In this document: positions 1 to 36,569 of the stretch, in pieces | Position numbering within the stretch: position 1 is the first letter of the stretch | How the letters are laid out: the number at the start of each line of letters is the position of its first letter | Origin: a virus | Lineage: Duplodnaviria; Heunggongvirae; Uroviricota; Caudoviricetes | Strand: one strand, 5' to 3' | IMG/VR virus record: IMGVR_UViG_2684622554_000001 | DNA: 36,569 bases | Made by a program: the position numbers and the translations under genes | Notes under the pieces: model-generated | What the model saw: the letters and a program-made list of their open reading frames with translations, nothing else | Databases searched by the model: none | Told to the model about the DNA's origin: nothing

Positions 1-318
1 ATGAAAAAGATAGCTGCTATATCATTAATTAGTATTTTTCTTATGTCTGGGTGTGCTGTACATAATGATGAGACAAGTATCGGTAAATTTGGTCTTGCAT
101 ATAAAAGTAATATTCAGCGTAAACTCGATAACCAATACTACACCGAAGCCGAAGCTTCTTTAGCCAGGGGCAGAATATCTGGTGCAGAAAATATAGTAAA
201 AAATGATGCAGCCCATTTCTGTGTTACTCAGGGCAAAAAAATGCAGATAGTTAAATTGAAGACAGAAGGTGCAGGATTACATGGCGTTGCTCGTCTGACA
301 TTCAAATGTGGAGAGTGA
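1..318 (+). CDS. yegR: Host-flank small exported protein, lipoprotein-like (YegR-like)
   Basis: 105-aa ORF from ATG at position 1. N-terminal hydrophobic signal with lipobox-like LMSGC. Size and position relative to cyaR/yegQ match the E. coli yegR neighbourhood as recalled, not searched. Confidence 0.55.
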   Translation: MKKIAAISLISIFLMSGCAVHNDETSIGKFGLAYKSNIQRKLDNQYYTEAEASLARGRISGAENIVKNDAAHFCVTQGKKMQIVKLKTEGAGLHGVARLTFKCGE

Positions 319-646
319 GAATAGATTCAAGACTACCATGCACATATTTATTTTATCTGTGATGGGATATTCTTCAACACCATTATTGAATGTGAGTAAT
401 AATGACAAACAGATAGATGAAACTAAAGCAGAATTTTTATTTTATGCAGCCATCAGAAAATGATGTCAAAAATATTCCAATGCTTTAGGTTCATTTTTTG
501 GTAAGCGTCAAACATGCGCGTTCTGGCTGTGCGTAACCGGAACCTGTGCGAGCACGATGTCGATAAGTGAAAGGCATCGTGCTATTAAGGGAGATTCTAT
601 CGATGTGGTCAATGGAAGACGGTGACCAGGGATAGGGCTTATGCAT

Positions 647-673
647 AAAAAATAAGCCTGTGTAAGGGAGATT
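647..673. repeat. attL core, 27-bp P2-type attachment core (one mismatch to the attR copy)
   Basis: AAAAAATAAGCCTGTGTAAGGGAGATT matches the 35037..35063 copy at 26 of 27 positions (T at 659 versus C). It lies immediately next to the int 3' end, as in P2. Confidence 0.8.
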
Positions 674-752
674 TAGGGTGTCACCAGTAGGGGCTTTCAA
701 CGGTACAATGCGGGTTTGAGCGGCATAAATTACCACTGAAAGCCCTTAAACG

Positions 753-1766
753 TTACTCTACTGTGGACACTGTGTGGACACTCTCGACCTCAGTACCACC
801 TCTTAGCGGATTAAGAGAAATGGCGTCCTGAAGGTACTCTGGCGCAAAATGAGCGTAAACCATAGTTTGCTCAATCCGCGTGTGACCTAGTATCCGTTGT
901 AGCGTGATAATACTTCCTCCATTAATCATGAAATGAGTGGCAAAGCTGTGCCTTAGTGCATGTGTAGCTTGCCCCATTGGCAAATCCGGTTTTATTGCTT
1001 TCATTGTTCGTCTGAAGCGAGGGTAATCAGCATCAGGGAATAAAAAACCTCGTTTGTTATCCGCGATCATTTTGGCAACAGCCTCTGAGATCGGGACGGT
1101 GCGTGGTTTGTTTGTTTTCGTTTTAACAAACGTGACGCGGTTATGGATGATATTTTCTGCTTTCAAACGAGCTGCTTCTCCCCAACGTGCTCCAGTACTC
1201 AGGCAAAGAATCGCAATCTTTTTGTTGTCGCCGTCAAGAGCAGCAAGCAGTAAGGCAATTTCTTCCTGCGTGAGATAGCCTGTGTCTGGTTTTTCCTCCT
1301 TAAGCCTTTTTGTCCCTCTGATAGGGTGCTCACCAAAGAATAACTCCGCTTCAATCAGGGCTGTAAACATGCCGCTAATACATGTTAAATCACGATTGAT
1401 ACTCGAAGGTTTAATACCCTGACTTCTTCGGGTGGCGCAGTACTGGCTGATAAGCGATTTCGTAATTTGAAATGCGCATGGGTCATTCGTTATTTTTGTG
1501 AAGATTTCAATTTTCCCAAGATTAGATTTCCCATGCTCTTCGTGTTTACCCTTTAAATCCCACCAGATCTGTGTCAGCTCCGACAGACGTCGCTTGTCTG
1601 TTGGTTTTGATAGCCATTCTTTATTGTGGTGGTTGTACAACGTGTATTTCTCGAAAGCGACAGCTTCGCTTTTCTTATCAAACTTCCTACGGATGCGTTT
1701 TCCATTACGTCCAGTAGGGCGGATGTCCACTTCATATCGACCATCATCGAGTTTTTTGATTGCCAT
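753..1766 (-). CDS. int: Tyrosine integrase (P2 Int-like)
   Basis: 337 aa, the same length as P2 Int. C-terminal HALRHSFATHF and LGHTRIEQTMVYAH motifs fit the tyrosine recombinase R..HxxR..Y catalytic set. ATG at 1766 is preceded by a GGAGGG SD. Adjacent to the att core. Confidence 0.95.
   Translation of the reverse strand: MAIKKLDDGRYEVDIRPTGRNGKRIRRKFDKKSEAVAFEKYTLYNHHNKEWLSKPTDKRRLSELTQIWWDLKGKHEEHGKSNLGKIEIFTKITNDPCAFQITKSLISQYCATRRSQGIKPSSINRDLTCISGMFTALIEAELFFGEHPIRGTKRLKEEKPDTGYLTQEEIALLLAALDGDNKKIAILCLSTGARWGEAARLKAENIIHNRVTFVKTKTNKPRTVPISEAVAKMIADNKRGFLFPDADYPRFRRTMKAIKPDLPMGQATHALRHSFATHFMINGGSIITLQRILGHTRIEQTMVYAHFAPEYLQDAISLNPLRGGTEVESVHTVSTVE
763..781 (+). promoter_or_regulatory. 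Direct repeats TGTGGACAC x2, candidate Int arm-type binding sites
   Basis: TGTGGACAC at 763..771 and 773..781, inside the 3' end of int and next to the att core. The P2 arm-site consensus is recalled from memory. Confidence 0.45.
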
Positions 1767-1881
1767 CAGAAAACCCTCCGAGTGGTGTGTTTTTTTGCGA
1801 CTACTAATCGCTTTTTTCGTGGTGGCTGAAATTTAGCCACCAATAGTAGGCACTTGTGATGAATATATTCACGATGAATTG

Positions 1882-2181
1882 TTAACCAGTCTTTTGACCG
1901 GAGTGGGGCGACGTTGTTTCGTTTTGCCCAAAGTGTGCGAGAGCGGGCGCAATTTGCCCGGACTCAGGAGCGATCTGATTGGTCATGAACCATAAAGTGT
2001 ATTTGGTGAATTGTGGGGTCTGCAGGATGTTCATCATGACATCTGTTGGAGGTGTTGAACGACCACTTTCATAGTAACTCAGCGTGCCATACGGAACCCC
2101 TGTTAAATCAGCAAGTTGTTGTCTGCTCAAATACTCTGATTTTCGCATTAAGACTATCTTCTCGCTTATCGTGTTTGACAT
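1882..2181 (-). CDS. C: Immunity repressor C (HTH)
   Basis: 99 aa, the same length as P2 C. Helix-turn-helix-like LSRQQLADLTGVPYGTLSYYESG. Divergent from cox, between int and cox. Confidence 0.9.
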   Translation of the reverse strand: MSNTISEKIVLMRKSEYLSRQQLADLTGVPYGTLSYYESGRSTPPTDVMMNILQTPQFTKYTLWFMTNQIAPESGQIAPALAHFGQNETTSPHSGQKTG

Positions 2182-2260
2182 GGTGTTTAGATCTCAATAG
2201 TATTTAGTTTAGATGTAGATTGTTTAGTGCTTGGATGTGGGCACTAAAAGGCATTATAAG
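2175..2260. promoter_or_regulatory. Lysis/lysogeny switch: face-to-face early promoter Pe (rightward) and Pc (leftward), with TTTAG-type direct repeats as candidate C operators
   Basis: TTGACA at 2175..2180, 17-bp spacer, TAGTAT at 2198..2203 on the + strand. A perfect TATAAT on the - strand at 2253..2258. TTTAG repeats at 2186, 2203, 2208 and 2223. The convergent arrangement matches the known P2 switch. Confidence 0.55.
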
Positions 2261-2295
2261 ACATTAAACGCAATTCATGAGGGCTAGAGGACGAC

Positions 2296-2571
2296 ATGAG
2301 CAAGCAAGTAACACTCATGACTGATGCGATTCCTTATCAGGAGTTCGCAAAACTAATAGGAAAATCGACAGGAGCGGTTCGTCGGATGATCGATAAAGGA
2401 AAGCTGCCTGTAATTGATATGACCGATCCACAATCAGCTTCAGGTCGTGCAGGTGAATATTGGGTATACCTTCCGGCATGGAATAACGGACTAAAACTGG
2501 CTTATGAAAGCCGCCCTAAAGAGATTCGTGACGGCTGGTTGATGTGGTTAGGTCTCGGTGAACCACGTTAA
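2296..2571 (+). CDS. cox: Cox (excision directionality factor and Pc repressor)
   Basis: 91 aa, the same length as P2 Cox. ATG at 2296 with a GAGG SD. First gene of the rightward early operon. Confidence 0.9.
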   Translation: MSKQVTLMTDAIPYQEFAKLIGKSTGAVRRMIDKGKLPVIDMTDPQSASGRAGEYWVYLPAWNNGLKLAYESRPKEIRDGWLMWLGLGEPR

Positions 2572-2581
2572 GGAGAACCGT

Positions 2582-2752
2582 ATGAATGAGCCTCGTTGTA
2601 TTGCTCAGTTACTGCGTAACGAAAGCCCCAGGGCGATTGACTTCACCATCACCCACGGTAAGGGGCGTAAGGGAATCATTATCCGCACCAAAAAACAGAG
2701 TCCGTTAAAAAAGGCTCTGACCTTTCTGAAAAGCCGGAGGGTATGGAAATGA
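2582..2752 (+). CDS. Small early protein (P2 orf78 position)
   Basis: ATG at 2582 preceded by AAGGAG at 2570..2575. The track ORF begins at a GTG at 2558 inside cox. Basic 56-aa product. Confidence 0.5.
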   Translation: MNEPRCIAQLLRNESPRAIDFTITHGKGRKGIIIRTKKQSPLKKALTFLKSRRVWK

Positions 2753-3249
2753 CAGTGATGACGCTCAATCTCGTTGAAAAACAGCCAGCAGCTATGCGCC
2801 GGATAATTGGCAAGCATCTTGCCGTCCCTCGCTGGCAGGATACATGTGATTATTTTAATCAGATGATGGAGCGCGAACGGCTAACGGTTTGCTTTCATGC
2901 ACAGTTAAAACAGCGTCACGCAACGATGCGTTTTGAAGAAATGAACGACGTCGAACGTGAACGGCTGGTTTGTGCAATTGATGAATTGCGTGGGGCATTC
3001 TCAAAACGCCGTCAGGTCGGTGCAAGTGAGTATGCATATATTAGTTTTTTAACAGTCAGCCAGCGACGTACTTTATTTATGCACGCACGACTGACAGAAA
3101 AAGAATTCAACCAGCCGTACTGGCGAATTAATGAAGAATCATGTTACTGGCGTGATGCTTTATTCCGTGCATTACGTGAATTATTCAGTCTGTTTGAGTA
3201 TGCACCGACAATTCTGACATCGGTAAAACCAGAGCAATATCTGCATTAA
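2749..3249 (+). CDS. B: Replication protein B (helicase loader-like)
   Basis: 166 aa from the ATG at 2749 (GGAGG SD 8 nt upstream), matching the P2 B length. Position between cox and A. Confidence 0.8.
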   Translation: MTVMTLNLVEKQPAAMRRIIGKHLAVPRWQDTCDYFNQMMERERLTVCFHAQLKQRHATMRFEEMNDVERERLVCAIDELRGAFSKRRQVGASEYAYISFLTVSQRRTLFMHARLTEKEFNQPYWRINEESCYWRDALFRALRELFSLFEYAPTILTSVKPEQYLH

Positions 3250-3311
3250 GTAATTAACCAGAGTTTTTAACGCACTTAATTGTGCGGGGCTTCTTTTGCC
3301 TGGAGAAAGTC

Positions 3312-3536
3312 ATGCATACAGTTTCTGAAAATCAGTGCGGTAAATACGCATTACTGCTGCAACAGGCCAGAACCGAAGCACAGGCCGATGCAGCGACGCG
3401 CTTTTCTTCTCATCTTGACGCCATGATTCGCCACATCACAAAGGCGGAATTATCCCGCGTGGAGATAGTCGAGCTGCTCAGTCAGGAGTCGGAAAAATTT
3501 CACAATATCGGATTGTCTCGCGGGGAGGTGCTTTGA
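3312..3536 (+). CDS. Hypothetical early protein (P2 orf80 position)
   Basis: ATG at 3312 with a GGAG SD. The track ORF starts at a GTG at 3282. Stop overlaps the next start (TGATG). Confidence 0.5.
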
Positions 3537-3838
3537 TGTCCTGTTCTCGTTCAGTTGTATTACTGAATAACGCCTTAAAAATCGCCGTTATGAAAAATGG
3601 CGATTTATCTCTTATTCAACTTGGTCTTGATAAAGAAAAACGCGAAATAACTGAGTCTGTTATCGCGATTTATCAGAACGAATTAAATCTCCTGTCTGAT
3701 GTGGTCAATTTACTTGTTAAACGCGCTGTATTTCACAAGCAAATCTCCTCCGTGGATGAACTGACGAAATTAACGACAGAAATTGCCAGCTATTGCGCTG
3801 ATGAATTTAAAAAACTTAACGACAAAAGGAGCTGGTAA
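3536..3838 (+). CDS. Hypothetical early protein (P2 orf81 position)
   Basis: ATG at 3536 with a GGAGG SD. About 100 aa. Translationally coupled to its neighbours. Confidence 0.5.
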   Translation: MSCSRSVVLLNNALKIAVMKNGDLSLIQLGLDKEKREITESVIAIYQNELNLLSDVVNLLVKRAVFHKQISSVDELTKLTTEIASYCADEFKKLNDKRSW

Positions 3839-4062
3839 TGCCGGACAACGTAGATTTTATTCAGGAACAACAGGCTGAATTACTGGAGCGTCAGATTAAC
3901 GCGGCAAGGGTAAAACATTGCGGTGCTTCTGCGCTGATTTGCGAAGAGTGTGACGCGCCAATACCTGCTGCCCGTCGTGCGGCTTATCCGTCAGCCACGC
4001 GTTGTGTTTCCTGCCAGTCAGTCTTTGAAGCAAAAAACAAACATTACCGGAGAACGGCATGA
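3838..4062 (+). CDS. TraR/DksA-family C4 zinc-finger protein (P2 orf82 position)
   Basis: 74 aa with CEECDAPIP...x17...CVSCQ (CxxC-x17-CxxC). AAGGAG SD. Confidence 0.8.
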   Translation: MPDNVDFIQEQQAELLERQINAARVKHCGASALICEECDAPIPAARRAAYPSATRCVSCQSVFEAKNKHYRRTA

Positions 4063-4334
4063 GTATTCGTATTGAAATTGGCGAACGTTATGTCGTTACC
4101 AGTGACAGCTTTCAGTTTATTCTCCACGAGAAAAAGAGAGCGGAAAGCGGTAAAAACGCCGGTCAGGAATGGCTGGCGGTGGTTGGTTATTATCCGAAAT
4201 TAAGCCAGCTCGTTTCCGGCCTGATGCATCACGATATTCTGACCGGAAGCGCAAAGTCTTTTGCTGATTTAAACGCGCAGGTTGAGCAACTCAGCAAGCG
4301 TTGTTCAGAGGCTTTTGGCTCATATGGCCGTTAA
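4059..4334 (+). CDS. Hypothetical early protein (P2 orf83 position)
   Basis: 91-aa ORF, ATG at 4059 with a GGAG SD. Overlaps the A start. Confidence 0.5.
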   Translation: MSIRIEIGERYVVTSDSFQFILHEKKRAESGKNAGQEWLAVVGYYPKLSQLVSGLMHHDILTGSAKSFADLNAQVEQLSKRCSEAFGSYGR

Positions 4335-6600
4335 AGCCTCCGGGCGTTTTGTCCCTCCGTCAGCATTTGCTGCAGGCACCGGTAAGGCGTTTACCGGTGC
4401 TTATGCATGGAACGCGCCACGCGAGGCTGTCGGGCGCGAAAGACCCCTTACACGTGACGAGATGCGTCAGGTGCAAGGTGTTTTATCCACGATTAACCGC
4501 CTGCCTTACTTTTTGCGCTCGCTGTTTACGTCACGCTATGACTACATCCGGCGCAATAAAAGCCCGGTGCACGGGTTTTATTTCCTCACATCCACTTTTC
4601 AGCGTCGTTTATGGCCGCGCATTGAGCGTGTGAATCAGCGCCATGAAATGAACACCGACGCGTCGATGCTGTTTCTGGCTGAGCGTGACCACTATGCGCG
4701 CCTGCCGGGAATGAATGACAAGGAGCTGAAAAAGTTTGCCGCCCGTATCTCATCGCAGCTTTTCATAATGTATGAGGAACTCTGCGATGCCTGGGTGGAT
4801 GCGCATGGCGAGAAAGAATCGCTGTTTACGGATGAGGCGCAGGCTCACCTGTATGGTCATGTTGCTGGCGCTGCACGTGCTTTCAATATTTCCCCGCTCT
4901 ACTGGAAAAAATACCGTAAAGGGCAGATGACCACGAGGCAGGCATATTCTGCCATTGCCCGTCTGTTTAACGATGAGTGGTGGACTCATCAGCTTAAAGG
5001 CCAGCGTATGCGCTGGCATGAGGCGTTACTGATTGCTGTCGGGGAGGTCAATAAAGACCGTTCTCCTTATGCCAGTAAACATGCCATTCGTGATGTGCGT
5101 GCGCGCCGCCAGGCAAATCTGGAATTTCTTAAATCGTGTGACCTTGAAAACAAGGAAACCGGCGAGCGTATCGACCTTATCAGTAAGGTGATGGGCAGTA
5201 TTTCTAATCCAGAAATTCGCCGGATGGAGCTGATGAACACCATCGCCGGTATTGAGCGTTACGCTGCCGCAGAGGGTGATGTGGGGATGTTTATCACGCT
5301 GACCGCGCCGTCAAAGTATCACCCGACACGTCAGGTCAGAAAAGGCGAAAGTAAAACCGTCCAGCTAAATCACGGCTGGAACGATGAGGCATTTAATCCA
5401 AAGGATGCGCAGCGTTATCTCTGCCATATCTGGAGCCTGATGCGCACGGCATTCAAGGATAATGATTTACAGGTCTACGGTTTGCGTGTCGTCGAGCCAC
5501 ACCACGACGGAACGCCGCACTGGCATATGATGCTTTTTTGTAATCCACGCCAGCGTAACCAGATTATCGAAATCATGCGTCGCTATGCGCTCAAAGAGGA
5601 TGGCGACGAAAGAGGAGCCGCGCGAAACCGTTTTCAGGCAAAACACCTTAACCGGGGCGGTGCTGCGGGATATATCGCGAAATACATCTCAAAAAACATC
5701 GACGGCTATGCACTGGATGGTCAGCTCGATAACGATACCGGCAGACCTCTGAAAGATACTGCCGCGGCTGTTACTGCATGGGCGTCAACGTGGCGCATCC
5801 CGCAATTTAAAACGGTTGGTCTGCCGACAATGGGGGCTTACCGTGAACTACGCAAATTGCCGCGCGGCGTCAGCATTGCTGATGAGTTTGACGAGCGCGT
5901 CGAGGCTGCACGCGCCGCCGCAGACAGTGGTGATTTTGCGTTGTATATCAGCGCGCAGGGTGGGGCAAATGTTCCGCGCGATTGCCAGACTGTCAGGGTC
6001 GCCCGTAGTCCGTCGGATGAAGTTAACGAGTACGAGGAAGAAGTCGAGAGAGTGGTCGGCATTTACGCGCCGCATCTCGGCGCGCGTCATATTCATATCA
6101 CCAGAACGACGGACTGGCGCATTGTTCCGAAAGTGCCGGTCGTTGAGCCTTTGACTTTAAAAAGCGGCATCGCCGCGCCTCGGAGTCCTGTCAATAACTG
6201 TGGAAAGCTCACCGGTGGTGATACTTCGTTACCGGCTCCCACACCTTCTGAGCACGCCGCAGCAGTGCTTAATCTGGTTGATGACGGTGTTATCGAATGG
6301 AATGAGCCGGAGGTCGTGAAGGCGCTCAGGGGCGCATTAAAACACGGGCTGGGAACGCCAAATCGTCAGCAAAGAAACGGAAGCCCGTTAAAACCGCATG
6401 AAATTGCACCATCGGCCAGACTGACCCGGCCGGAACGATTGCAAATCACCCGTATCCGCGTTGACCTTGCTCAGAACGGTATCAGGCCGCAGCGATGGGA
6501 GCTTGAGGCGCTGGCGCGTGGGGCAACCGTAAATTATGACGGGAAAAAATTCACGTATCCGGTTGCTGATGAGTGGCCGGGGTTCTCGTTACCCATTTGA
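4324..6600 (+). CDS. A: Replication initiation endonuclease gpA (rolling-circle HUH nickase)
   Basis: 758 aa from the ATG at 4324 (the track start at 4282 is a TTG). Contains the HUH-type motif HWHMMLF. Size close to P2 A as recalled. Confidence 0.95.
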   Translation: MAVKASGRFVPPSAFAAGTGKAFTGAYAWNAPREAVGRERPLTRDEMRQVQGVLSTINRLPYFLRSLFTSRYDYIRRNKSPVHGFYFLTSTFQRRLWPRIERVNQRHEMNTDASMLFLAERDHYARLPGMNDKELKKFAARISSQLFIMYEELCDAWVDAHGEKESLFTDEAQAHLYGHVAGAARAFNISPLYWKKYRKGQMTTRQAYSAIARLFNDEWWTHQLKGQRMRWHEALLIAVGEVNKDRSPYASKHAIRDVRARRQANLEFLKSCDLENKETGERIDLISKVMGSISNPEIRRMELMNTIAGIERYAAAEGDVGMFITLTAPSKYHPTRQVRKGESKTVQLNHGWNDEAFNPKDAQRYLCHIWSLMRTAFKDNDLQVYGLRVVEPHHDGTPHWHMMLFCNPRQRNQIIEIMRRYALKEDGDERGAARNRFQAKHLNRGGAAGYIAKYISKNIDGYALDGQLDNDTGRPLKDTAAAVTAWASTWRIPQFKTVGLPTMGAYRELRKLPRGVSIADEFDERVEAARAAADSGDFALYISAQGGANVPRDCQTVRVARSPSDEVNEYEEEVERVVGIYAPHLGARHIHITRTTDWRIVPKVPVVEPLTLKSGIAAPRSPVNNCGKLTGGDTSLPAPTPSEHAAAVLNLVDDGVIEWNEPEVVKALRGALKHGLGTPNRQQRNGSPLKPHEIAPSARLTRPERLQITRIRVDLAQNGIRPQRWELEALARGATVNYDGKKFTYPVADEWPGFSLPI

Positions 6601-6860
6601 GTAAAAACACAACGTGATTTGATATGGCATTGAATGGCTTATGCGGAGCAGTTATGGGGCAGCAGAAGGTCAATAGCATGCTGAATTAGAAGGCTAAATG
6701 CTATTGAGTGACTAGCATGTCGGTAAGGACGGCCGTTTGATCCGGGTCATAAAAGGCCATCCATTTAGTCTAATAAAATCATTGCGGGTAACCTTATGTC
6801 GACGCATAATTCATCTTGAGCGAAGTCTTGTCAGTCTTTCATCGTATTGATGATGGGCGC

Positions 6861-6893
6861 AAAAAAACCACCCTGGCAGGTGGTTTTTTTGTT
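6861..6893. terminator. Bidirectional rho-independent terminator
   Basis: AAAAAAACCACC-CTGGCA-GGTGGTTTTTTT: perfect 6-bp GC stem flanked by an A-run and a T-run. Sits after A (+) and after the small ORF (-). Confidence 0.7.
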
Positions 6894-6902
6894 TGAAGCA
6901 TA

Positions 6903-7016
6903 TTAAAGCATAATGCTGACATTGATATTACTGACGTTTACTGACAAACCACTCGGACTACCGTTTGGATAGCCAAAGAGGGCCAGAACGAGCATGCAGT
7001 AATAGCATTTCTTCAT
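6903..7016 (-). CDS. Putative 37-aa small hydrophobic protein (MKKCYYCMLVLALFGYPNGSPSGLSVNVSNINVSIML)
   Basis: ATG at 7016..7014 preceded by AGGAGG with a 4-nt spacer. Followed by the 6861..6893 terminator. Only strongly signalled ORF in the tin/old slot. No recognisable family. Confidence 0.3.
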   Translation of the reverse strand: MKKCYYCMLVLALFGYPNGSPSGLSVNVSNINVSIML

Positions 7017-7494
7017 ATTGCCTCCTGTAAGTAGAGGGCAACTTCCACCGGTATATGCGCTTCTTAGGTGGAATGACTTTTGAGCGAAGTCTTGCCCTGA
7101 AATAATGCTCTGTTTAAACGCAAAGTGATTTGGCATATCACCGAACAGAGAGCCGGAAAAACACAACATATAGTATGTCGTTGTTTCTAGACATACATTC
7201 TATGTTGTGTAACAAGGGCTTTGCATTAAACATGTTTGAGATTTTATTGATGTAGCTCAAAGTAAAAAACAGAGACTACGGTTGATAAGGTCTTGAAAGC
7301 AATGTAAATTTTTTAAAGTTGCCAATTGCTTAAAAATGTACAGTTGCGGTATGGCGTACTTAAAAAGCTATGCATGCAACAAGTGAATGTTTTTGCATGC
7401 GTTGGGGATGTCCGTTCAGGCTGCGTGCGGTCAGGACTGGTGCGGATCCATAGTATCTATGCAACTGCATTAAAACCGCCCCGTGAAGCGGGCG

Positions 7495-7513
7495 GGCGAG
7501 GCGGGGAAAGCAC
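7495..7513. other. cos site (19-nt P2/P4-type cohesive end GGCGAGGCGGGGAAAGCAC)
   Basis: Exact match to the P2/P4 cohesive-end sequence as recalled. Embedded in a GC-rich palindromic context. Confidence 0.8.
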
Positions 7514-7657
7514 TGCGCGCAGCCCGTCAAGAATAAAAAACTCTCTTGCAGGTAGAAAACATTCTGTTAACATTTGTCTGGATGAAGTTTAAGTTAGAAA
7601 TTTATGTTAATGAACTGATTGATACTTATGTTTTGTCAATAATTTAGGAATGTTAAG

Positions 7658-8794
7658 ATGACAAGCTATGTTACATGGGCAAATAAAGGTGGAATAGGTA
7701 AATCAACATTATCTTTCCAATTGGCGTTAAAATACGCGAGATTAAACACGAATAAAAAAGTAATCATAATAGATATGAGCCCTCAGTGTGATGTCTCTAG
7801 AATGTTATTGGGGGGAGGGCATTTTAACGGTGAGCAAAAGATCTTGGATAGAATGACCTCTAATCCAAGGTTGACAATTTACCGGTATCTTGAGGCCTGT
7901 GTTAATGATGTTCCTTCTGGGAGGGGATGGCCTGATTCATTATCATACTTAATTGAACCTAATTCTTTTCGAGACGAAAACGCAGAAAAATTGCCTGATA
8001 ATATTAGTATGGTCTGTGGAGATTTCGACTTAGAGAGGGTTACTCATAGTTTAGATAATTTGCCACAACCTCAACCAAGAGGCGGGCGTGTTCCGTCGGG
8101 TGCTCATTACTCAGCATATTTATTGCCACGCACTTTTCTACGGAAAATGGTGGAGGACTTTGAGCGCGAATACAGGGATGTGACAATTTTTATTGATACA
8201 GATCCATATTATTCGGTAGTAACAACACATCTGGGGCTTCTGGCTGCAGACAGGTTGATTTCGGCATACTCTCCTTCATCTCAAGCAAGCCAGTATGCAG
8301 TATATCGTAGCTTAGAGTTTCTATACGATCCTAATTATGGACTGGTGCAAGAGGTTAATACACAGAGAGCAATATATGGTACCCCTTGGTTTGATAGTTT
8401 AAATAATATAATTACAACACCGAATATATCTGTTGCAAATCTTTATATGGTAGTAAGTAACATGAATACGCCTCAGGCTGGAAGAGGACAACCTCCATAC
8501 AGCCAACCCCAAAAACTACATAGACAATCGCAACAAGAAGTTATATCTAGAATTAATGACACATTAAGTAGTTTGGGGATCGCGCATGATTATGTTCATG
8601 ACTATTTATGGGATCTCAAGAGATTAGGTTTGATTTGTGATTATAATGGTTTTGATTTAGCAACAATTCAATTAGGGGAAAATTATGCGGAACCAAGTGA
8701 TGATGGTAATTATTATGTAAATACTACAGGTGGAACACCGATCCAATTATCATCCTATAATGCTAGGATCGAAACTGTTACATCAAAACTATAA
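7658..8794 (+). CDS. Cargo A: ParA/MinD-type P-loop ATPase with about 180-aa C-terminal extension of unknown function
   Basis: 378 aa. Deviant Walker A (K10-GGIGKST17), A' motif VIIIDMSPQ, Walker B-like TIFIDTDP. AT-rich relative to the phage backbone. Own terminator. No adjacent parB-like or centromere partner. Confidence 0.85.
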   Translation: MTSYVTWANKGGIGKSTLSFQLALKYARLNTNKKVIIIDMSPQCDVSRMLLGGGHFNGEQKILDRMTSNPRLTIYRYLEACVNDVPSGRGWPDSLSYLIEPNSFRDENAEKLPDNISMVCGDFDLERVTHSLDNLPQPQPRGGRVPSGAHYSAYLLPRTFLRKMVEDFEREYRDVTIFIDTDPYYSVVTTHLGLLAADRLISAYSPSSQASQYAVYRSLEFLYDPNYGLVQEVNTQRAIYGTPWFDSLNNIITTPNISVANLYMVVSNMNTPQAGRGQPPYSQPQKLHRQSQQEVISRINDTLSSLGIAHDYVHDYLWDLKRLGLICDYNGFDLATIQLGENYAEPSDDGNYYVNTTGGTPIQLSSYNARIETVTSKL

Positions 8795-8801
8795 GAACTA
8801 G

Positions 8802-8822
8802 GGGAGCAAATGCTCCCTTTCT
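8802..8822. terminator. Rho-independent terminator between cargo A and Q (convergent)
   Basis: GGGAGC-AAAT-GCTCCC hairpin followed by TTTCT. Confidence 0.5.
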
Positions 8823-8866
8823 ATATATGGGTTATTAATTACCCGCTTATATAAATATTGAAGAAA

Positions 8867-9886
8867 CTATAGGGTGTATTGTCTGAATTTTATTACATTC
8901 TGACCGAGCCAGCCGTTTATTTCCCGAATCCTGTCCTGTAACGGGATAAGCTCATTGCGGACAAAGACCTTTGCCACTTTCTCAATATCACCCAGCGACC
9001 CGACGTTCTCCGGCTTGCCACCCATCAACTGAAAGGGGATGCGGTGTGCGTCCAGCAGGTCAGCGGCGCTGGCTTTTTTGATATTAAAAAAATCATCCTT
9101 CGTTGCCACTTCACTGAGCGGGATAATTTTAATGCCGTCGGCTTTCCCTTGTGGGGCATAGAGAAACAGGTTTTTAAAGTTGTTGCGGCCTTTCGACTTC
9201 ACCATGTTTTCGCGGAGCATTTCGATATCGTTGCGATCCTGCACGGCATCGGTGACGTACATGATGTATCCGGCATGTGCGCCGTTTTCGTAATACTTGC
9301 GGCGGAACAGCGTGGCCGACTCATTCAGCCAGGCAGAATTAAGGGCGCTCAGATATTCCGGCAGGCCGTACAGCTCCTGATTGATATCCGGCTCCAGCAG
9401 GTGAAACACGGAGCCGGGCGTGAAGGCTGTCGGCTCGTTGAAGGACGGCACCCACCAGTAAACATCCTCCTCCACGCCACGGCGGGTATATTTTGCCGGT
9501 GAGGTTTCCAGTCTGATGACCTTACCGGTGGTGCTGTAACGCTTTTCCAGAAACGCATTACCGAACACCAGAAAATCCAGCACAAAGCGGCTGAAATCCT
9601 GCTGGGAAAGCCACGGATGCGGGATAAATGTCGAGGCCAGAATATTGCGTTTGACGTAAATCGGTGAGCTGTGATGCACGGCAGCACGCAGGCTTTTTGC
9701 CAGACCGGTAAAGCTGACCGGTGGCTCATACCATCTGCCGTTACTGATGCACTCGACGTAATCCAGAATGTCACGGCGGTCGAGTACCGGCACCGGCTCA
9801 CCAAAGGTGAATGCCTCCATTTTCGGGGCGCTGGCGGTCATTTTTTTTGCCGCAGGTTGCGGTGTTTTCCCTTTTTTCTTGCTCAT
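8867..9886 (-). CDS. Q: Portal protein gpQ
   Basis: 339 aa with a basic N-terminus MSKKKGKTPQPAAKK. Position next to cos and P. The start codon ATG (9886..9884) lies inside the IS target duplication, and the native SD is now on the far side of the IS. Confidence 0.9.
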   Translation of the reverse strand: MSKKKGKTPQPAAKKMTASAPKMEAFTFGEPVPVLDRRDILDYVECISNGRWYEPPVSFTGLAKSLRAAVHHSSPIYVKRNILASTFIPHPWLSQQDFSRFVLDFLVFGNAFLEKRYSTTGKVIRLETSPAKYTRRGVEEDVYWWVPSFNEPTAFTPGSVFHLLEPDINQELYGLPEYLSALNSAWLNESATLFRRKYYENGAHAGYIMYVTDAVQDRNDIEMLRENMVKSKGRNNFKNLFLYAPQGKADGIKIIPLSEVATKDDFFNIKKASAADLLDAHRIPFQLMGGKPENVGSLGDIEKVAKVFVRNELIPLQDRIREINGWLGQNVIKFRQYTL

Positions 9887-10079
9887 TGCGTATTTTCATG
9901 AAAGGAGATCACTCAATAACTTCCATCGAGATCGGGTAATAACATTTGAACAGATCGCTGAATAACATCGATGGAGATCACTTTTGACTCATTTTGTTAT
10001 TCAGTGATCTCCATCAATGTTATTGGAACTTCACAGGTGTGTTGATCTGTATCTTTTGCCATTCCGGTAAAGGATACCT

Positions 10080-11621
10080 ATGCCAACAGTTCCAATTTCT
10101 ATGAGAAAACTTAAAGAAATTCTTAGGCTTAAATACGGTGTTGGACTCAGCCATCGACAAATTGGTCGTAGTCTTGCAATCTCCCCTTCCGTTGTATCCA
10201 GATATGCTAATCGGGCGGCTCAACTTGGCATAAAGCAGTGGCCCTTACCTACAGGATGGGATGATACAAAACTAAAACATGCGTTCCTTCAGACCCAGGT
10301 TAAGATGAAGAAGCACTCTCTGCCTGACTGGGCTACAGTACACCGGGAACTGCGTAATAAATGCGTGACGCTGCAGCTACTCTGGGAAGAATACTGTGAG
10401 CGTAATCCAGGCGGTTTTTACAGCTATAACCATTACTGCCGGATGTACCGTGAATGGCTCAAAACCACTTCACCATCAATGCGTCAGGTACATAAAGCTG
10501 GCGAAAAACTTTTCGTTGATTACTGTGGACCTACCGTTGGCGTTACCGACCCTGAGACCGGAGAAATAAGAACTGCTCAGGTCATCGTAGCTGTTCTCGG
10601 GGCATCAAGTTACACATGGGCAGAGGCCACCTGGTCTCAGCAGCTTGAAGACTGGGTGATGAGTCATGTTCGCTGCTTCCAGTGGTTGGGTGGCGTTCCT
10701 GAACTTGTTGTTCCGGACAATCTGAAAAGCGCCACATCCAGGGCATGTAAGTATGATCCTGACGTTAACCCTACCTACCAGCAGATGCTTGAGCATTATA
10801 ATGTCGCAGTTTTGCCTGCGCGGCCACGTAAACCGAAAGATAAAGCCAAAGCTGAAGTTGGCGTTCAGGTTGTTGAACGCTGGATCATGGCCCGAATCAG
10901 GCATGAGATCTTCTACAGCCTTGCATCGCTTAATCAGCGCATTCGGGAGTTGCTGGAAAGACTGAATAACAAAATAATGCAGAAGTTGGGTTATTCACGT
11001 GCAGAACTCTTCATCCAGCTTGATAAACCCGCACTGAAGCCTCTTCCTGAAGCCAGTTACAGTTACACCCTGGTGAAGAAAGTCAGAGTTCATGCCGATT
11101 ACCACGTGGAAATCGACAAACATTACTACTCGGTTCCATGTTCGCTGTTAGGCCAGCAACTGGAAGCATGGATCTCCGGAGAACTGGTAAGACTCTTCAA
11201 TCAGGGGCAGGAGGTTGCTGTGCACCCGCGCAAGCGTACTTATGGCTACAGTACCCGCAACGAGCACATGCCTGAAGCTCATCGACAGCATGCCACCTGG
11301 ACGCCAGAGCGTCTTCTGGAATGGGCGGGGCACATAGGCAGTGAAACTCATAGTTATGTGCTTCATATACTGAACTCTCGTCCACATCCGGAACAAAGCT
11401 ATCGCTTCTGCCTTGGACTCCTGAACCTTCATAAAAAATACAGTAAAGCCAGACTTAATGCAGCATGTGCAAGAGCTCTGAAAACAAAGGTATGGCGTCT
11501 GTCAGGTATTAAATCGATCCTGGAAAAAGGTCTGGATAAACAACCTGTTCAGGATCCAAAACCAGATCTGTTATCCACGATGGAACACGAAAACGTACGC
11601 GGCAGTGAGTATTACCACTGA
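10080..11621 (+). CDS. istA: IS21-family transposase IstA
   Basis: 513 aa. N-terminal HTH region and a DDE-type integrase core. Immediately followed by istB. Confidence 0.9.
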   Translation: MPTVPISMRKLKEILRLKYGVGLSHRQIGRSLAISPSVVSRYANRAAQLGIKQWPLPTGWDDTKLKHAFLQTQVKMKKHSLPDWATVHRELRNKCVTLQLLWEEYCERNPGGFYSYNHYCRMYREWLKTTSPSMRQVHKAGEKLFVDYCGPTVGVTDPETGEIRTAQVIVAVLGASSYTWAEATWSQQLEDWVMSHVRCFQWLGGVPELVVPDNLKSATSRACKYDPDVNPTYQQMLEHYNVAVLPARPRKPKDKAKAEVGVQVVERWIMARIRHEIFYSLASLNQRIRELLERLNNKIMQKLGYSRAELFIQLDKPALKPLPEASYSYTLVKKVRVHADYHVEIDKHYYSVPCSLLGQQLEAWISGELVRLFNQGQEVAVHPRKRTYGYSTRNEHMPEAHRQHATWTPERLLEWAGHIGSETHSYVLHILNSRPHPEQSYRFCLGLLNLHKKYSKARLNAACARALKTKVWRLSGIKSILEKGLDKQPVQDPKPDLLSTMEHENVRGSEYYH

Positions 11622-11632
11622 TACGGGATCCA

Positions 11633-12382
11633 ATGATGAATCATCTTTACGAACAACTGACCGCACTTAAACTCACCGGCTTCCGTGATGCGCTTAAAAA
11701 GCAACTTGCTCAACCGGGCACATACCAGGAGCTGGGCTTCGAAGAACGCCTGTCATTACTGACAGCAGAAGAACTAACCTGCCGTGAAAACAGGAAGGCA
11801 GAGCGTCTGATCAAACATGCACGGTTCAGACTTAATGCTGAGTTATCAAAGCTGGATTATCGTAACAATAGAGGGCTGGACAGGGCCCTCATCCGTTCAC
11901 TCAGTCAGGGAAACTGGTTAACCCTGAAACAAAATATTTTACTGACCGGGGCCACCGGCAGCGGTAAAACGTTCCTGGCATGTGCACTTGGTCATAATGC
12001 CTGCCGACAGGGATACAAGGTCTACTATTATCGCCTTAAAGCGCTGATGGAACAGTGCTATCAGGGGCATGCTGATGGAAGATACAGCAAACTTTTGACC
12101 AGGCTGAATAATAGCGATCTGCTGCTTCTGGATGACTGGGGGCTGGAACCTCTCTCATCAGAACAGCGTAGCGACCTGCTGGAAATAGTGGATCTGATGT
12201 ACCAACGAGGCTCAATCATCGTAGTGAGCCAGTTGCCGGTGGAAAACTGGTACAAAATGATCGGAGACTCCACACATGCGGATGCCATCCTAGATCGACT
12301 GGTTCATGGCAGTATCAAGATCGAACTTAAAGGAGAATCAATGCGGAAAATACAATCTCCGTTGACCGAAGGAGATCAGTGA
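11633..12382 (+). CDS. istB: IS21-family ATP-binding helper IstB
   Basis: 249 aa. Walker A GATGSGKTF and Walker B LLLLDDWG, AAA+/DnaC-like. Confidence 0.9.
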   Translation: MMNHLYEQLTALKLTGFRDALKKQLAQPGTYQELGFEERLSLLTAEELTCRENRKAERLIKHARFRLNAELSKLDYRNNRGLDRALIRSLSQGNWLTLKQNILLTGATGSGKTFLACALGHNACRQGYKVYYYRLKALMEQCYQGHADGRYSKLLTRLNNSDLLLLDDWGLEPLSSEQRSDLLEIVDLMYQRGSIIVVSQLPVENWYKMIGDSTHADAILDRLVHGSIKIELKGESMRKIQSPLTEGDQ

Positions 12383-12471
12383 AGGTAATTTAAAAACGGT
12401 TCTGTGAAAGTGACACGAACCGATCTCCATCGATGTTACTCACCGATCTCCTTCACGGTAATACGCACTCA

Positions 12472-14244
12472 TCAGTAAAACTCCAGAATGGTGGATGTCA
12501 GCGGGGTGCTTATACCGGCGGTGAGTGGCTCATTTAACAGGGCGTGCATGGTCGCCCAGGCGAGGTCGGCGTGGCTGGCTTCCTCGCTGCGGCTGGCCTC
12601 ATAGGTGGCACTGCGTCCGCTGCTGGTCATGGTCTTGCGGATAGCCATAAACGAGCTGGTGATGTCGGTGGCGCTGACGTCATATTCCAGACAGCCACGG
12701 CGGATAACGTCTTTTGCCTTGAGCACCATTGCGGTTTTCATTTCCGGCGTGTAGCGGATATCGCGCGCGGCGGGATAGAACGAGCGCACGAGCTGGAACA
12801 CGCCGACACCGAGGCCGGTGGCATCAATACCGATGTATTCGACGTTATATTTTTCGGTGAGTTTGCGGATGGATTCAGCCTGAGTGGCAAAGTCCATGCC
12901 TTTCCACTGGTGACGCTCAAGTATTCTGAATTTGCCACCGGCCACCACCGGCGGTGCCAGCACCACGCATCCGGCGCTGTCGCCACGGTGTGACGGGTCG
13001 TAACCAATCCATACCGGGCGGGAACCGAACGGATTGGCGGCAAAGGGTGCATAGTCTTCCCATTCTTCCAGCGTGTCGACCATGCAGCGTTGCAGCTCCT
13101 CGAACGGGAACACCGACGCCTTGTCGTCAACAAATTCACACATGAACAGGTTTTTAAAATCGTCGGCGCTGTTTTCGCGTTTGAGCTGTTCAATGTCGAA
13201 CAGCGTGCAGCCACCTTTCAGGGCGTCCTCAATGGTGACAATCTGCCGCCACTGGCCGTCTGCACAGAGAAGCCCACCGGCAAGGGCGTTATGACTGACG
13301 TCGATTTCCACGCGTTCGGCGGCGCTGGCGCGTCCCCGGTTGAACAGTTCACCCGACCAGAACGGGTAGGCGTCGTGCGCCAGCGTGGACGGGGTGGAGA
13401 AATAGGTCGAGCGCAGGTGACTCTGTGAGGCCATACCTGATGCCACCTTACGCAGTACCTGAAAATTCGGGATCCAGAAAATCTCATCGACGTACAGGTC
13501 GCCGTTATGGCTCTGCGCGGTGTTGGAGTTGGTGCCGAGAAAAATCAGTTTTGCGCCGTTATTGCCCAGGACAATCGGGTCACCGGTCAGGTCAACGTCA
13601 ACCAGCCGGGCAAAGGCGATGATGTATTCGCGGAACACATACGCCTGCGTTTTACTGGCCGACAGAAAAATCTGGTTATGACCGGTTTTCAGGGCGCGCA
13701 GCAGCGCCTCGCGGGAAAAATAAAACGTCGCGCCAATCTGGCGGGATTTCAGGATATCGCGGATGCGGTGCTCAAGCCCGGCGCGATACCAGTGCAACTG
13801 ATACTCGAAAGACTGCTCAAAGAAAATCTGCTCCAGCTTTTCGATGGCCTCGTCACTGAAAAAATTCTTTTTCGGTTTGCGACGCCCGCCTTTGTTGCGG
13901 TTAGCGACGTTCGGATTAAGGTCTGCCTCGTTGCCGGTCTGACTGTAACGGTTGACCCGTGCCAGTCGTTCAATCTGGCGTCCGAGCAGGTCAATTTCCT
14001 TGAAGTCACCGCCGGTTTTCTGCGGTTTGATGATGAGCTGGGTCAGCCGCGCTTCCAGACTCATTTCGACACGGCTGATGGGGGCAACGCTGTCCCAGCC
14101 GTCGCGCTGTTTCCAGCTCTGCACCGTCGGGCGTTTCATCTGCAACATGGCGGCAATCTGCGGCACGGAAAACCCCTGCCAGTACAGCAGCGCCGCCTGA
14201 CGACGCGGGTCGTGTAAAAGAGTGGTGTCTGTGGTGATGGTCAT
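12472..14244 (-). CDS. P: Terminase large subunit gpP
   Basis: 590 aa from the ATG at 14244 with a GAGG SD (the track start at 14274 is a TTG). Length equals P2 gpP. Stop TGA at 12474..12472 overlaps the right-hand IS target duplication. Confidence 0.95.
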   Translation of the reverse strand: MTITTDTTLLHDPRRQAALLYWQGFSVPQIAAMLQMKRPTVQSWKQRDGWDSVAPISRVEMSLEARLTQLIIKPQKTGGDFKEIDLLGRQIERLARVNRYSQTGNEADLNPNVANRNKGGRRKPKKNFFSDEAIEKLEQIFFEQSFEYQLHWYRAGLEHRIRDILKSRQIGATFYFSREALLRALKTGHNQIFLSASKTQAYVFREYIIAFARLVDVDLTGDPIVLGNNGAKLIFLGTNSNTAQSHNGDLYVDEIFWIPNFQVLRKVASGMASQSHLRSTYFSTPSTLAHDAYPFWSGELFNRGRASAAERVEIDVSHNALAGGLLCADGQWRQIVTIEDALKGGCTLFDIEQLKRENSADDFKNLFMCEFVDDKASVFPFEELQRCMVDTLEEWEDYAPFAANPFGSRPVWIGYDPSHRGDSAGCVVLAPPVVAGGKFRILERHQWKGMDFATQAESIRKLTEKYNVEYIGIDATGLGVGVFQLVRSFYPAARDIRYTPEMKTAMVLKAKDVIRRGCLEYDVSATDITSSFMAIRKTMTSSGRSATYEASRSEEASHADLAWATMHALLNEPLTAGISTPLTSTILEFY

Positions 14245-14417
14245 GAATACCTCGCCGTGATGAATACACGGCAAGGCTACTGAGTCGCGCCCCGCGATTC
14301 GCTAAGGTGCTGTTGTGTCAGTGATAAGCCATCCGGGACTGATGGCGGAGGATGCGCATCGTCGGGAAACTGATGCCGACATGTGACTCCTCTAATCACT
14401 ATTCAGGACTCCTGACA

Positions 14418-15272
14418 ATGGCAAAAAAAGTCTCAAAATTCTTTCGTATCGGCGTTGAGGGTGACACCTGTGACGGGCGTGTCATCAGTGCGCAGGATAT
14501 TCAGGAAATGGCCGAAACCTTTGACCCGCGTGTCTATGGTTGCCGCATTAACCTGGAACATCTGCGCGGCATCCTGCCTGACGGTATTTTTAAGCGTTAT
14601 GGCGATGTGGCCGAACTGAAGGCCGAAAAGATTGACGATGATTCGGCGCTGAAAGGCAAATGGGCGCTGTTTGCGAAAATCACCCCGACCGATGACCTTA
14701 TCGCGATGAACAAGGCCGCGCAGAAGGTCTACACCTCAATGGAAATTCAGCCGAACTTTGCCAACACCGGCAAATGTTATCTGGTGGGTCTGGCCGTCAC
14801 CGATGACCCGGCAAGCCTCGGCACGGAATACCTGGAATTCTGCCGCACGGCAAAACACAACCCCCTGAACCGCTTCAAATTAAGCCCTGAAAACCTGATT
14901 TCAGTGGCAACGCCTGTTGAGCTGGAATTTGAAGACCTGCCTGAAACCGTGTTCACCGCCCTGACCGAAAAGGTGAAATCCATTTTTGGCCGCAAACAGG
15001 CCAGCGATGACGCCCGTCTGAATGACGTGCATGAAGCGGTGACCGCTGTTGCTGAACATGTGCAGGAAAAACTGAGCGCCACTGAGCAGCGACTCGCTGA
15101 GATGGAAACCGCCTTTTCCGCACTTAAGCAGGAGGTGACTGACAGGGCGGATGAAACCAGTCAGGCATTCACCCGCCTGAAAAACAGTCTCGACAGCGCC
15201 GAAAGTCTGACCCAGCAGCGCCGCAGCAAGGCCACCGGCGGTGGCGGTGACGCCCTGATGACGAACTGCTGA
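14418..15272 (+). CDS. O: Capsid scaffold protein gpO
   Basis: 284 aa from MAKKVSKFF, matching the P2 gpO length. The track ORF starts 22 codons upstream. Confidence 0.9.
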   Translation: MAKKVSKFFRIGVEGDTCDGRVISAQDIQEMAETFDPRVYGCRINLEHLRGILPDGIFKRYGDVAELKAEKIDDDSALKGKWALFAKITPTDDLIAMNKAAQKVYTSMEIQPNFANTGKCYLVGLAVTDDPASLGTEYLEFCRTAKHNPLNRFKLSPENLISVATPVELEFEDLPETVFTALTEKVKSIFGRKQASDDARLNDVHEAVTAVAEHVQEKLSATEQRLAEMETAFSALKQEVTDRADETSQAFTRLKNSLDSAESLTQQRRSKATGGGGDALMTNC

Positions 15273-15330
15273 CCGGCGTCAGTCAGTCCGGGAAAACCTT
15301 CACGATTAACCCTTAATTTCAGGAAAAACT

Positions 15331-16404
15331 ATGCGCCAGGAAACCCGCTTTAAATTTAATGCCTACCTGTCCCGTGTTGCCGAACTGAACGGCATCGACG
15401 CCGGTGATGTGTCGAAAAAATTCACCGTTGAACCGTCGGTCACCCAGACCCTGATGAACACCATGCAGGAGTCCTCTGACTTTCTGACCCGCATCAACAT
15501 TGTGCCGGTCAGCGAAATGAAAGGGGAAAAAATTGGTATCGGTGTCACCGGCTCCATCGCCAGCACCACCGACACCGCCGGTGGCACCGAGCGTCAGCCG
15601 AAGGACTTCTCGAAGCTGGCGTCAAACAAGTACGAATGCGACCAGATTAACTTCGATTTTTATATCCGCTACAAAACGCTTGACCTGTGGGCGCGTTATC
15701 AGGATTTCCAGCTCCGTGTCCGTAACGCCATTATCAAACGCCAGTCCCTTGATTTCATCATGGCCGGTTTTAACGGTGTGAAGCGTGCAGAAACCTCTGA
15801 CCGCAGCAGCAATCCGATGCTGCAGGATGTGGCGGTCGGCTGGCTGCAGAAATACCGCAATGAAGCCCCGGCGCGCGTGATGAGCAAGGTTACGGACGAG
15901 GAAGGTCACACGACCTCTGAGGTCATCCGCGTGGGTAAGGGCGGTGATTATGCCAGCCTCGATGCACTGGTGATGGATGCGACCAACAACCTGATTGAGC
16001 CGTGGTATCAGGAAGACCCTGACCTTGTGGTGATTGTGGGGCGTCAGCTACTGGCGGACAAGTATTTCCCCATCGTCAACAAGGAGCAGGACAACAGCGA
16101 AATGCTGGCCGCTGACGTCATCATCAGTCAGAAACGCATCGGTAACCTGCCGGCGGTACGCGTCCCGTACTTCCCGGCGGATGCGATGCTCATCACGAAG
16201 CTGGAAAACCTGTCCATCTACTACATGGATGACAGCCATCGCCGCGTGATTGAGGAAAACCCGAAACTCGACCGCGTGGAGAACTACGAGTCAATGAACA
16301 TTGATTACGTGGTGGAAGACTACGCCGCCGGTTGTCTGGTGGAAAAAATCAAGGTCGGTGACTTCTCCACACCGGCTAAGGCGACCGCAGAGCCGGGAGC
16401 GTAA
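15331..16404 (+). CDS. N: Major capsid protein gpN
   Basis: 357 aa, the same length as P2 gpN. AGGAAAA SD. Confidence 0.95.
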   Translation: MRQETRFKFNAYLSRVAELNGIDAGDVSKKFTVEPSVTQTLMNTMQESSDFLTRINIVPVSEMKGEKIGIGVTGSIASTTDTAGGTERQPKDFSKLASNKYECDQINFDFYIRYKTLDLWARYQDFQLRVRNAIIKRQSLDFIMAGFNGVKRAETSDRSSNPMLQDVAVGWLQKYRNEAPARVMSKVTDEEGHTTSEVIRVGKGGDYASLDALVMDATNNLIEPWYQEDPDLVVIVGRQLLADKYFPIVNKEQDNSEMLAADVIISQKRIGNLPAVRVPYFPADAMLITKLENLSIYYMDDSHRRVIEENPKLDRVENYESMNIDYVVEDYAAGCLVEKIKVGDFSTPAKATAEPGA

Positions 16405-16407
16405 CCG

Positions 16408-17151
16408 ATGACGAGTCCCGCACAGCGCCACATGATGCGGGTCTCGGCAGCGATGACCGCGCAGCGGGAAGCCGCCCCGCTGCGACATGCAACTGTCTAT
16501 GAGCAGATGCTGGTCAAGCTGGCCGCAGACCAGCGCACACTGAAAGCGATTTATTCAAAAGAGCTGAAGGCCGCGAAAAAACGCGAACTGCTGCCGTTCT
16601 GGTTGCCGTGGGTGAACGGCGTGCTGGAGCAGGGCAAAGGCGCACAGGATGACATTCTGATGACGGTCATGCTGTGGCGTCTGGATACCGGAGATATTGC
16701 CGGTGCGCTGGAGATTGCCCGTTATGCCCTGAAGTACGGTCTGACCATGCCGGGTAAACACCGCCGTACCCCGCCGTACATGTTCACCGAGGAGGTAGCG
16801 CTTGCGGCCATGCGCGCTCACGCTGCCGGTGAGTCTGTGGATACCCGCCTGCTGATGGAGACCCTTGAACTGACCGCCACGGCTGACATGCCTGATGAAG
16901 TGCGCGCAAAGCTGCACAAAATTACCGGTCTGTTTCTGCGTGACGGTGGTGATGCCGCCGGTGCGCTGGCGCACCTGCAACGTGCGACACAGCTCGACTG
17001 TCAGGCAGGCGTCAAAAAAGAGATTGAACGACTGGAGCGGGAACTGAAACCGAAGCCGGAGCCGCAGCCAAAAGCGGCCACGCGCGCCCCGCGTAAGACC
17101 CGGAGCGTGGCACCGGCAAAACGTGGACGCCCGAAAAAGAAAGCCAGTTAA
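16408..17151 (+). CDS. M: Terminase small subunit gpM
   Basis: 247 aa, the same length as P2 gpM. Basic C-terminal tail. Confidence 0.9.
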   Translation: MTSPAQRHMMRVSAAMTAQREAAPLRHATVYEQMLVKLAADQRTLKAIYSKELKAAKKRELLPFWLPWVNGVLEQGKGAQDDILMTVMLWRLDTGDIAGALEIARYALKYGLTMPGKHRRTPPYMFTEEVALAAMRAHAAGESVDTRLLMETLELTATADMPDEVRAKLHKITGLFLRDGGDAAGALAHLQRATQLDCQAGVKKEIERLERELKPKPEPQPKAATRAPRKTRSVAPAKRGRPKKKAS

Positions 17152-17250
17152 CAACCGAATGCGCCCCGCGCCAGGGCGGCACGCCGGTCAGTGAGGGTGA
17201 ATCACCTGACACTGCACCAGCGTCCACCGCCCGACTTTTCAGAGGTAGTC

Positions 17251-17760
17251 ATGATGACGCTGATTATTCCGCGAAAGGAGGCTCCCGTGTCCGGTGAGGG
17301 TACGGTGGTCATCCCGCAACCGGCAGGCGACGAGCCGGTGATTAAAAACACGTTCTTTTTCCCCGATATCGACCCGAAGCGCGTCCGGGAACGTATGCGC
17401 CTTGAGCAGACCGTCGCCCCCGCTCGTCTGCGTGAGGCCATCAAGTCAGGCATGGCGGAGACGAATGCGGAGCTGTACGAGTACCGCGAACAGAAAATTG
17501 CCGCCGGTTTTACGCGTCTGGCGGACGTCCCGGCGGACGATATCGACGGTGAAAGCATCAAAGTTTTTTACTACGAGCGCGCCGTGTGTGCGATGGCGAC
17601 CGCGTCGCTTTATGAGCGTTATCGCGGCGTGGATGCCAGTGCGAAAGGCGACAAGAAGGCTGACAGCATTGACAGCACCATTGATGAACTGTGGCGGGAT
17701 ATGCGCTGGGCGGTGGCGCGTATCCAGGACAAGCCGCGCTGCATCGTGAGTCAAATCTGA
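17251..17760 (+). CDS. L: Head completion protein gpL
   Basis: 169 aa from the ATG at 17251 with an AGAGG SD, matching the P2 gpL length. Confidence 0.9.
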   Translation: MMTLIIPRKEAPVSGEGTVVIPQPAGDEPVIKNTFFFPDIDPKRVRERMRLEQTVAPARLREAIKSGMAETNAELYEYREQKIAAGFTRLADVPADDIDGESIKVFYYERAVCAMATASLYERYRGVDASAKGDKKADSIDSTIDELWRDMRWAVARIQDKPRCIVSQI

Positions 17761-17963
17761 TGAAGACCTTTGCGCTACAGGGCGACACGCTCGACGCCAT
17801 CTGTGTCCGGTATTACGGGCGCACTGAGGGCGTGGTTGAGACCGTGCTCGCCGCAAATCCGGGACTGGCTGAACAGGGTGCGGTGCTGCCACACGGCACC
17901 GCCGTCGAACTGCCCGACGTTCAGACCGCGCCCGTGGCTGAAACTGTCAATCTGTGGGAGTAA
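17760..17963 (+). CDS. X: Tail protein gpX
   Basis: 67 aa, MKTFALQGDTLDAICVRYYG. Start overlaps the L stop (TGATG). Confidence 0.85.
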   Translation: MKTFALQGDTLDAICVRYYGRTEGVVETVLAANPGLAEQGAVLPHGTAVELPDVQTAPVAETVNLWE

Positions 17964-17966
17964 CGC

Positions 17967-18248
17967 ATGACAGCAGAAGAAAAAAGCGTCCTGTCGCTTT
18001 TCATGATTGGGGTGCTGATTGTTGTCGGCAAGGTGCTTGCCGGTGGTGAACCCATCACCCCGCGTCTGTTTATCGGGCGCATGTTGCTCGGTGGTTTTGT
18101 CTCGATGGTTGCCGGTGTTGTTCTGGTGCAGTTTCCTGACCTGTCACTGCCTGCGGTGTGCGGTATCGGCTCCATGCTGGGTATCGCCGGTTATCAGGTG
18201 ATTGAGATTGCCATTCAGCGCCGCTTTAAGGGCAGGGGGAAACCGTAA
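17967..18248 (+). CDS. Y: Holin gpY
   Basis: 93 aa with hydrophobic transmembrane segments and a charged C-terminus. Position before the endolysin. Confidence 0.8.
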   Translation: MTAEEKSVLSLFMIGVLIVVGKVLAGGEPITPRLFIGRMLLGGFVSMVAGVVLVQFPDLSLPAVCGIGSMLGIAGYQVIEIAIQRRFKGRGKP

Positions 18249-18745
18249 TGCCGGTAATTAACACGCATCAGAATATCGCCGCCTTTCTCGACATGCTGGC
18301 CGTGTCCGAAGGGACGGCGAATCATCCGCTGACGAAAAACCGGGGCTATGACGTGATAGTCACCGGACTGGACGGGAAGCCGGAAATTTTCACTGACTAC
18401 AGTGACCACCCGTTCGCGCATGGCCGACCGGCGAAGGTGTTTAACCGTCGCGGTGAAAAATCCACGGCCTCCGGTCGCTATCAGCAGCTTTACCTGTTCT
18501 GGCCGCACTACCGCAAACAGCTTGCCCTGCCGGATTTCAGTCCGTTGTCACAGGACAGGCTCGCCATTCAGTTGATCCGCGAACGCGGTGCACTGGATGA
18601 CATCCGGGCGGGACGCATTGAGCGCGCCATTTCACGCTGTCGCAATATCTGGGCGTCCCTGCCGGGTGCCGGTTACGGTCAGCGTGAGCATTCACTGGAA
18701 AAACTGGTCACCGTCTGGCGTACCGCCGGCGGTGTACCAGCTTAA
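18248..18745 (+). CDS. K: Endolysin gpK (lysozyme)
   Basis: 165 aa, the same length as P2 gpK. Follows the holin. Confidence 0.85.
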   Translation: MPVINTHQNIAAFLDMLAVSEGTANHPLTKNRGYDVIVTGLDGKPEIFTDYSDHPFAHGRPAKVFNRRGEKSTASGRYQQLYLFWPHYRKQLALPDFSPLSQDRLAIQLIRERGALDDIRAGRIERAISRCRNIWASLPGAGYGQREHSLEKLVTVWRTAGGVPA

Positions 18746-18759
18746 ACGGAGTAAACACC

Positions 18760-19185
18760 ATGAAGAAATTATCCCTTTCACTGATGCTGAATGTGTCGCT
18801 GGCGCTGATGCTGGCACTGTCCCTGATTTACCCGCAGAGCGTGGCCGTCAATTTTGTCGCCGCCTGGGCGATTCTGGCGACGGTTATCTGTGTGGTTGCC
18901 GGTGGTGTCGGCGTGTATGCCACTGAGTATGTGCTGGAACGCTACGGGCGGGAGCTGCCACCGGAATCGCTGGCCGTGAAGATTGTCACGTCACTGTTTT
19001 TGCAGCCGGTGCCGTGGTGCAGACGGGCAGTGGCTCTGGTGGCGATGGTGGCGACATTTATCTCGCTGGTCGCCGCCGGATGGATTTTTACCGCGCTGAT
19101 TTATCTTGTGGCGTCGCTGTTTTTCCGGCTGATACGTAAAGCCTGTCGTCAGCGTCTTGAGGGGCGGGAATTATGTCAAAGCTGA
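18760..19185 (+). CDS. lysA: Lysis regulator LysA (membrane protein)
   Basis: 141 aa with multiple transmembrane helices. P2 lysA position and length. Confidence 0.7.
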   Translation: MKKLSLSLMLNVSLALMLALSLIYPQSVAVNFVAAWAILATVICVVAGGVGVYATEYVLERYGRELPPESLAVKIVTSLFLQPVPWCRRAVALVAMVATFISLVAAGWIFTALIYLVASLFFRLIRKACRQRLEGRELCQS

Positions 19186-19598
19186 TGATTGTGCTGGTCG
19201 TGTTGTTATCGCTGGCGGTGGCCGGTCTGTTTCTGGTGAAACACAAAAATGCCAGCCTGCGCGCCTCGCTGGACAGGGCGAATAACGTCGCCAGTGAACA
19301 GCAGACGACCATCACCATGCTGAAAAATCAGCTTCATGTTGCCATCACCAGGGCAGACAAAAACGAGCTGGCGCAGGTGGCACTGCGTCAGGAACTGGAG
19401 AACGCCGCGAAGCGTGAAGCACAGCGCGAGAAAACCATCACGAGGTTACTCAATGAAAACGAAGATTTTCGCCGCTGGTACGGCGATGATCTGCCTGATG
19501 CTGTGCGCCGGTTGCACCAGCGCCCCGCCTGCACCGACGCCAGTGATTGTCCACAACGCCTGCCCGAAAGTGAGCCTTTGCCCGATGCCGGGCAGTGA
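19173..19598 (+). CDS. lysB: LysB (Rz-like inner-membrane spanin)
   Basis: 141 aa. N-terminal transmembrane segment followed by a coiled-coil-like region. Confidence 0.7.
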   Translation: MSKLMIVLVVLLSLAVAGLFLVKHKNASLRASLDRANNVASEQQTTITMLKNQLHVAITRADKNELAQVALRQELENAAKREAQREKTITRLLNENEDFRRWYGDDLPDAVRRLHQRPACTDASDCPQRLPESEPLPDAGQ

Positions 19599-19743
19599 CC
19601 CGCAGACGAACGGCGATTTAAGTGCCGATATCCGGCAGCTTGAGAACGCGCTGGCGCGCTGTGCCAGCCAGGTAAAAATGATTAAACACTGTCAGGACGA
19701 AAACGATGCTCAAACCCGACAGCCTGCGCAGGGCGCTGACTGA
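19453..19743 (+). CDS. lysC: LysC (Rz1-like outer-membrane lipoprotein spanin), embedded in and overlapping lysB in another frame
   Basis: 96 aa from MKTKIF. Lipobox LCAGC. Proline-rich. GAGG SD. Confidence 0.7.
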   Translation: MKTKIFAAGTAMICLMLCAGCTSAPPAPTPVIVHNACPKVSLCPMPGSDPQTNGDLSADIRQLENALARCASQVKMIKHCQDENDAQTRQPAQGAD

Positions 19744-20172
19744 TGCCGTCACGGTGCTGAAAACCAGCCCCGAGATGCTGCGGATATTCGTGGATAACGG
19801 GAGTATTGCCTCCACACTGGCGACGTCGCTGTCATTCGAAAAGCGTTACACGCTCAATGTGATTGTGACCGACTTTACCGGTGATTTTGACCTGCTCATT
19901 GTGCCGGTGCTGGCGTGGCTGCGGAGAATCAGCCCGACATCATGACCACCGACGCAGGCCAGAAAAAGGGCTTCACGTTTTATGCAGACATCAACAATGA
20001 CAGCAGCTTTGATATCAGCATCAGCCTGATGCTGACCGAGCGCACGCTGGTCAGTGAGGTGGACGGCGCGCTGCATGTGAAGAATATCCCGGAACCCCCG
20101 CCGCCGGAGCCGGTCACCCGCCCGATGGAGCTTTATATCAATGGCGAACTGGTGAGCAAGTGGGATGAATGA
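19706..20172 (+). pseudogene. R: Tail completion protein gpR, interrupted by an apparent -1 frameshift near 19891..19945
   Basis: Two overlapping ORFs (19706..19945 and 19915..20172) in frames differing by one base. Total 467 nt, one short of the 468 nt needed for a 155-aa P2 gpR. Confidence 0.7.
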
Positions 20173-20617
20173 GTTTAAGCGTTTTGAAGACCGGCTGGCC
20201 GGACTTATTGAATCGCTGTCACCGTCAGGGCGTCGGCGACTGAGTGCCGAACTGGCGAAACGTCTGCGTCAGAGTCAGCAGCGTCGGGTGATGGCACAGA
20301 AAGCCCCGGACGGCACACCCTACGCGCCACGCCAGCAGCAGAGAGCCAGAAAAAAGACCGGTCGCGTTAAGCGAAAAATGTTTGCGAAACTTATCACCAG
20401 TCGTTTTTTGCATATCCGCGCCAGCCCGGAACAGGCATCAATGGAATTTTACGGCGGGAAGTCACCGAAAATCGCCAGCGTGCATCAGTTTGGTCTGTCG
20501 GAAGAAACCCGGAAAGACGGTAAGAAAATTGATTATCCGGCGCGTCCTTTGCTCGGCTTTACCGGTAAGGATGTGCAGATGATTGAAGAGATTATCCTGG
20601 CTCACCTCGATCGTTAG
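20165..20617 (+). CDS. S: Tail completion protein gpS
   Basis: 150 aa, the same length as P2 gpS. Confidence 0.85.
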   Translation: MNEFKRFEDRLAGLIESLSPSGRRRLSAELAKRLRQSQQRRVMAQKAPDGTPYAPRQQQRARKKTGRVKRKMFAKLITSRFLHIRASPEQASMEFYGGKSPKIASVHQFGLSEETRKDGKKIDYPARPLLGFTGKDVQMIEEIILAHLDR

Positions 20618-20767
20618 TTGTGCAATTTTTTTACGCTTTATTGCTGAGTTGTTGATTGTTGTATAACACTCTTTGTATTTTCGTCGGATAAGTTTTAATT
20701 GCCACTTGAAAATATACAGTCGATTGGGGCATAAGGATTCATCAATGGTGATCGTTTGAATGTTTAA

Positions 20768-20798
20768 GGCCGCGATAAAATGTCGCGGCCAGTTTTTT
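20768..20798. terminator. Rho-independent terminator between S and cargo B
   Basis: GGCCGCGA-TAAAATG-TCGCGGCC 8-bp stem followed by TTTTTT. Confidence 0.6.
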
Positions 20799-20821
20799 CC
20801 GTTTGCGAACTGACCAGGTTG

Positions 20822-21565
20822 TTATCTGGTTAAATAAGTGAGCTCACTCTCTTTAGGTATTAGCTGAGTGTCTCCTCCCCATTCGTTCATGATGTTTTTT
20901 CTCGCATTCCAGTATTCTTGGTAAGTATCTTGATGAACAGTGTAGATACTTGCTAAAAGCCAGTGTTGATACTTAAGAGTCGTGTATTGGTATTCTTCTA
21001 TTATCGGTAAAATGAATAAGTTTTTTTGCTTTAGTGAGATTAAATATTCTTTTGTTTGTTTGGTGGTTCTGTCATTGTTTAAGATTCTTTCAATCTTAAA
21101 TGAAAAGCCGTGCATGTTTATATTTCTTTGGAGGTGCATGAATGATGATATTGATGGGGCGATCATGTTTTGATGCGTCAGGATGTTTCTTAAATCCTCC
21201 ATTAATTTTATTACTGGATTATTTCGGAATTCATGATTGATGAATGCCTCTGATTTGATTTTAATGTCGGCAATATTTAATGCTTTTGTTTTAAGTAGGT
21301 TGCGCGTTGAATCTCTAAATGATAATGCTGAAGATATATAATTGAAAAGGTGTCTTGATATGTTTAAATGTTCTTTTTTAAATTTGTCTCTGTTAAATGA
21401 ATGACGGGAAACAATGTCAGGGGAGTTGAATTTGCTTAATTCATGTTGGACAACTTCGTAATTGGCAATATGCATATGTCCAAGTAAATTGGTGTCGGAG
21501 ATTTTTAAATACTCTTGGTGGGCGATGGTGTCTTTTTGATTTTCCCAGATTTGATATTTATCCAT
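20822..21565 (-). CDS. Cargo B: AT-rich hypothetical protein with two Rx4H motifs (possible HEPN-type or abortive-infection-like)
   Basis: 247 aa on the strand opposite the tail operon. Strongly AT-rich. Own SD (AAGGA). R126-x4-H131 and R147-x4-H152. Confidence 0.8.
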   Translation of the reverse strand: MDKYQIWENQKDTIAHQEYLKISDTNLLGHMHIANYEVVQHELSKFNSPDIVSRHSFNRDKFKKEHLNISRHLFNYISSALSFRDSTRNLLKTKALNIADIKIKSEAFINHEFRNNPVIKLMEDLRNILTHQNMIAPSISSFMHLQRNINMHGFSFKIERILNNDRTTKQTKEYLISLKQKNLFILPIIEEYQYTTLKYQHWLLASIYTVHQDTYQEYWNARKNIMNEWGGDTQLIPKESELTYLTR

Positions 21566-21648
21566 ACTTCAGTTCCTTCTTGATTGTGCCAAAAATGATA
21601 CAACGGATTGTAATGGTTTATCGAGTATATATCTCTCATTATTGCCGT

Positions 21649-22284
21649 ATGAACACATTATCAAATATTCAGGAACTCGCGCGCGCACTGCGCAACATGA
21701 TACGCACCGGCATTGTCGTCGAAACCGACCTTAACGCCGGTCGCTGCCGTGTGCAGACCGGCGGCATGTGCACCGACTGGCTTCAGTGGCTGACCCATCG
21801 CGCCGGGCGTTCGCGCACATGGTGGGCACCTTCCGTGGGGGAACAGGTGCTGATTCTGGCCGTGGGCGGTGAACTCGACACGGCGTTCGTTCTGCCGGGG
21901 ATTTATTCCGGCGATAACCCCGCGCCGTCTGCGTCGGCGGATGCCCTGCATATCCGTTTCCCTGACGGGGCGGTGATTGAATATGAACCCGAAACCAGTG
22001 CACTTACGGTAAGCGGAATTAAAACGGCCAGCGTGACGGCCTCTGATTCTGTTACTGCCACGGTGCCGGTGGTCATGGTGAAAGCATCAACCCGCGTCAC
22101 CCTGGACACACCGGAGGTGGTCTGCACCAACAGGCTGATTACCGGCACGCTGGAAGTGCAGAAGGGCGGGACGATGCGCGGTAACATTGAACACACCGGC
22201 GGTGAACTTTCATCAAACGGTAAAGTACTGCATACCCATAAACACCCCGGCGACAGCGGCGGCAAAACCGGGAGTCCTCTATGA
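21649..22284 (+). CDS. V: Baseplate spike gpV
   Basis: 211 aa from MNTLSNIQELARALRNM, matching the P2 gpV length. The track start at 21580 is a TTG. Confidence 0.9.
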   Translation: MNTLSNIQELARALRNMIRTGIVVETDLNAGRCRVQTGGMCTDWLQWLTHRAGRSRTWWAPSVGEQVLILAVGGELDTAFVLPGIYSGDNPAPSASADALHIRFPDGAVIEYEPETSALTVSGIKTASVTASDSVTATVPVVMVKASTRVTLDTPEVVCTNRLITGTLEVQKGGTMRGNIEHTGGELSSNGKVLHTHKHPGDSGGKTGSPL

Positions 22285-22628
22285 CAGCGCGTTATCTCGG
22301 AATGAATCGCAGTGATGGTCTGACTGTCACTGACCTTGAGCATATCAGCCAGAGTATCGGCGATATCCTGCGCACACCGGTCGGCTCACGGGTGATGCGT
22401 CGTGATTACGGCTCGTTGCTGGCGTCAATGATTGACCAGCCGCAGACCCCGGCGCTTGAGTTGCAGATTAAGGTCGCCTGTTACATGGCCGTGCTGAAAT
22501 GGGAACCCCGCGTCACCCTGTCATCCGTCACCACGGCGCGCAGTTTTGACGGGCGAATGACGGTCACGTTAACCGGTCAGCACAACGACACCGGCCAACC
22601 ACTTTCGTTAACCATCCCTGTGAGTTGA
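22281..22628 (+). CDS. W: Baseplate wedge gpW
   Basis: 115 aa, the same length as P2 gpW. Overlaps the V stop. Confidence 0.9.
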   Translation: MTARYLGMNRSDGLTVTDLEHISQSIGDILRTPVGSRVMRRDYGSLLASMIDQPQTPALELQIKVACYMAVLKWEPRVTLSSVTTARSFDGRMTVTLTGQHNDTGQPLSLTIPVS

Positions 22629-22632
22629 AACC

Positions 22633-23540
22633 ATGCCGATTATCGACCTGAACCAGCTACCCGCACCGGATGTGGTCGAGGAGTTGGACTTTGAAACCAT
22701 TCTCGCTGAACGCAAGGCGACACTGATTTCCCTTTACCCGGAAGACCAGCAGGAGGCGGTCGCCCGTACCCTGACGCTGGAATCTGAGCCTCTCGTCAAA
22801 CTGCTGGAGGAAAATGCTTATCGTGAGCTTATCTGGCGTCAGCGTGTGAATGAGGCTGCGCGGGCGGTGATGCTGGCCTGTGCCGCCGGTAATGACCTTG
22901 ATGTGATTGGTGCCAATTACAACACCACGCGCCTGACTATCACCCCGGCAGATGATTCGACCATCCCGCCGACACCGGCAGTGATGGAGTCTGACACCGA
23001 TTATCGTCTGCGTATTCAGCAGGCGTTTGAGGCTTAAGCGTCGCCGGGTCGGTGGGAGCCTATCAGTATCATGGTCGCAGTGCCGACGGGCGTGTCGCGG
23101 ATATCTCTGTCACCAGTCCGTCTCCGGCCTGCGTCACTATCTCCGTGCTGTCTCGCGAAAATAACGGTGTTGCATCCGAAGACCTGCTGGCGGTGGTGCG
23201 CAACGCCCTGAATGGTGAGGACGTCAGGCCGGTGGCCGACCGCGTGACCGTGCAGTCTGCCGCCATCGTTGAATACCAGATAAACGCCACGCTTTACCTT
23301 TACCCTGGTCCCGAAAGCGAACCCATCCGCGCTGCTGCCGTGAAAAAACTGGAAGCGTACATCACGGCACAGCACCGGCTGGGGCGCGACATCCGTCTGT
23401 CTGCTATTTATGCCGCTTTGCATGTGGAAGGCGTGCAGCGTGTCGAGCTGGCTGCACCACTGGCCGACATTGTGCTCAACAGTACGCAGGCGTCTTTCTG
23501 CACCGAATACCGCGTCGTGACCGGGGGCTCGGATGAGTGA
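22633..23540 (+). pseudogene. J: Baseplate protein gpJ with an apparent 1-bp deletion (G run at 23031..23032)
   Basis: Split into 22633..23037 and 23052..23540. Combined 908 nt, one short of 909 nt for the 302-aa P2 gpJ. Frames join at ...IQQAFE / LSVAGSVGAYQ. Confidence 0.8.
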
Positions 23541-24063
23541 TTCGCGACTGCTGCCGACCGGCTCATCACCGCTTGAAGTTGCCGCCGCAAAAGCCTGTGC
23601 GGAAATTGAAAAAACGCCGGTCAGTATTCGTGAACTGTGGAACCCGGACACCTGTCCGGCAAATCTGCTGCCGTGGCTGGCGTGGGCGTTTTCGGTCGAC
23701 AGGTGGGATGAAAAGTGGCCGGAAGCGACAAAACGCGCCGTTATCCGCGATGCCTATTTCATCCACTGTCATAAGGGCACGATAGGTGCAATCCGGCGTG
23801 TGGTGGAGCCGCTGGGCTATCTCATCAACGTGACGGAGTGGTGGGAAACCAGTGACCCGCCGGGCACCTTCCGGCTTGATATTGGTGTACTGGAAAGTGG
23901 CATCACAGAGGCAATGTATCAGGAAATGGAACGGCTGATTGCTGATGCCAAACCTGCAAGCCGTCACCTTATTGGCCTGAACATTACCCGGGACATTCCC
24001 GGCTACCTGTTCGCCGGTGGTGTGGCTTACGACGGCGATGTAATTACGGTTTACCCCGGATAA
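23533..24063 (+). CDS. I: Baseplate protein gpI
   Basis: 176 aa, the same length as P2 gpI. Confidence 0.9.
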   Translation: MSDSRLLPTGSSPLEVAAAKACAEIEKTPVSIRELWNPDTCPANLLPWLAWAFSVDRWDEKWPEATKRAVIRDAYFIHCHKGTIGAIRRVVEPLGYLINVTEWWETSDPPGTFRLDIGVLESGITEAMYQEMERLIADAKPASRHLIGLNITRDIPGYLFAGGVAYDGDVITVYPG

Positions 24064-24073
24064 GTGAGGAATA

Positions 24074-25615
24074 ATGAGCACAAAATTCAGAACCGTTATC
24101 ACCACTGCCGGTGCAGCAAAGCTGGCAGCGGCAACCGCGCCGGGAGGGCGGAAGGTCAACATTACCACGATGGCCGTCGGGGATGGCGGTGGTAAATTGC
24201 CTGTCCCGGATGCCGGACAGACCGGGCTTATCCATGAAGTCTGGCGACATGCGCTGAACAAAATCAGCCAGGACAAACGAAACAGTAATTATATTATCGC
24301 AGAGCTGGTTATTCCGCCGGAGGTGGGCGGTTTCTGGATGCGTGAGCTTGGCCTGTACGATGATGCGGGAACATTAATTGCCGTGGCGAACATGGCCGAA
24401 AGTTATAAGCCAGCTCTTGCCGAAGGCTCAGGGCGTTCGCAGACCTGTCGCATGGTCATCATCGTCAGCAGTGTGGCCTCAGTGGCGCTGACCATTGACA
24501 CCACAACGGTGATGGCGACGCAGGATTACGTTGATGACAAAATTGCAGAGCATGAACAGTCACGACGTCACCCGGACGCCTCGCTGACCGCAAAAGGTTT
24601 TACTCAGTTAAGCAGTGCGATCAACAGCACGTCTGAAACACTGGCCGCAACGCCGAAAGCGGTAAAGGCCGCGTATGATCTTGCTAACGGGAAATACACT
24701 GCGCAGGATGCCACCACAGCGCGAAAAGGCCTTGTCCAGCTCAGTAGCGCCACCAACAGCACGTCTGAAACGCTCGCCGCTACACCAAAAGCGGTAAAGG
24801 CAGCATATGACCTTGCTAACGGGAAATACACTGCACAGGACGCCACCACAGCGCGAAAAGGTCTTGTCCAGCTCAGTAGCGCCACCAACAGCGATTCTGA
24901 AACGCTTGCAGCAACGCCAAAGGCGGTTAAGACAGCGTATGACCTTGCTAACGGGAAATACACTGCGCAGGATGCCACCACGGCGCGAAAAGGCCTTGTC
25001 CAGCTCAGTAGCGCCACCAACAGTGATTCTGAAACGCTGGCCGCAACACCAAAAGCAGTGAAGTCTGCCTATGACAATGCTGAAAAACGTCTTCAGAAAG
25101 ATCAGAACGGTGCGGATATTCCGGGAAAGGATACCTTCACGAAAAATATCGGTGCCTGTCGTGCTTATAGCGGCGCTTTGAGCACTGAAGCCGGAAACTG
25201 GACAACCGCTCAGTTTATTGAATGGCTGGATTCCCGTGGTGCATTTAATCATCCGTACTGGATGTGCAAATGTTCATGGTCATACGGCAATAATAAAATT
25301 ATTACCGATACTGGCTGTGGAACTATTCATCTTGCAGGTTGCGTTATTGAGGTTATGGGTAATAAAGGTGCCATGACCATCCGTGTAACAACACCAAGCA
25401 CTTCCACCGGAGGCGGCACCACTAACGCTCAATTCACTTATATTAATCATGGTGATGCTTATGCTCCTGGCTGGCGACGAGACTACAACACGAAAAACCA
25501 GCAGCCTGCATTTGCTTTAGGGAAAACAGGAAGCACTGTCGGAAATGATAAAGCTGTTGGCTGGAACTGGAATAGCGGGTCTATCAAGCAAATATTGGTG
25601 GCGCATCGACATTAA
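24074..25615 (+). CDS. H: Tail fiber protein gpH (N-terminal and repeat region); likely continues into 25630..26001 through a frameshift
   Basis: N-terminal about 180 aa resemble the P2 gpH N-terminus (MSxKFRTVITTAGAAKLAAATAPG...). GAGGA SD. Ends abruptly at ...LVAHRH. Confidence 0.85.
   Translation: MSTKFRTVITTAGAAKLAAATAPGGRKVNITTMAVGDGGGKLPVPDAGQTGLIHEVWRHALNKISQDKRNSNYIIAELVIPPEVGGFWMRELGLYDDAGTLIAVANMAESYKPALAEGSGRSQTCRMVIIVSSVASVALTIDTTTVMATQDYVDDKIAEHEQSRRHPDASLTAKGFTQLSSAINSTSETLAATPKAVKAAYDLANGKYTAQDATTARKGLVQLSSATNSTSETLAATPKAVKAAYDLANGKYTAQDATTARKGLVQLSSATNSDSETLAATPKAVKTAYDLANGKYTAQDATTARKGLVQLSSATNSDSETLAATPKAVKSAYDNAEKRLQKDQNGADIPGKDTFTKNIGACRAYSGALSTEAGNWTTAQFIEWLDSRGAFNHPYWMCKCSWSYGNNKIITDTGCGTIHLAGCVIEVMGNKGAMTIRVTTPSTSTGGGTTNAQFTYINHGDAYAPGWRRDYNTKNQQPAFALGKTGSTVGNDKAVGWNWNSGSIKQILVAHRH
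24608..25075 (+). repeat. In-frame tandem repeat inside H: 132-bp (44-aa) unit, about 3.5 copies
   Basis: LSSA[TI]NS[TD]SETLAATPKAVK[AT]AYDLANGKYTAQDATTARKGLVQ repeated. Causes long spurious antisense ORFs in the track. Confidence 0.9.
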
Positions 25616-25629
25616 TCCTCCATTTCAAT

Positions 25630-26001
25630 ATGAGCGAGGGGAGTTGCCCTGCCGTACAGTTCCGTGTGAATTATAAGAACGGCGGTATTTATTATCGTTC
25701 AGCGCGTGATGGTTATGGATTTGAGGCTGACTGGTCAGAGTTTTACACCACAACCCGCAAACCCTCTGCGGGAGATGTTGGTGCATATACCAAAGATGAA
25801 TCGGATTCTCGCTATGTACGAGATATTCGCCTGGGCACACGTGTTGTTCAGACTATGAAAAAAGGTGTGATGTATGAGAAAGCAGGGCACGTAATTACCG
25901 GGCTTGGTATTGTCGGTGAAGTCGATGGTGATGACCCCGCAGTATTCAGACCAATACAAAAATACATCAATGGAACATGGTATAACGTCGCACAGGTGTA
26001 A
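25630..26001 (+). pseudogene. Tail fiber C-terminal (receptor-binding) segment, probably the 3' part of H separated by a 1-bp deletion
   Basis: No SD before the ATG at 25630. Its frame is open upstream to 25576, overlapping the H 3' end, and the frame offset is the same -1 seen in R, J, FII and T. Confidence 0.45.
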
Positions 26002-26004
26002 TTT

Positions 26005-26532
26005 ATGCAGCATTTAAAAAATATTATTGCGGGTAATCCAAAAACTGTTGCCCAATATCAACTGACAAAAAATTTTGATGTTATCTGGTTATGGTCCGAA
26101 GAGGGAAAAAACTGGTATGAGGAAGTAAATAATTTTCAGGAGGACACGATAAAGATTGTTTACGACGAGAATAATATAATTGTCGGCATCACCAGAGATG
26201 CTTCAACGCTTAACCCTGAAGGTTTTAGCGTTGTCGAGGTTCCTGATATTACCGCCAACCGACGTGCTGATGACTCAGGTAAATGGATGTTTAAGGATGG
26301 TGCCGTGATTAAGCGGATTTATACGGCAGACGAACAGCAACAACAGGCCGAATCACAAAAGGCCGCGTTACTTTCCGAAGCGGAAAGCGTTATCCAGCCG
26401 CTGGAACGCGCCGTCAGGCTGAATATGGCGACGGATGAGGAGCGCGCACGACTGGAGTCATGGGAACGCTACAGCGTTCTGGTCAGCCGTGTGGATCCTG
26501 CAAATCCTGAATGGCCGGAAATACCGCAATAA
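26005..26532 (+). CDS. G: Tail fiber assembly chaperone gpG
   Basis: 175 aa, the same length as P2 gpG. Immediately after the tail fiber. Confidence 0.85.
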
Positions 26533-26821
26533 GTTGTATGATATCTGGAGTGAGCTAACGTATCTATGGCACAGAGTAAAACTTAATCTGACAGTCTGCT
26601 CTGTACCAAAAGCGGAACTTGCTTACATCGTGCTATGTTAGTTTACTGGGAGCAGGTCATTATCTACGTGATTGCTATTTTATAACTTGGATAAAATGGG
26701 GATGAACATAATATCGAGACAGTGATTGCAGAGTTAGTCATTATAGGCGGGCATCAGTTCATGCCGGATCTCTAATGCAATTATCAGGAAAATATGGGAC
26801 GTTTTATCAATCAGAGGAAAT

Positions 26822-28048
26822 ATGTTACAGTTCAGCTTTGTATCAAATGACGTTGTTATGACTTACGACGGTGACAGCGGAGAACAAATAATTTGGGTTT
26901 GGGAGAGTTTAAATAAATTTCAAACAGTATGCATTTCACGAATTTTTAACTTTCAACTCCAGGATTTGAGAAACCCACCGTCAACCGTTCAGGATTTTAA
27001 TGATTACGAATATTCCTTTAATTTTGGCACGCTTAATAATGAATACATAACAGTTCCGGGACGGATTCTAAGCATTAATCGAGATGTCCTTATACATAAG
27101 TCCATCAAGCTTGAAAGGAAAGTATTTGCGTCAGAACGCAACGTCTCCATTTTTGGTCGGCTTTCAAAACTACTCGAACACACTAATCCCATCATCATCG
27201 GAGGAGATAAGCCGGAAGCTATACCAAAAAGCGTATTCCAGGAGTTGCAAAGTAAATTCCCCAACACAGGGGAACTGGATCGCTATGCTAATGCAAGGGT
27301 TCACGCTATTCTCGCAGGTTATCTTGATGGTATGAAAGATGCTCGCGAACGGTATGAACATTACCTAAACAGAAAAACAGTGATCAGAAAAACCGACAAA
27401 CTGGATTTAGAAGTTTTAAATAAGCTCGAAATTGAGAAATATACACTCATAAGAGACATTATCCAGGATGCGTTGAATAACAAAACTAACTTGTCTGAAG
27501 ATGACTGGCAGAGCCTGATGATACCCTTCATCACATTACTTTTTCCAAAATATATCAAGGTCCTCGAGAAGGTTAAAATTTTCGACTATTACTCTAATCC
27601 TTCGGCTAAAACAAATCGGTTTATAGACATTGCACTGGTGGATGCAAACGGCAACCTTGATATCATCGAAGTCAAAAAGCCGTTTGATGATAAGATCCTT
27701 CGCAAGACGCCCTATCGCGATAACTATATTCCTACATCAGAACTTAGCGGCGGTATTATGCAGGCTGAAAAGTATATTTTTCATTTATCTAAATGGGGTG
27801 TTAAGGGTGAAAAAGAGCTTACGAATGCCTACAAGAATTCTCTGCCAGCGGGAATGTGTATTCGTATATCTAACCCAAAAGCCATCATCATTGTCGGGCG
27901 CGATCAGATAGCGAACGGTAACATGACCGACGGTCAGTTGCTTGATTTTGAGATAATCAAACGTAAGTACGCCAACATGATAGACATATTGACGTACGAC
28001 GACCTGTTGCGTCGACTTAATAATACGATTGAAGCATTGAAAGGTTGA
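26822..28048 (+). CDS. Cargo C (Z/fun slot): protein with C-terminal PD-(D/E)xK nuclease signature, possibly Shedu/DUF4263-like
   Basis: 408 aa, AT-rich. RFID269IALVD...DIIE283VK285 with Q314 downstream. Own SD (GAGGAAAT). Located between G and FI. Confidence 0.85.
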   Translation: MLQFSFVSNDVVMTYDGDSGEQIIWVWESLNKFQTVCISRIFNFQLQDLRNPPSTVQDFNDYEYSFNFGTLNNEYITVPGRILSINRDVLIHKSIKLERKVFASERNVSIFGRLSKLLEHTNPIIIGGDKPEAIPKSVFQELQSKFPNTGELDRYANARVHAILAGYLDGMKDARERYEHYLNRKTVIRKTDKLDLEVLNKLEIEKYTLIRDIIQDALNNKTNLSEDDWQSLMIPFITLLFPKYIKVLEKVKIFDYYSNPSAKTNRFIDIALVDANGNLDIIEVKKPFDDKILRKTPYRDNYIPTSELSGGIMQAEKYIFHLSKWGVKGEKELTNAYKNSLPAGMCIRISNPKAIIIVGRDQIANGNMTDGQLLDFEIIKRKYANMIDILTYDDLLRRLNNTIEALKG

Positions 28049-28333
28049 ATGCCCATGAGGTTCACACCCACAACGGGGAGCAGGTCACTTCCTCTTGTTT
28101 GATTGACATACCATAACGTCTGCTTTTGGCTCAAAGCAGACTGTCTGATTTGATAGCTTTTGGGCTATGTAAATTGTCAGTTGAAAAATGAGTGAGTACA
28201 AATCAGGACGGGCGGCGAGTTGCCCGCCTTTTCTTTAATCTGTTGTTTCATCCACTGACCAGTCAGGTCAAATAGCGTCTTATGCACTGCCCAACAGAAA
28301 ATAGTTGCACCCATTAACCACGGAGTTAAACGG

Positions 28334-29524
28334 ATGAGTGACTATCATCACGGCGTGCAGGTGCTGGAGATTAACGACGGCACCCGCGTCATTTCCACCG
28401 TATCCACCGCCATTGTTGGCATGGTCTGCACGGCCAGCGATGCGGATGCGGAAATCTTCCCCCTCAATAAACCGGTGCTGATTACCAATGTGCAGAGCGC
28501 AATTGCAAAGGCCGGTAAAAAAGGCACGCTGGCGGCGTCGTTACAGGCCATCGCTGACCAGTCAAAACCGGTCACCGTTGTCGTACGTGTGGAAGACGGC
28601 ACCGGCGACGACGAGGAAACGAAACTCGCGCAGACCGTTTCCAATATCATCGGCACTACCGACGAAAACGGTCAGTACACCGGACTGAAAGCCCTGCTGG
28701 CGGCGGAGTCGGTAACCGGTGTTAAACCGCGTATTCTCGGTGTGCCGGGGCTGGATACCAAAGAGGTGGCTGTTGCACTGGCATCAGTCTGTCAGAAGCT
28801 GCGCGCTTTCGGGTATATCAGCGCATGGGGCTGTAAAACCATTTCCGAGGTGAAAGCTTACCGCCAGAATTTCAGCCAGCGTGAGCTGATGGTCATCTGG
28901 CCGGATTTCCTCGCATGGGATACGGTCGCCAGTACCACCGCCACCGCGTATGCCACCGCCCGTGCGCTGGGTCTGCGCGCTAAAATCGACCAGGAGCAGG
29001 GCTGGCATAAAACGCTGTCCAACGTCGGGGTGAACGGTGTTACCGGCATCAGCGCATCTGTATTCTGGGATTTGCAGGAGTCCGGTACTGATGCTGACCT
29101 GCTTAACGAGTCAGGTGTCACTACGCTGATTCGCCGCGACGGTTTCCGCTTCTGGGGTAACCGTACCTGCTCTGATGACCCGCTGTTCCTCTTTGAAAAC
29201 TACACCCGCACCGCGCAGGTGTTGGCCGACACGATGGCTGAGGCGCACATGTGGGCGGTGGATAAGCCCATCACCGCAACGCTGATTCGCGACATCGTTG
29301 ACGGCATCAATGCCAAATTCCGTGAGCTGAAAACAAACGGCTATATCGTGGATGCGACCTGCTGGTTCAGCGAAGAATCCAACGATGCGGAAACCCTCAA
29401 GGCCGGAAAACTGTATATCGACTACGACTATACACCGGTGCCTCCTCTCGAAAACCTGACCCTGCGCCAGCGTATTACCGATAAATACCTGGCAAATCTG
29501 GTCACCTCGGTTAACAGCAATTAA
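28334..29524 (+). CDS. FI: Tail sheath protein gpFI
   Basis: 396 aa, the same length as P2 gpFI. GGAG SD. Confidence 0.95.
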   Translation: MSDYHHGVQVLEINDGTRVISTVSTAIVGMVCTASDADAEIFPLNKPVLITNVQSAIAKAGKKGTLAASLQAIADQSKPVTVVVRVEDGTGDDEETKLAQTVSNIIGTTDENGQYTGLKALLAAESVTGVKPRILGVPGLDTKEVAVALASVCQKLRAFGYISAWGCKTISEVKAYRQNFSQRELMVIWPDFLAWDTVASTTATAYATARALGLRAKIDQEQGWHKTLSNVGVNGVTGISASVFWDLQESGTDADLLNESGVTTLIRRDGFRFWGNRTCSDDPLFLFENYTRTAQVLADTMAEAHMWAVDKPITATLIRDIVDGINAKFRELKTNGYIVDATCWFSEESNDAETLKAGKLYIDYDYTPVPPLENLTLRQRITDKYLANLVTSVNSN

Positions 29525-29536
29525 GGAGCCTGACCG

Positions 29537-30054
29537 ATGGCAATGCCGCGCAAACTCAAGTTAATGAACGTCTTTCTGAACGGCTACAGCTATCAGGGCG
29601 TCGCAAAGTCCGTCACGCTGCCAAAACTGACCCGTAAGCTCGAAAACTATCGCGGTGCGGGGATGAACGGCAGCGCACCGGTAGACCTCGGCCTTGATGA
29701 CGATGCGCTGTCAATGGAGTGGTCGCTCGGGGCTTCCCGGATTCGGTTATCTGGGAGCTTTACGCCGCAACCGGTGTGGATGCCGTGCCGATTCGTTTTG
29801 CTGGCTCTTACCAGCGCGACGATACCGGCGAAACGGTGGCCGTCGAAGTGGTCATGCGTGGACGTCAGAAAGAAATCGACACCGGAGAGGGTAAACAGGG
29901 AGAAGACACCGAGTCGAAAATCTCCGTGGTCTGCACCTATTTCCGGCTGACGATGGACGGTAAGGAGCTGGTCGAAATCGACACCATCAACATGATTGAG
30001 AAGGTGAACGGCGTCGACCGGCTGGAGCAACACCGCCGTAATATCGGCCTGTGA
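29537..30054 (+). pseudogene. FII: Tail tube protein gpFII with an apparent 1-bp deletion (G run 29729..29732)
   Basis: Split into 29537..29950 and 29719..30054. Combined 518 nt versus 519 nt for the 172-aa P2 gpFII. Junction SLG|GFPDSVIW requires GGGGG where GGGG is present. Confidence 0.85.
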
Positions 30055-30110
30055 TTTTCATACGGTCAGCCAGGCTGACCGGTTAACCCTGATTCAGAAG
30101 TGAGAAAACC

Positions 30111-30386
30111 ATGGACAAAGAAAATGTCATTACCCTGGAAAATCCGGTCAAACGTGGTGAGCAGGTTATCGAACAGGTCACGCTGATGAAACCTAATGCC
30201 GGGACGCTGCGCGGTGTCAGTCTGGCTGCGGTCGCAAACTCCGAAGTCGATGCACTGATTAAAGTGCTGCCGCGCATGACGGCACCGATGCTGACCGAGC
30301 AGGAAGTCGCCGCGCTGGAACTGCCTGACCTTGTGGCGCTGGCCGGTAAGGTGGTCGGTTTTTTGTCGCCGAACTCGGTGCAGTAA
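30111..30386 (+). CDS. E: Tail assembly chaperone gpE
   Basis: 91 aa, the same length as P2 gpE. Ends just after the T6G slippery run. Confidence 0.9.
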   Translation: MDKENVITLENPVKRGEQVIEQVTLMKPNAGTLRGVSLAAVANSEVDALIKVLPRMTAPMLTEQEVAALELPDLVALAGKVVGFLSPNSVQ

Positions 30387-30538
30387 CGTTTCCTAAAAAT
30401 CTGTCGGTCGATGACCTGATGGCGGATGTGGCAGTGATATTTCACTGGCCGCCATCAGAACTGTATCCCATGAGTCTGACCGAACTCATCACATGGCGCG
30501 AAAAGGCGCTCCGGCGAAGCGGAAACACGAATGAGTAA
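30111..30538 (+). CDS. E': gpE+E' produced by programmed -1 translational frameshift at TTTTTTG (30359..30365)
   Basis: The -1 frame from the slippery site is open to TAA at 30536..30538 and encodes ...ITWREKALRRSGNTNE. Would give 142 aa, matching the known P2 E+E' arrangement. Confidence 0.75.
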
Positions 30539-32977
30539 CAATGTAAAATTACAGGTATTGCTCAGGGCTGTTGACCAGGCATCCCGCCCGTTTAAATCCA
30601 TCCGCACAGCGAGCAAATCGCTGTCGGGGATATCCGGGAAACACAAAAATCACTGCGCGAGCTGAACGGTCAGGCATCCCGTATTGAGGGATTTCGCAAG
30701 ACCAGTGCACAGCTCGCCGTGACTGGTCAGGAACTGAAAAAAGCCAGACAGGAAGCCGCAGCTCTGGCTGTCCAGTTTAAAAATACTGAACGACCGACAA
30801 ATGCACAGGCAAAGGCAATGGAAGCCGCGCGTAAAAATGCGTCTGAGTTACAGGCGAAATATAACAGCCTGAGATTGTCGGTACAGCGCCAGCGTCAGGA
30901 ATTGAGTCAGGCGGGTATTAATACCCGCAATCTGGCGCATGATGAACGAGGGCTGAAAAACCGTATCAGTGAAACCACCGCACAGCTTAACCGTCAGCGC
31001 GACGCGCTGGCGCGTGTCAGTGCGCAACAGGCAAAACTTAATGCAGTAAAACAGCGTTATCAGGCCGGAAAGGAACTGGCTGGAAATATGGCCTCGGTAG
31101 GCGCTGCCGGTGTGGGGATTGCGGCGGCGGGAACGATGGCCGGAGTTAAGCTGCTGATGCCCGGTTATGAGTTTGCGCAGAAAAACTCAGAATTGCAGGC
31201 CGTGCTGGGTGTGGCAAAAGACTCCGCCGAAATGACCGCACTCCGCAAGCAGGCGCGCCAGCTCGGCGACAATACCGCAGCCTCGGCGGATGATGCAGCC
31301 GGTGCACAGATTATCATTGCGAAAGCCGGCGGGGATGCTGCGGCTATTCAGGCGGCAACGCCGGTAACGCTGAATATGGCACTGGCGAATCAGCGGTCGA
31401 TGGAAGAAAACGCGCAACTGTTGCTGGGGACTAAGGCATCCTTTCAACTGTCAAATGATGATGTCAGCCATGTGGGCGACGTGTTGTCGGCAACGATGAA
31501 TAAGTCGGCGGCTGATTTTCAGGGACTCAGTGATGCACTGACTTACCTCGGTCCGGTTGCGAGGACGGCAGGTGTAAGTCTTGAACATGCTGCAGCCATG
31601 ACAGGTGTGCTGCATGACAATAACATCAGGGGGTCAATGGCGGGTACGGGTAGTAGTGCCGTTGTCACCCGATTACAGGCTCCGACAGGGAAAGCATGGG
31701 AAGCACTAAAAGAGCTTGGCGTTAAAACCTCGGACAAAAAGGGAAATATGCGTCCGTTGTTCACCATTCTGAAAGAGATTCAGGTCAGCTTTGATAAACA
31801 CAAGCTGGGAACGTCTCAGAAGGGGGAATACCTTAAAACCATTTTTGGTGAGGAAGCCCTGAAATCAGCGAACGTTTTACTGGCAGCGGCAGCAAGCGGA
31901 AAACTGGATAAGCTGACCGCCACGCTGAAAGCATCGGACGGTAAAACGGAAGAGCTGGTTAAAATCATGCAGGATAACCTCGGTGGTGACTTTAAGGAGT
32001 TTCAGTCCGCTTATGAGGCGGTGGGGACTGACCTGTTTGACCAGCAGGAAGGCACACTGCGTAAGCTCACTCAGACGGCCACAAAGTATGTGTTAAAACT
32101 CGACGGCTGGATCCAGAAAAACAAATCACTGGCGTCAACCATCGGCCTCATTGCCGGTGGCGCGCTGGCGCTTATTGGCATCATCGGTGCAATTGGTCTT
32201 GTAGCCTGGCCGGTTATCACCGGCATCAATGCCATCATCGCGGCAGCAGGCGCAATGGGTGCAATCTTCACGACGGTTGGTAGTGCCGTTATGACGGCCA
32301 TCGGGGCGATTAGCTGGCCGGTTGTGGCCGTGGTGGCTGCAATTGTCGCCGGGGCGTTGCTTATCCGTAAATACTGGGAGCCTGTCAGCGCATTCTTTGG
32401 CGGTGTGGTGGAAGGGCTGAAAGCGGCATTTGCGCCGGTGGGAGAACTGTTCACGCCACTGAAGCCGGTGTTTGACTGGCTGGGCGAAAAGTTACAGGCC
32501 GCGTGGCAGTGGTTTAAAAACCTGATTGCCCCGGTTAAAGCCACCCAGGACACCCTGAACCGTTGCCGTGACACGGGCGTCATGTTCGGGCAGGCACTGG
32601 CTGACGCACTGATGCTGCCGCTTAATGCGTTCAACAAACTGCGCAGTGGTATTGACTGGGTGCTGGAAAAACTCGGTGTTATCAACAAAGAGTCAGACAC
32701 ACTTGACCAGACCGCCGCAAGGACTAATGCCGCCACGTATGGCACCGGTGGTTATATTCCGGCGACCAGCTCTTATGCAGGCTATCAGGCTTACCAGCCG
32801 GTCACAGCACCGGCTGGCCGCTCTTATGTGGACCAGAGTAAAAACGAATATCACATCAACCTGACGGGCGGTACTGCGCAGGGGACACAGCTCGACCGCC
32901 AGTTACAGGATGCGCTCGAAAAATACGAGCGGGATAAACGTGCGCGCGCCCGTGCCAGCATGATGCATGACGGTTAA
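30531..32977 (+). pseudogene. T: Tape measure protein gpT with an apparent 1-bp deletion (G run 30626..30629)
   Basis: ATG at 30531 encodes MSNNVKLQVLLRAVDQASRPFKSIRTASKSLSG, then a stop. The main ORF continues in the adjacent frame (30719..32977). Total 2447 nt versus 2448 nt for the 815-aa P2 gpT. Confidence 0.9.
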
Positions 32978-32991
32978 GGAGGTGACTAAAA

Positions 32992-33471
32992 ATGATGCTC
33001 GCGTTAGGTATGTTTGTTTTTATGCGCCAGACGCTGCCACACCAGACCATGCAGCGTGAATCAGATTATCGCTGGCCGTCAAATTCCCGTATCGGTAAAC
33101 GGGATGCCTACCAGTTTCTCGGTGTTGGCGAGGAAAACATGACGCTTGCCGGTGTGCTTTATCCCGAACTGACCGGCGGAAAGCTGACGATGACCACGCT
33201 CAGGCTGATGGCAGATGAAGGCCGGGCGTGGCCGTTGCTGGATGGCACCGGCATGATTTACGGCATGTATGTCATCAGCAGGGTGAGTGAAACAGGGAGT
33301 ATTTTCTTTGCAGACGGCACACCCCGGAAAATTGATTTTACGCTGTCGCTCACCCGCGTTGATGAATCACTGGCCGCGCTTTATGGCGATATCGGTAAAC
33401 AGGCGGAATCGCTCATCGGTAAGGCTGGCAGTATAGCGACTAAATTCACGGATATGACGGAGGCGGGATAA
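32992..33471 (+). CDS. U: Tail protein gpU
   Basis: 159 aa, the same length as P2 gpU. AAGGAGG SD. Confidence 0.9.
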   Translation: MMLALGMFVFMRQTLPHQTMQRESDYRWPSNSRIGKRDAYQFLGVGEENMTLAGVLYPELTGGKLTMTTLRLMADEGRAWPLLDGTGMIYGMYVISRVSETGSIFFADGTPRKIDFTLSLTRVDESLAALYGDIGKQAESLIGKAGSIATKFTDMTEAG

Positions 33472-34634
33472 TGCTGGATGCGCTGACATTTGATGCAGGC
33501 AGTACGCTGACGCCGGATTACATGCTGATGCTCGACAGCAGGGATATTACCGGCAATATCAGCGACCGTCTGATGAGCATGACCCTGACGGATAACCGGG
33601 GCTTTGAGGCTGACCAGCTTGATATTGAACTGAACGATGCCGACGGGCAGGTCGGGCTGCCGGTTCGTGGCGCAGTCCTGACGGTGTATATCGGCTGGAA
33701 AGGTTTTGCCCTGGTATGCAAAGGGAAATTCACCGTTGATGAGGTTGAACACCGGGGCGCGCCGGATGTGGTCACCATCCGCGCCCGGAGTGCAGATTTC
33801 CGCGGGACGCTCAATTCCCGCCGGGAAGGCTCCTGGCATGACACCACGCTCGGTGCGATTGTTGAGGCGATAGCCTCCCGTAACAAGCTGGAAGCCAGTG
33901 TCGCTCCGTCACTGGCCGGAATTAAAATCCCGCACATCGACCAGTCGCAGGAGTCTGATGCAAAATTCCTGACCCGCCTTGCTGAACGCAACGGCGGTGA
34001 GGTGTCGGTAAAAATGGGAAAACTGTTGTTTCTCAAAGTGGGGCAGGGGGTGACGGCAAGCGGTAAAAAAATCCCGCAGATTACCATCACCCGCAGCGAC
34101 GGCGACCGTCATCATTTTGCGATTGCTGACCGTGGAGCCTATACCGGCGTAACGGCAAAGTGGTTACACACCAAAGACCCGAAGCCGCAAAAGCAGAAGG
34201 TAAAACTGAAACGCAAAAAGAAAGAGAAACACCTGCGCGCACTGGAGCACCCGAAAGCGAAACCGGTCAGGCAGAAGAAAGCGCCTAAAGTACCGGAAGC
34301 GCGCGAAGGTGAATACATGGCCGGTGAGGCTGACAACGTTTTTGCCCTGACCACGGTATATGCCACAAAAGCGCAGGCCATGCGCGCCACTCAGGCGAAG
34401 TGGGATAAACTGCAACGGGGCGTTGCGGAGTTCTCCATCAGCCTGGCTACCGGTCGGGCAGATATTTACACGGAAACACCGGTCAGAGTGTCAGGCTTTA
34501 AGCGCGTCATAGACGAGCAGGACTGGACAATCACTAAGGTGACACATTTTCTGAATAATAGCGGCTTCACGACGTCCTTGGAGCTTGAGGTCAGGCTTTC
34601 TGATGTGGAGTACGAAACAGAAGATGATGAGTGA
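33471..34634 (+). CDS. D: Tail protein gpD
   Basis: 387 aa, the same length as P2 gpD. Overlaps the U stop. Confidence 0.9.
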   Translation: MLDALTFDAGSTLTPDYMLMLDSRDITGNISDRLMSMTLTDNRGFEADQLDIELNDADGQVGLPVRGAVLTVYIGWKGFALVCKGKFTVDEVEHRGAPDVVTIRARSADFRGTLNSRREGSWHDTTLGAIVEAIASRNKLEASVAPSLAGIKIPHIDQSQESDAKFLTRLAERNGGEVSVKMGKLLFLKVGQGVTASGKKIPQITITRSDGDRHHFAIADRGAYTGVTAKWLHTKDPKPQKQKVKLKRKKKEKHLRALEHPKAKPVRQKKAPKVPEAREGEYMAGEADNVFALTTVYATKAQAMRATQAKWDKLQRGVAEFSISLATGRADIYTETPVRVSGFKRVIDEQDWTITKVTHFLNNSGFTTSLELEVRLSDVEYETEDDE

Positions 34635-34715
34635 TGTTTTTATTTTATCTGTTTGTTTTATAAGGATAAATTAACTAAAATGGCACCATCAACAAAACCG
34701 GAAGAGGTGCTCGCG

Positions 34716-34934
34716 ATGTTTCATTGTCCTTTATGCCAGCATGCCGCACATGCGCGTACAAGTCGCTATATCACTGACACGACAAAAGAGCGTTATCACC
34801 AGTGCCAGAACGTGAATTGCAGCGCCACGTTCATCACTTATGAGTCGGTACAGAGATACATCGTGAAGCCGGGAGAAGTCCACGCCGTGAGGCCGCACCC
34901 GTTGCCGTCAGGGCAGCAAATTATGTGGATGTAA
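34716..34934 (+). CDS. ogr: Late-gene transcription activator Ogr (zinc-finger)
   Basis: 72 aa from MFHCPLCQHAAHARTSRY. CxxC...CxxxxC cysteines. GAAGAGG SD. Last phage gene before attR. Confidence 0.9.
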   Translation: MFHCPLCQHAAHARTSRYITDTTKERYHQCQNVNCSATFITYESVQRYIVKPGEVHAVRPHPLPSGQQIMWM

Positions 34935-34945
34935 TTACAAACAGA

Positions 34946-34973
34946 AAGCCCCTCAGTCGAGGGGCTTTTTTTG
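34946..34973 (+). terminator. Rho-independent terminator after ogr
   Basis: AAGCCCCTC-AGTC-GAGGGGCTT hairpin followed by TTTTTTT. Confidence 0.7.
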
Positions 34974-35036
34974 TCGATGTGGTCAAAGTGTGGACTTGAC
35001 CAGAAATAAATCCTTTTATTTCAATTTGTTGTACGT

Positions 35037-35063
35037 AAAAAATAAGCCCGTGTAAGGGAGATT
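35037..35063. repeat. attR core, 27-bp P2-type attachment core (AAAAAATAAGCCCGTGTAAGGGAGATT)
   Basis: Direct repeat of the 647..673 copy. Forms the 3' terminus of cyaR. Confidence 0.85.
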
Positions 35064-35123
35064 ACACAGGCTAAGGAGGTGGTTCCTGGTACAGCTAGCA
35101 TTTTATGGGTTATGTTTTTCAGC
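35037..35123 (-). ncRNA. cyaR: CyaR (RyeE) Hfq-dependent sRNA; its 3' end is the prophage attachment core
   Basis: The reverse complement matches the recalled 87-nt E. coli CyaR sequence (GCUGAAAAACAUAACCCAUAAAAUGCUAGCUG...CGGGCUUAUUUUUU). Confidence 0.9.
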
Positions 35124-35207
35124 GAAACGGATGATAACCTTAATAAATGCAGCTGTATGTGATCGGTTTCTAAGAATTTTCCATCCGGGAAAAATAATCG
35201 AAATTAA

Positions 35208-36569
35208 TCACTTACCGTGGGGGTTACGCGTGGTTTCCCCGGAGAAATTACGCATCAGCAGCGCGTAATTTAGCTCAAGATCCTGCGGCACCGGGAGCCA
35301 CACAGTATAACCATCGCCTGGTGCGACCGGCATAGCTTCACCTTTGGCGTTTTCCATGTGCTCAAGGGTAAAGTTAATGTTGCCTTGCGGCGTCATTAGC
35401 TCAAGGCTGTCGCCAACGGAGAATTTATTTTTCACCGCTACCGCCGCGAGGTCCCCCTTGCGCTCACCGGTAAACTCACCAACAAACTGCTGGCGGTCAG
35501 AAACTGAATAACCGTATTCGTAGTTCTGATAATCGTCGTGAGTATGACGACGCAGGAAACCTTCGGTATAGCCACGATGCGCCAGACCTTCCAGAGTTTC
35601 CAGCAGGCTGGTATCGAACGGTTTGCCCGCAGCGGCGTCATCGATAGCTTTACGGTAAACCTGCGCGGTGCGTGCGCAATAGTAGAAAGATTTGGTACGG
35701 CCTTCGATTTTCAGCGAATGCACGCCCATTTTGGTCAGGCGTTCAACATGGGCGATGGCGCGCAGATCTTTCGAGTTCATGATGTAAGTGCCGTGCTCAT
35801 CTTCAAACGCGGTCATATACTCGCCCGGACGCTGGGCTTCTTCGATCATAAACACTTTGTCGGTTGGCGCGCCGATACCCAGCGTCGGCTCAACATTTTG
35901 CACCGGAATCGGCTCGTACTTGTGTACGATGTTGCCAACGTCATCTTCTTTCCCTTCCTGGACGTTGTACTCCCAGCGGCAGGCGTTGGTGCAGGTGCCC
36001 TGGTTCGGGTCGCGCTTGTTGATATAGCCAGAGAGCAGGCAGCGACCGGAGTAGGCCATGCACAGCGCGCCGTGAACGAAGATTTCGATTTCCATATCCG
36101 GCACCTGATTGCGGATCTCTTCAATCTCTTCCAGTGACAGTTCGCGAGAGAGGATCACGCGGGTCAGGCCCATTTGCTGCCAGAATTTCACCGTCGCCCA
36201 GTTCACGGCGTTAGCCTGTACCGAGAGATGGATCGGCATTTCAGGGAAGTGCTCACGCACCAGCATAATCAGCCCTGGATCGGACATAATCAGCGCATCC
36301 GGCCCCATTTCCACCACCGGTTTCAGGTCACGGATAAAGGTTTTCAGCTTGGCGTTGTGCGGTGCAATGTTGACCACGACATAAAACTTTTTCCCCAGCG
36401 CGTGGGCTTCGTTAATGCCGAGTTGAAGATTTTCGTGGTTGAATTCGTTGTTGCGCACACGCAGGGAGTAACGCGGCTGGCCCGCATAAACAGCATCTGC
36501 GCCATAAGCGAAAGCGTAACGCATATTTTTCAGCGTTCCCGCCGGGGAAAGGAGTTCCGGTTTAAACAT
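35208..36569 (-). CDS. yegQ: Peptidase U32-family protein YegQ/TrhP (tRNA hydroxylation)
   Basis: 453 aa, MFKPELLSPAGTLKNMRYAFAYGADAVYAG. Start codon at the extreme window edge (36569..36567). Host gene next to cyaR, as in E. coli. Confidence 0.9.
   Translation of the reverse strand: MFKPELLSPAGTLKNMRYAFAYGADAVYAGQPRYSLRVRNNEFNHENLQLGINEAHALGKKFYVVVNIAPHNAKLKTFIRDLKPVVEMGPDALIMSDPGLIMLVREHFPEMPIHLSVQANAVNWATVKFWQQMGLTRVILSRELSLEEIEEIRNQVPDMEIEIFVHGALCMAYSGRCLLSGYINKRDPNQGTCTNACRWEYNVQEGKEDDVGNIVHKYEPIPVQNVEPTLGIGAPTDKVFMIEEAQRPGEYMTAFEDEHGTYIMNSKDLRAIAHVERLTKMGVHSLKIEGRTKSFYYCARTAQVYRKAIDDAAAGKPFDTSLLETLEGLAHRGYTEGFLRRHTHDDYQNYEYGYSVSDRQQFVGEFTGERKGDLAAVAVKNKFSVGDSLELMTPQGNINFTLEHMENAKGEAMPVAPGDGYTVWLPVPQDLELNYALLMRNFSGETTRNPHGK

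Follow-up and report, generated by a model that had tools for sequence, protein, structure and literature searches.

Three moron regions of phage P2, TO (tin/old), orf30 and Z/fun, are known from the literature to hold AT-rich, non-essential genes. According to published surveys, P2 hotspots hold defence genes, multiple hotspots can be filled in a single element, and defective P2s retain defence (PMC9122126, PMC9519451, PMC13586616). Of the P2s that carry defence systems, about 10% have them in more than one hotspot, and three of the systems reported by Vassallo come from another P2 locus, the one with fun (Rousset 2022; Vassallo 2022; NAR 2026, PMC13586616). The P2-like phage R18C is viable with genes of unknown function in all three moron regions (PMC6823313). 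Among single defence proteins, EcSduA is a tetrameric nuclease with a DNA-end clamp, which blocks T2 and T6 and is effective alone when cloned (Loeff et al.; PDB 8PS4, 8PS5, 8PS6). The hotspot concept, multi-hotspot carriage and an entry for the ParA-like gene addressed below (system #160) are previously published.

Here we describe the window, i.e. the whole analysed stretch of 36,569 nucleotides (IMGVR_UViG_2684622554_000001), whose source is E. coli CP013837.1 and which contains a P2-like prophage between yegR and yegQ/cyaR. The element is very probably a recently functional Peduovirus prophage with independent AT-rich cargo in known slots, in which an ISEc12 insertion is the sole credible damage and the apparent frameshifts are under-calls. 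It resembles the elements of Rousset, Vassallo and NAR 2026 in its A-Q and Z/fun hotspots, described there with defence genes, and differs in that A-Q is treated in the accessible text of these reports as a single hotspot, in which the sub-slot between cos and Q is not set apart.

Organization of the prophage

The prophage is ~98% identical to P2 in nucleotides, and its features are listed in Table 1. A tblastn search with P2 proteins recovered all P2 essential proteins, in P2 order and with 88-100% identity, and the gene order int/C/cox, A, Q-P / O-N-M-L and tail operons is kept. In the DNA alignment with P2, which starts at 646, five collinear blocks are 93-98% identical. All features named in the preliminary description were recovered at their given positions, and its limits, 647 and 35063, are the outer limits of attL and attR. 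The lysogeny module was correctly regarded as intact: int (337/337 aa at 99.4%), C (100%) and cox (100%) are all full length in comparison with P2 (tblastn). The att core, cos, gene order and the immunity repressor (C) are thus shared with P2, whereas tin, old, orf30 and fun are missing. The two also differ in the A side of cos, which is empty in the prophage, with cargo placed between cos and Q, in the replaced C-terminus of Q, and in ISEc12, which splits P from Q.

Table 1. Features of the P2-like prophage; positions are counted from the first letter of the window.
Feature	Position	Strand	Description
Prophage	647-35063		P2-like, attL to attR
attL	647-673		P2 attP core AAAAAATAAGCCCGTGTAAGGGAGATT, one mismatch
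int	753-1766	-	lysogeny module, intact, full length
C	1882-2181	-	lysogeny module, intact, full length
cox	2296-2571	+	lysogeny module, intact, full length
Replication gene A	4324-6600	+	final few codons differ from P2
Non-P2 block	6588-7465		in place of orf91-tin-old
A side of A-Q (tin/old) hotspot	6601-7494		0.9 kb, ORF-less, cargo-free
cos	7495-7513		19-nt cohesive end GGCGAGGCGGGGAAAGCAC, 19/19 identical to P2
Non-P2 block	7514-8891		in place of P2 20-226, between cos and Q
ParA-like gene	7658-8794	+	orphan deviant-Walker-A ATPase, 378 aa; between cos and Q; GC 0.38
Hairpin, terminator-like	8802-8817		between ParA-like gene and Q, which converge; GGGAGCATTTGCTCCC (as printed, - strand)
Portal gene Q	8867-9886	-	339-aa variant; C-terminal tail replaced; now separated from P
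ISEc12 duplication	9882-9886 and 12468-12472		CTCAT, 5 bp
ISEc12	9887-12467	+	IS21 family, 2581 bp; istA 10080-11621, istB 11633-12382
Terminase large subunit gene P	12472-14244	-	intact; 590/590 aa at 99.8%; stop codon preserved by duplication
Single-G deletions in G runs (n=7)	within 19923-30626	+	probable consensus errors
G deletions in genes	19923 (R), 23031 (J), 25577 (H), 29729 (FII), 30626 (T)	+	-1 each
G deletions, intergenic	26698, 28214	+	-1 each
Non-P2 block	20620-21648		in place of orf30
Hairpin, terminator-like	20768-20790	+	after S, end of O operon; 10-bp stem, then T run
S/V (orf30) cargo gene	20822-21565	-	247-aa ORFan, phrog_12680; predicted all-helical; GC 0.33
Non-P2 block	26621-28114		in place of fun(Z)
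sduA (Shedu)	26822-28048	+	Z/fun cargo, 408 aa; GC 0.40
attR	35037-35063		identical to P2 attP core; overlaps cyaR 3' end

It had been proposed that all three variable regions differ from P2, and that their cargo consists of AT-rich single-gene modules with their own signals. Content is indeed non-P2 in all three regions, but the tin/old position on the A side is unoccupied. The AT-richness is evident from a GC content of 0.33-0.40 in cargo genes vs 0.55-0.58 in late genes. As for signals, terminator-like hairpins flank the genes, but promoter-like matches at the cargo genes were no more numerous than in shuffled controls.

The A-Q region

Residues 1-755 of the 761 residues of P2 A align at 98% (tblastn), and the 3' end of A as present in this prophage recurs in many E. 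coli prophages. The segment on the A side of cos that continues after the gene has a GC content of 0.42, no ORF above 88 aa and no family match. With 933 bp of this side as a query, ~1250 records were found in identity bands of at least 95%, the best among the matches listed being 99.5-100% identical, and the haplotype is common to more than 1000 E. coli genomes. PGAP annotates no gene in these 933 bp of E. coli genomes carrying the segment, and it is likewise without annotation in an isolated P2-like phage. The tin/old position proper is thus unoccupied: it holds a common ORF-less haplotype, and the ParA-like gene is located across cos, on the unusual Q side.

Past cos, identity with P2 runs for 7 bases more and then stops. 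The ParA-like protein encoded in the following segment matches Pfam AAA_31 (4e-10) and also CbiA, and gives no match in PADLOC. The best PDB folds for its AF2 model (pLDDT 91.7) are those of Soj, McdA, ParA and MinD, at 12-16% identity (Foldseek probability 1.0, TM (target) 0.65-0.76), and the deviant Walker A motif is intact (K10-GGIGKST17). The protein corresponds to system #160, 'AAA_31/CbiA', for which the accessible part of Table S5B of Rousset et al. gives 11 occurrences. In a probe of the distance from cos to Q, 1386 bp were measured in 10/10 ParA carriers vs 140-218 bp in 13 non-carriers. The 339-aa form of Q, with which P2 Q residues 1-339 align at 97.6% (tblastn), is present in all ParA carriers. 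In the proposed mechanism, a gene for a ParA/MinD-fold ATPase would have recombined into the Q side of cos along with the variant 3' end of the portal gene.

No ORF for a ParB or other centromere-binding partner lies between cos and the ParA-like gene or between this gene and Q, and no constant neighbour accompanies it across eight other contexts. The NCBIfam model ParA_partition (NF041546) scores 26 bits vs a 180-bit cutoff, with the P-loop stretch 9-45 alone matching. Homologues 50-87% identical occupy hotspots of P4-like satellites as well as islands in which AbiE, CBASS and resolvases are neighbours. Because the gene is absent from 50,697 deposited phage genomes, we infer transmission of ParA-carrying phages as virions solely from occurrence at three or more att sites.

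Cargo in the S/V and Z/fun slots

The 247-aa protein of the S/V slot matches PHROG 12680 at 6e-165. Together with 49 relatives, it gives no match to Pfam, NCBIfam or PADLOC families, nor to any curated HEPN profile. The possibility that it is a homologue of P2 Orf30 was rejected, as Orf30 belongs to phrog_2407 and is not homologous. The wider family comprises 337 representatives, and N35, N75, R126 and H131 are the invariant residues of the protein. In 50 sequences that are 13-40% identical to the 247-aa protein, R126 and H131 (RNILTH; R126-N-x3-H131) are invariant and N127 is nearly so, and these two residues form an Rx4-6H motif of HEPN type. This one motif and a low-confidence model (pLDDT 56.7) suggest that the protein may be a HEPN-type RNase, putatively an abortive-infection or toxin-like effector. 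It differs from HEPN Abi/toxin RNases (AbiD/F, AbiV, AbiU2, HEPN-MNT) in having no HEPN match in Pfam or PADLOC and no adjoining antitoxin-like gene, its HEPN activity being putative. One relative lies downstream of an MmeI-type RM gene, at a distance of 23 bp.

R18C also has an ORF between S and V, 741 bp long, in similarity to the cargo examined here (PMC6823313). However, the 247-aa gene is absent from the 50,697 deposited phage genomes, in which the protein had no tblastn match, and therefore the ORF in R18C is probably another gene, unless R18C itself is missing from these genomes.

The protein encoded in the Z/fun slot is identical to EcSduA (PDB 8PS4/8PS5) in 407/408 residues, the difference being E119D. 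It matches PADLOC PDLC04067 over its full length (1e-219) and Pfam SduA_C PF14082 in residues 224-396 (3e-33), which correspond to the C-terminal DUF4263 PD-(D/E)xK nuclease domain. Like EcSduA, it is a single-gene system, and there is no difference of substance between the two. PD-T4-8 (ECOR31), compared by length and domain alone, is also a DUF4263 gene with the same length of 1227 bp. Location of sduA between tail fibre assembly and sheath genes was found in 53 RefSeq E. coli genomes. Judged by its sequence, the Z/fun cargo is Shedu, a genuine defence gene, with a phenotype known from EcSduA and not from this host. Shedu is alone among the three cargoes in having a reported phenotype; the ParA-like and 247-aa genes are without a known defence phenotype, and no published test of either was found in the literature searched.

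ISEc12 and single-nucleotide deletions

The IS described previously at P/Q is present in the assembly and was identified as ISEc12. The element shares 99.9% identity with ISEc12 copies annotated elsewhere, matches the Pfam families rve, Mu-transpos_C_2 and IstB_IS21, and has terminal inverted repeats that start with TGCGTATT... at each end. Its junctions map to P2 1217-1221 and place it precisely where P stops and Q starts, and sequence from the IS end has taken the place of the native GGAG Shine-Dalgarno sequence of Q and of the coupling of Q to P. With the ribosome-binding site and both transcriptional and translational coupling to P removed, the insertion would be polar on Q and would probably block portal synthesis and, in this way, virion production. 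ISEc12 was absent at the P/Q junction in all siblings and in the 5,426 RefSeq genomes examined.

The tail frameshifts reported in the preliminary description are present in deposited R, J, H, FII and T, but as signs of decay they do not stand. Compared with CP091506.1, there are 0 substitutions across 16730-31559 (~15 kb), yet these 7 gaps, and the same is seen in comparison with 9 other assemblies. The short-read assembly SRR933383, apparently of the same clone, differs from the source by 4 gaps and no mismatch in 11,713 bp. All seven G deletions are absent from every sibling and from SRR933383. Since 7/7 are -1 changes in G runs, private, and absent from the short-read assembly, comparison of assemblies indicates that they are most likely G-homopolymer under-calls, i.e. 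consensus errors. Homopolymer runs of at least 3 in this stretch number 94 for G, 77 for C, 205 for A and 141 for T. Errors arising genome-wide would not be expected to cluster as the seven indels do, within 10.7 kb. As the frameshifts are private and the siblings intact, the single IS insertion is the only credible lesion, which is no evidence of selection for retention.

Co-occurrence of cargo genes

Co-occurrence was assessed in 10 contigs with the exact 247-aa protein and 8 contigs with the exact ParA-like protein. Among the former, the A-Q cargo is the ParA-like gene in at least 2, the flank of the window's own record ending inside the IS, and the 7 others carry RT, FRG, ABC-ATPase, a 1330-aa protein and others; their Z/fun cargo is Shedu in 3/10 and different genes elsewhere. 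Among the latter, 2/8 have no S/V cargo and are located at another att site. The exact 247-aa protein was found in 573 indexed blocks, the ParA-like protein in 157 and this Shedu allele in 36. RefSeq genomes with the S/V gene (18) and with Shedu in the slot (53) had no common accession among the matches listed (15 rows each).

Because each of them occurs with other partners, the three cargoes are modules independent of one another, and sibling prophages have them in reassorted combinations. It had been left open whether they act independently or together, and the partners varying across contigs speak for independence, while action together is not favoured. Concerning co-occurrence itself, the trio does recur in at least 5 assemblies, but these represent one near-identical lineage, and other partners are found elsewhere. 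Its joint presence here is a lineage haplotype, resulting from the descent of one prophage lineage.

Discussion

It is improbable that the element is a genuinely decaying, domesticated prophage, damaged by the IS and tail frameshifts and kept by its host for the lysogeny module and three useful defence cargoes. Both types of lesion stand in the deposited sequence, with cargo genes and int/C/cox intact, PMC13586616 reports defective P2 elements in which defence genes are conserved, and one real deletion remnant (L027) does keep the ParA-like gene. However, all seven indels are -1 changes in G runs of one strand, they are missing from every other assembly, the same-clone short-read one included, and they stand out in ~15 kb without a single substitution relative to a sibling. 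Two of the seven lie outside genes, and therefore the indels do not bear the mark of selection relaxed on genes. Neither the siblings nor the RefSeq complete genomes examined showed the IS, and its flanks are 100% identical to an intact sibling. Siblings having the trio together with intact P/Q, R, J, H, FII and T, and no IS, are CP091506.1, GCA_032693745.1, ERZ27265310 and ERR13369730; the records L032 and L041 match the window with 100% identity. No structural-gene lesion was found to be shared or fixed among strains, the indels being confined to one assembly and the IS absent from the junction in siblings and RefSeq genomes. Given private frameshifts, intact trio-bearing siblings and a single unshared IS, the view of the element as a domesticated defence-island carrier is thus not supported, and nothing here shows long-term domestication.

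Functional linkage across slots, by which the three cargoes would make one cooperating or co-selected defence set, is most improbable. That at least 5 independent assemblies have the trio in one and the same backbone would be in accordance with it, but the trio is restricted to a single lineage of near-identical prophages, all at one att site, and the 247-aa protein, with its 573 blocks vs 157 and 36, pairs with many other cargos. Furthermore, the ParA-like gene is found without the S/V gene, genomes with Shedu in the slot and with the S/V gene have no common accession among the matches listed (15 rows each), and cloned EcSduA functions alone. Within the preferred set of independent modules, any role of the ParA-like protein is inferred, and a non-defence one is possible, if rather doubtful: maintenance or positioning of the excised or replicating element, or a plasmid state. 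The accessible text of Rousset et al. proposes for partition-type genes in the same A-Q hotspot that they may serve plasmid maintenance rather than defence. The ParA/MinD fold with the intact deviant Walker A (KGGIGKST) is consistent with such a role, as are its strong conservation (~50% identity between E. coli and taxa such as Pseudomonas, Burkholderia and myxobacteria), atypical of fast-evolving sensors, and the presence of the gene in P4-like satellites, able to live as plasmids, and beside resolvases and integrases. Against it, neither ParB nor a centromere partner adjoins the gene in any context seen, the score of 26 vs 180 bits is far under the NCBIfam ParA_partition cutoff, the gene occupies slots that otherwise hold defence genes (AbiE and CBASS neighbours), and no plasmid state is known for P2. 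Soj of PAPI-1 is an orphan ParA/Soj ATPase of an integrative island. The two share a ParA fold without ParB and a position at the extreme end of the element, by the circularisation junction; the ParA-like protein differs in being distant in sequence and in ~120 extra residues (insertions and a C-terminal extension).

The prophage, with its independent cargo modules, is ordinary for the P2 family; of its three cargo genes, Shedu is a known defence gene and the other two are uncharacterised.

Prophage identity and ends

A P2-like prophage lies between yegR (1-318) and yegQ (35208-36569) in the window, and positions 647 and 35063 are the outer ends of its attL (647-673) and attR (35037-35063). 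Phage P2 aligns with the window in five collinear blocks of 93-98% identity, and the essential P2 proteins are all present in the same order as in P2. Two loci of the source E. coli genome CP013837.1 (GCA_001513655.1) match the window with 100% identity across 10822-31565 and 16822-36569. The sole match in an Rfam scan of the window is the CyaR/RyeE sRNA gene, which overlaps attR; cyaR therefore receives its 3' end from the att core of the prophage. A stretch of 169 bp between yegR and attL (324-492) is shared with one comparison locus (L025) and missing in three siblings (L024, L028, L030), and may be a small repeat-type insertion.

A search with the whole element through RefSeq complete E. 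coli genomes (n = 5,426) revealed none with coverage above 88%, in a set that includes neither CP013837.1 nor CP091506.1, the latter carrying a related prophage (sibling) at the same site. The absence of CP013837.1 would fit exclusion for excess frameshifts.

Variable regions and cargo genes

P2-like phages have three textbook moron regions, tin/old (TO), orf30 and Z/fun (PMC6823313, PMC3091744). Alignment to P2 shows non-P2 sequences in all three, as the preliminary description had proposed. Coordinates of the cargo genes and of other features are listed in the table.

Features of the prophage and of its attachment site
Feature	Position	Strand	Remark
ParA-like gene	7658-8794	+	378 aa; between cos and Q
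247-aa gene	20822-21565	-	S/V slot; non-homologous replacement of P2 orf30
sduA	26822-28048	+	Z/fun slot; replaces fun
1-nt G deletion	19923	+	gene R; relative to CP091506.1
1-nt G deletion	23031	+	gene J; relative to CP091506.1
1-nt G deletion	25577	+	gene H; relative to CP091506.1
1-nt G deletion	26698	+	intergenic; relative to CP091506.1
1-nt G deletion	28214	+	intergenic; relative to CP091506.1
1-nt G deletion	29729	+	gene FII; relative to CP091506.1
1-nt G deletion	30626	+	gene T; relative to CP091506.1
CyaR/RyeE sRNA gene	35040-35125	-	Rfam, 100.7 bits; overlaps attR (35037-35063)

The TO region, situated between genes A and Q (the A-Q hotspot), is divided by cos (7495-7513), which has the P2 sequence, with identity extending 7 bases further. 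On the A side, 878 bp (6588-7465) without a credible ORF stand in place of P2 orf91-tin-old, and neither family scans nor Rfam gave a match there. Many E. coli genomes contain the same sequence over 933 bp, with 99.5-100% identity in the best of the matches listed. About 1250 E. coli records carry the segment 6601-7494 at 95% identity or more, with no gene annotated in it, and part of it is also found, unannotated, in one isolated P2-like phage. This ORF-less segment of 0.9 kb downstream of gene A is notably conserved for a phage genome of limited size.

On the Q side, 1378 bp replace P2 20-226 and hold the ParA-like gene, a shared hairpin and a new 3' end of Q, the product of which has 339 aa in the window vs 344 in P2. 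The distance from cos to a probe near the Q 3' end is 1386 bp in all ten elements that carry the ParA-like gene, and 140-218 bp in 13 elements that lack it, leaving no room for a gene in the latter. Among the 23 elements examined, no cargo other than the ParA-like module occupies the Q side of cos. The A-Q hotspot comprises two physically separate sub-slots, one on each side of cos.

The GC content of the cargo genes (0.38 for the ParA-like gene, 0.33 for the 247-aa gene and 0.40 for sduA) can be compared with 0.55-0.58 in the late genes. The cargo genes had also been described as modules with their own signals. Terminator-like hairpins do flank them, but promoter-like matches found in scans around them do not exceed those in shuffled controls, so that promoters of their own are unproven.

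Tail gene frameshifts and the ISEc12 insertion

The prophage had been regarded as a defective, domesticated carrier of defence genes, on the basis of tail frameshifts and an IS. Compared with P2, 1-nt deletions are present in R, J, FII and T. Comparison with sibling CP091506.1 across 12468-31559 disclosed 29 substitutions, all within 14939-16729 and none in 16730-31559. The patch 14939-16729 (O/N/M) resembles a tract of recent recombination within the capsid genes. The same comparison revealed seven 1-nt deletions, all in plus-strand G runs, which also distinguish the window from nine other assemblies. Runs of G constitute 94 of the 517 homopolymer runs of at least 3 nt in the indel-bearing stretch.

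A short-read assembly of apparently the same clone (SRR933383) was aligned with the source genome over 11,713 bp, chromosomal flank included. It showed no mismatches, the sole differences being the four G deletions that fall in this span, while other siblings differ there by about 75 substitutions. An exact-sequence look-up of the truncated J fragment found none on record in public assemblies, a result that fits a private frameshift and is weak by itself. All seven events are losses of one base in G runs, they are accompanied by no substitutions, two of them are intergenic, and they are absent from the same clone sequenced in another way; the frameshifts are therefore very probably consensus errors and not gene decay. 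With the missing G restored, H encodes a 642-aa tail fibre, as in the siblings. Gene H also contains two internal copies of about 330 bp (24622-25081), shifted by 132 bp relative to each other and sharing about 88% identity, which are present in siblings as well.

The IS at P/Q is real. It is an element of 2581 bp (9887-12467) with terminal inverted repeats, encoding IstA and IstB and 99.9% identical to annotated ISEc12 copies. A flanking CTCAT duplication corresponds to P2 1217-1221, where the P stop and the Q start overlap. P retains its stop codon and 590/590 aa, and Q retains its ATG while losing the GGAG Shine-Dalgarno sequence. With 2.6 kb of antisense IS sequence now between Q and P, we infer from this arrangement that ISEc12 would exert strong polarity on portal expression. 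ISEc12 matches in RefSeq complete E. coli genomes sit at other positions and are thus uninformative about the P/Q insertion. In siblings carrying all three cargo genes, P/Q, R, J, H, FII and T are intact and no IS is found. In another sibling (L044, GCA_021657315.1), an inserted IS3-type transposase (rve) separates the tail fibre assembly gene from sduA (6775-8003 of that locus), so that the window is not alone in this prophage lineage in having been hit by an IS.

In summary, the anatomy had been described correctly, while the defective and domesticated state rested mainly on artefacts. Homopolymer errors in one long-read-era assembly best account for the five tail genes that appear broken, and calling a prophage defective or domesticated from a single assembly is unsafe.

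Association of the cargo genes

In the assembly collection, blocks with the exact protein number 157 for the ParA-like protein, 573 for the 247-aa protein and 36 for this Shedu allele. All three genes occur together in the same backbone at yegR/yegQ in at least five independent assemblies (CP091506.1, GCA_032693745.1, ERZ27265310, ERR13369730 and the source CP013837.1). Elsewhere, the 247-aa gene is combined with a reverse transcriptase, FRG, ABC-ATPase and others in the A-Q hotspot, and with FRG, DUF2971 and small unknown genes in the Z/fun slot. The ParA-like gene is also found at two further att sites, with other integrases; at the pflA-side site, both ParA-like elements are without S/V cargo. 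RefSeq genomes with Shedu in the Z/fun slot (n = 53) and those with the S/V gene (n = 18) have no accession in common among the matches listed (15 each).

The trio is a lineage haplotype of independently reassorting modules, a pattern also described in PMC13586616. Of the suggestion that the three genes may act independently or together, joint action is not favoured; they are independent modules with varied partners, and their presence in one backbone reflects the lineage. As a separate observation, one locus (L027, GCA_050170175.1, 2096-14746) is a truly deleted P2-like remnant, in which a block of int, C, cox, B, A, the ParA-like gene, Q and a truncated P runs directly into U, D and ogr; the ParA-like gene has been retained in this degraded P2.

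Cargo proteins

SduA is identical to EcSduA (PDB 8PS4/8PS5) in 407 of 408 residues, with the single change E119D. Loeff et al. reported that EcSduA cuts T2 and T6 plaquing more than 30,000-fold, without abortive infection. In independent work, Vassallo et al. validated PD-T4-8, a DUF4263 gene from ECOR31 with an equal length of 1227 bp, and described a second P2 defence locus that contains fun.

The ParA-like protein has a deviant Walker A motif (KGGIGKST). Its confident model (pLDDT 91.7) is structurally closest to Soj, McdA, ParA and MinD, at 12-16% identity and with large insertions, and the protein falls far below the curated ParA_partition cutoff. PADLOC, Pfam and NCBIfam scans indicated a generic P-loop only, and the ParA matches found by tblastn among 50,697 phage genomes were all distant. 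The family is an orphan one of 377-378 aa, conserved along its full length from E. coli as far as Pseudomonas, Burkholderia and myxobacteria, at about 50% identity. In the contexts examined it is always placed in cargo slots, namely in P2-like phages, P4-like satellites and small integrative islands, and no ParB-like neighbour was found in any of them. The satellite hotspot carries it in Klebsiella and Serratia, and island copies lie near resolvases, AbiE and CBASS in Burkholderia, Cronobacter and Pseudomonas. In the window the gene sits in a distinct slot between cos and Q, at the far left end of the packaged genome.

In P4-like elements of Klebsiella quasipneumoniae (L010-L012, 5540-8137), a 78%-identical ParA-like gene starts 28 bp after a gene for a 477-aa DUF8370 (PF28123) protein, between delta and int, and the pair may represent a two-gene variant. 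An obligate partnership was rejected, as the DUF8370 protein is absent in the window and in the other contexts examined. Rousset et al. already list the ParA-like protein, as system #160 'AAA_31/CbiA' with 11 occurrences; no test of its function was found in the literature searched. By association, we slightly favour an anti-MGE role, but maintenance is a serious alternative.

The 247-aa protein belongs to phrog_12680, a PHROG of unknown function. It was rejected as a homologue of P2 Orf30, the two having no homology and different PHROGs. No model matched in Pfam, NCBIfam and PADLOC scans, no match was obtained by tblastn against the 50,697 phage genomes, a PDB profile search with the family gave noise only, and for the wider family neither names nor domains came out of a third large protein search. 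An exhaustive profile search collected 337 representative relatives, mostly of about 240 aa; the family has about 340 clusters at 50% identity. Across 50 relatives, only N35, N75, R126 and H131 are invariant, and R126-N-I-L-T-H131 forms an Rx4H motif of the HEPN type.

Two contexts of the family were examined, one adjoining an RM gene and the other uninformative. In the former (L052, GCA_964412195.1, 5066-8669), a gap of 23 bp separates an MmeI-type restriction-modification gene from the start of a distant relative downstream, an arrangement suggestive of an operon. Considering the invariant motif, the relatives and this neighbour, there is about an even chance that the 247-aa protein would be a HEPN-like RNase effector. 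It is possible that phrog_12680, as found in the S/V slot, represents a HEPN-like effector family that had gone unrecognised.

Significance for P2-like prophages

Published work already covers the moron regions of P2, defence hotspots at A-Q and Z/fun, single P2s with systems in several hotspots (10% of the P2s that carry defence genes), and defective P2s whose defence genes stay intact. The established picture of P2 hotspots is unchanged by this prophage. We consider it possible, although somewhat doubtful, that one or both of the uncharacterised cargo genes constitute a new single-gene anti-phage or anti-MGE system. What interest remains concerns these two cargo families and the cos-Q sub-slot as a separate site: two cheap candidate genes for defence or competition, an orphan ParA-like ATPase and a helical protein with an RNxxxH motif, share a small element with the well-understood EcSduA.

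Follow-up and report, generated by a model that had tools for sequence, protein, structure and literature searches.

What occupies the short interval between gene A and cos in this P2-type prophage, and does it amount to more than an emptied cargo slot? The DNA analysed (the window) is a single stretch of 36,569 nucleotides, in which gene A stops at 6598-6600 and the interval from A to cos measures 894 bp; its counterpart in P2 spans 3.27 kb and holds orf91, tin and old. The initial annotation was right that the slot has under 0.9 kb where P2 has several, but not that it is nearly empty. The P2 accessory-gene hotspot runs from gpA to gpQ across cos (PMC9122126), a 378-aa ParA-like ATPase cargo gene lies on the far side of cos in this prophage, and a module of ~575 bp sits inside the interval itself. 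The ATPase gene beyond cos is the real variable cargo of the prophage. RefSeq annotation calls no feature over the region.

In this study, we propose from sequence comparison, at a probability of roughly 60%, that ~6741-7316 is a mobile two-gene RNA module working like a type I toxin-antitoxin (TA) pair. Three readings of the region had been offered at the outset, and the first of them, a small toxin or type I TA-like module, appears favoured by coding selection on the open reading frame (ORF), by a convergent small RNA and by a repeat that would provide both seed and target.

Extent and distribution of the module

The following segments were distinguished between the gene A stop and cos:

6601..6740, no strand: variable spacer after the gene A stop; outside the module; contains a 10-bp inverted repeat
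~6741..7316, no strand: whole mobile module (~575 bp); approximate outer limits of homology to plasmid, N15-like and inovirus-associated copies
7371..7513, plus strand: cos-proximal packaging flank and 19-nt cohesive end; outside the module, an ordinary P2/186 feature

Between two P2-type alleles, gene A is 90-100% identical and the spacer ~75-77%, and homology to 6601..6740 was not found in the non-P2 copies of the module. An inverted repeat reported earlier as 9 bp at 6671..6706 is indeed present, with 10-bp arms at 6670-6679 and 6698-6707, but it is probably a product of chance, as this spacer is poorly conserved and the second allele does not keep the repeat intact. A direct repeat, D1 (6605-6634 and 7116-7145, 73%), is not co-conserved in allele 2 and was taken as chance. 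At the other end of the interval, the cos flank is kept at 72-98% in P2, 186 and Yersinia, Salmonella and Erwinia peduoviruses, and the 19-nt cohesive end GGCGAGGCGGGGAAAGCAC at 7495-7513 shows identity to P2 cosR and the P2 right end. By this comparison, 7371-7494 is an ordinary cos flank.

The module itself has a much wider distribution. It follows gene A in ~150 of 5426 E. coli genomes (~3% of complete genomes), and copies are carried at varied sites by ~390 plasmids, mostly of Klebsiella, one of which is pGN-2 from a liver-abscess isolate. In an N15-like element (a phage-plasmid) the module lies between repA and the protelomerase gene, and inovirus secretin/Zot genes adjoin other copies. 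The Klebsiella plasmid copies align from ~6741 to ~7310, and the homology of one relative (L032) begins at 6771. The module evidently resides on accessory elements, and its occurrence after P2 gpA, in the N15-like element, beside inovirus genes and on ~390 plasmids indicates that ~6741-7316 is self-contained, autonomous and horizontally mobile. Among related prophages the module is constant next to gene A, and the cargo beyond it varies.

These wider searches were anchored on the leader-hairpin element described below, which biases the set of copies found; in GTDB species-representative genomes this anchor gave a single match, probably in a misbinned MAG. The module was not found in the portion covered (30000-135500) of the K. 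pneumoniae MGH 78578 plasmid pKPN3, on which the small RNA candidates KpnR_127 and KpnR_128 lie beside a hok gene and are unrelated to the module. Two other sequences, L037 and L040, have no more in common with the module than the terminator or a 23-nt piece of the NrdR box region.

The small protein gene and the predicted convergent RNA

The elements of the module other than the promoter of the small protein gene are as follows:

6782..6810, plus strand: predicted sigma-70 promoter of the small RNA; -35 TTGCGG at 6782-6787, 17-nt spacer, -10 CATAAT at 6805-6810
6818..6893, plus strand: predicted small RNA of ~73-76 nt, candidate antitoxin or repressor; seed, hairpin, terminator and U-tail
6860..6891, no single strand: bidirectional intrinsic terminator; arms 6860-6872 and 6879-6891, 6-nt loop, A7/T7 flanks
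6903..7016, minus strand: 37-aa small protein gene, stop TAA at 6905..6903; encodes MKKCYYCMLVLALFGYPNGSPSGLSVNVSNINVSIML
7021..7039, minus strand: Shine-Dalgarno (SD) AGGAGG at 7026..7021 and anti-SD GCCCUCU at 7039..7033; SD predicted to be sequestered
7082..7096, minus strand: small RNA target in the mRNA leader, corresponding to the second copy of a 15-mer (7080-7094); predicted duplex
7108..7150, minus strand: highly conserved leader hairpin, CUCUGUU-CGGUGAU...AUCACU...-AAACAGAG

The minus-strand ORF described previously, with AGGAGG 4 nt before its ATG, is present in the sequence. Its product is 37 aa long in 64 of 68 copies, these being all that have a readable ORF, and occurs in 14 variants; one distant member has 38 aa. 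Variable sites are distributed over the three codon positions as 18:11:28 in the ORF and 19:18:20 in the adjacent leader, and dN/dS of the ORF is 0.09-0.41. The constant length, the third-position bias and these dN/dS values argue that the ORF is a real gene under purifying (coding) selection. An 88-aa extended ORF (7169..6903), called by some pipelines, was rejected, its upstream part being devoid of codon periodicity (5:4:5 when counted by hand, 19:18:20).

The peptide has an N-terminal hydrophobic helix in which the hydrophobic stretch is short (~13 residues), followed by a Gly-Tyr-Pro break and a Ser/Asn-rich uncharged tail. Residues C7, G15-Y16-P17, S22 and S25 are invariant, position 24 is Trp or Leu, and the C-terminal half alternates polar and aliphatic residues and is uncharged, apart from one Asp in one variant. 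Its hydrophobicity is modest, and it falls within the class of hydrophobic proteins below 60 aa by which type I TA candidates are recognized. A single-sequence AF2 model places a helix at residues 3-14 with low confidence (pLDDT 62) and adds the N-terminal helix only. Searches with the peptide against Pfam, NCBIfam, PHROG, PADLOC and PDB sequences gave no match; phmmer against 1.84 billion representatives returned the peptide's own family alone, with no known family and no toxin family among the hits; and the literature searched with module sequences likewise gave none. By these comparisons, the peptide is atypical as a type I toxin and resembles no known toxin family.

On the opposite strand, the predicted small RNA comprises a 5' seed (6818-6832), a covarying hairpin (6834-6858), and then the terminator hairpin and U-tail, with a fold of -29.5 kcal/mol (z -4.4). 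The -35 and -10 hexamers of its promoter are kept in all clades, free variation is seen between them (17 nt) and over the 7 nt 3' of the -10, and invariant sequence starts again precisely at the predicted +1. Of the 7 pairs in the central hairpin, 5 have changed on both sides, a count that represents few independent events, most sequence diversity coming from a few deep clades; the covariation score is 0.234 compared with 0.140 in shuffles, none of 500 of which scored as high. The G-U pairs of the hairpin are compatible with the plus strand only. The retention of the promoter hexamers, the invariance from +1 and the hairpin covariation argue together that a plus-strand small RNA gene convergent to the ORF is real. 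At the gathering threshold, Rfam matched only CyaR, elsewhere in the window, and nothing in the module region; a permissive search of 6500-7700 gave best scores of 16-26 bits against thresholds of 43-60, all of them terminator-driven.

Both predicted transcription units would run into one terminator. It had been placed at 6861..6893 and lies at 6860-6891, so that the earlier position was accurate to within 1-2 nt. Its 13-nt arms are 100% complementary, and such perfect arms with A7/T7 flanks indicate that it acts in both directions. It is essentially invariant in every copy, the rare changes affecting only the length of the flanking A/T runs. Besides the two predicted RNAs of the module, the early operon that ends in gene A probably uses it in this prophage. 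A simple terminator scan missed 6860-6891, apparently because the A/T runs lengthen the stem.

The link between the two RNAs would be the 15-mer TTGAGCGAAGTCTTG, found at 6816-6830 and 7080-7094, with both copies kept in all relatives. The repeat had been judged close to chance expectation, which holds across the whole window (0.66 exact 15-mer direct repeats expected) but not for copies less than 500 nt apart (0.013 per window). The first copy appears to form the invariant 5' end, or seed, of the small RNA, and the second its target in the mRNA leader. Predicted duplex energy for the small RNA core and the mRNA is -38.9 kcal/mol, as compared to -25.7 +/- 3.1 for shuffles, with 0 of 1000 as good. 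The 15-bp seed-target duplex is kept in all clades and joins nucleotides 1-15 of the small RNA to a site 66-80 nt upstream of the ATG. The natural substitutions seen in the target (T>C, G>A, C>T) are all compatible with pairing, either as a G-U pair or through a matching base in the small RNA, and are so in this strand assignment only. In the predicted mRNA fold, part of the target lies accessible within a hairpin loop. The duplex energy, the proximity of the repeats, the pairing-preserving variants and the predicted exposure of the target thus suggest that the small RNA and the mRNA leader can pair.

The leader of the small-protein mRNA, at ~174 nt (~175-180 nt class), is predicted to be structured. 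In the consensus fold, which is an energy-based prediction, the SD is paired with the GCCCUCU upstream of it (columns 160-167 with 175-181), with some compensatory changes; the mRNA 5' end is joined to codons of the ORF, where such changes are few. For the hairpin at 7108..7150, a single nucleotide in 71 distinguishes alleles whose spacers diverge by 25%, and its closing pairs change compensatorily in two relatives (L032 and L077). Its invariance among matches from later searches, for which it was the anchor, is partly by construction.

The promoter of the small protein gene

Upstream of the leader, on the same strand, lie the following elements:

7161..7210, minus strand: NrdR-box-like pair; box 2 ATACTATATGTTGTGT at 7176..7161 (6/6) and box 1' ACACAACATAGAATGT at 7210..7195 (4/6)
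7187..7202, minus strand: -10 hexamer TAGAAT (7202..7197) and predicted mRNA start near 7190 (+/-4); start inferred
7215..7316, minus strand: nrdDG-promoter homologue; FNR-1 TTAATGCAAAGCCC at 7229..7216, degenerate, and FNR-2 TTGAGCTACATCAA at 7260..7247

This region is ~78% identical over 102 nt to the treC-nrdD intergenic region, which is present in 5426 of 5426 E. coli genomes, and its orientation puts nrdD-type transcription on the minus strand of the window. The two FNR sites are 31 bp apart, as in nrdDG, where they are said to lie at -64.5 and -33.5. FNR-2 fits the consensus at 9 of 10 positions; FNR-1 is degenerate here (TTAAT...) and 9/10 in plasmid copies. The -10 hexamer stands 27 nt after the start of FNR-1, the same position as in E. 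coli nrdDG (TAAAAT) and in all relatives. On this evidence, the promoter is homologous to that of host nrdDG in E. coli and Salmonella, and in several relatives the likeness extends to a box 2 located 15-16 bp (or one helical turn more) downstream (PMC12176259, PMC2892513). The module promoter differs in that it drives the 37-aa ORF rather than ribonucleotide reductase, and in that canonical box 1 is lost in the window.

NrdR sites consist of two 16-bp boxes (C4 A6 A8 T9 T11 G13) spaced 15-16 bp apart (PMC13584703, PMC12176259). In this allele, box 1' overlaps the -10 and the linker between the boxes is 18 bp, a non-canonical spacing. The two boxes are the only matches to ACACWATATATWGTGT (<=3 mismatches) in the 36.6-kb window, where 0.22 are expected; the core pattern alone, CNANATNTNG, occurs at chance level in the window (6 matches compared with 9.4 expected), and weight is placed only on the fuller consensus and on comparative positions. 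Relatives with two 6/6 boxes have linkers of 15 bp (L077), 16 bp (L032) or 26 bp (L043, L045 and L078), and in several relatives box 1 overlaps FNR-1 by 4 nt, as in nrdDG. No NrdR box with a perfect core occurs in the commonest Klebsiella clade. NrdR control appears doubtful in the present allele because of the 4/6 box and the 18-bp linker.

The initial account of this region contained neither the plus-strand small RNA, nor the nrdDG-type promoter, nor the wide distribution.

Mode of action, alternatives and implications

The elements above suggest the following scheme. The nrdDG-copied promoter, with its two FNR sites, -10 TAGAAT and NrdR boxes, would drive a ~330-nt minus-strand mRNA consisting of the ~174-nt structured leader, an SD locked in a hairpin and the frame for a 37-aa protein with an N-terminal membrane-type helix, and this mRNA would end at the bidirectional terminator. 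The constitutive-looking promoter TTGCGG-17-CATAAT would drive a convergent RNA of ~73 nt to the same terminator, and the complementary terminator hairpins could serve as a second contact between the small RNA and the mRNA. Pairing may prevent a standby or processing step or else induce cleavage, and the protein would then be made only if mRNA synthesis outruns the small RNA, or after loss of the element. Anaerobiosis would be expected to raise mRNA synthesis via FNR, and low dATP to do so via NrdR release where the boxes are intact.

This architecture seems to match type I TA systems of the par and the zorO/tisB kinds, with toxicity of the peptide as a candidate property. The par locus of pAD1 has convergent promoters, a shared bidirectional terminator and a DNA direct repeat that is transcribed oppositely (PMC7472228). 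With par of Enterococcus pAD1 (fst / RNA II) and the Fst/Ldr family, the module would share convergent promoters and a common bidirectional intrinsic terminator, complementary terminator hairpins as one contact and an oppositely transcribed direct repeat as a second, an SD sequestered by an intramolecular stem (predicted for the module), and plasmids and phages as hosts (PMC7472228). However, par has two repeats, DRa and DRb, that cover the toxin translation initiation region, whereas the module has one, 66-80 nt upstream of the ATG. The peptide is without the Fst/Ldr signature of a transmembrane helix, a conserved Trp and a charged C-terminal tail, its Trp or Leu at position 24 not falling into that arrangement; the hosts of the module are Gram-negative; and its toxin-side promoter is a regulated nrdDG copy.

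In zorO-orzO, a ~180-nt leader carries a site 73-91 nt upstream of the start with which the 5' end of the small RNA pairs, and 15 nt suffice for repression (PMC3919570). The module resembles zorO-orzO, tisB-istR-1 and shoB-ohsC in its ~175-180-nt leader, in pairing by the extreme 5' end of the small RNA upstream of the ribosome-binding site, in 15-18 nt of complementarity, and in a toxin promoter that can be stress-regulated (LexA for tisB) (PMC3919570). In contrast to the divergent arrangement of that class, the module is convergent with a shared terminator. Neither its peptide nor its RNA has sequence similarity to the ZorO, TisB and ShoB systems, FNR and NrdR take the place of LexA as its proposed inputs, and the module is mobile, not a fixed chromosomal locus. 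P2 tin/old is comparable in its cos-adjoining gpA-gpQ position (PMC9122126) and in forming a transcription unit of its own, complete with promoter and terminator; the module differs in not being a protein defence system, in being far smaller and in occurring outside P2-like phages too.

Among the alternatives, the one that survives best accepts the module as real but takes the 37-aa product to be a small membrane or secreted accessory protein co-produced with anaerobic ribonucleotide reductase, its level tuned by the small RNA; a lysogenic-conversion or plasmid fitness factor is envisaged. We consider this unlikely, yet credible enough to be weighed. Neither the long helix nor the charged tail of a classical type I toxin is seen in the peptide (PMC7472228), the alternating polar/aliphatic C-terminal half suggests a specific interaction, a dedicated environmental promoter in the form of an nrdDG copy suits a conditional accessory function, and the position is that of a moron in the hotspot (PMC9122126). 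Against it, the module is in all its architecture what a type I TA locus typically looks like, and this is unusual for a benign small protein: it has a convergent small RNA, a long leader, an SD predicted to be sequestered, far-upstream pairing by an RNA 5' end, a location on plasmids and prophages, and duplicate copies on one contig (L063). No partner gene was ever linked to the module.

An improbable alternative is that the plus-strand RNA alone is functional, either as the 3'-UTR and terminator of the gene A operon or as a trans-acting small RNA, with conservation of the ORF and leader being secondary. In P2-type prophages the small RNA does lie directly 3' of gene A, on the same strand and with a common terminator, and seed and terminator are the most invariant parts of the module. 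Nevertheless, the unit also occurs on plasmids and in other phages that have no gene A, always with the ORF, leader and nrdDG-type promoter, and the coding selection on the ORF and the small RNA's own conserved promoter argue in the same direction. That the region is non-coding, cis-acting packaging or replication DNA near cos is very improbable. Such a role is true of the sub-segment 7371-7494, which is kept in peduoviruses as distant as 186 and adjoins the cohesive end, but P2, 186 and most peduoviruses lack 6741-7316, which is found on plasmids that have no cos site and is separated from cos by other genes in MET_P1 and P2DC1.

The idea of a deletion scar or emptied cargo slot, holding a chance ORF and with the repeats as deletion end points, draws on the shortness of the interval relative to P2, the blank RefSeq annotation and the window-wide frequency of 15-mer repeats. 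Comparative data already refute it, and we give it almost no weight: the ~575-bp unit recurs in four unrelated kinds of mobile element, among phages and plasmids alike, carrying the two repeats and an uninterrupted 37-aa ORF, and its conservation is graded, with covariation and coding selection. A role of the ORF as leader peptide or attenuator for a downstream gene, suggested by its shortness, its strong SD and the terminator hairpin that follows it and by weak Phe-leader-like Rfam matches (23-26 bits, below the 55-bit threshold), is scarcely tenable, since the ORF runs directly into the terminator, the next gene (A) faces it from the other strand, the peptide sequence is itself under selection and there is no conserved alternative antiterminator pairing.

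The type I TA-like reading, together with the promoter homology, leads to a further and more tentative proposal. NrdR is described in a preprint (bioRxiv 10.1101/2024.05.27.596032) as a ribonucleotide-reductase-specific repressor. Capture of an nrdDG promoter might couple a membrane-active peptide, held in check by a small RNA, to oxygen and dNTP status as a toxin switch, in which case the module would be the first NrdR target other than ribonucleotide reductase; we regard this as possible but unlikely. If true, it would constitute a switch that senses the nucleotide pool and anaerobiosis and serves persistence, abortive infection or post-segregational killing, and the captured promoter would be carried by P2-like, N15-like and filamentous phages and by Klebsiella conjugative and virulence plasmids. 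The promoter copy in itself raises the questions of whether NrdR/FNR control extends beyond ribonucleotide reductase and why a mobile element should read dNTP and oxygen status.

For P2 biology, the analysis indicates that the gene A-proximal part of the gpA-cos interval is a constant module, apart from the variable defence cargo. The pair of small protein and small RNA appears to have been missed by annotation, with no RefSeq feature and no Rfam, Pfam, NCBIfam, PHROG or PADLOC family. Should it be a type I TA system, it would represent a new family in Enterobacterales with a par-like convergent layout, which a review of Fst/Ldr systems (PMC7472228) describes for Gram-positive par loci, and it may help plasmids or prophages to be maintained, or the cell to tolerate stress in the anaerobic gut.

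The interval between gene A and cos

The window is a P2-like prophage, with the following features around the interval and at its ends.

753-1766, minus strand: integrase gene of the P2-like prophage
4282-6600, plus strand: replication gene A (PF05840)
7495-7513: 19-nt cohesive end GGCGAGGCGGGGAAAGCAC, with the preceding ~45 nt identical to the P2 right end
7658-8794, plus strand: gene for a 378-aa ParA/MinD-like P-loop ATPase (PF13614, PF01656, phrog_164), between cos and portal gene Q
8867-9886, minus strand: portal gene Q
35040-35125, minus strand: host small RNA CyaR (Rfam, 100.7 bits), flanking the prophage right end
35208-36569, minus strand: host peptidase U32 gene, flanking the prophage right end

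Because CyaR and the peptidase U32 gene flank the right end, the window includes host DNA and an integration site beside cyaR. Within the tail-fibre gene (24074-25615, plus strand), a 132-bp tandem repeat at 24622-25075 (3.4 copies, 88% matches) corresponds to Pfam Phage_fiber_2 repeats.

The A stop and cos are 894 bp apart, as compared to 3.27 kb in P2, where the interval contains orf91, tin, and old; the gpA-gpQ interval, which includes cos, is an established hotspot for accessory and anti-phage genes (PMC9122126). All features listed here by the initial annotation were found in the sequence, confirming the observation: a minus-strand ORF (6903-7016) with AGGAGG 4 nt 5' of its ATG, a palindromic terminator at 6860-6891 (perfect 13-bp arms, a 6-nt loop, and flanking A7/T7 runs), the 15-mer TTGAGCGAAGTCTTG at 6816-6830 and 7080-7094, and a further inverted repeat of 10 bp spanning 6670-6707. 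Its proposals that the tin/old slot is nearly empty, or is the scar of a deleted cassette, are rejected. About 114 E. coli genomes have the 894-bp interval at ≥99%, and 149 of 5426, E. coli W among them, have it at ≥80% coverage, with no RefSeq feature annotated over it in those genomes. Salmonella phage MET_P1_103_31 and 'P2DC1' both have the first ~735 bp, at 86-87%, immediately 3' of gene A, and other genes separate this block from cos; in E. coli W, cos comes after the block, and the cargo past cos is unlike that of the window. Hence the block stays constant beside gene A, and the cargo past it varies. The real variable cargo of the hotspot in this prophage is the ParA-like ATPase past cos, for which PADLOC gave no match. 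The same slot of the E. coli W prophage holds an AAA ATPase and a hypothetical gene.

Conservation along the interval is graded. Between the two deep P2-type alleles, of which the window carries one, identity is 90-100% in gene A, only 75-77% at 6582-6781, and 88-95% at 6782-7181, with one difference in 71 nt at 7080-7150. The alignment to L032, a more distant copy (73%), starts exactly at 6771. Positions 7371-7494 are ordinary cos flank, whose conservation reaches phage 186.

Two predicted convergent genes

The conserved module (about 6741-7316) has a predicted small RNA gene on the plus strand, examined in 17 distinct module versions and two more distant ones, the sequence diversity of the whole comparison deriving from few clades. 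Its promoter hexamers, TTGCGR and CATAAT, are invariant among the versions compared; the 17-nt spacer and the 7 nt past the -10 vary freely, and invariant sequence restarts at GAGCGAAGTCTTG, the predicted +1 (G6818). The central hairpin differs in sequence from clade to clade with its pairing always kept, five of seven pairs having changed on both sides. Pairing is kept in 96.9% of the hairpin's cells, with a covariation score of 0.234 versus 0.140 in shuffles (0/500 as high); every slid control scores lower. Read on the opposite strand, the G-U pairs become A-C mismatches. The 3' end is the terminator, essentially identical across all copies, and the 76-78-nt RNA has a predicted fold of -29.5 kcal/mol (z = -4.4). 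This combination of conserved promoter, covarying hairpin, and terminator is characteristic of small RNA genes, and the one predicted here is a gene for which Rfam gave no match. The 27-nt terminator is also the sole part shared with the unrelated viral contig L037 (5920-5946).

The minus-strand ORF has 37 codons in 64/64 readable copies and 38 in one distant member. Its variable sites fall at codon positions 1:2:3 as 18:11:28, versus 19:18:20 in the 63 nt upstream, and dN/dS between clades is 0.09-0.41. An 88-aa extended ORF called by some pipelines was discarded, the coding signal being absent from the extension. The 14 protein variants share M1, C7, L11, L13, G15, Y16, P17, S22, and S25. 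The protein has a basic N-terminus followed by a hydrophobic helix, which a low-confidence AF2 model places at residues 3-14; a Gly-Tyr-Pro break comes next, and in the uncharged tail Ser/Asn residues alternate with Val/Ile. No match was obtained in Pfam, NCBIfam, PHROG, PADLOC, or the PDB, and searching 1.84 billion representative proteins returned only the protein's own small family. Since the peptide is atypical as a membrane toxin, an accessory role without toxicity competes seriously with the toxin reading.

Predicted pairing and the nrdDG-type promoter

Both copies of the 15-mer are on one DNA strand, and the two predicted genes are convergent. The initial annotation judged the repeat near chance, which holds for the whole window (0.66 repeats expected) and fails for two copies ≤500 nt apart (0.013 expected per window). 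With the terminator parts left out, the two RNAs form a predicted duplex of -38.9 kcal/mol; shuffled small RNAs give -25.7 +/- 3.1, and none of 1000 does as well. Among the module copies compared, every natural substitution in the target copy preserves pairing under this strand assignment and would disrupt it under the opposite: L032 and the L045 clade have T>C, L043 and L078 have G>A, and L077 has C>T with a matching U in its small RNA.

In the predicted consensus mRNA fold, a small hairpin loop holds part of the target, the SD pairs with GCCCUCU upstream, and the mRNA 5' end pairs with codons within the ORF. The predicted leader hairpin CUCUGUUCGGUGAU...AUCACUUUGCGUUUAAACAGAG (7108-7150, minus strand) shows strong conservation, its closing pairs having changed in a compensatory way in L032 and L077; it is nearly invariant in all clades and more conserved than the ORF, although this element served as anchor in the wide searches, which biased the recovery of copies. 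Such invariance suggests a sequence-specific partner, which may be a protein, an RNase, a ribosome standby site, or another RNA.

Positions 7215-7316 match the sequence preceding nrdD in the treC-nrdD intergenic region, present in 5426/5426 E. coli genomes, at ~78% over 102 nt, oriented such that nrdD-type transcription heads toward the 37-aa ORF. FNR-2 (TTGAGctacATCAA), FNR-1, and their 31-bp spacing are kept, as are the 27 nt from FNR-1 to the -10 (TAAAAT or TAGAAT). The nrdDG operon is activated by FNR and repressed by NrdR (PMC2892513, PMC12176259, PMC1805755), whose site consists of two 16-bp boxes 15-16 bp apart with key positions C4, A6, A8, T9, T11, and G13 (PMC13584703). The only near-consensus NrdR matches in the window are at 7161-7176 and 7195-7210 (0.22 expected); one has 6/6 key positions and the other, overlapping the -10, has 4/6, with a linker of 18 bp (16 bp in the second allele). 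Two 6/6 boxes are found 15 bp apart in L077, 16 bp apart in L032, and 26 bp apart (one additional helical turn) in L043, L045, and L078, and in all five box 1 and FNR-1 share 4 nt, exactly the nrdDG arrangement. In the most frequent Klebsiella plasmid clade, perfect cores have been lost. From the promoter homology and box comparison, FNR control is a good inference for the family, and NrdR control would be ancestral but eroded, and doubtful for the window allele. The bare core CNANATNTNG occurs 6 times in the window, below chance (9.4 expected); two of these matches, at 8370-8379 and 8821-8830, are in and after the ParA-like gene. The 23 nt around box 2 are the sole part shared with L040, an unrelated viral contig (3113-3135).

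Distribution and relation to known type I systems

The module is mobile and is found across several unrelated settings: 3' of gpA in P2-like prophages; in an N15-like phage-plasmid, where repA and the protelomerase gene flank it; beside filamentous-phage secretin, Zot, and DUF2523 genes; and at varied sites in ~390 plasmids. Klebsiella accounts for 395 of 415 matching plasmid records, the majority conjugative IncF, and one carrier, of type IncHI1B/IncFIB, comes from a liver-abscess isolate. Among GTDB species-representative genomes, a single one contains the module. It is also present in 31 metagenome contigs, one of which, L063, has two diverged copies (3332-3887 and 6254-6808, 2.9 kb apart) of different clades, one with perfect NrdR boxes and the other without. 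Neither Rfam, RefSeq annotation, and the protein family libraries nor the searchable literature yielded a description of the module, and the module was not found in the examined parts of the plasmid of a published Klebsiella small RNA catalogue strain. On pKPN3 (L080, 133742-134491), the published candidates KpnR_127 and KpnR_128 flank an annotated Hok-family toxin gene; this is a separate type I toxin-antitoxin locus on the same plasmid type.

The module has the layout of a type I toxin-antitoxin pair. It shares convergent promoters, a common terminator, and a direct repeat with par of pAD1 (PMC7472228), and shares a long leader, small RNA 5'-end pairing, and the site-to-start distance with zorO-orzO, tisB-istR-1, and shoB-ohsC (PMC3919570); in zorO-orzO, repression needs no more than 15 continuous base pairs (PMC3919570). 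However, the module belongs to neither family, because its peptide lacks the Fst/Ldr signature, its single repeat leaves the initiation region uncovered, its genes are not divergent as in the zorO-orzO group, and it has no sequence homology to either. The architecture supports the toxin-antitoxin-like reading raised by the initial annotation, for which the function itself is putative. Under the proposed mechanism, a steadily made small RNA would restrain a translationally locked mRNA by pairing far upstream of the ribosome-binding site, with a second contact possible between complementary terminator loops. Anaerobiosis would increase mRNA synthesis, and so would release of NrdR where the boxes are intact.

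Follow-up and report, generated by a model that had tools for sequence, protein, structure and literature searches.

A lone ParA/MinD-fold ATPase between cos and the portal gene of a P2-like prophage: a candidate phage-defence protein distantly related to GiPD474

In P2 proper, cos (1-19) and the stop codon of the portal gene Q (187) are 167 bp apart, and not ~0.3 kb as an earlier reading of this locus from its letters (the sequence-only reading) had it. The window, by which we mean the whole 36,569-nucleotide stretch of DNA analyzed here, holds at this very place a gene for a ParA/MinD-type ATPase. What might such a protein do for a prophage?

The window is a P2-like prophage, with int, C, cox, B, and A to the left of the locus and Q, P, O, N, and tail genes to the right, and a near-identical prophage adjoins cpxP in E. 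coli NC22. The 19-nt P2 cohesive end, GGCGAGGCGGGGAAAGCAC, was matched exactly at 7495..7513, and alignment with P2 showed that the cos core around it is 100% identical to circularized P2 (33546-33593 plus 20-26). P2 similarity is lost past 7520 and comes back within the 3' end of Q, at 8892 (P2 position 227). Thus, 1371 bp (7521..8891) stand in for 200 bp of P2. The P2 parts replaced include the tQ terminator and the last Q codons, and the 3' end of Q in the window (8867..8891) lies inside the replaced segment. The features of the locus are the following.

7466..7520, + strand: P2 cos core of 55 bp, made of 29 bp, the 19-nt cohesive end (7495..7513), and 7 bp; left border of the cargo
7521..8891, + strand: AT-rich cargo segment of 1371 bp, which substitutes for P2 27..226; GC 37-41%
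7521..7657, + strand: upstream leader, with AGGA at 7644..7647, 10 nt 5' of the ATG
7658..8794, + strand: gene for the lone ParA/MinD-fold ATPase of family F1 (378 aa), an intact ORF with an ATG start; key residues are the signature Lys10, Walker A Lys15, Asp39, and Walker B Asp180/Asp182
8802..8817, no strand assigned: hairpin GGGAGC-ATTT-GCTCCC between the convergent ATPase gene and Q, scored on the - strand
8867..9886, - strand: portal gene Q, right neighbour, annotated as portal in NC22

This layout confirms the lone ParA/MinD-type gene that the sequence-only reading had placed between cos and the portal gene, and also its AT-richness, since the GC content of the gene is 38% versus 51% in the remaining window. 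The SD that had been proposed corresponds to the AGGA of the leader. The proposed terminator corresponds to the hairpin, which is followed on the + strand by TTTCTATAT and is a terminator-like site for the ATPase gene, Q, or both. A native promoter had also been assumed, but a promoter scan of 7514..7657 detected no sigma-70 consensus at the threshold of the tool. Similarity of the leader to the copies in Pantoea P4-like elements begins at 7632, and similarity to the Klebsiella copies begins at the ATG (7658). Elsewhere in the same prophage, Shedu is carried in the Z/fun slot, and the P-Q operon is split by an IS21 element, so the window prophage is probably defective.

Of the 5426 complete E. 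coli genomes searched, two contain the cargo segment, NC22 and MB06172, both in the same slot and with 99.6% identity; among 50,697 phage records, it had no match. We surveyed the slot itself in E. coli genomes with a 429-nt query composed of the P2 cos core, the spacer, and the 3' end of Q. Any match was obtained in 2153 genomes, and the uninterrupted short P2 arrangement was found in 1538 of them (~71%), which implies that the ATPase gene is dispensable. The other matches were mostly to the 55-bp cos core alone (query 1-54 to 1-56), as expected for P4-like satellites, and no more than a narrow band of the ranked matches, to which NC22 belongs, was restricted to the Q part. The Q-side cargo is common to NC22 and the window, but across cos, on the A side, NC22 contains an ImmA/IrrE gene and a hypothetical gene, neither of which is present in the window. 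We discarded a partnership of the ATPase with this pair, which lies across cos and is missing from the window. The two flanks of cos vary independently. In the scheme of Rousset et al. (2022; PMC9122126), everything from gpA to gpQ counts as a defence hotspot; this hotspot is really two independent sub-slots around the 55-bp cos core, and our survey shows that the Q-side one is usually empty.

That hotspot agrees with the earlier view that the gene is carried in a variable slot of P2 known for anti-phage genes, and the protein itself has been catalogued there: Table S5 of Rousset et al. lists as P2 hotspot cargo WP_074400489, which is identical to the window protein at 377 of 378 residues. No entry for ParA, AAA_31, or CbiA appears among the systems that they tested (Table S2; PMC9122126). 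The old and tin genes and the systems of Rousset et al. occupy the same genomic niche as the window gene (PMC9122126), but old and tin are on the A side of cos, whereas the ATPase gene is on the Q side, and the proteins are unrelated. Another ParA-like ATPase is cargo of the same hotspot, as part of a ParA/AAA_31 plus RelA_SpoT pair (Table S5B no. 110; PMC9122126). That ATPase is paired with a RelA/SpoT-like gene, in contrast to the partnerless window gene.

The sequence motifs reported for the protein were all recovered and are invariant or nearly so in its family. NKGGIGKST spans residues 9-17, with a conservation of 90% or higher at K10, G11, G12, G14, K15, S16, and T17; IIIDMSPQ spans 36-43 and IFIDTDP 177-183, with D39, D180, and D182 invariant. 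The N terminus, MTSYVTW, agrees with that of all homologues. Pfam models AAA_31 (4e-10, residues 8-206) and CbiA matched the protein, as did PHROG 164 ("ParA-like partition protein," 5e-18). Every NCBIfam model scored far under its cut-off, including NF041546 ParA_partition (26 bits versus 180), TIGR03453 (10.7 versus 348), and the MinD model TIGR01968 (12.9 versus 212.9). Matches in a PDB sequence search were confined to the first 50-80 residues, and a BFVD structure search was uninformative, with a single match under E 0.001.

An AlphaFold2 model built from 32 homologues had a pLDDT of 92, a pTM of 0.91, and no segment below 50. In this model, strands and helices succeed one another as in ParA across residues 2-376, and Foldseek alignments to ParA proteins of ~250 aa extend over ~376 columns, which together indicate one ParA fold with ~125 residues of insertions. 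The uncharacterized separate C-terminal domain of the sequence-only reading was ruled out by the model and the fold searches: as modeled, the last ~180 residues comprise conserved insertions and the second half of the ParA fold, and the C-terminal helix (359-376), which we considered as a possible counterpart of the membrane-targeting helix of MinD, lies inside the single fold with a pLDDT of 92-96, values that speak to model confidence and not to packing. The N/Y/Q/S richness noted for this half is real as an excess (33% versus 20%), but it is partly compositional, since homologues whose hosts are GC-rich show a lower share, 24-26%. With its deviant Walker A motif, A' and B aspartates, and predicted whole-protein fold, the protein is a member of the ParA/MinD (SIMIBI) P-loop ATPase superfamily, and the model shows a complete ATPase of this fold with all nucleotide-switch residues conserved. 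DNA binding, dimerization, and ATPase activity would be expected of such a protein. No effector domain (nuclease, membrane, or NADase) was recognized in it, nor any extra DNA-binding or regulatory domain. PADLOC-DB 2.0.0 gave no significant match (best, PDC-M28B at E 0.064).

The protein differs from canonical ParA, Soj, and McdA (PDB 8ray, 6noo, and 2bek) in several respects. Sequence similarity to these proteins is limited to the first ~50 residues, the ~125 extra residues form conserved insertions, and the family has no ParB or McdB partner, has no centromere, and was found on none of the plasmids searched. The uncharacterized 361-aa ParA-like protein DIP2308 of Corynebacterium diphtheriae (PDB 3pg5) matches the window protein at residues 4-52 only.

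A search of 5.8 billion proteins gave 96 clusters of this family, F1, nearly all of 377-378 aa and alignable end to end at 43-87% identity. They come from Escherichia, Serratia, Enterobacter, Pantoea, Klebsiella, Morganella, Cronobacter, Aeromonas, Vibrio, Grimontia, Pseudomonas, and Burkholderia, plus one alphaproteobacterium and two myxobacteria. Seventy-five columns are invariant, including K10, K15, D39, and the DTDP at 180-183, and conservation is lowest in the helix at 291-310. Outside the canonical ParA core, the family has motifs of its own (DxSPQCDVSRMxLGGG, CGDFDLER, AYSPSSQASQ, and WDxxRLGLICDYNG), a PQPxxRGGRxPxG loop, and four conserved cysteines, Cys44, Cys81, Cys120, and Cys327. 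When HMMER was run against 1.84 billion representatives, the family formed one full-length cluster at 50% identity with 618 bits, and the next match scored 132 bits. As judged from these searches, the family is compact and sharply delimited.

This conservation bears on whether the gene is alive. A decaying, nonfunctional remnant would suit a probably defective prophage with IS21 in its P-Q operon, but the ORF is intact and its product is 377/378 identical to copies in IS-free prophages. Moreover, the length and ~50% identity are held across several classes of Pseudomonadota and in Myxococcota, with the 75 invariant columns. Because of this family conservation, we exclude a dead gene, a reading to which we give almost no credence.

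The genomic contexts of family members are diverse. Besides the P2 cos-Q slot of three E. coli strains (that of the window, NC22, and MB06172), the gene occupies the hotspot of P4-like satellites, from delta/psu to the integrase, in Pantoea, Morganella, Serratia, and Klebsiella. Prophage copies occur in P. syringae, in the early region between methyltransferases, and in Corallococcus, and the Grimontia copy is at the end of a phage-like element. Small integrase or resolvase islands carry it in P. aeruginosa (by ligA), Burkholderia pseudomallei (by AbiEi/AbiEii), and Cronobacter. In V. parahaemolyticus, it is a 1372-bp single-gene cassette between two attC-like repeats of a chromosomal integron; the array has 17 repeat copies, and the ATPase cassette is opposite in orientation to the others. 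The GC content of the gene was lower than that of its flanks by 6-16 points in 10 of 12 hosts (10-16 points in nine), and the two differed by ~1 point at the Vibrio and deltaproteobacterial loci. In all contexts examined but Klebsiella, the ATPase gene stands alone, in its own orientation or separated by wide gaps, and no conserved neighbour emerged from a comparison of 15 contexts. The Klebsiella copy lies 28 bp 3' of a same-strand DUF8370 gene (PADLOC candidate PDC-M36A, 1.5e-46). We rejected a two-gene system with this upstream neighbour, which was found in Klebsiella only. Together, these contexts show a self-sufficient, single-gene accessory function that has spread horizontally.

Could this function be the maintenance of the elements that carry the gene? 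The main rival of a defence role is an orphan maintenance or positioning ATPase that would secure the inheritance of an excised or replicating P2, P4, or island, with DNA as its matrix and a partner encoded elsewhere. The ParA fold itself suggests this, and the P2 hotspot does house partition systems of the ParM/ParR type: about a quarter of P2-like phages bear a putative StbA plus Plasmid_stab_B system there (PMC9122126). However, as the sequence-only reading had noted, neither a ParB partner nor a centromere accompanies the gene. Its neighbours are cos and Q, no ORF is ParB-like, and a search of 6600..8900 for a centromere-like repeat array returned only short two-copy matches. The ParA_partition score, far below its cut-off, likewise argues against partition, and an integron cassette and the early regions of integrated prophages are places where partition lacks an object. 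A check for close plasmid ParA homologues, set beforehand, was also negative. No family member was found by tblastn among 72,556 plasmids, where all matches had less than 38% identity, and the one inspected, on the 5-kb plasmid pSUH-5, was a lone ParA-family gene with no ParB; a plasmid ParA origin was therefore rejected. In three genera, a small serine recombinase lies at most 1.7 kb from the family gene, reminiscent of stability modules, but resolvase and ATPase identities are incongruent between genera, and thus we rejected a functional module with the resolvase. Overall, we consider a maintenance role unlikely.

The position next to cos might instead point to a gene that benefits the phage, namely an anti-defence gene or one that acts in P2/P4 lytic growth, for example as a packaging aid. 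The gene adjoins the 55-bp cos core in the P2-like prophage, and the copy in the Serratia P4-like element lies ~340 bp from a cos-like site with 3 mismatches. Serratia was alone in this respect, as cos-like sites were not found beside the other satellite copies. Since the family also resides in islands that lack cos, in prophages not of the P2 type, and in integron cassettes, and since the gene is dispensable, we regard such a role as highly improbable.

The assumption that no single-gene defence built on a ParA fold had been described no longer holds: GiPD474 blocks T4, Alf5, and Felix O1. GiPD474 (STM474_RS13505) is encoded by a single gene in the immunity region of Salmonella Gifsy-1 (Bosma, Noireaux, and Bowden, AEM, November 2025; PMC12724215), and the gipd474 product is described as an ATPase resembling ParA, MinD, and Soj that also has an "unknown domain." When it is the only gene expressed, gipd474 restricts Felix O1, T4 (5 logs), and Alf5 (5.5 logs), and T7, SP6, S16, and others are not restricted (PMC12724215). 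GiPD474 was the only ParA-like anti-phage protein in the literature covered by our search.

To compare the two proteins, we recovered the gipd474 sequence from IMG/VR via the published knockout-primer arms. It lies at 5723..6808 of its IMG/VR record and encodes 361 aa, with GGVGKT at 29-34, in agreement with PMC12724215. BLASTP aligned the window protein with GiPD474 at 26% identity (E 5e-24) over 306 residues, and hhalign aligned them from N to C terminus over 332 columns (probability 99.7%, E 1e-25). GiPD474 and F1 share WxNKGGxGK[ST], PQx[DN]xSxMxGGG, GDx[DN]LE, IDT[DN]P, and a C-terminal Leu, and their shared derived motifs are missing from canonical ParA proteins, which places the window protein in a sister family of GiPD474. 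Both are stand-alone, prophage-borne, partnerless, long ParA-like ATPases (361 versus 378 aa). They differ in that F1 has extra conserved insertions and the four conserved cysteines and in that the drop from 618 to 132 bits in the library of 1.84 billion proteins sets the families apart. Their slots differ as well, F1 being found in the P2 cos-Q interval, the P4 hotspot, and an integron and GiPD474 in the Gifsy immunity region. The GiPD474 family was delimited at ≥70% identity and ≥70% coverage (PMC12724215), so a protein with 26% identity falls outside it. Full-length homology and shared motifs put the window protein in a GiPD474-like long ParA superfamily, a grouping of our own. Distant relatives of ~350 aa, found by a genome scan in cyanobacteria, Bacteroidota, Methanosarcina, Pseudomonas, Vibrio, and Legionella, are relatives of GiPD474, to which they are 29-37% identical over most or all of its length. 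Relatives of GiPD474 are lone cargo, too: in Pseudomonas phage phi297, one adjoins the CI repressor, and others are carried by ColE1-like plasmids of 3-10 kb, among them a 5-kb plasmid with no ParB. GiPD474 itself had no match in PADLOC.

As non-partition mobile cargo with distant kinship to GiPD474, the window gene is a good candidate phage-defence gene. By analogy with this homologue, its product most likely, though far from certainly, protects the lysogen from other phages. The slot within a published defence hotspot (PMC9122126), the presence of Shedu in the same prophage, and the Burkholderia copy by AbiEi/AbiEii are circumstances that support defence. Others weigh against it, namely the low identity to GiPD474 and the lack of a recognizable effector, a PADLOC match, and a detected promoter. 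So do two properties of the hotspot, where about one-third of the systems cloned by Rousset et al. were active and where partition systems, toxins, and other cargo unrelated to defence are also housed (PMC9122126). The location on competing mobile elements would also fit conflict between elements, and the protein might act in competition or host modulation other than anti-phage immunity, either by interfering with the ParABS systems of rival plasmids and phage-plasmids or as a Soj/FleN-like regulator. However, the sole tested relative, GiPD474, is anti-phage (PMC12724215), and neither the model nor the fold searches revealed an extra DNA-binding or regulatory domain. Such a role is, in our estimation, quite unlikely.

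How could a protein of this kind protect a lysogen? ATPases that carry the deviant Walker A motif KGGxGK[ST] dimerize with ATP sandwiched between the subunits, the signature lysine of one extending to the ATP of the other. In ParA and MinD, it is this ATP-induced dimer that attaches to a surface such as membrane, DNA, or a partner protein, which the monomer does not do; hydrolysis and release are governed by a trigger protein, and hydrolysis resets the switch. For the window protein, we can propose, as a possible but doubtful mechanism, that the ParA ATP switch would be both sensor and effector, a phage trigger locking or mislocalizing the dimer on DNA so that replication or packaging is blocked. 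The family insertions (among them SGxGWP, the flexible PQPxxRGGRxPxG loop, PWFD, YSxPQxLH, and WDxxRLGLICDYNG) might form the surface that recognizes a phage component or DNA. Candidate triggers would be a ParB-like or other phage DNA-handling protein, or incoming DNA. The ATP-locked dimer would then interfere directly with the replication, positioning, or packaging of phage DNA, and a switch of this type would act without a nuclease, membrane, or NADase domain. To our knowledge, a ParA-switch sensor/effector defence has been described mechanistically for no system, GiPD474 included.

The proposal of an undescribed defence system therefore stands in part. Defence is the best-supported function, and the family is not in PADLOC, but three elements are already on record: the slot lies within a published hotspot, the protein is catalogued there, and a homologous ParA-fold single-gene defence exists. 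F1 is a distinct sister family of GiPD474 that PADLOC lacks. If protective, it would be a second, clearly distinct family beside the only known ParA-fold single-gene defence, and "long" stand-alone ParA-like ATPases would make up a broad defence class, with relatives in Pseudomonadota, Myxococcota, cyanobacteria, Bacteroidota, and Methanosarcina that are carried on phages, satellites, integrons, and small plasmids. As neither family has a recognizable effector domain, their mechanism could reveal a new nucleotide-switch way to stop phages. If this is true, many "ParA family protein" genes of mobile elements would be misassigned to partition.

Other AT-rich cargo of the prophage comprises a Shedu gene and a 247-aa open reading frame (ORF), located as follows.
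26822..28048, plus strand: full-length Shedu gene in the Z/fun slot, with a tail-fibre assembly gene on one side and the sheath gene on the other
20822..21565, minus strand: 247-aa ORF between S-like and V-like tail genes, on the strand opposite to theirs
The Shedu gene (GC 38-41%) matched SduA in PADLOC (1e-219) and SduA_C in Pfam (3e-33). The 247-aa ORF (GC 32-40%), which had no match in Pfam or PADLOC, occupies what we take to be the P2 orf30 slot and is a candidate for a further moron.

The P-Q operon of the window prophage is split by an IS21-family element, which fills exactly the gap from the start of Q (9886) to the stop of P.
9887..12471: IS21-family element
10080..11621: istA, part of the element
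11633..12382: istB, part of the element
12472..14274, minus strand: terminase gene P
Since P and Q abut in the near-identical prophage of E. coli NC22, the window prophage is probably packaging-defective.

Around cos, perfect identity to P2 extends over exactly 55 bp (7466..7520). Cos-only matches in E. coli genomes, as expected for P4-like satellites, coincided with this stretch (positions 1-54 to 1-56 of the query). Cargo abuts this 55-bp core on either side. The A-side sub-slot of the hotspot (6601..7465), which holds ImmA/IrrE and a hypothetical gene in NC22, is nearly empty in the window.
6860..6891: strong bidirectional hairpin
6903..7169, minus strand: 88-aa ORF without a family match
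The 88-aa ORF is flanked by two identical copies of a 15-nt direct repeat, TTGAGCGAAGTCTTG (6816 and 7080).

Genes of the ParA family were also found on many plasmids of 3-10 kb, non-mobilizable or mobilizable, from E. coli, Klebsiella, and Salmonella (pSUH-5, 5057 bp, and more than 100 others), with ∼35% identity to the window protein over residues 1-201. The 352-aa gene of pSUH-5 stands alone, without ParB, and plasmids of this size are not expected to need active partition.

Directly upstream of the Klebsiella homologue, in a P4-like satellite (L071), lies the following gene, which is confined to Klebsiella loci.
L071:6540-7973: gene for a 477-aa protein
Its product matched the PADLOC candidate PDC-M36A (1.5e-46), is assigned to Pfam DUF8370 by precomputed annotation, and carries a PD-(D/E)xK-like motif close to its C terminus. 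In Pseudomonas, Burkholderia, and Cronobacter loci (L002, L008, L074), the ATPase gene has a small serine recombinase (183-191 aa, Resolvase/HTH_7) at most ∼1.7 kb away. Recombinases of this kind are also encoded close to two genes resembling that of the Gifsy-1 defence protein GiPD474 (L020, L029); the recombinase identities do not follow those of the ATPases.

The homologue in the Serratia P4-like satellite (L094) has a cos-like site ∼340 bp upstream, oriented as cos is in the window.
L094:4639-4657: cos-like site GGCGTGGCGGGGATAGCAT, with 3 mismatches to P2 cos
This arrangement hints at exchange of the ATPase gene between the cos-adjacent hotspots of P2 and P4.

Follow-up and report, generated by a model that had tools for sequence, protein, structure and literature searches.

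In the window, by which we mean the whole stretch of 36,569 nucleotides analyzed here, a complete ISEc12 element lies exactly at the junction between the terminase gene P and the portal gene Q of a P2-like prophage. The same junction has been hit independently in several other Escherichia coli strains, and the insertion probably disables the prophage by loss of portal expression. Taken as a whole (ISEc12 insertion, recurrence and portal loss), this is our best explanation, with a probability of about 0.7, a value set by its weakest step, the severe portal loss that would leave the prophage non-productive. The recurrence of the site is the new result, while a probably disabling insertion is in itself an ordinary kind of event.

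ISEc12 at the Terminase/Portal Junction of a P2-Like Prophage

The relevant features of the window are as follows.

660-35063: P2-like (Peduovirus) prophage, between yegR (1-318) and yegQ (35208-36569, minus strand)
8867-9886, minus strand: Q, portal protein, 339 aa, open reading frame intact (TIGR01540, 252 bits; PF04860)
9882-9886: left copy of the duplication CTCAT, on the minus strand ATGAG, which holds the Q start codon
9887-12467, plus strand: complete ISEc12, IS21 family, 2581 bp, ends 5'-TG...CA-3'
9887-10024: left terminal region, imperfect inverted repeat and four copies of a GATCTCCATCGATG-type motif
10080-11621, plus strand: istA, DDE transposase, 513 aa (NF033546 'IS21 family transposase'; Pfam rve and Mu-transpos_C_2)
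11633-12382, plus strand: istB, AAA+ helper ATPase, 249 aa (NF038214; PF01695, IstB_IS21)
12364-12467: right terminal region, inverted repeat and motif copies
12468-12472: right copy of CTCAT, whose base 12472 supplies the final A (minus strand) of the P stop TGA
12472-14244, minus strand: P, large terminase (ATPase) subunit, 590 aa, intact (Pfam Terminase_5, Terminase_6N, Terminase_6C)
12481-12484, minus strand: native GGAG Shine-Dalgarno sequence of Q, which in the empty site stands 8 nt before the ATG

The att core GTGTAAGGGAGATT was present at both prophage ends (660 and 35050), and the 19-nt cos sequence GGCGAGGCGGGGAAAGCAC at 7495-7513, both of the P2 type. Q and P are co-transcribed, divergently from O-N-M-L, and they overlap at stop and start in the intact members of the group. 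Over a 13,020-nt locus (L049) the window was 100% identical to CP013837.1, and at a further locus (L062) the identity was again 100% from window position 20334 to the window end. CP013837 is the genome of strain JJ1897, fimH22 (PMC4933990). Four other prophage genes, J, H, FII, and T, appeared frameshifted (at about 23030, 25576, 29728, and 30625). Compared with a 99.4% identical relative, all four differences were 1-nt deletions in G runs, the one in J falling in a short GGG run or, against more distant relatives, in an AA pair. A PacBio assembly from 2016 typically contains consensus errors of this kind, so the frameshifts are probably sequencing errors. A decaying prophage was rejected as unproven, since all four frameshifts fit homopolymer consensus errors. 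The same indel errors might be taken to mean that the position of the IS is itself an artefact of the PacBio-only JJ1897 assembly, but a perfect 5-bp duplication around a full-length IS, the same architecture in five other complete genomes, and the ease with which long reads span a 2.6-kb repeat make this extremely improbable.

The IS boundaries were set by comparison with the empty site, and the end sequences are TGCGTATT...AATACGCA. The element had been recognized from the letters alone as a member of the IS21 family; its 100% identity over the full length (2581 bp) to ST131 copies annotated as 'IS21-like element ISEc12' (PGAP) agrees with this and names it. Overall, ISEc12 occupied 5,553 places across 1,909 of 5,426 E. 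coli genomes. The transposase scored 310 bits against NF033546 (cut-off 160), and IstB, which has 248 aa in the PGAP annotation of identical copies, scored 270 bits against NF038214 (cut-off 200) and 227 bits against PF01695. The consecutive istA and istB genes, the imperfect TG...CA inverted repeats, and the motif arrays in both ends are those of the IS21 family, and so are the duplications, of 5 bp in the window and 5-7 bp at 18 other ISEc12 sites, within the 4-8 bp of the family. The motif copies were located at 9897-9910, 9920-9933, 9966-9979, and 10006-10019 in the left end, and at 12364-12377 and 12422-12435, with a weaker one at 12445-12461, in the right end. Six of the eight GATCTCCATCGATG matches in the window (at most 3 mismatches) fell inside the IS ends (9897-10019 and 12364-12435), in line with the several repeat copies noticed there earlier, and a separate repeat analysis of the ends gave an agreeing pattern. 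We regard it as practically certain that this is a genuine ISEc12 insertion at the P/Q junction.

The P stop codon TGA is at 12474-12472 and the Q start codon ATG at 9886-9884 (both minus strand); the two genes are 2586 bp apart. The sequence-only reading had claimed a flanking 5-bp direct repeat CTCAT and an overlapping P-stop/Q-start after removal of the IS, and both claims stood. Removal of 9887-12472 in silico yielded ...CTGGAGTTTTACTGATGAGCAAG, which recreates the overlap CTGATGAG, and of 5,426 complete E. coli genomes, 1,593 had the reconstructed 1200-bp empty site as one contiguous stretch, the best of them at 99.7% identity. P and Q abut in every isolated P2-like phage that matched, and the comparison with IS-free relatives, proposed in the same reading, found a naturally large P-Q spacer neither in related prophages nor in matching phages. 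The IS/prophage junctions have the k-mers TTCTTGCTCAT(C)TGCGTATTTTC and GGTAATACGCACTCATCAGTAAAAC. The coordinates first given for the element, 9882-12472, take in the IS together with both copies of the duplication. A resident ISEc12, with its IstA and IstB, transposed recently into the P2-like prophage of the ST131-H22 strain JJ1897 by a staggered 5-bp cut at CTCAT, a sequence that contains the start codon of Q as well as the final base of the P stop codon, and the duplication let P keep its TGA and Q its ATG.

Both genes were, as had been claimed, intact according to profile matches and alignments with relatives. Q was 97-99% identical to its relatives, with a naturally variant C-terminus, and P, counted from the ATG at 14244, aligned to relatives without gaps. 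The public assembly collection lists the identical Q protein in 246 blocks, and at seven of the ten listed places with this protein the P-Q junction was uninterrupted. The GGAG of Q, in the 3' end of P (12484-12481), is now across the IS, 2.6 kb away from its gene, just as the sequence-only reading had placed it.

Recurrent Insertion of ISEc12 at the P/Q Junction

In six complete E. coli genomes ISEc12 adjoined Q in one shared orientation, and in five of them it lay exactly at the junction (JJ1897, the source of the window, 98201, OkiPb01678, 18044, and MS7163). The insertions in other genomes are listed here in window coordinates.

9779-9887: stretch of the Q 5' end and junction that holds further ISEc12 insertions in other genomes
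P/Q junction, plus orientation: L001-L004, with a 5- or 6-bp duplication
9807-9813, plus orientation: DETEC-S565, about 70 bp inside Q
9779-9784, plus orientation: IMG/VR locus L030
about 9736, reverse orientation: CREC8, just beyond the 9779-9887 stretch

Four ISEc12 insertions were found inside the body of Q. The orientation was shared by all five junction insertions and, with these four added, by eight of nine, although these are few events. Other ISEc12 sites in P2-like prophages were scattered and in both orientations. A scan of species-representative genomes with a 44-nt left-end pattern gave no match, and neither did a scan of metagenome contigs with the junction pattern, where short-read assemblies probably break at the IS.

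A single ancestral event, followed by spread through a viable phage carrying the IS or through homologous recombination among prophages, would account for the shared position and orientation of the insertions adjoining Q, that of the window source included, and 98201 and OkiPb01678 (L001 and L002) were indeed identical over 1000 nt of the Q-side flank. However, the window and 98201 have the duplication CTCAT, whereas OkiPb01678, 18044, and MS7163 have CTCATC. The junction copies of the IS differed by only 0-3 bases in 2581 (0-0.1%), whereas, with the exception of the Q side of that one pair, their flanks differed by 1.5-3.7% (23-37 bases per 1000-1700 nt), and the nearest differences lay 26-195 nt from the IS on the Q side and 44-281 nt on the P side. 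In addition, two of the insertions had exact empty-site counterparts. The reconstructed empty site of MS7163 matched IHE3034 at 100% identity along 1200 nt, in a comparable place on the chromosome, and that of 18044 was 100% identical to five uninterrupted genomes. The window flanks, too, were nearer to the empty site (99.7%) than to any other IS-bearing prophage. Common ancestry is thus already largely refuted and very unlikely. Near-identical IS copies in diverged flanks, together with the two exact empty-site counterparts, point to independent recent insertions, and the sequences indicate that at least three and probably five lineages acquired ISEc12 at the same nucleotide and in the same orientation. 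Independent recurrence at the junction is, in our judgment, highly probable. Independent hits on the same nucleotide in several E. coli strains make the site a natural hot spot of ISEc12 insertion. From these several recent independent insertions we also infer that ISEc12 is transposition-active.

The recurrence might reflect selection instead of target preference, if hosts that disarm a prophage with no gene loss were favored or retained. The insertion leaves every open reading frame in place, including defence cargo and lysogeny genes, and a loss of portal or packaging function would stop virion production, which would fit such selection. Against this, the databases also contain insertions that disrupt Q, A, tail genes, or DNA next to cos, showing that other sites were not purged, and single-nucleotide precision is hard to obtain by selection. 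The gain from disarming P2-like prophages would also be small, because they are generally not regarded as SOS-inducible. Selection as the source of the recurrence is therefore improbable.

Search for a Determinant of the Hot Spot

No target consensus was found among 18 distinct aligned ISEc12 sites; in this alignment the duplication was slightly GC-rich and its center slightly low in predicted curvature. Curvature was modeled with AA-wedge parameters. The 65 nt at the start of Q, which abut the junction, were at the 99.5th percentile of predicted curvature, and the S-shape index of the junction was unremarkable (67th percentile). Among 16 ISEc12 sites in P2-like prophages, predicted curvature was not enriched (P = 0.37), and curvature was on this ground rejected as a demonstrated cause of the hot spot. 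Mimicry of the IS ends was likewise rejected, as scoring with a position weight matrix built from the terminal repeats and a comparison with the IS tips found nothing beyond chance near the site. The sequences at the P/Q junction include T-tracts (9841-9880) and CTCATCAG.

Target selection by IS21 has been described as structure-based, with IstB decamers that bend the target DNA and kink-prone hot spots (PMC11208146). By analogy, we hypothesize that a structure-based target choice by IstB is the leading candidate for the cause of the hot spot. A sharply preferred site with no consensus would fit a shape-based selector (PMC11208146), but modeled curvature was not generally associated with ISEc12 sites.

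Predicted Effect on Portal Expression

Insertion would have severed Q both from its GGAG and from translational coupling to P. No Shine-Dalgarno sequence was found upstream of the Q ATG, where the leader is now the left end of the IS (...GAAAATACGCA-ATG), and no sigma-70-like promoter facing Q was found on the minus strand between 9600 and 14700, the IS included. To reach Q, transcripts from the late promoter upstream of P would have to run through 2.58 kb of antisense IS sequence that cannot be translated. The resulting RNA contains 28-52 stop codons in each frame as well as nine C>G windows (C-rich, G-poor), features from which Rho-dependent polarity is expected during the crossing. Terminator-like hairpins on the minus strand of the IS were not more frequent than in shuffled sequence. 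With Q lacking the GGAG and the coupling to P, and lying behind this promoter-less antisense RNA, portal synthesis should drop strongly or vanish, and capsid assembly or filling should fail, while the functions for lysogeny would stay, and so would cargo, for example the Shedu gene. On these features of the sequence, it is likely that portal expression is severely impaired and that the prophage is non-productive.

The insertion might nevertheless be tolerated, if read-through from the late promoter or an IS-internal one, together with initiation in the absence of a Shine-Dalgarno sequence, sufficed for a productive prophage with ISEc12 as cargo. The P and Q open reading frames are both intact. 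The leader that now precedes Q is rich in A and U and unstructured, with no RNA structure predicted at the Q start with or without the IS, so some low-level initiation of this kind may occur on read-through RNA. The IS-bearing prophage, at about 34.4 kb, is close to the P2 genome size of 33.6 kb, and genome size is thus not the problem. Four isolated phages of about 52 kb also carry ISEc12. However, of the 108 P2-like phage records that matched, not one carried ISEc12, and no identical IS-bearing prophage was seen spreading among unrelated hosts, each insertion having its own flank haplotype. Neither a promoter-like site nor a Shine-Dalgarno sequence is available to Q, which is preceded by 2.58 kb of untranslated RNA. 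Tolerance is therefore unlikely, though the least unlikely of the alternatives, and loss of portal expression remains our preferred reading.

Implications and Comparison With Known Systems

Annotation pipelines call all packaging genes intact in prophages of this kind. Annotators should score the window prophage and similar ones (at least six complete genomes) as probably non-productive, one more case for IS elements disabling prophages. About 150 bp around CTCAT form a defined natural substrate for target recognition by IstA and IstB, which recent cryo-EM work reportedly left at 'bendable DNA'. A more speculative and rather doubtful view is that the P/Q overlap is a nucleotide-precise, orientation-biased ISEc12 target, through which P2-like prophages are recurrently disarmed, possibly in a host-favored way. 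If this were true, no gene would be destroyed, immunity and defence cargo would be kept, virion production would cease, and the phage might in principle be re-armed by precise excision; in that case the site would also be a natural sequence for testing the structure-based target selection of IS21.

An ISEc12 copy with a 5-bp target duplication has been reported in tssM of EC958, of ST131 clade C (PMC10711316), and the window has the same element, with the same istA/istB organization and terminal repeats and a duplication of the same length. Unlike the tssM copy, which interrupts a gene, the window copy breaks no open reading frame and comes between two genes that are translationally coupled. 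The insertion in tssM goes back to a single ancestral event, whereas the P/Q site was hit independently several times. IS1 and IS2 in gal and lac are known cases in which an IS in or between co-transcribed genes abolishes downstream expression by polarity. The window IS also lies between co-transcribed genes, and by analogy polarity is expected; in contrast to those cases, it sits exactly on a stop/start overlap and removes the Shine-Dalgarno sequence and the coupling, with both coding sequences complete. Compared with the P-Q operon of P2 and other Peduovirus members, the prophage has the same gene order, P-stop/Q-start overlap, 19-nt cos sequence, and att core, but in the window P and Q are 2586 bp apart.

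Identity of the Insertion and Integrity of the Flanking Genes

The insertion lies in a P2-like (Peduovirus) prophage flanked by yegR (1-318) and yegQ (35208-36569). The window was 100% identical, over the two loci compared, to GenBank CP013837.1, the E. coli ST131 fimH22 strain JJ1897 obtained by single-molecule sequencing (PMC4933990). The relevant features are listed below.

660 and 35050: att core GTGTAAGGGAGATT
7495: P2 cos sequence, 19 nt
8867-9886, minus strand: Q, portal gene (TIGR01540), left of the insertion sequence (IS)
9882-9886 and 12468-12472: target duplication CTCAT, on both sides of the IS
9887-12467: IS, 2581 bp, ends TGCGTATT...AATACGCA
10080-11621: IstA (NF033546, 310 bits; Pfam rve and Mu-transposase C-terminal domain)
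11633-12382: IstB (NF038214, 270 bits; PF01695)
12472-14244, minus strand: P, terminase ATPase gene, right of the IS

The IS was identical (100%, full length) to copies that E. coli ST131 genomes carry under the annotation "IS21-like element ISEc12", and six of the eight matches to the GATCTCCATCGATG motif in the whole window fall in its two ends, which is the terminal repeat arrangement expected for the IS21 family. By its profile matches and this identity, the element is a full IS21 family member and can be named ISEc12. The sequence-only reading, which had proposed an IS21-family element with repeats in its ends and a 5-bp direct repeat CTCAT, was thus correct on each point. Of 5,426 complete E. 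coli genomes, 1,909 carry ISEc12, at a total of 5,553 places.

Deletion of 9887-12472 gives the minus strand ...CTGGAGTTTTACTGATGAGCAAG, in which the stop codon of P (TGA) and the start codon of Q (ATG) overlap and a GGAG precedes the ATG by 8 nt. Among complete E. coli genomes, 1,593 have this reconstructed empty site (1200 bp) as one contiguous match, the best at 99.7%; Q begins where P ends in annotated relatives, and the two genes abut in all isolated P2-like phages with a match. The overlap predicted earlier is therefore the uninterrupted arrangement, and because P and Q are contiguous in all three sets, a natural P-Q spacer is not found in relatives. As judged from these comparisons, the insertion at the P/Q junction is genuine, and the duplication preserves both the P stop and the Q start. 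Both open reading frames are intact, as had been suggested: P is complete and aligns to relatives without gaps, and Q is complete, differing from relatives only at its naturally variant C-terminus. The identical 339-aa Q protein is widespread, mostly adjoining an uninterrupted P.

Recurrent Insertion at the P/Q Junction

A query spanning Q and the left IS end identified six other complete genomes with ISEc12 adjoining the portal gene in the same orientation, and a right-junction query returned the same genomes and strain S6. The duplication is CTCAT in the window and strain 98201, and CTCATC in OkiPb01678, OkiPb01712, O25:H4 strain 18044, and MS7163. In the CTCATC group, the right IS end joins at an unchanged base, and the left end joins one base farther along. 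OkiPb01712 was assigned from its matching hits to the queries and counted as one event with OkiPb01678. In DETEC-S565, ISEc12 lies about 70 bp into Q and is flanked by the duplication GTGAATG. The cargo genes between A and Q differ among these prophages.

The IS copies showed 0-3 base differences in 2581, and the flanks (1000 nt of Q and 1700 nt of P) showed 23-37, except that the Q side is identical between 98201 and OkiPb01678. Where differences exist, the nearest are 26-195 nt from the IS on the Q side and 44-281 nt on the P side. If the copies descended from one ancestral event or were moved by homologous recombination, a crossover only tens of bases from the IS would be needed each time, and the two duplication lengths would stay unexplained. 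The empty site of MS7163 matches uninterrupted IHE3034 at 100% over 1200 nt at a similar chromosomal coordinate, five uninterrupted genomes match that of strain 18044 at 100%, and the best empty-site match to the window flanks (99.7%) exceeds their similarity to every other IS-bearing prophage. On the evidence of flanks and duplications, the same nucleotide was hit by at least three independent insertions, and probably by five.

At other positions in P2-like prophages, ISEc12 insertions are dispersed and are found in either orientation. Those inside Q are as follows (+, as in the window).

9779-9784, +: IMG/VR locus L030
9807-9813, +: DETEC-S565
about 9736, reverse: CREC8
about 700 nt into Q, +: strain S6

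No reverse-orientation ISEc12 was found at the junction, and no same-orientation copy in the last 300 nt of P; this orientation bias is suggestive, with few events. In addition, E. coli WP7-S17-ESBL-01 carries ISEc12 with a frameshifted istB (10118-12697 of its locus, duplication GCGGT) 13 nt from P2 cos GGCGAGGCGGGGAAAGCAC, which may disturb packaging recognition in that prophage. In the type strain ATCC 11775, ISEc12 (7157-9737 of its locus, duplication CTTTGC) splits an AAA-family ATPase cargo gene of a P2-like prophage at the same yegR-yegQ site.

Recurrence might reflect selection for disarmed prophages, but selection cannot by itself give single-base precision, and gene-destroying ISEc12 insertions are also retained. 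No target consensus was detected in 18 distinct ISEc12 targets, and IS-end-like sequence near the junction did not exceed chance. For the first 65 nt of Q, containing T8, T4, and T6 tracts, an AA-wedge model predicted a curvature at the 99.5th percentile of the prophage. Sixteen ISEc12 sites in P2-like prophages showed no curvature enrichment (P = 0.37), so that target selection by DNA shape is the leading hypothesis only. The strongly curved segment includes a GC-rich hairpin with a T-run after it (TGCCGCAGGTTGCGGTG TTTTCCCTTT; 9848-9873, plus strand), which is antisense to Q and lies about 18 nt away from where the IS inserted.

Expected Effect on Portal Expression

The left IS end now directly precedes the Q start codon (...CUCCUUUCAUGAAAAUACGCA-AUG), and no Shine-Dalgarno sequence is present before the ATG at this junction, in agreement with the earlier proposal that Q is separated from its native one. 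A scan of minus strand 9600-14700 found no sigma-70-like promoter. To reach Q, a transcript begun at the late promoter would need to extend through 2.58 kb of antisense IS RNA, which contains 28-52 stop codons in each frame and nine windows rich in C and poor in G. Polarity is an established behaviour of IS insertions in operons, and Rho-dependent polarity is expected across this RNA. Since the new Q leader is unstructured, weak translation from any read-through RNA may occur. Taken together, we infer that portal expression is severely reduced and that the prophage is non-productive, with a probability of roughly 0.7.

Capsid capacity is not the obstacle, because the prophage with the IS (about 34.4 kb) is near the size of the P2 genome (33.6 kb). 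No ISEc12 was found among P2-like phage records. ISEc12 is present, as a 100%-identical copy close to a gene for tail-fibre assembly, in four phage isolates of about 52 kb (PV340549-PV340553; Escherichia phages PhiR12_1, _2, _2_star, and _4), so it can be transported in viable virions.

Other Lesions and Cargo Genes

J (baseplate), H (tail fibre), FII (tail tube), and T (tape measure) appear frameshifted in the window. Compared with close relatives, single-base deletions in G/C runs occur at the following positions.

about 23030, 25576, 26697, 28213, 29728, 30625, and 34948

Against a 99.4% relative, the frameshifts in the four genes are all 1-nt deletions in G runs; that in J (about 23030) is in a short GGG run, or in an AA pair against more distant relatives. 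The JJ1897 assembly is early PacBio and is missing from the RefSeq set searched. Deletions of this kind are typical of PacBio consensus calling, and the frameshifts are probably such sequencing errors rather than decay; if real, the prophage would be multiply defective. The H gene also has internal direct repeats (24589-25075; period about 132 nt, from offset self-matches against relatives).

The prophage cargo includes a full-length Shedu anti-phage defence gene (26822-28048, plus strand; SduA, PADLOC PDLC04067, E = 1e-219), which lies between the genes for tail-fibre assembly and the sheath. Three cargo ORFs, at 7658-8794 (plus), 6903-7169 (minus), and 20822-21565 (minus), have no assigned function and no PADLOC match. 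One of them encodes a 378-aa ParA/CbiA-like P-loop ATPase and lies between cos and Q; another, of 247 aa and without a family match, lies between tail genes S and V. In P2-like prophage remnants of two draft E. coli genomes (L050 and L058), tail gene I adjoins the last 901 nt of P, which points to a large internal deletion from mid-P through the head, lysis, and baseplate genes.

Comparison With Known Insertions

The literature searched did not describe ISEc12 insertions in P2-like prophages or the hot spot at this site, and the interest of the insertion lies almost entirely in its recurrent target site. As an IS insertion in a prophage, the event in the window is ordinary and belongs to the classical polar type; what sets it apart is that the IS sits exactly on a stop/start overlap.

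Follow-up and report, generated by a model that had tools for sequence, protein, structure and literature searches.

Deletions in PacBio sequence are mostly of single G or C bases (PMC8574707), and in one study three rounds of Quiver left 561 single-base homopolymer deletions uncorrected in a 3-Mb genome (PMC4888979).

The prophage considered here has the same gene order as phage P2 (NC_001895) from int to ogr. The core proteins of the two are mostly 94–100% identical, although T stands at about 88% and the C-terminal half of H is divergent, and both carry cargo at shared hot spots (old/tin, orf30, and fun(Z)). In contrast to P2, the prophage has an AAA_31 ATPase, a 247-aa unknown protein, and a Shedu-like nuclease as cargo, another C-terminus in H, ISEc12 between Q and P, and a location at the yegR-yegQ site. 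The window, meaning the whole 36,569-nucleotide stretch that was analyzed, had been noted in a preliminary description for five tail genes (R, J, H, FII, and T) that each lack one base, and this was read either as homopolymer under-calling in a long-read assembly or as the decay of a tail-less, domesticated prophage. We find that the missing bases are real features of the record and that the broken tail genes are almost certainly an ordinary artefact; the observation stands, but the genes are probably intact.

Results

Alignment with P2 proteins (tblastn) recovered a collinear gene set comprising int, C, cox, B, A, Q, P, O, N, M, L, X, the lysis genes, R, S, V, W, J, I, H, G, FI, FII, E, T, U, D, and ogr. 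Apart from the affected tail genes, every P2 homologue aligns at full length or nearly so (Q over 339 of 344 aa and A over 755 of 761 aa), and megablast gave 93–95% identity to P2-like phages over 71–75% of the query. The prophage shows one genuine structural lesion and no other, the insertion of ISEc12, flanked by the 5-bp target duplication CTCAT. Head genes had been described as full length, which is true of the individual ORFs but not of an intact operon, as the 2.58-kb element separates the portal and terminase genes and splits P-Q. In this position the element may by itself reduce expression of the portal gene.

The window matches CP013837.1, the chromosome of the ST131-H22 Escherichia coli strain JJ1897 (loci L004 and L012), at 100% identity and corresponds to about positions 2,461,973–2,498,541 there, and the annotation of JJ1897 has no gene call for R, J, H, FII, or T. 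For CP013837 the source paper lists PacBio RSII P6-C4 sequencing, HGAP3, and Quiver polishing and nothing else, and a count of the word "Illumina" in its main text gave 0. On this method list and this count, the assembly rests on PacBio CLR reads and received no short-read correction. The paper also states that every isolate of its collection has a draft assembly. JJ1897 was not found in the RefSeq complete-genome set, which does include SaT040 and CD306, two sister assemblies produced by that study.

The missing bases were placed by aligning the window at the nucleotide level with P2 and with near-identical prophages (Table 1). Seven private 1-bp deletions of G were found in this way, five of them in coding sequence and two intergenic. 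With P2 proteins as tblastn queries, the reading frame changes by −1 in R (2 to 1), J (1 to 3), FII (2 to 1), and T (3 to 2), and H is spread over frames 2 and 1; R looks frameshifted on account of the G missing at 19923..19924. Both methods thus bear out the earlier statement that the five tail genes each lack one base, and the positions or brackets proposed for them all contain the true sites (19923, 23031, 25577, 29729, and 30626). The count of five is correct for the tail genes, but the total is seven once the sites at 26698 (G5 to G4) and 28214 (G3 to G2) are included. Likewise, H lacks one nucleotide relative to the 1929-nt allele found in its siblings and not, as had been proposed, relative to P2 H, which has 2010 nt. 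Restoring one G per site gave ORFs of 155 (R), 302 (J), 642 (H), 172 (FII), and 815 (T) aa with no internal stops, and their products are identical to those of the sister prophage in CP091506.1.

Table 1. Positions of the prophage, its insertion sequence, and the seven sites with a missing G
Feature	Position	Strand	Observation
P2-like (Peduovirus) prophage, int to ogr	753..34934		integrated between yegR and yegQ
ISEc12 (IS21 family; istA 10080-11621, istB 11633-12382)	9887..12467	+	2.58 kb, at P/Q stop/start overlap
R (tail completion; ORF 19706-20172)	19923..19924	+	GG vs GGG in 33/33 aligned relatives
J (baseplate; ORF 22633-23540)	23031..23032	+	GG vs GGG in relatives
H (tail fibre; ORF 24074-26001)	25577..25579	+	GGG vs GGGG in siblings
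Intergenic, G (tail fibre assembly) / Shedu-like gene	26698..26701	+	GGGG vs GGGGG in siblings
Intergenic, upstream of FI	28214..28215	+	GG vs GGG in siblings
FII (tail tube; ORF 29537-30054)	29729..29732	+	GGGG vs GGGGG in siblings; P2 GGTGG
T (tape measure; ORF 30531-32977)	30626..30629	+	GGGG vs GGGGG in relatives

When the window was compared with CP091506.1, GCA_043238165.1, GCA_021657315.1, and a Logan contig (ERR8667263), every indel proved to be a 1-bp loss of G from a G run, and no substitutions separated the window from the near-identical prophages between 16729 and 33201 (16.4 kb). Over 6.68 kb shared with a further locus (L019), the gaps in J and H are the sole differences. The extra base is present in all aligned relatives at every site, with 8–33 relatives per site. 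Among IMG/VR matches to the five coding sites, 297 of 299 are intact (R 10/10, J 97/98, H 3/3, FII 119/120, and T 68/68). The sole J exception is L047, a contig in which about 50 single bases are deleted, and the FII exception (L164) is an unrelated contig in which the G5 run is also shortened. Exact-product look-ups for the truncated J and FII found no record. The relatives, IMG/VR, and the product look-ups therefore agree that the deletions belong to this assembly alone. RefSeq complete E. coli genomes held no close copy of the tail region (best matches 96%), and a look-up with capsid protein N, whose allele occurs in 3808 blocks, returned only unrelated P2-like prophages and no clonal short-read assembly of JJ1897.

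The window spans 36.6 kb and has an overall error density of about 0.2 per kb; all seven deletions lie in a 10.7-kb part of it (simulated P about 0.003). In the prophage interval, shortened runs amount to 3/5 for G5, 1/17 for G4, and 3/73 for G3, as against 0 of ~340 A/T runs. Each lost base is a G and none a C on the + strand, a pattern that is only weakly unusual because G runs are commoner than C runs in the interval. A meaning in this strand bias was considered and dropped, given that imbalance and the plasmid described below, where G and C runs are hit in proportion to their abundance.

As a control from the same assembly, the tra genes of plasmid pJJ1897_1 (CP013836.1, bases 4001–29000) were compared with the independent plasmids pU60 and pS7-S3K40-1. 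Over these 25 kb we found 21 single-base gaps and 0–1 substitutions; each gap is a JJ1897 deletion in a G/C run of 4–6, and the error density reaches 0.84 per kb. Shortening affected 5/7 C6 runs, 6/22 C5 runs, and 5/60 C4 runs. No A/T run and no 3-base run was shortened in bases 4001–29000, whereas at three of the seven prophage sites the true run length is only 3. The pJJ1897_1 table has no protein entries for traI, traD, traG, traN, and traC. Taken with the intergenic prophage sites, the plasmid shows that the error signature recurs elsewhere in the assembly whatever the gene function.

Discussion

We consider the seven missing Gs to be consensus errors of the assembly and not mutations, with a probability of roughly 0.96; the case is very strong but falls short of proof. 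The signature consists of single-base homopolymer deletions that are biased to G/C, depend on run length, and come with no excess of substitutions. The PacBio RSII chemistry and the Quiver caller would together lose one base systematically from G/C homopolymers, and a base dropped inside a coding region would make the ORF look frameshifted. That five of the seven dropped bases lie in tail genes follows from these genes occupying most of the stretch, and the intergenic sites at 26698 and 28214 show that the effect is not specific to them. The under-calling suggested earlier fits the sequencing method, the privacy of the sites, the lack of substitutions, the intergenic sites, and the plasmid signature. 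We infer that the JJ1897 reads (PRJNA307507), or the true JJ1897 DNA, would carry the extra G, and R, J, H, FII, and T are most probably intact in the real chromosome and identical to those of the sister prophages.

The other reading offered at the outset was genuine pseudogenisation, whereby a prophage crippled, for example, by ISEc12 lost five tail genes to real frameshifts and became a tail-less, domesticated element keeping its immunity and defense cargo. The P-Q operon is truly split, and with a real IS insertion in the prophage some genuine decay is conceivable; the frameshifted genes are also essential and their cluster is local. However, under neutral decay substitutions are far more numerous than indels, and a count of seven indels and 0 substitutions in 16.4 kb inverts that ratio. 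Neither inherited lesions nor accompanying substitutions, as pseudogenes would have, were found: all seven changes are of one event type, two are intergenic, and none is shared with any relative. Strain 98201 has ISEc12 at the identical site and yet its late genes are all intact. Moreover, traI, traD, traG, traN, and traC on the plasmid "decay" alike with 0–1 substitutions. The decaying, tail-less prophage is thus left unsupported, and we regard it as very unlikely.

A real, localized shower of −1 frameshifts ranks slightly lower still and is highly improbable. Here, an error-prone polymerase copying about 10 kb of one strand, as DNA polymerase IV (DinB) might in the repair of a double-strand break, would have introduced seven strand-coordinated −1 G deletions that disabled the tail of an otherwise intact prophage at once. 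Pol IV prefers −1 frameshifts in G:C runs, and both the clustering in 10.7 kb and the placement of all seven sites in G runs of the same strand would be in keeping with its action. Nevertheless, the strand bias is weak given the run composition, and the identical signature appears in another replicon of the assembly, where it is denser and affects both strands; it therefore points to the sequencing method and not to a local repair event.

Programmed frameshifting or phase variation, with the G runs as slippery or contingency sites toggling the tail genes, finds a precedent in the one true programmed −1 frameshift of P2 (E/E') and a possible parallel in the short FII run of L164, but it is the least probable reading and is effectively refuted by intact ORFs in all relatives, in which R, J, H, FII, and T are uninterrupted single ORFs and no conserved two-frame arrangement with a slippery site was found, while runs of 2–4 G are too short for contingency loci and two sites are non-coding.

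With consensus error as the preferred explanation, the result is mainly a caution. CP013837.1 and its plasmid CP013836.1 hold dense false frameshifts, and pseudogene, "defective prophage", and "non-conjugative plasmid" calls from the JJ1897 record can therefore not be relied on. Read literally, this record would falsely imply that an ST131-H22 strain has a domesticated P2 prophage lacking its tail.

Comparison with known systems

The window resembles uncorrected PacBio RSII (HGAP/Quiver) assemblies in having deletions only, in G/C runs and dependent on run length, with no substitutions, and in the many false frameshifts and pseudogenes that result. It differs from them in that three of the seven prophage runs have a true length of only 3 and in that the errors cluster in 10.7 kb. 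A second likeness is to P2-like prophages that are defective or domesticated and to tailocin-like remnants, as the record at face value would resemble a prophage with immunity, lysis, head, and defense genes but no tail. Genuine remnants, however, have deletions, mixed lesion types, and substitutions shared within lineages, whereas this prophage has lesions of one kind that are confined to a single assembly and recur in the plasmid of that assembly.

Single-base losses in the tail region

The preliminary description correctly noted and located frameshifts in five tail genes: R, J, FII, and T each shift frame by -1 part-way through the protein, H is divided between two frames, and alignment to P2 shows R, J, FII, and T to lack one base apiece. 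When the window was compared with near-identical sister prophages (CP091506.1, GCA_043238165.1, GCA_021657315.1, Logan contigs ERR8667263 and ERR13369730, and metagenome contigs), in which all five genes are intact, exactly seven indels were found, every one the loss of a single G from a plus-strand G run. All five reported deletions stand, and the count becomes seven with two previously unreported intergenic sites, both private to the window, which show that the effect is not gene-specific. Adding one G at each of the five coding sites yields uninterrupted ORFs with products identical to those of CP091506.1, from which the window has no substitution between 16729 and 33201.

Among the 38 fetched loci, every aligning sequence carries the extra base, and no private window indel lies outside 19.9-30.6 kb; one locus (L019) equals the window over 6.68 kb with the J and H gaps as the sole differences. 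We also scanned IMG/VR with patterns matching both the long and the short allele at each site. At J, the one short-allele match is L047, a draft contig that carries about fifty single-base deletions and is plainly erroneous itself. At FII, it is L164 (IMGVR_UViG_2531839178_000021, 748-771), which is a different P2-like phage (94% identity) with the same G5 to G4 change; either the run is a hot spot for recurrent errors or mutations, or that draft has a similar artefact.

Features of the window, with intact product length in sister prophages, fetched loci carrying the extra base, and intact alleles in IMG/VR
Feature	Position	Strand	Change or content	Length (aa)	Loci	IMG/VR
R	19923	+	G3 to G2	155	33	10/10
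J	23031	+	G3 to G2	302	26	97/98
H	25577	+	G4 to G3	642	8	3/3
Intergenic, downstream of G	26698 (run 26698-26701)	+	G5 to G4
Intergenic, upstream of FI	28214 (run 28214-28215)	+	G3 to G2
FII	29729	+	G5 to G4	172	14	119/120
T	30626	+	G5 to G4	815	10	68/68
ISEc12	9887-12467		IS21 family, istA/istB; CTCAT 5-bp target duplication; termini TGCGTA...TACGCA
old/tin cargo ATPase	7658-8794		region 6600-8870
O-N-M patch	14939-16729		29 substitutions vs CP091506.1
orf30 cargo	20822-21565	-	247-aa protein
H repeat	24590-25090		direct repeat, ~132 bp
fun(Z) cargo nuclease	26822-28048		Pfam SduA_C
yegQ host flank	35003-36468		~29 substitutions/1.5 kb vs CP091506.1

Origin of the deletions

Exact-product look-ups of two intact proteins, S and the sheath protein FI, retrieved the sister prophages and also CP013837.1 (assembly GCA_001513655.1), which matches the window at 100% over 18.2 kb and 20.5 kb and lacks gene calls for R, J, H, FII, and T; exact look-ups of the truncated forms of J and FII found them in no assembly on record. 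According to the paper that deposited it, CP013837 is the JJ1897 chromosome (E. coli ST131-H22), sequenced by PacBio RSII (P6-C4), assembled with HGAP3, and polished by Quiver only; the word Illumina is absent from that paper's main text.

The plasmid of the same assembly, pJJ1897_1 (CP013836.1), served as a control. We compared bases 4001-29000 (25 kb) of its tra region with two independent plasmids, pU60 (Israel) and pS7-S3K40-1 (Sweden), and found 0-1 substitutions. There are also 21 gaps, each of them a base lost from JJ1897 in a G or C run whose true length is 4-6, with 16 in C and 5 in G, proportionate to abundance. The share of runs affected rises with length (5/60 for C4, 6/22 for C5, and 5/7 for C6), while no run of three and none of approximately 670 A/T runs is affected. 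It is because of these false deletions that traI, traD, traG, traN, traC, and others lack protein entries. That biology would frameshift all large tra genes of a conjugative plasmid without a substitution is not credible; the pattern is a property of the JJ1897 assembly, and CP013836.1 at face value wrongly suggests a transfer-defective plasmid.

The prophage pattern is the same, restricted to G/C and dependent on length: 3/5 G5, 1/17 G4, and 3/73 G3 runs are shortened, and 0 of approximately 340 A/T runs. The seven-site G loss is not a real biological feature. Long-read homopolymer under-calling, which the preliminary description had proposed, is supported by private G-run losses, the lack of substitutions, the plasmid control, and the PacBio/Quiver-only method. 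In one study, three rounds of Quiver left 561 homopolymer single-base deletions in a 3-Mb genome (PMC4888979); another reports PacBio deletions to be mostly single G/C bases, with truncation of even essential genes despite 361x coverage (PMC8574707). The RefSeq complete-genome collection includes SaT040 and CD306, two sister assemblies from the JJ1897 paper, but not JJ1897; this absence and the published deletions agree with an assembly artefact.

The seven sites cluster within 10.7 kb of a window 36.6 kb long (P ~0.003, uniform model), and three of them have a true run length of 3, the class unaffected in the plasmid. A real, localised mutation shower is a very improbable source of the seven deletions. 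We would guess that read coverage dips locally, or is skewed in orientation, over about one read length. The plus-strand base is G at every one of the seven sites, a bias only weakly unusual because G runs exceed C runs in that stretch (95 vs 76; 5 vs 2 for runs of five).

Neutral decay is expected to leave substitutions far above indels, mixed lesion types, and lesions common to relatives. None of these is seen in the window, and real decay behind the tail-gene lesions, with the tail-less domesticated prophage suggested earlier, is not supported. The ISEc12 between P and Q is a genuine insertion: it lands exactly on the P stop/Q start overlap, leaving both ORFs intact, cuts Q off from the P promoter, and replaces the Q Shine-Dalgarno with IS sequence. 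RefSeq strain 98201 carries the same ISEc12 at this site too, identically oriented, with all late genes annotated intact, and therefore the insertion is no mark of a decaying lineage. ISEc12 is also listed within the matching stretch of the other best RefSeq matches, including ATCC 11775 and APEC O1. This recurrence points to either a phage lineage in which the IS is inherited or a site strongly prone to insertion.

Prophage structure and cargo

The O-N-M substitutions are confined to that patch, which looks like a tract of recombination (mosaicism) with another P2-like phage in a prophage otherwise identical to CP091506.1. The yegQ flank diverges although the prophage beside it is nearly identical; the same prophage is thus present in host backgrounds that differ, as would fit a functional phage that has recently spread horizontally.

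The prophage is flanked by yegR and yegQ, and all P2 core proteins are present and collinear with P2, the majority with 94-100% identity. Cargo occupies the P2 hot spots: between G and FI, at fun(Z), a 408-aa Shedu-like nuclease (in RefSeq, 'Shedu immune nuclease family protein'); at old/tin, a 378-aa AAA_31/CbiA-like ATPase with small unannotated ORFs; and at orf30, a protein without a Pfam match. P2 H residues 168-251 match twice in the window H, with staggered, self-similar blastn alignments; the repeat is a fibre-shaft expansion relative to P2.

What the first reader, a model, noticed from the sequence alone, without database searches (positions are those of the whole stretch)
26533..28333. 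Z/fun-slot cargo with a C-terminal PD-(D/E)xK nuclease signature (Shedu-like?)
Between G and FI, the classical P2 Z/fun moron position, sits an AT-rich 408-aa ORF. Residues 266-285 read RFIDIALVDANGNLDIIEVK (D269, E283-x-K285) with Q314 downstream, a canonical restriction-endonuclease-fold active site. The large N-terminal domain of about 260 aa is unrecognised. The architecture resembles single-protein nuclease defences such as Shedu (DUF4263), but it could be a distinct nuclease effector.
Basis: partly seen in the sequence, partly recalled or inferred. Interest (0 to 1): 0.6.

Follow-up and report, generated by a model that had tools for sequence, protein, structure and literature searches.

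The report
Known Shedu nuclease in P2 prophage

Summary
A 408-aa ORF at 26822..28048 (+), 39.5% GC against 50.9% for the window, sits between P2 gene G (26005..26532) and FI (28334..29524). It carries RFIDIALVDANGNLDIIEVK at residues 266-285 and Q314.

It is Shedu:
- Pfam SduA_C (PF14082) scores 3e-33.
- The PADLOC SduA model scores 1e-219 over the full length.
- RefSeq names it "Shedu immune nuclease family protein".
- It is 407/408 identical (E119 here, D119 there) to PDB 8PS4/8PS5/8PS6, the E. coli SduA of Loeff et al. (Cell 2025).

That work showed a homotetramer whose N-terminal domains clamp free dsDNA ends. The PD-(D/E)xK domain then nicks about 13-14 nt from the 5' end. E226, D269, E283, K285 and Q314 alanine mutants lose defence, and T6 escapes through uvsW loss.

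The same gene is almost certainly PD-T4-8 from ECOR31 (Vassallo 2022). Its locus was deposited as the P2-EC31 Z-region (AJ512677). Loeff et al. already note that Shedu occurs in the P2 Z/fun hotspot.

Verdict: already known, low interest. Side notes: the prophage carries an IS21-family insertion and a frameshifted tail-fibre gene.

The parts
26005..26532 (+). P2 gene G (tail fibre assembly protein). This is the left backbone flank of the cargo slot.
   Evidence: Pfam Caudo_TAP 2.9e-36. About 90% nt identity to P2 G. RefSeq annotation of the 99.4%-identical locus in strain 20A24.
26505..26617 (.). Left inverted repeat of the Z-region, as annotated in P2-EC31. The best-matching arm is 26585-26616. 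It belongs to the conserved backbone, and the cargo begins just after it.
   Evidence: AJ512677 annotation mapped onto the window. The repeat finder pair I1: 32 nt, 84% complementary. The arm is conserved in P2, Wphi and 12474III.
26621..28113 (+). Cargo-specific segment (1,493 bp). It is absent from P2, Wphi and 12474III, which carry unrelated genes here. It contains sduA with its own upstream and downstream signals.
   Evidence: BLAST breakpoints at 26620 and 28114. Junction alignment. Found in 53 of 5,426 complete E. coli genomes, all at >=99% identity and all chromosomal.
26648..26659 (+). Left copy of the 12-nt direct repeat GGGAGCAGGTCA, 28 nt inside the left cargo junction. Unexplained.
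   Evidence: 0 of 100 shuffles gave two matches. Absent from the other cargos.
26687..26714 (+). Putative sigma-70 promoter of sduA: TTGGAT, 16-nt spacer, TAATAT. Annotated but not validated.
   Evidence: The -35 and -10 signals of AJ512677 mapped by sequence. The consensus scan did not list it. The PD-T4-8 clone that conferred defence carried 257 bp of upstream sequence, which covers this site.
26822..28048 (+). sduA, the type I (Type 1B) Shedu immune nuclease, 408 aa. N-terminal DNA-end clamp domain is aa 1-145, helical linker 146-194, and DUF4263 PD-(D/E)xK nuclease domain 195-408. Catalytic residues are E226, Q230, D269, E283, K285 and Q314.
   Evidence: 407/408 identical to PDB 8PS4. Domain limits and residues come from Loeff et al.. 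Residues are invariant in close homologues and distant ones.
28075..28094 (+). Terminator-like hairpin just after the sduA stop codon. It contains the right copy of the 12-nt repeat (28076-28087).
28118..28208 (.). Right inverted repeat of the Z-region. The best arm is 28119-28150, which is itself a hairpin at 28118-28141. It is conserved backbone.
   Evidence: AJ512677 annotation mapped. The repeat finder I1 and I4. Conserved in P2, Wphi and 12474III.
28209..28226 (+). GC-rich hairpin followed by a T-run (CGGGCGGCGAGTTGCCCG CCTTTTCTTT). This is a terminator-like site in the shared backbone upstream of FI.
28334..29524 (+). P2 gene FI (tail sheath). This is the right backbone flank.
   Evidence: Pfam Phage_sheath_1 1e-33, Phage_sheath_1C 4e-23. 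P2 annotation.

Best explanation
The ORF at 26822..28048 is sduA, the single-gene Shedu anti-phage system, in the E. coli 'EcSduA / PD-T4-8' version. It is carried as accessory cargo in the Z/fun hotspot (between G and FI) of a P2-like prophage integrated between yegR and cyaR/yegQ.

Shown here: family membership, full-length near-identity to the solved protein, an intact active site, the slot and its boundaries, and the distribution.

Taken from published work on a protein that differs by one residue: SduA forms a homotetramer. Pairs of N-terminal domains form a narrow clamp that admits only a free dsDNA end, which is stacked on W25. The duplex is then laid over the PD-(D/E)xK site of the DUF4263 domain, and the 5' strand is nicked about 13-14 nt from the end in a Mg2+-dependent reaction. 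Circular DNA, meaning the chromosome and plasmids, is spared. Linear phage DNA and recombination-dependent replication intermediates of T-even phages are damaged, which gives >30,000-fold protection against T2 and T6 without killing the cell.

Inferred: in the lysogen the gene is transcribed from its own weak promoter (TTGGAT-16-TAATAT at 26687-26714), because the surrounding late operons are silent. It benefits the prophage by excluding competing lytic phages. P2 replicates as monomeric circles (textbook knowledge of P2, not tested here), so it would expose few DNA ends to its own nuclease.
For: - Pfam PF14082 SduA_C: 3.1e-33, 115.6 bits against a cutoff of 27, aa 224-396.
- PADLOC SduA models PDLC04067 (1.2e-219) and PDLC00388 (4e-171), both full length.
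- PDB 8PS4/8PS5 'Shedu effector protein': E=1.2e-274, identical at 407/408 positions (E119 against D119). 8PS6 is its N-terminal fragment, residues 1-188.
- RefSeq annotation 'Shedu immune nuclease family protein', WP_001515542.1, at the same G-FI position in strain 20A24.
- Exact-sequence cluster names.
- Mechanism, mutants (E226A, D269A, E283A, K285A, Q314A, W25A, R106A) and phenotypes come from Loeff et al.. Their discussion states that Shedu occurs in the Z/fun locus of P2 prophages.
- W25, R106, E226, Q230, D269, E283, K285 and Q314 are invariant in 12 cluster members. They are kept in 26-30 of 30 sequences (the window protein plus 29 homologues at 37-65% identity) from other phyla; the only copy that loses E283, K285 and Q314 is frameshifted.
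- PD-T4-8 from ECOR31 has the same ORF length (1,227 bp), a DUF4263 domain, and was selected for T4 resistance. The P2-EC31 Z-region is 99.4% identical at the DNA level.
- The cargo holds only this one gene between the conserved inverted-repeat arms.
Against: Nothing contradicts the identification.

- Expression in this particular lysogen is not shown. The annotated promoter is weak (-35 matches 3 of 6) and was not picked up by the consensus scan.
- The D119E substitution is untested. Position 119 is highly variable in the family, with E in 4 and D in 3 of the 30 aligned sequences (the window protein plus 29 relatives), and it is not among the residues implicated in DNA binding.
- Vassallo et al. 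are cited as proposing abortive infection for PD-T4-8. Loeff et al. saw no culture collapse at MOI 5. The cell-level outcome is therefore not fully settled.
- In the DNA-bound structure the scissile phosphate is about 12 A from the metal site, so the activation step is unresolved.
Confidence: 0.96

Rival explanations
1. The gene is Shedu but protects by abortive infection. Once activated, it damages host as well as phage DNA, so infected cells die or arrest instead of clearing the phage.
For: [quoted passage not shown]. The isolated DUF4263 domain (residues 195-408 or 146-408) is toxic to E. coli. A different E. coli two-component Shedu, KELShedu, is reported to act by abortive infection (abstract).
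Against: Cells expressing EcSduA and infected with T6 at MOI 5 grew like uninfected cells. Circular plasmids were not restricted, whereas linear fragments were. The full-length protein is not toxic.
Confidence: 0.1
2. The gene is an intact-looking but silent or functionally decaying passenger of a crippled prophage, and it contributes nothing in this strain.
For: The prophage carries a 2,581-bp IS21-family insertion between P and Q and a frameshift in tail-fibre gene H, so it is probably no longer a viable phage. The upstream promoter is only a weak consensus match.
Against: The ORF is full length with every catalytic and DNA-end-binding residue intact, and it differs from the active protein by one conservative change at a variable position. 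A fragment with 257 bp of native upstream DNA was sufficient for the PD-T4-8 phenotype. Published surveys find that defective P2 elements keep near-identical, probably functional, defence genes.
Confidence: 0.05
3. It is a distinct PD-(D/E)xK nuclease effector that only superficially resembles Shedu, or a homologue of P2 Fun(Z).
For: NCBIfam has no model that matches it. [quoted passage not shown]
Against: The Pfam SduA_C hit is far above its threshold. Sixteen PADLOC SduA models match. The depositors of the identical structure, and RefSeq, both call it Shedu. Gu et al. classify PD-T4-8 as a Type 1B Shedu. There is no similarity to P2 Fun(Z): best BLASTP E-value 3.4.
Confidence: 0.01

Closest known systems
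E. coli SduA (EcSduA, from E. coli KTE10). PDB 8PS4, 8PS5, 8PS6. Loeff, Walter, Rosalen & Jinek, Cell 2025 (bioRxiv 10.1101/2023.08.10.552762).
   Same: Same length and 407/408 residues identical, including W25, R106, E226, Q230, D269, E283, K285 and Q314. The paper reports the same type of genomic location, the Z/fun locus of P2 prophages.
   Different: One conservative substitution, E119 here against D119, at a position that varies freely in the family. The host strain is different.
PD-T4-8 from E. coli ECOR31 (Vassallo et al., Nat Microbiol 2022), and the P2-EC31 Z-region ORF1 (GenBank AJ512677; Nilsson et al. 2004).
   Same: Same ORF length (1,227 bp), a DUF4263 domain, and the same P2 hotspot at the fun position. 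The P2-EC31 locus is 99.4% identical over 1,862 bp, including both inverted repeats and the promoter.
   Different: The 2003 GenBank record annotates a shorter CDS (321-1409, 362 aa), and tblastn needs two pieces to cover it. That points to a frameshift or a sequencing error in that record. I could not retrieve RCP52534.1 itself, so residue-level identity to PD-T4-8 is inferred rather than shown.
Bacillus cereus Shedu (SduA; Doron et al. 2018; structure in Gu et al., 10.1101/2023.08.10.552793).
   Same: Same C-terminal DUF4263 / SduA_C PD-(D/E)xK nuclease core, a homotetramer, and a single-gene system.
   Different: The N-terminal sensor domain is unrelated. The activation model also differs: a catalytic residue is sequestered and activation involves higher-order assembly (abstract). 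The E. coli type is Type 1B, NTD cluster N2.
P2 Fun(Z), the cargo of the same slot in phage P2.
   Same: Same position between G and FI, bounded by the same conserved inverted-repeat arms. It is AT-rich accessory DNA with a phage-exclusion phenotype; Fun(Z) blocks T5.
   Different: There is no sequence similarity. It lies on the opposite strand and has 528 aa. It has no PADLOC hit.

Membership tests
Shedu (SduA) anti-phage system | DUF4263 / SduA_C domain scoring above the curated threshold | tested here: met
   PF14082 at 115.6 bits against a cutoff of 27, E=3.1e-33, profile positions 2-159 of 159. Sixteen PADLOC SduA models match, the best at 1.2e-219.
Shedu (SduA) anti-phage system | Complete PD-(D/E)xK active site (E226, Q230, D269, E283, K285, Q314 in EcSduA numbering) | tested here: met
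   All six residues are present. They are invariant in 12 close homologues and in 29-30 of 30 aligned sequences (the window protein plus 29 distant relatives); the one exception is frameshifted.
Shedu (SduA) anti-phage system | Single-gene system with no obligatory partner gene | tested here: met
   The 1,493-bp cargo between the conserved backbone junctions holds only this gene. Distant homologues do not share flanking genes with it. The single cloned ORF was enough for defence in published work.
Type I Shedu, EcSduA subtype (Type 1B of Gu et al.) | N-terminal DNA-end clamp domain plus helical linker ahead of the nuclease domain, with W25 and R106 | tested here: met
   Full-length alignment to 8PS4 and to the N-terminal fragment 8PS6. 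W25 is kept in 26 of the 27 aligned sequences that have a residue at that position (26 of 30 overall, the window protein included) and R106 in 29 of 30.
Shedu (SduA) anti-phage system | Homotetramer that binds dsDNA ends and nicks about 13-14 nt from the 5' end | not testable with these tools
   Shown biochemically and by cryo-EM for the protein that differs by D119E. Not measured for this exact sequence.
Shedu (SduA) anti-phage system | Confers phage resistance in vivo | not testable with these tools
   EcSduA gives >30,000-fold protection against T2 and T6. PD-T4-8 was selected on T4.
P2 Z/fun hotspot cargo | Lies between G and FI, bounded by the conserved inverted-repeat arms, with lower GC than the backbone and unrelated genes in other P2-like phages | tested here: met
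P2 Fun(Z) protein family | Sequence similarity to P2 Fun(Z) | tested here: not met
   Best BLASTP E-value 3.4 over 15 residues.
KELShedu (two-component Shedu) | A second, co-encoded DNA-binding partner (KELA) | tested here: not met
   There is no second gene in the cargo. The definition of the system is taken only from the abstract listed.

The most novel reading that the evidence does not exclude
The sharp cargo junctions sit exactly at the inner edges of the inverted-repeat arms that all P2-like phages conserve (26585-26616 and 28119-28150). In addition, a 12-nt exact direct repeat (GGGAGCAGGTCA at 26648 and 28076) lies about 27 nt inside each end of the sduA cargo. Together these could mark a dedicated cassette-exchange mechanism for this hotspot, site-specific or hairpin-mediated, rather than simple homologous recombination in G and FI. 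The way such hotspots swap defence genes is still described as unresolved. The gene itself would remain ordinary.
Probability: 0.1. Interest if true: 0.45.

Novelty: already known. Interest (0 to 1): 0.08.

Why it matters
It matters little as a discovery. The protein, its structure, its catalytic residues, its DNA-end-sensing mechanism, its phage targets and even its residence in the P2 Z/fun hotspot are all published.

The result is useful as a calibration point. A reader working from raw sequence alone correctly identified the slot, the fold, the catalytic residues and the family.

It also gives one more example of a probably defective P2 prophage (IS21 insertion, broken tail-fibre gene) that keeps an intact defence gene. 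That fits published surveys of P2 and P4 defence hotspots.

Tried and rejected
- NCBIfam gave no hit. This reflects a missing model, not evidence against Shedu.
- The sigma-70 consensus scan found no + strand promoter upstream of the ORF. The only candidate is the weak one annotated in AJ512677.
- tblastn against 50,697 phage records found the gene only in the P2-EC31 fragment, so it is not in any sequenced free P2-like phage of that collection.
- In plasmids there are only distant (65-67% nt) Shedu genes, in Rahnella and Paraburkholderia.
- Comparison with P2 Fun(Z) found no similarity.
- The 12-nt repeat was searched for in the other Z/fun cargos and in 31 distant SduA loci. It was absent, so I could not show that it travels with the gene.
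- None of the distant homologues lies beside P2 G or FI.
- Nilsson et al. 2004 (doi 10.1093/molbev/msg223), which first described this locus, is not held in the library. What I attribute to it rests only on the GenBank record AJ512677 and its title.
- Mapping the P2 pF activator-binding site onto the window with up to 6 substitutions failed.
- I did not run structure prediction, fold search or the large protein-database searches. A solved structure of an essentially identical protein made them unnecessary.

Full report
**Observation**

The interval 26533-28333 contains one long ORF, at 26822..28048 on the + strand. It is 408 aa, starts at ATG, and is preceded by a GAGG Shine-Dalgarno sequence. 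The peptide RFIDIALVDANGNLDIIEVK occupies residues 266-285.

The ORF is 39.5% GC against 50.9% for the window. The upstream gene (26005..26532) is a tail-fibre assembly protein (Pfam Caudo_TAP, 2.9e-36). The downstream gene (28334..29524) is a tail sheath protein (Phage_sheath_1, 1e-33). These correspond to P2 G and FI, which flank fun(Z) in phage P2 itself.

**What it is**

- Pfam places residues 224-396 in SduA_C (PF14082, formerly DUF4263) at E=3.1e-33, which is 115.6 bits against a gathering score of 27.
- PADLOC gives full-length matches to two SduA models (1.2e-219 and 4e-171) and weaker C-terminal matches to fourteen more.
- PHROGs has a full-length family of unknown function.
- NCBIfam has nothing.
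- Against the PDB, the protein aligns end to end with the 'Shedu effector protein' of entries 8PS4 and 8PS5 (E=1.2e-274). The single difference is E119 here against D119 there. Its first 188 residues also align with the N-terminal fragment 8PS6.
- RefSeq annotates the same gene, in the same position between the tail fibre assembly and tail sheath genes, as 'Shedu immune nuclease family protein' (WP_001515542.1 in strain 20A24).
- The exact sequence is in public databases under that name.

**Published characterisation**

Three sources cover this gene.

1. The PDB entries belong to Loeff, Walter, Rosalen and Jinek (bioRxiv 10.1101/2023.08.10.552762; published as Cell 2025;188:721 according to the reference list read).
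   - They expressed SduA from E. coli KTE10 and found >30,000-fold protection against T2 and T6, with no culture collapse at MOI 5.
   - The protein is a tetramer (dimer of dimers).
   - Each protomer has an N-terminal domain (1-145) with no structural homologue, a helical linker, and a DUF4263 nuclease domain (195-408). The nuclease domain alone is toxic.
   - The active site comprises E226, Q230, D269, E283, K285 and Q314 around a Mg2+ ion. Alanine substitutions abolish defence and cleavage.
   - In the DNA complex, a dsDNA end is held in a clamp formed by two N-terminal domains and stacked on W25. The 5' strand is nicked about 13-14 nt from its end.
   - Linear DNA fragments are restricted in vivo, but circular plasmids are not. 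T6 escapers carry uvsW mutations.
   - The discussion states that Shedu systems occur in the Z/fun locus of P2 prophages.
2. Vassallo et al. 2022 selected PD-T4-8, a DUF4263 protein from ECOR31, for T4 resistance. They also noted a second P2 defence hotspot at the fun position. Their Table S2 gives an ORF of 1,227 bp, the same length as here, cloned with 257 bp upstream and 324 bp downstream.
3. GenBank AJ512677, 'Bacteriophage P2-EC31 proviral Z-region, ORF1', is 99.4% identical to window 26503-28363. It annotates the flanking inverted repeats, a promoter and a 'putative lysogenic conversion protein'.

Gu et al. classify PD-T4-8 as a Type 1B Shedu.

**Anatomy of the slot**

Homology to P2, Wphi and vB_EcoM-12474III stops at window 26620 and resumes at 28114. 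The cargo-specific DNA is therefore 26621-28113, which is 1,493 bp. The three comparison phages carry unrelated genes there: fun(Z), orf44 and a SMEK-domain protein. Fun(Z) shows no similarity to SduA.

The last about 35 nt of the left backbone and the first about 35 nt of the right backbone are inverted repeats of each other (26585-26616 and 28119-28150, 84% complementary). They are conserved in all four phages.

Inside the cargo:
- The promoter annotated in AJ512677 maps to TTGGAT (26687-26692) and TAATAT (26709-26714), with a 16-nt spacer.
- Terminator-like hairpins follow the stop codon at 28075-28094, and in the backbone at 28118-28141 and 28209-28226.
- A 12-nt exact direct repeat, GGGAGCAGGTCA, lies 28 nt inside the left junction and 26 nt inside the right one. 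None of 100 shuffles gave two matches. It is absent from the other cargos and from distant SduA loci. I could not explain it.

**Distribution and conservation**

The cargo is present in 53 of 5,426 complete E. coli genomes. It is always >=99% identical, always chromosomal, and always sits with the G and FI flanks. No free phage genome in the INPHARED collection carries it, apart from the P2-EC31 fragment. Plasmids hold only distant relatives.

A scan of one genome per species found 30 full-length relatives at 37-65% identity. They come from Pseudomonas, Aminobacter, Caballeronia, Sphingomonas, Akkermansia, Methylacidiphilum and others, and none lies beside P2 tail genes.

I aligned 29 of these relatives with the window protein (30 sequences); counts below include the window protein:
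- E226 and D269 are kept in 30 of 30.
- Q230, E283, K285 and Q314 are kept in 29 of 30.
- R106 is kept in 29 of 30.
- W25 is kept in 26 of the 27 that have a residue there.
- The nuclease domain is more conserved (34-76% identity) than the N-terminal domain (23-48%).
- The one sequence that loses E283, K285 and Q314 is visibly frameshifted.
- Position 119 is variable, so D119E is probably neutral.

**How it works**

The shown and published steps are set out above. My inferences are these:
- In a lysogen the late operons on either side are silent, so sduA must use its own promoter.
- The fragment that gave the PD-T4-8 phenotype included that promoter.
- The gene serves the prophage by excluding T-even competitors.
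- P2, which from general knowledge replicates as monomeric circles, would present few ends to its own nuclease. This last point is untested.

The main mechanistic uncertainty in the literature is whether protection is direct or abortive (as cited). The second is how the DNA moves the remaining about 12 A into the active site.

- The non-nuclease N-terminal part is about 194 residues (domain plus linker), not about 260.
- The N-terminal part is now structurally defined as a DNA-end clamp.
- Two further active-site residues, E226 and Q230, lie upstream of the quoted motif.

**Context noticed in passing**

The window is a complete P2-like prophage between yegR (1..318) and CyaR/yegQ (35040-35125 and 35208..36569).

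- A 2,581-bp IS21-family element (9887-12467) is inserted precisely at the overlap of the P stop codon and the Q start codon. It encodes istA-like (513 aa) and istB-like (249 aa) proteins, has terminal inverted repeats beginning TGCGTATT, and is flanked by a 5-bp CTCAT target duplication.
- Tail-fibre gene H is frameshifted at about 25579.
- The tin/old hotspot holds a ParA-like ATPase with no PADLOC match.
- The orf30 slot holds a 247-aa AT-rich ORF of unknown function.

**Verdict**

The feature is an already known and thoroughly characterised defence gene in an already described hotspot. Interest is low.

Noticed in passing
window 9887-12467 (target duplications at 9882-9886 and 12468-12472): A 2,581-bp IS21-family insertion sequence. 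It encodes an istA-like transposase (10080..11621, 513 aa; Pfam rve plus Mu-transpos_C_2) and an istB-like protein (11633..12382, 249 aa; IstB_IS21, 2e-67). It has terminal inverted repeats beginning TGCGTATT and a 5-bp CTCAT target duplication. It is inserted exactly at the overlap of the terminase P stop codon and the portal Q start codon. Both ORFs stay intact, but Q is now 2.6 kb away from P, so the insertion is probably polar and the prophage probably defective.
   Followed up: partly
window 24074-26001 (break near 25579): Tail-fibre gene H is split into ORFs of 513 aa and 123 aa. Relative to the 642-aa H of strain 20A24 there is a 1-nt deletion at about 25579 (codon ~502), at the point where the C-terminal receptor-binding part starts to diverge. 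It is either a real pseudogene or an assembly error.
   Followed up: partly
window 6601-8866 (ORF 7658..8794 +): The classical tin/old hotspot between gpA and portal Q holds a 378-aa ParA/MinD-like ATPase (Pfam AAA_31 4e-10; phrog_164 ParA-like; RefSeq 'ParA family protein'). It has no PADLOC defence-model hit. No complete E. coli genome has this whole interval, and the ParA part was listed in only two genomes. It is a possible uncharacterised defence candidate.
   Followed up: partly
window 20620-21648 (ORF 20822..21565 -): A third variable, very AT-rich slot (GC 0.32-0.40) between the S-like virion morphogenesis gene and baseplate gene V, at the position of P2 orf30. It holds a 247-aa ORF on the opposite strand with no Pfam or PADLOC hit. 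It matches phrog_12680 (unknown function). It is found in 18 of 5,426 E. coli genomes, six of them at >=99% identity.
   Followed up: partly
window 26648-26659 and 28076-28087: An exact 12-nt direct repeat, GGGAGCAGGTCA, lies just inside both ends of the sduA cargo. None of 100 shuffles gave two matches. It is absent from other Z/fun cargos and from distant SduA loci. The right copy overlaps a terminator-like hairpin. Unexplained.
   Followed up: partly
window 35040-35125 (-): CyaR/RyeE sRNA (Rfam RF00112, 100.7 bits) lies at the right end of the prophage next to yegQ. The prophage occupies the yegR - cyaR/yegQ site, the same site as in strain 20A24. No tRNA gene is present in the window.
   Followed up: no
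L001 (AJ512677) 321-1543, compared with window 26822-28048: The 2003 GenBank record of the P2-EC31 Z-region annotates ORF1 as only 362 aa (321-1409). tblastn with the window protein needs two pieces to span it. The record also has one extra G in the promoter spacer. These are probably sequencing errors or a frameshift in that record.
   Followed up: partly
window 24589-25081: Tail fibre H contains four tandem copies of a roughly 44-aa Phage_fiber_2 repeat (...TAQDATTARKGLVQLSSATNS.SETLAATPKAVK.AYDLANGKY...). They are visible as self-matches in BLAST and as four Pfam stretches.
   Followed up: no
L033 (MAG, uncultured Alphaproteobacteria) 3001-4174: A distant SduA homologue whose reading frame breaks inside the catalytic motif, after the residues aligned to DANG. 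It is either a pseudogene or a MAG assembly error. It is the only relative lacking E283, K285 and Q314.
   Followed up: no
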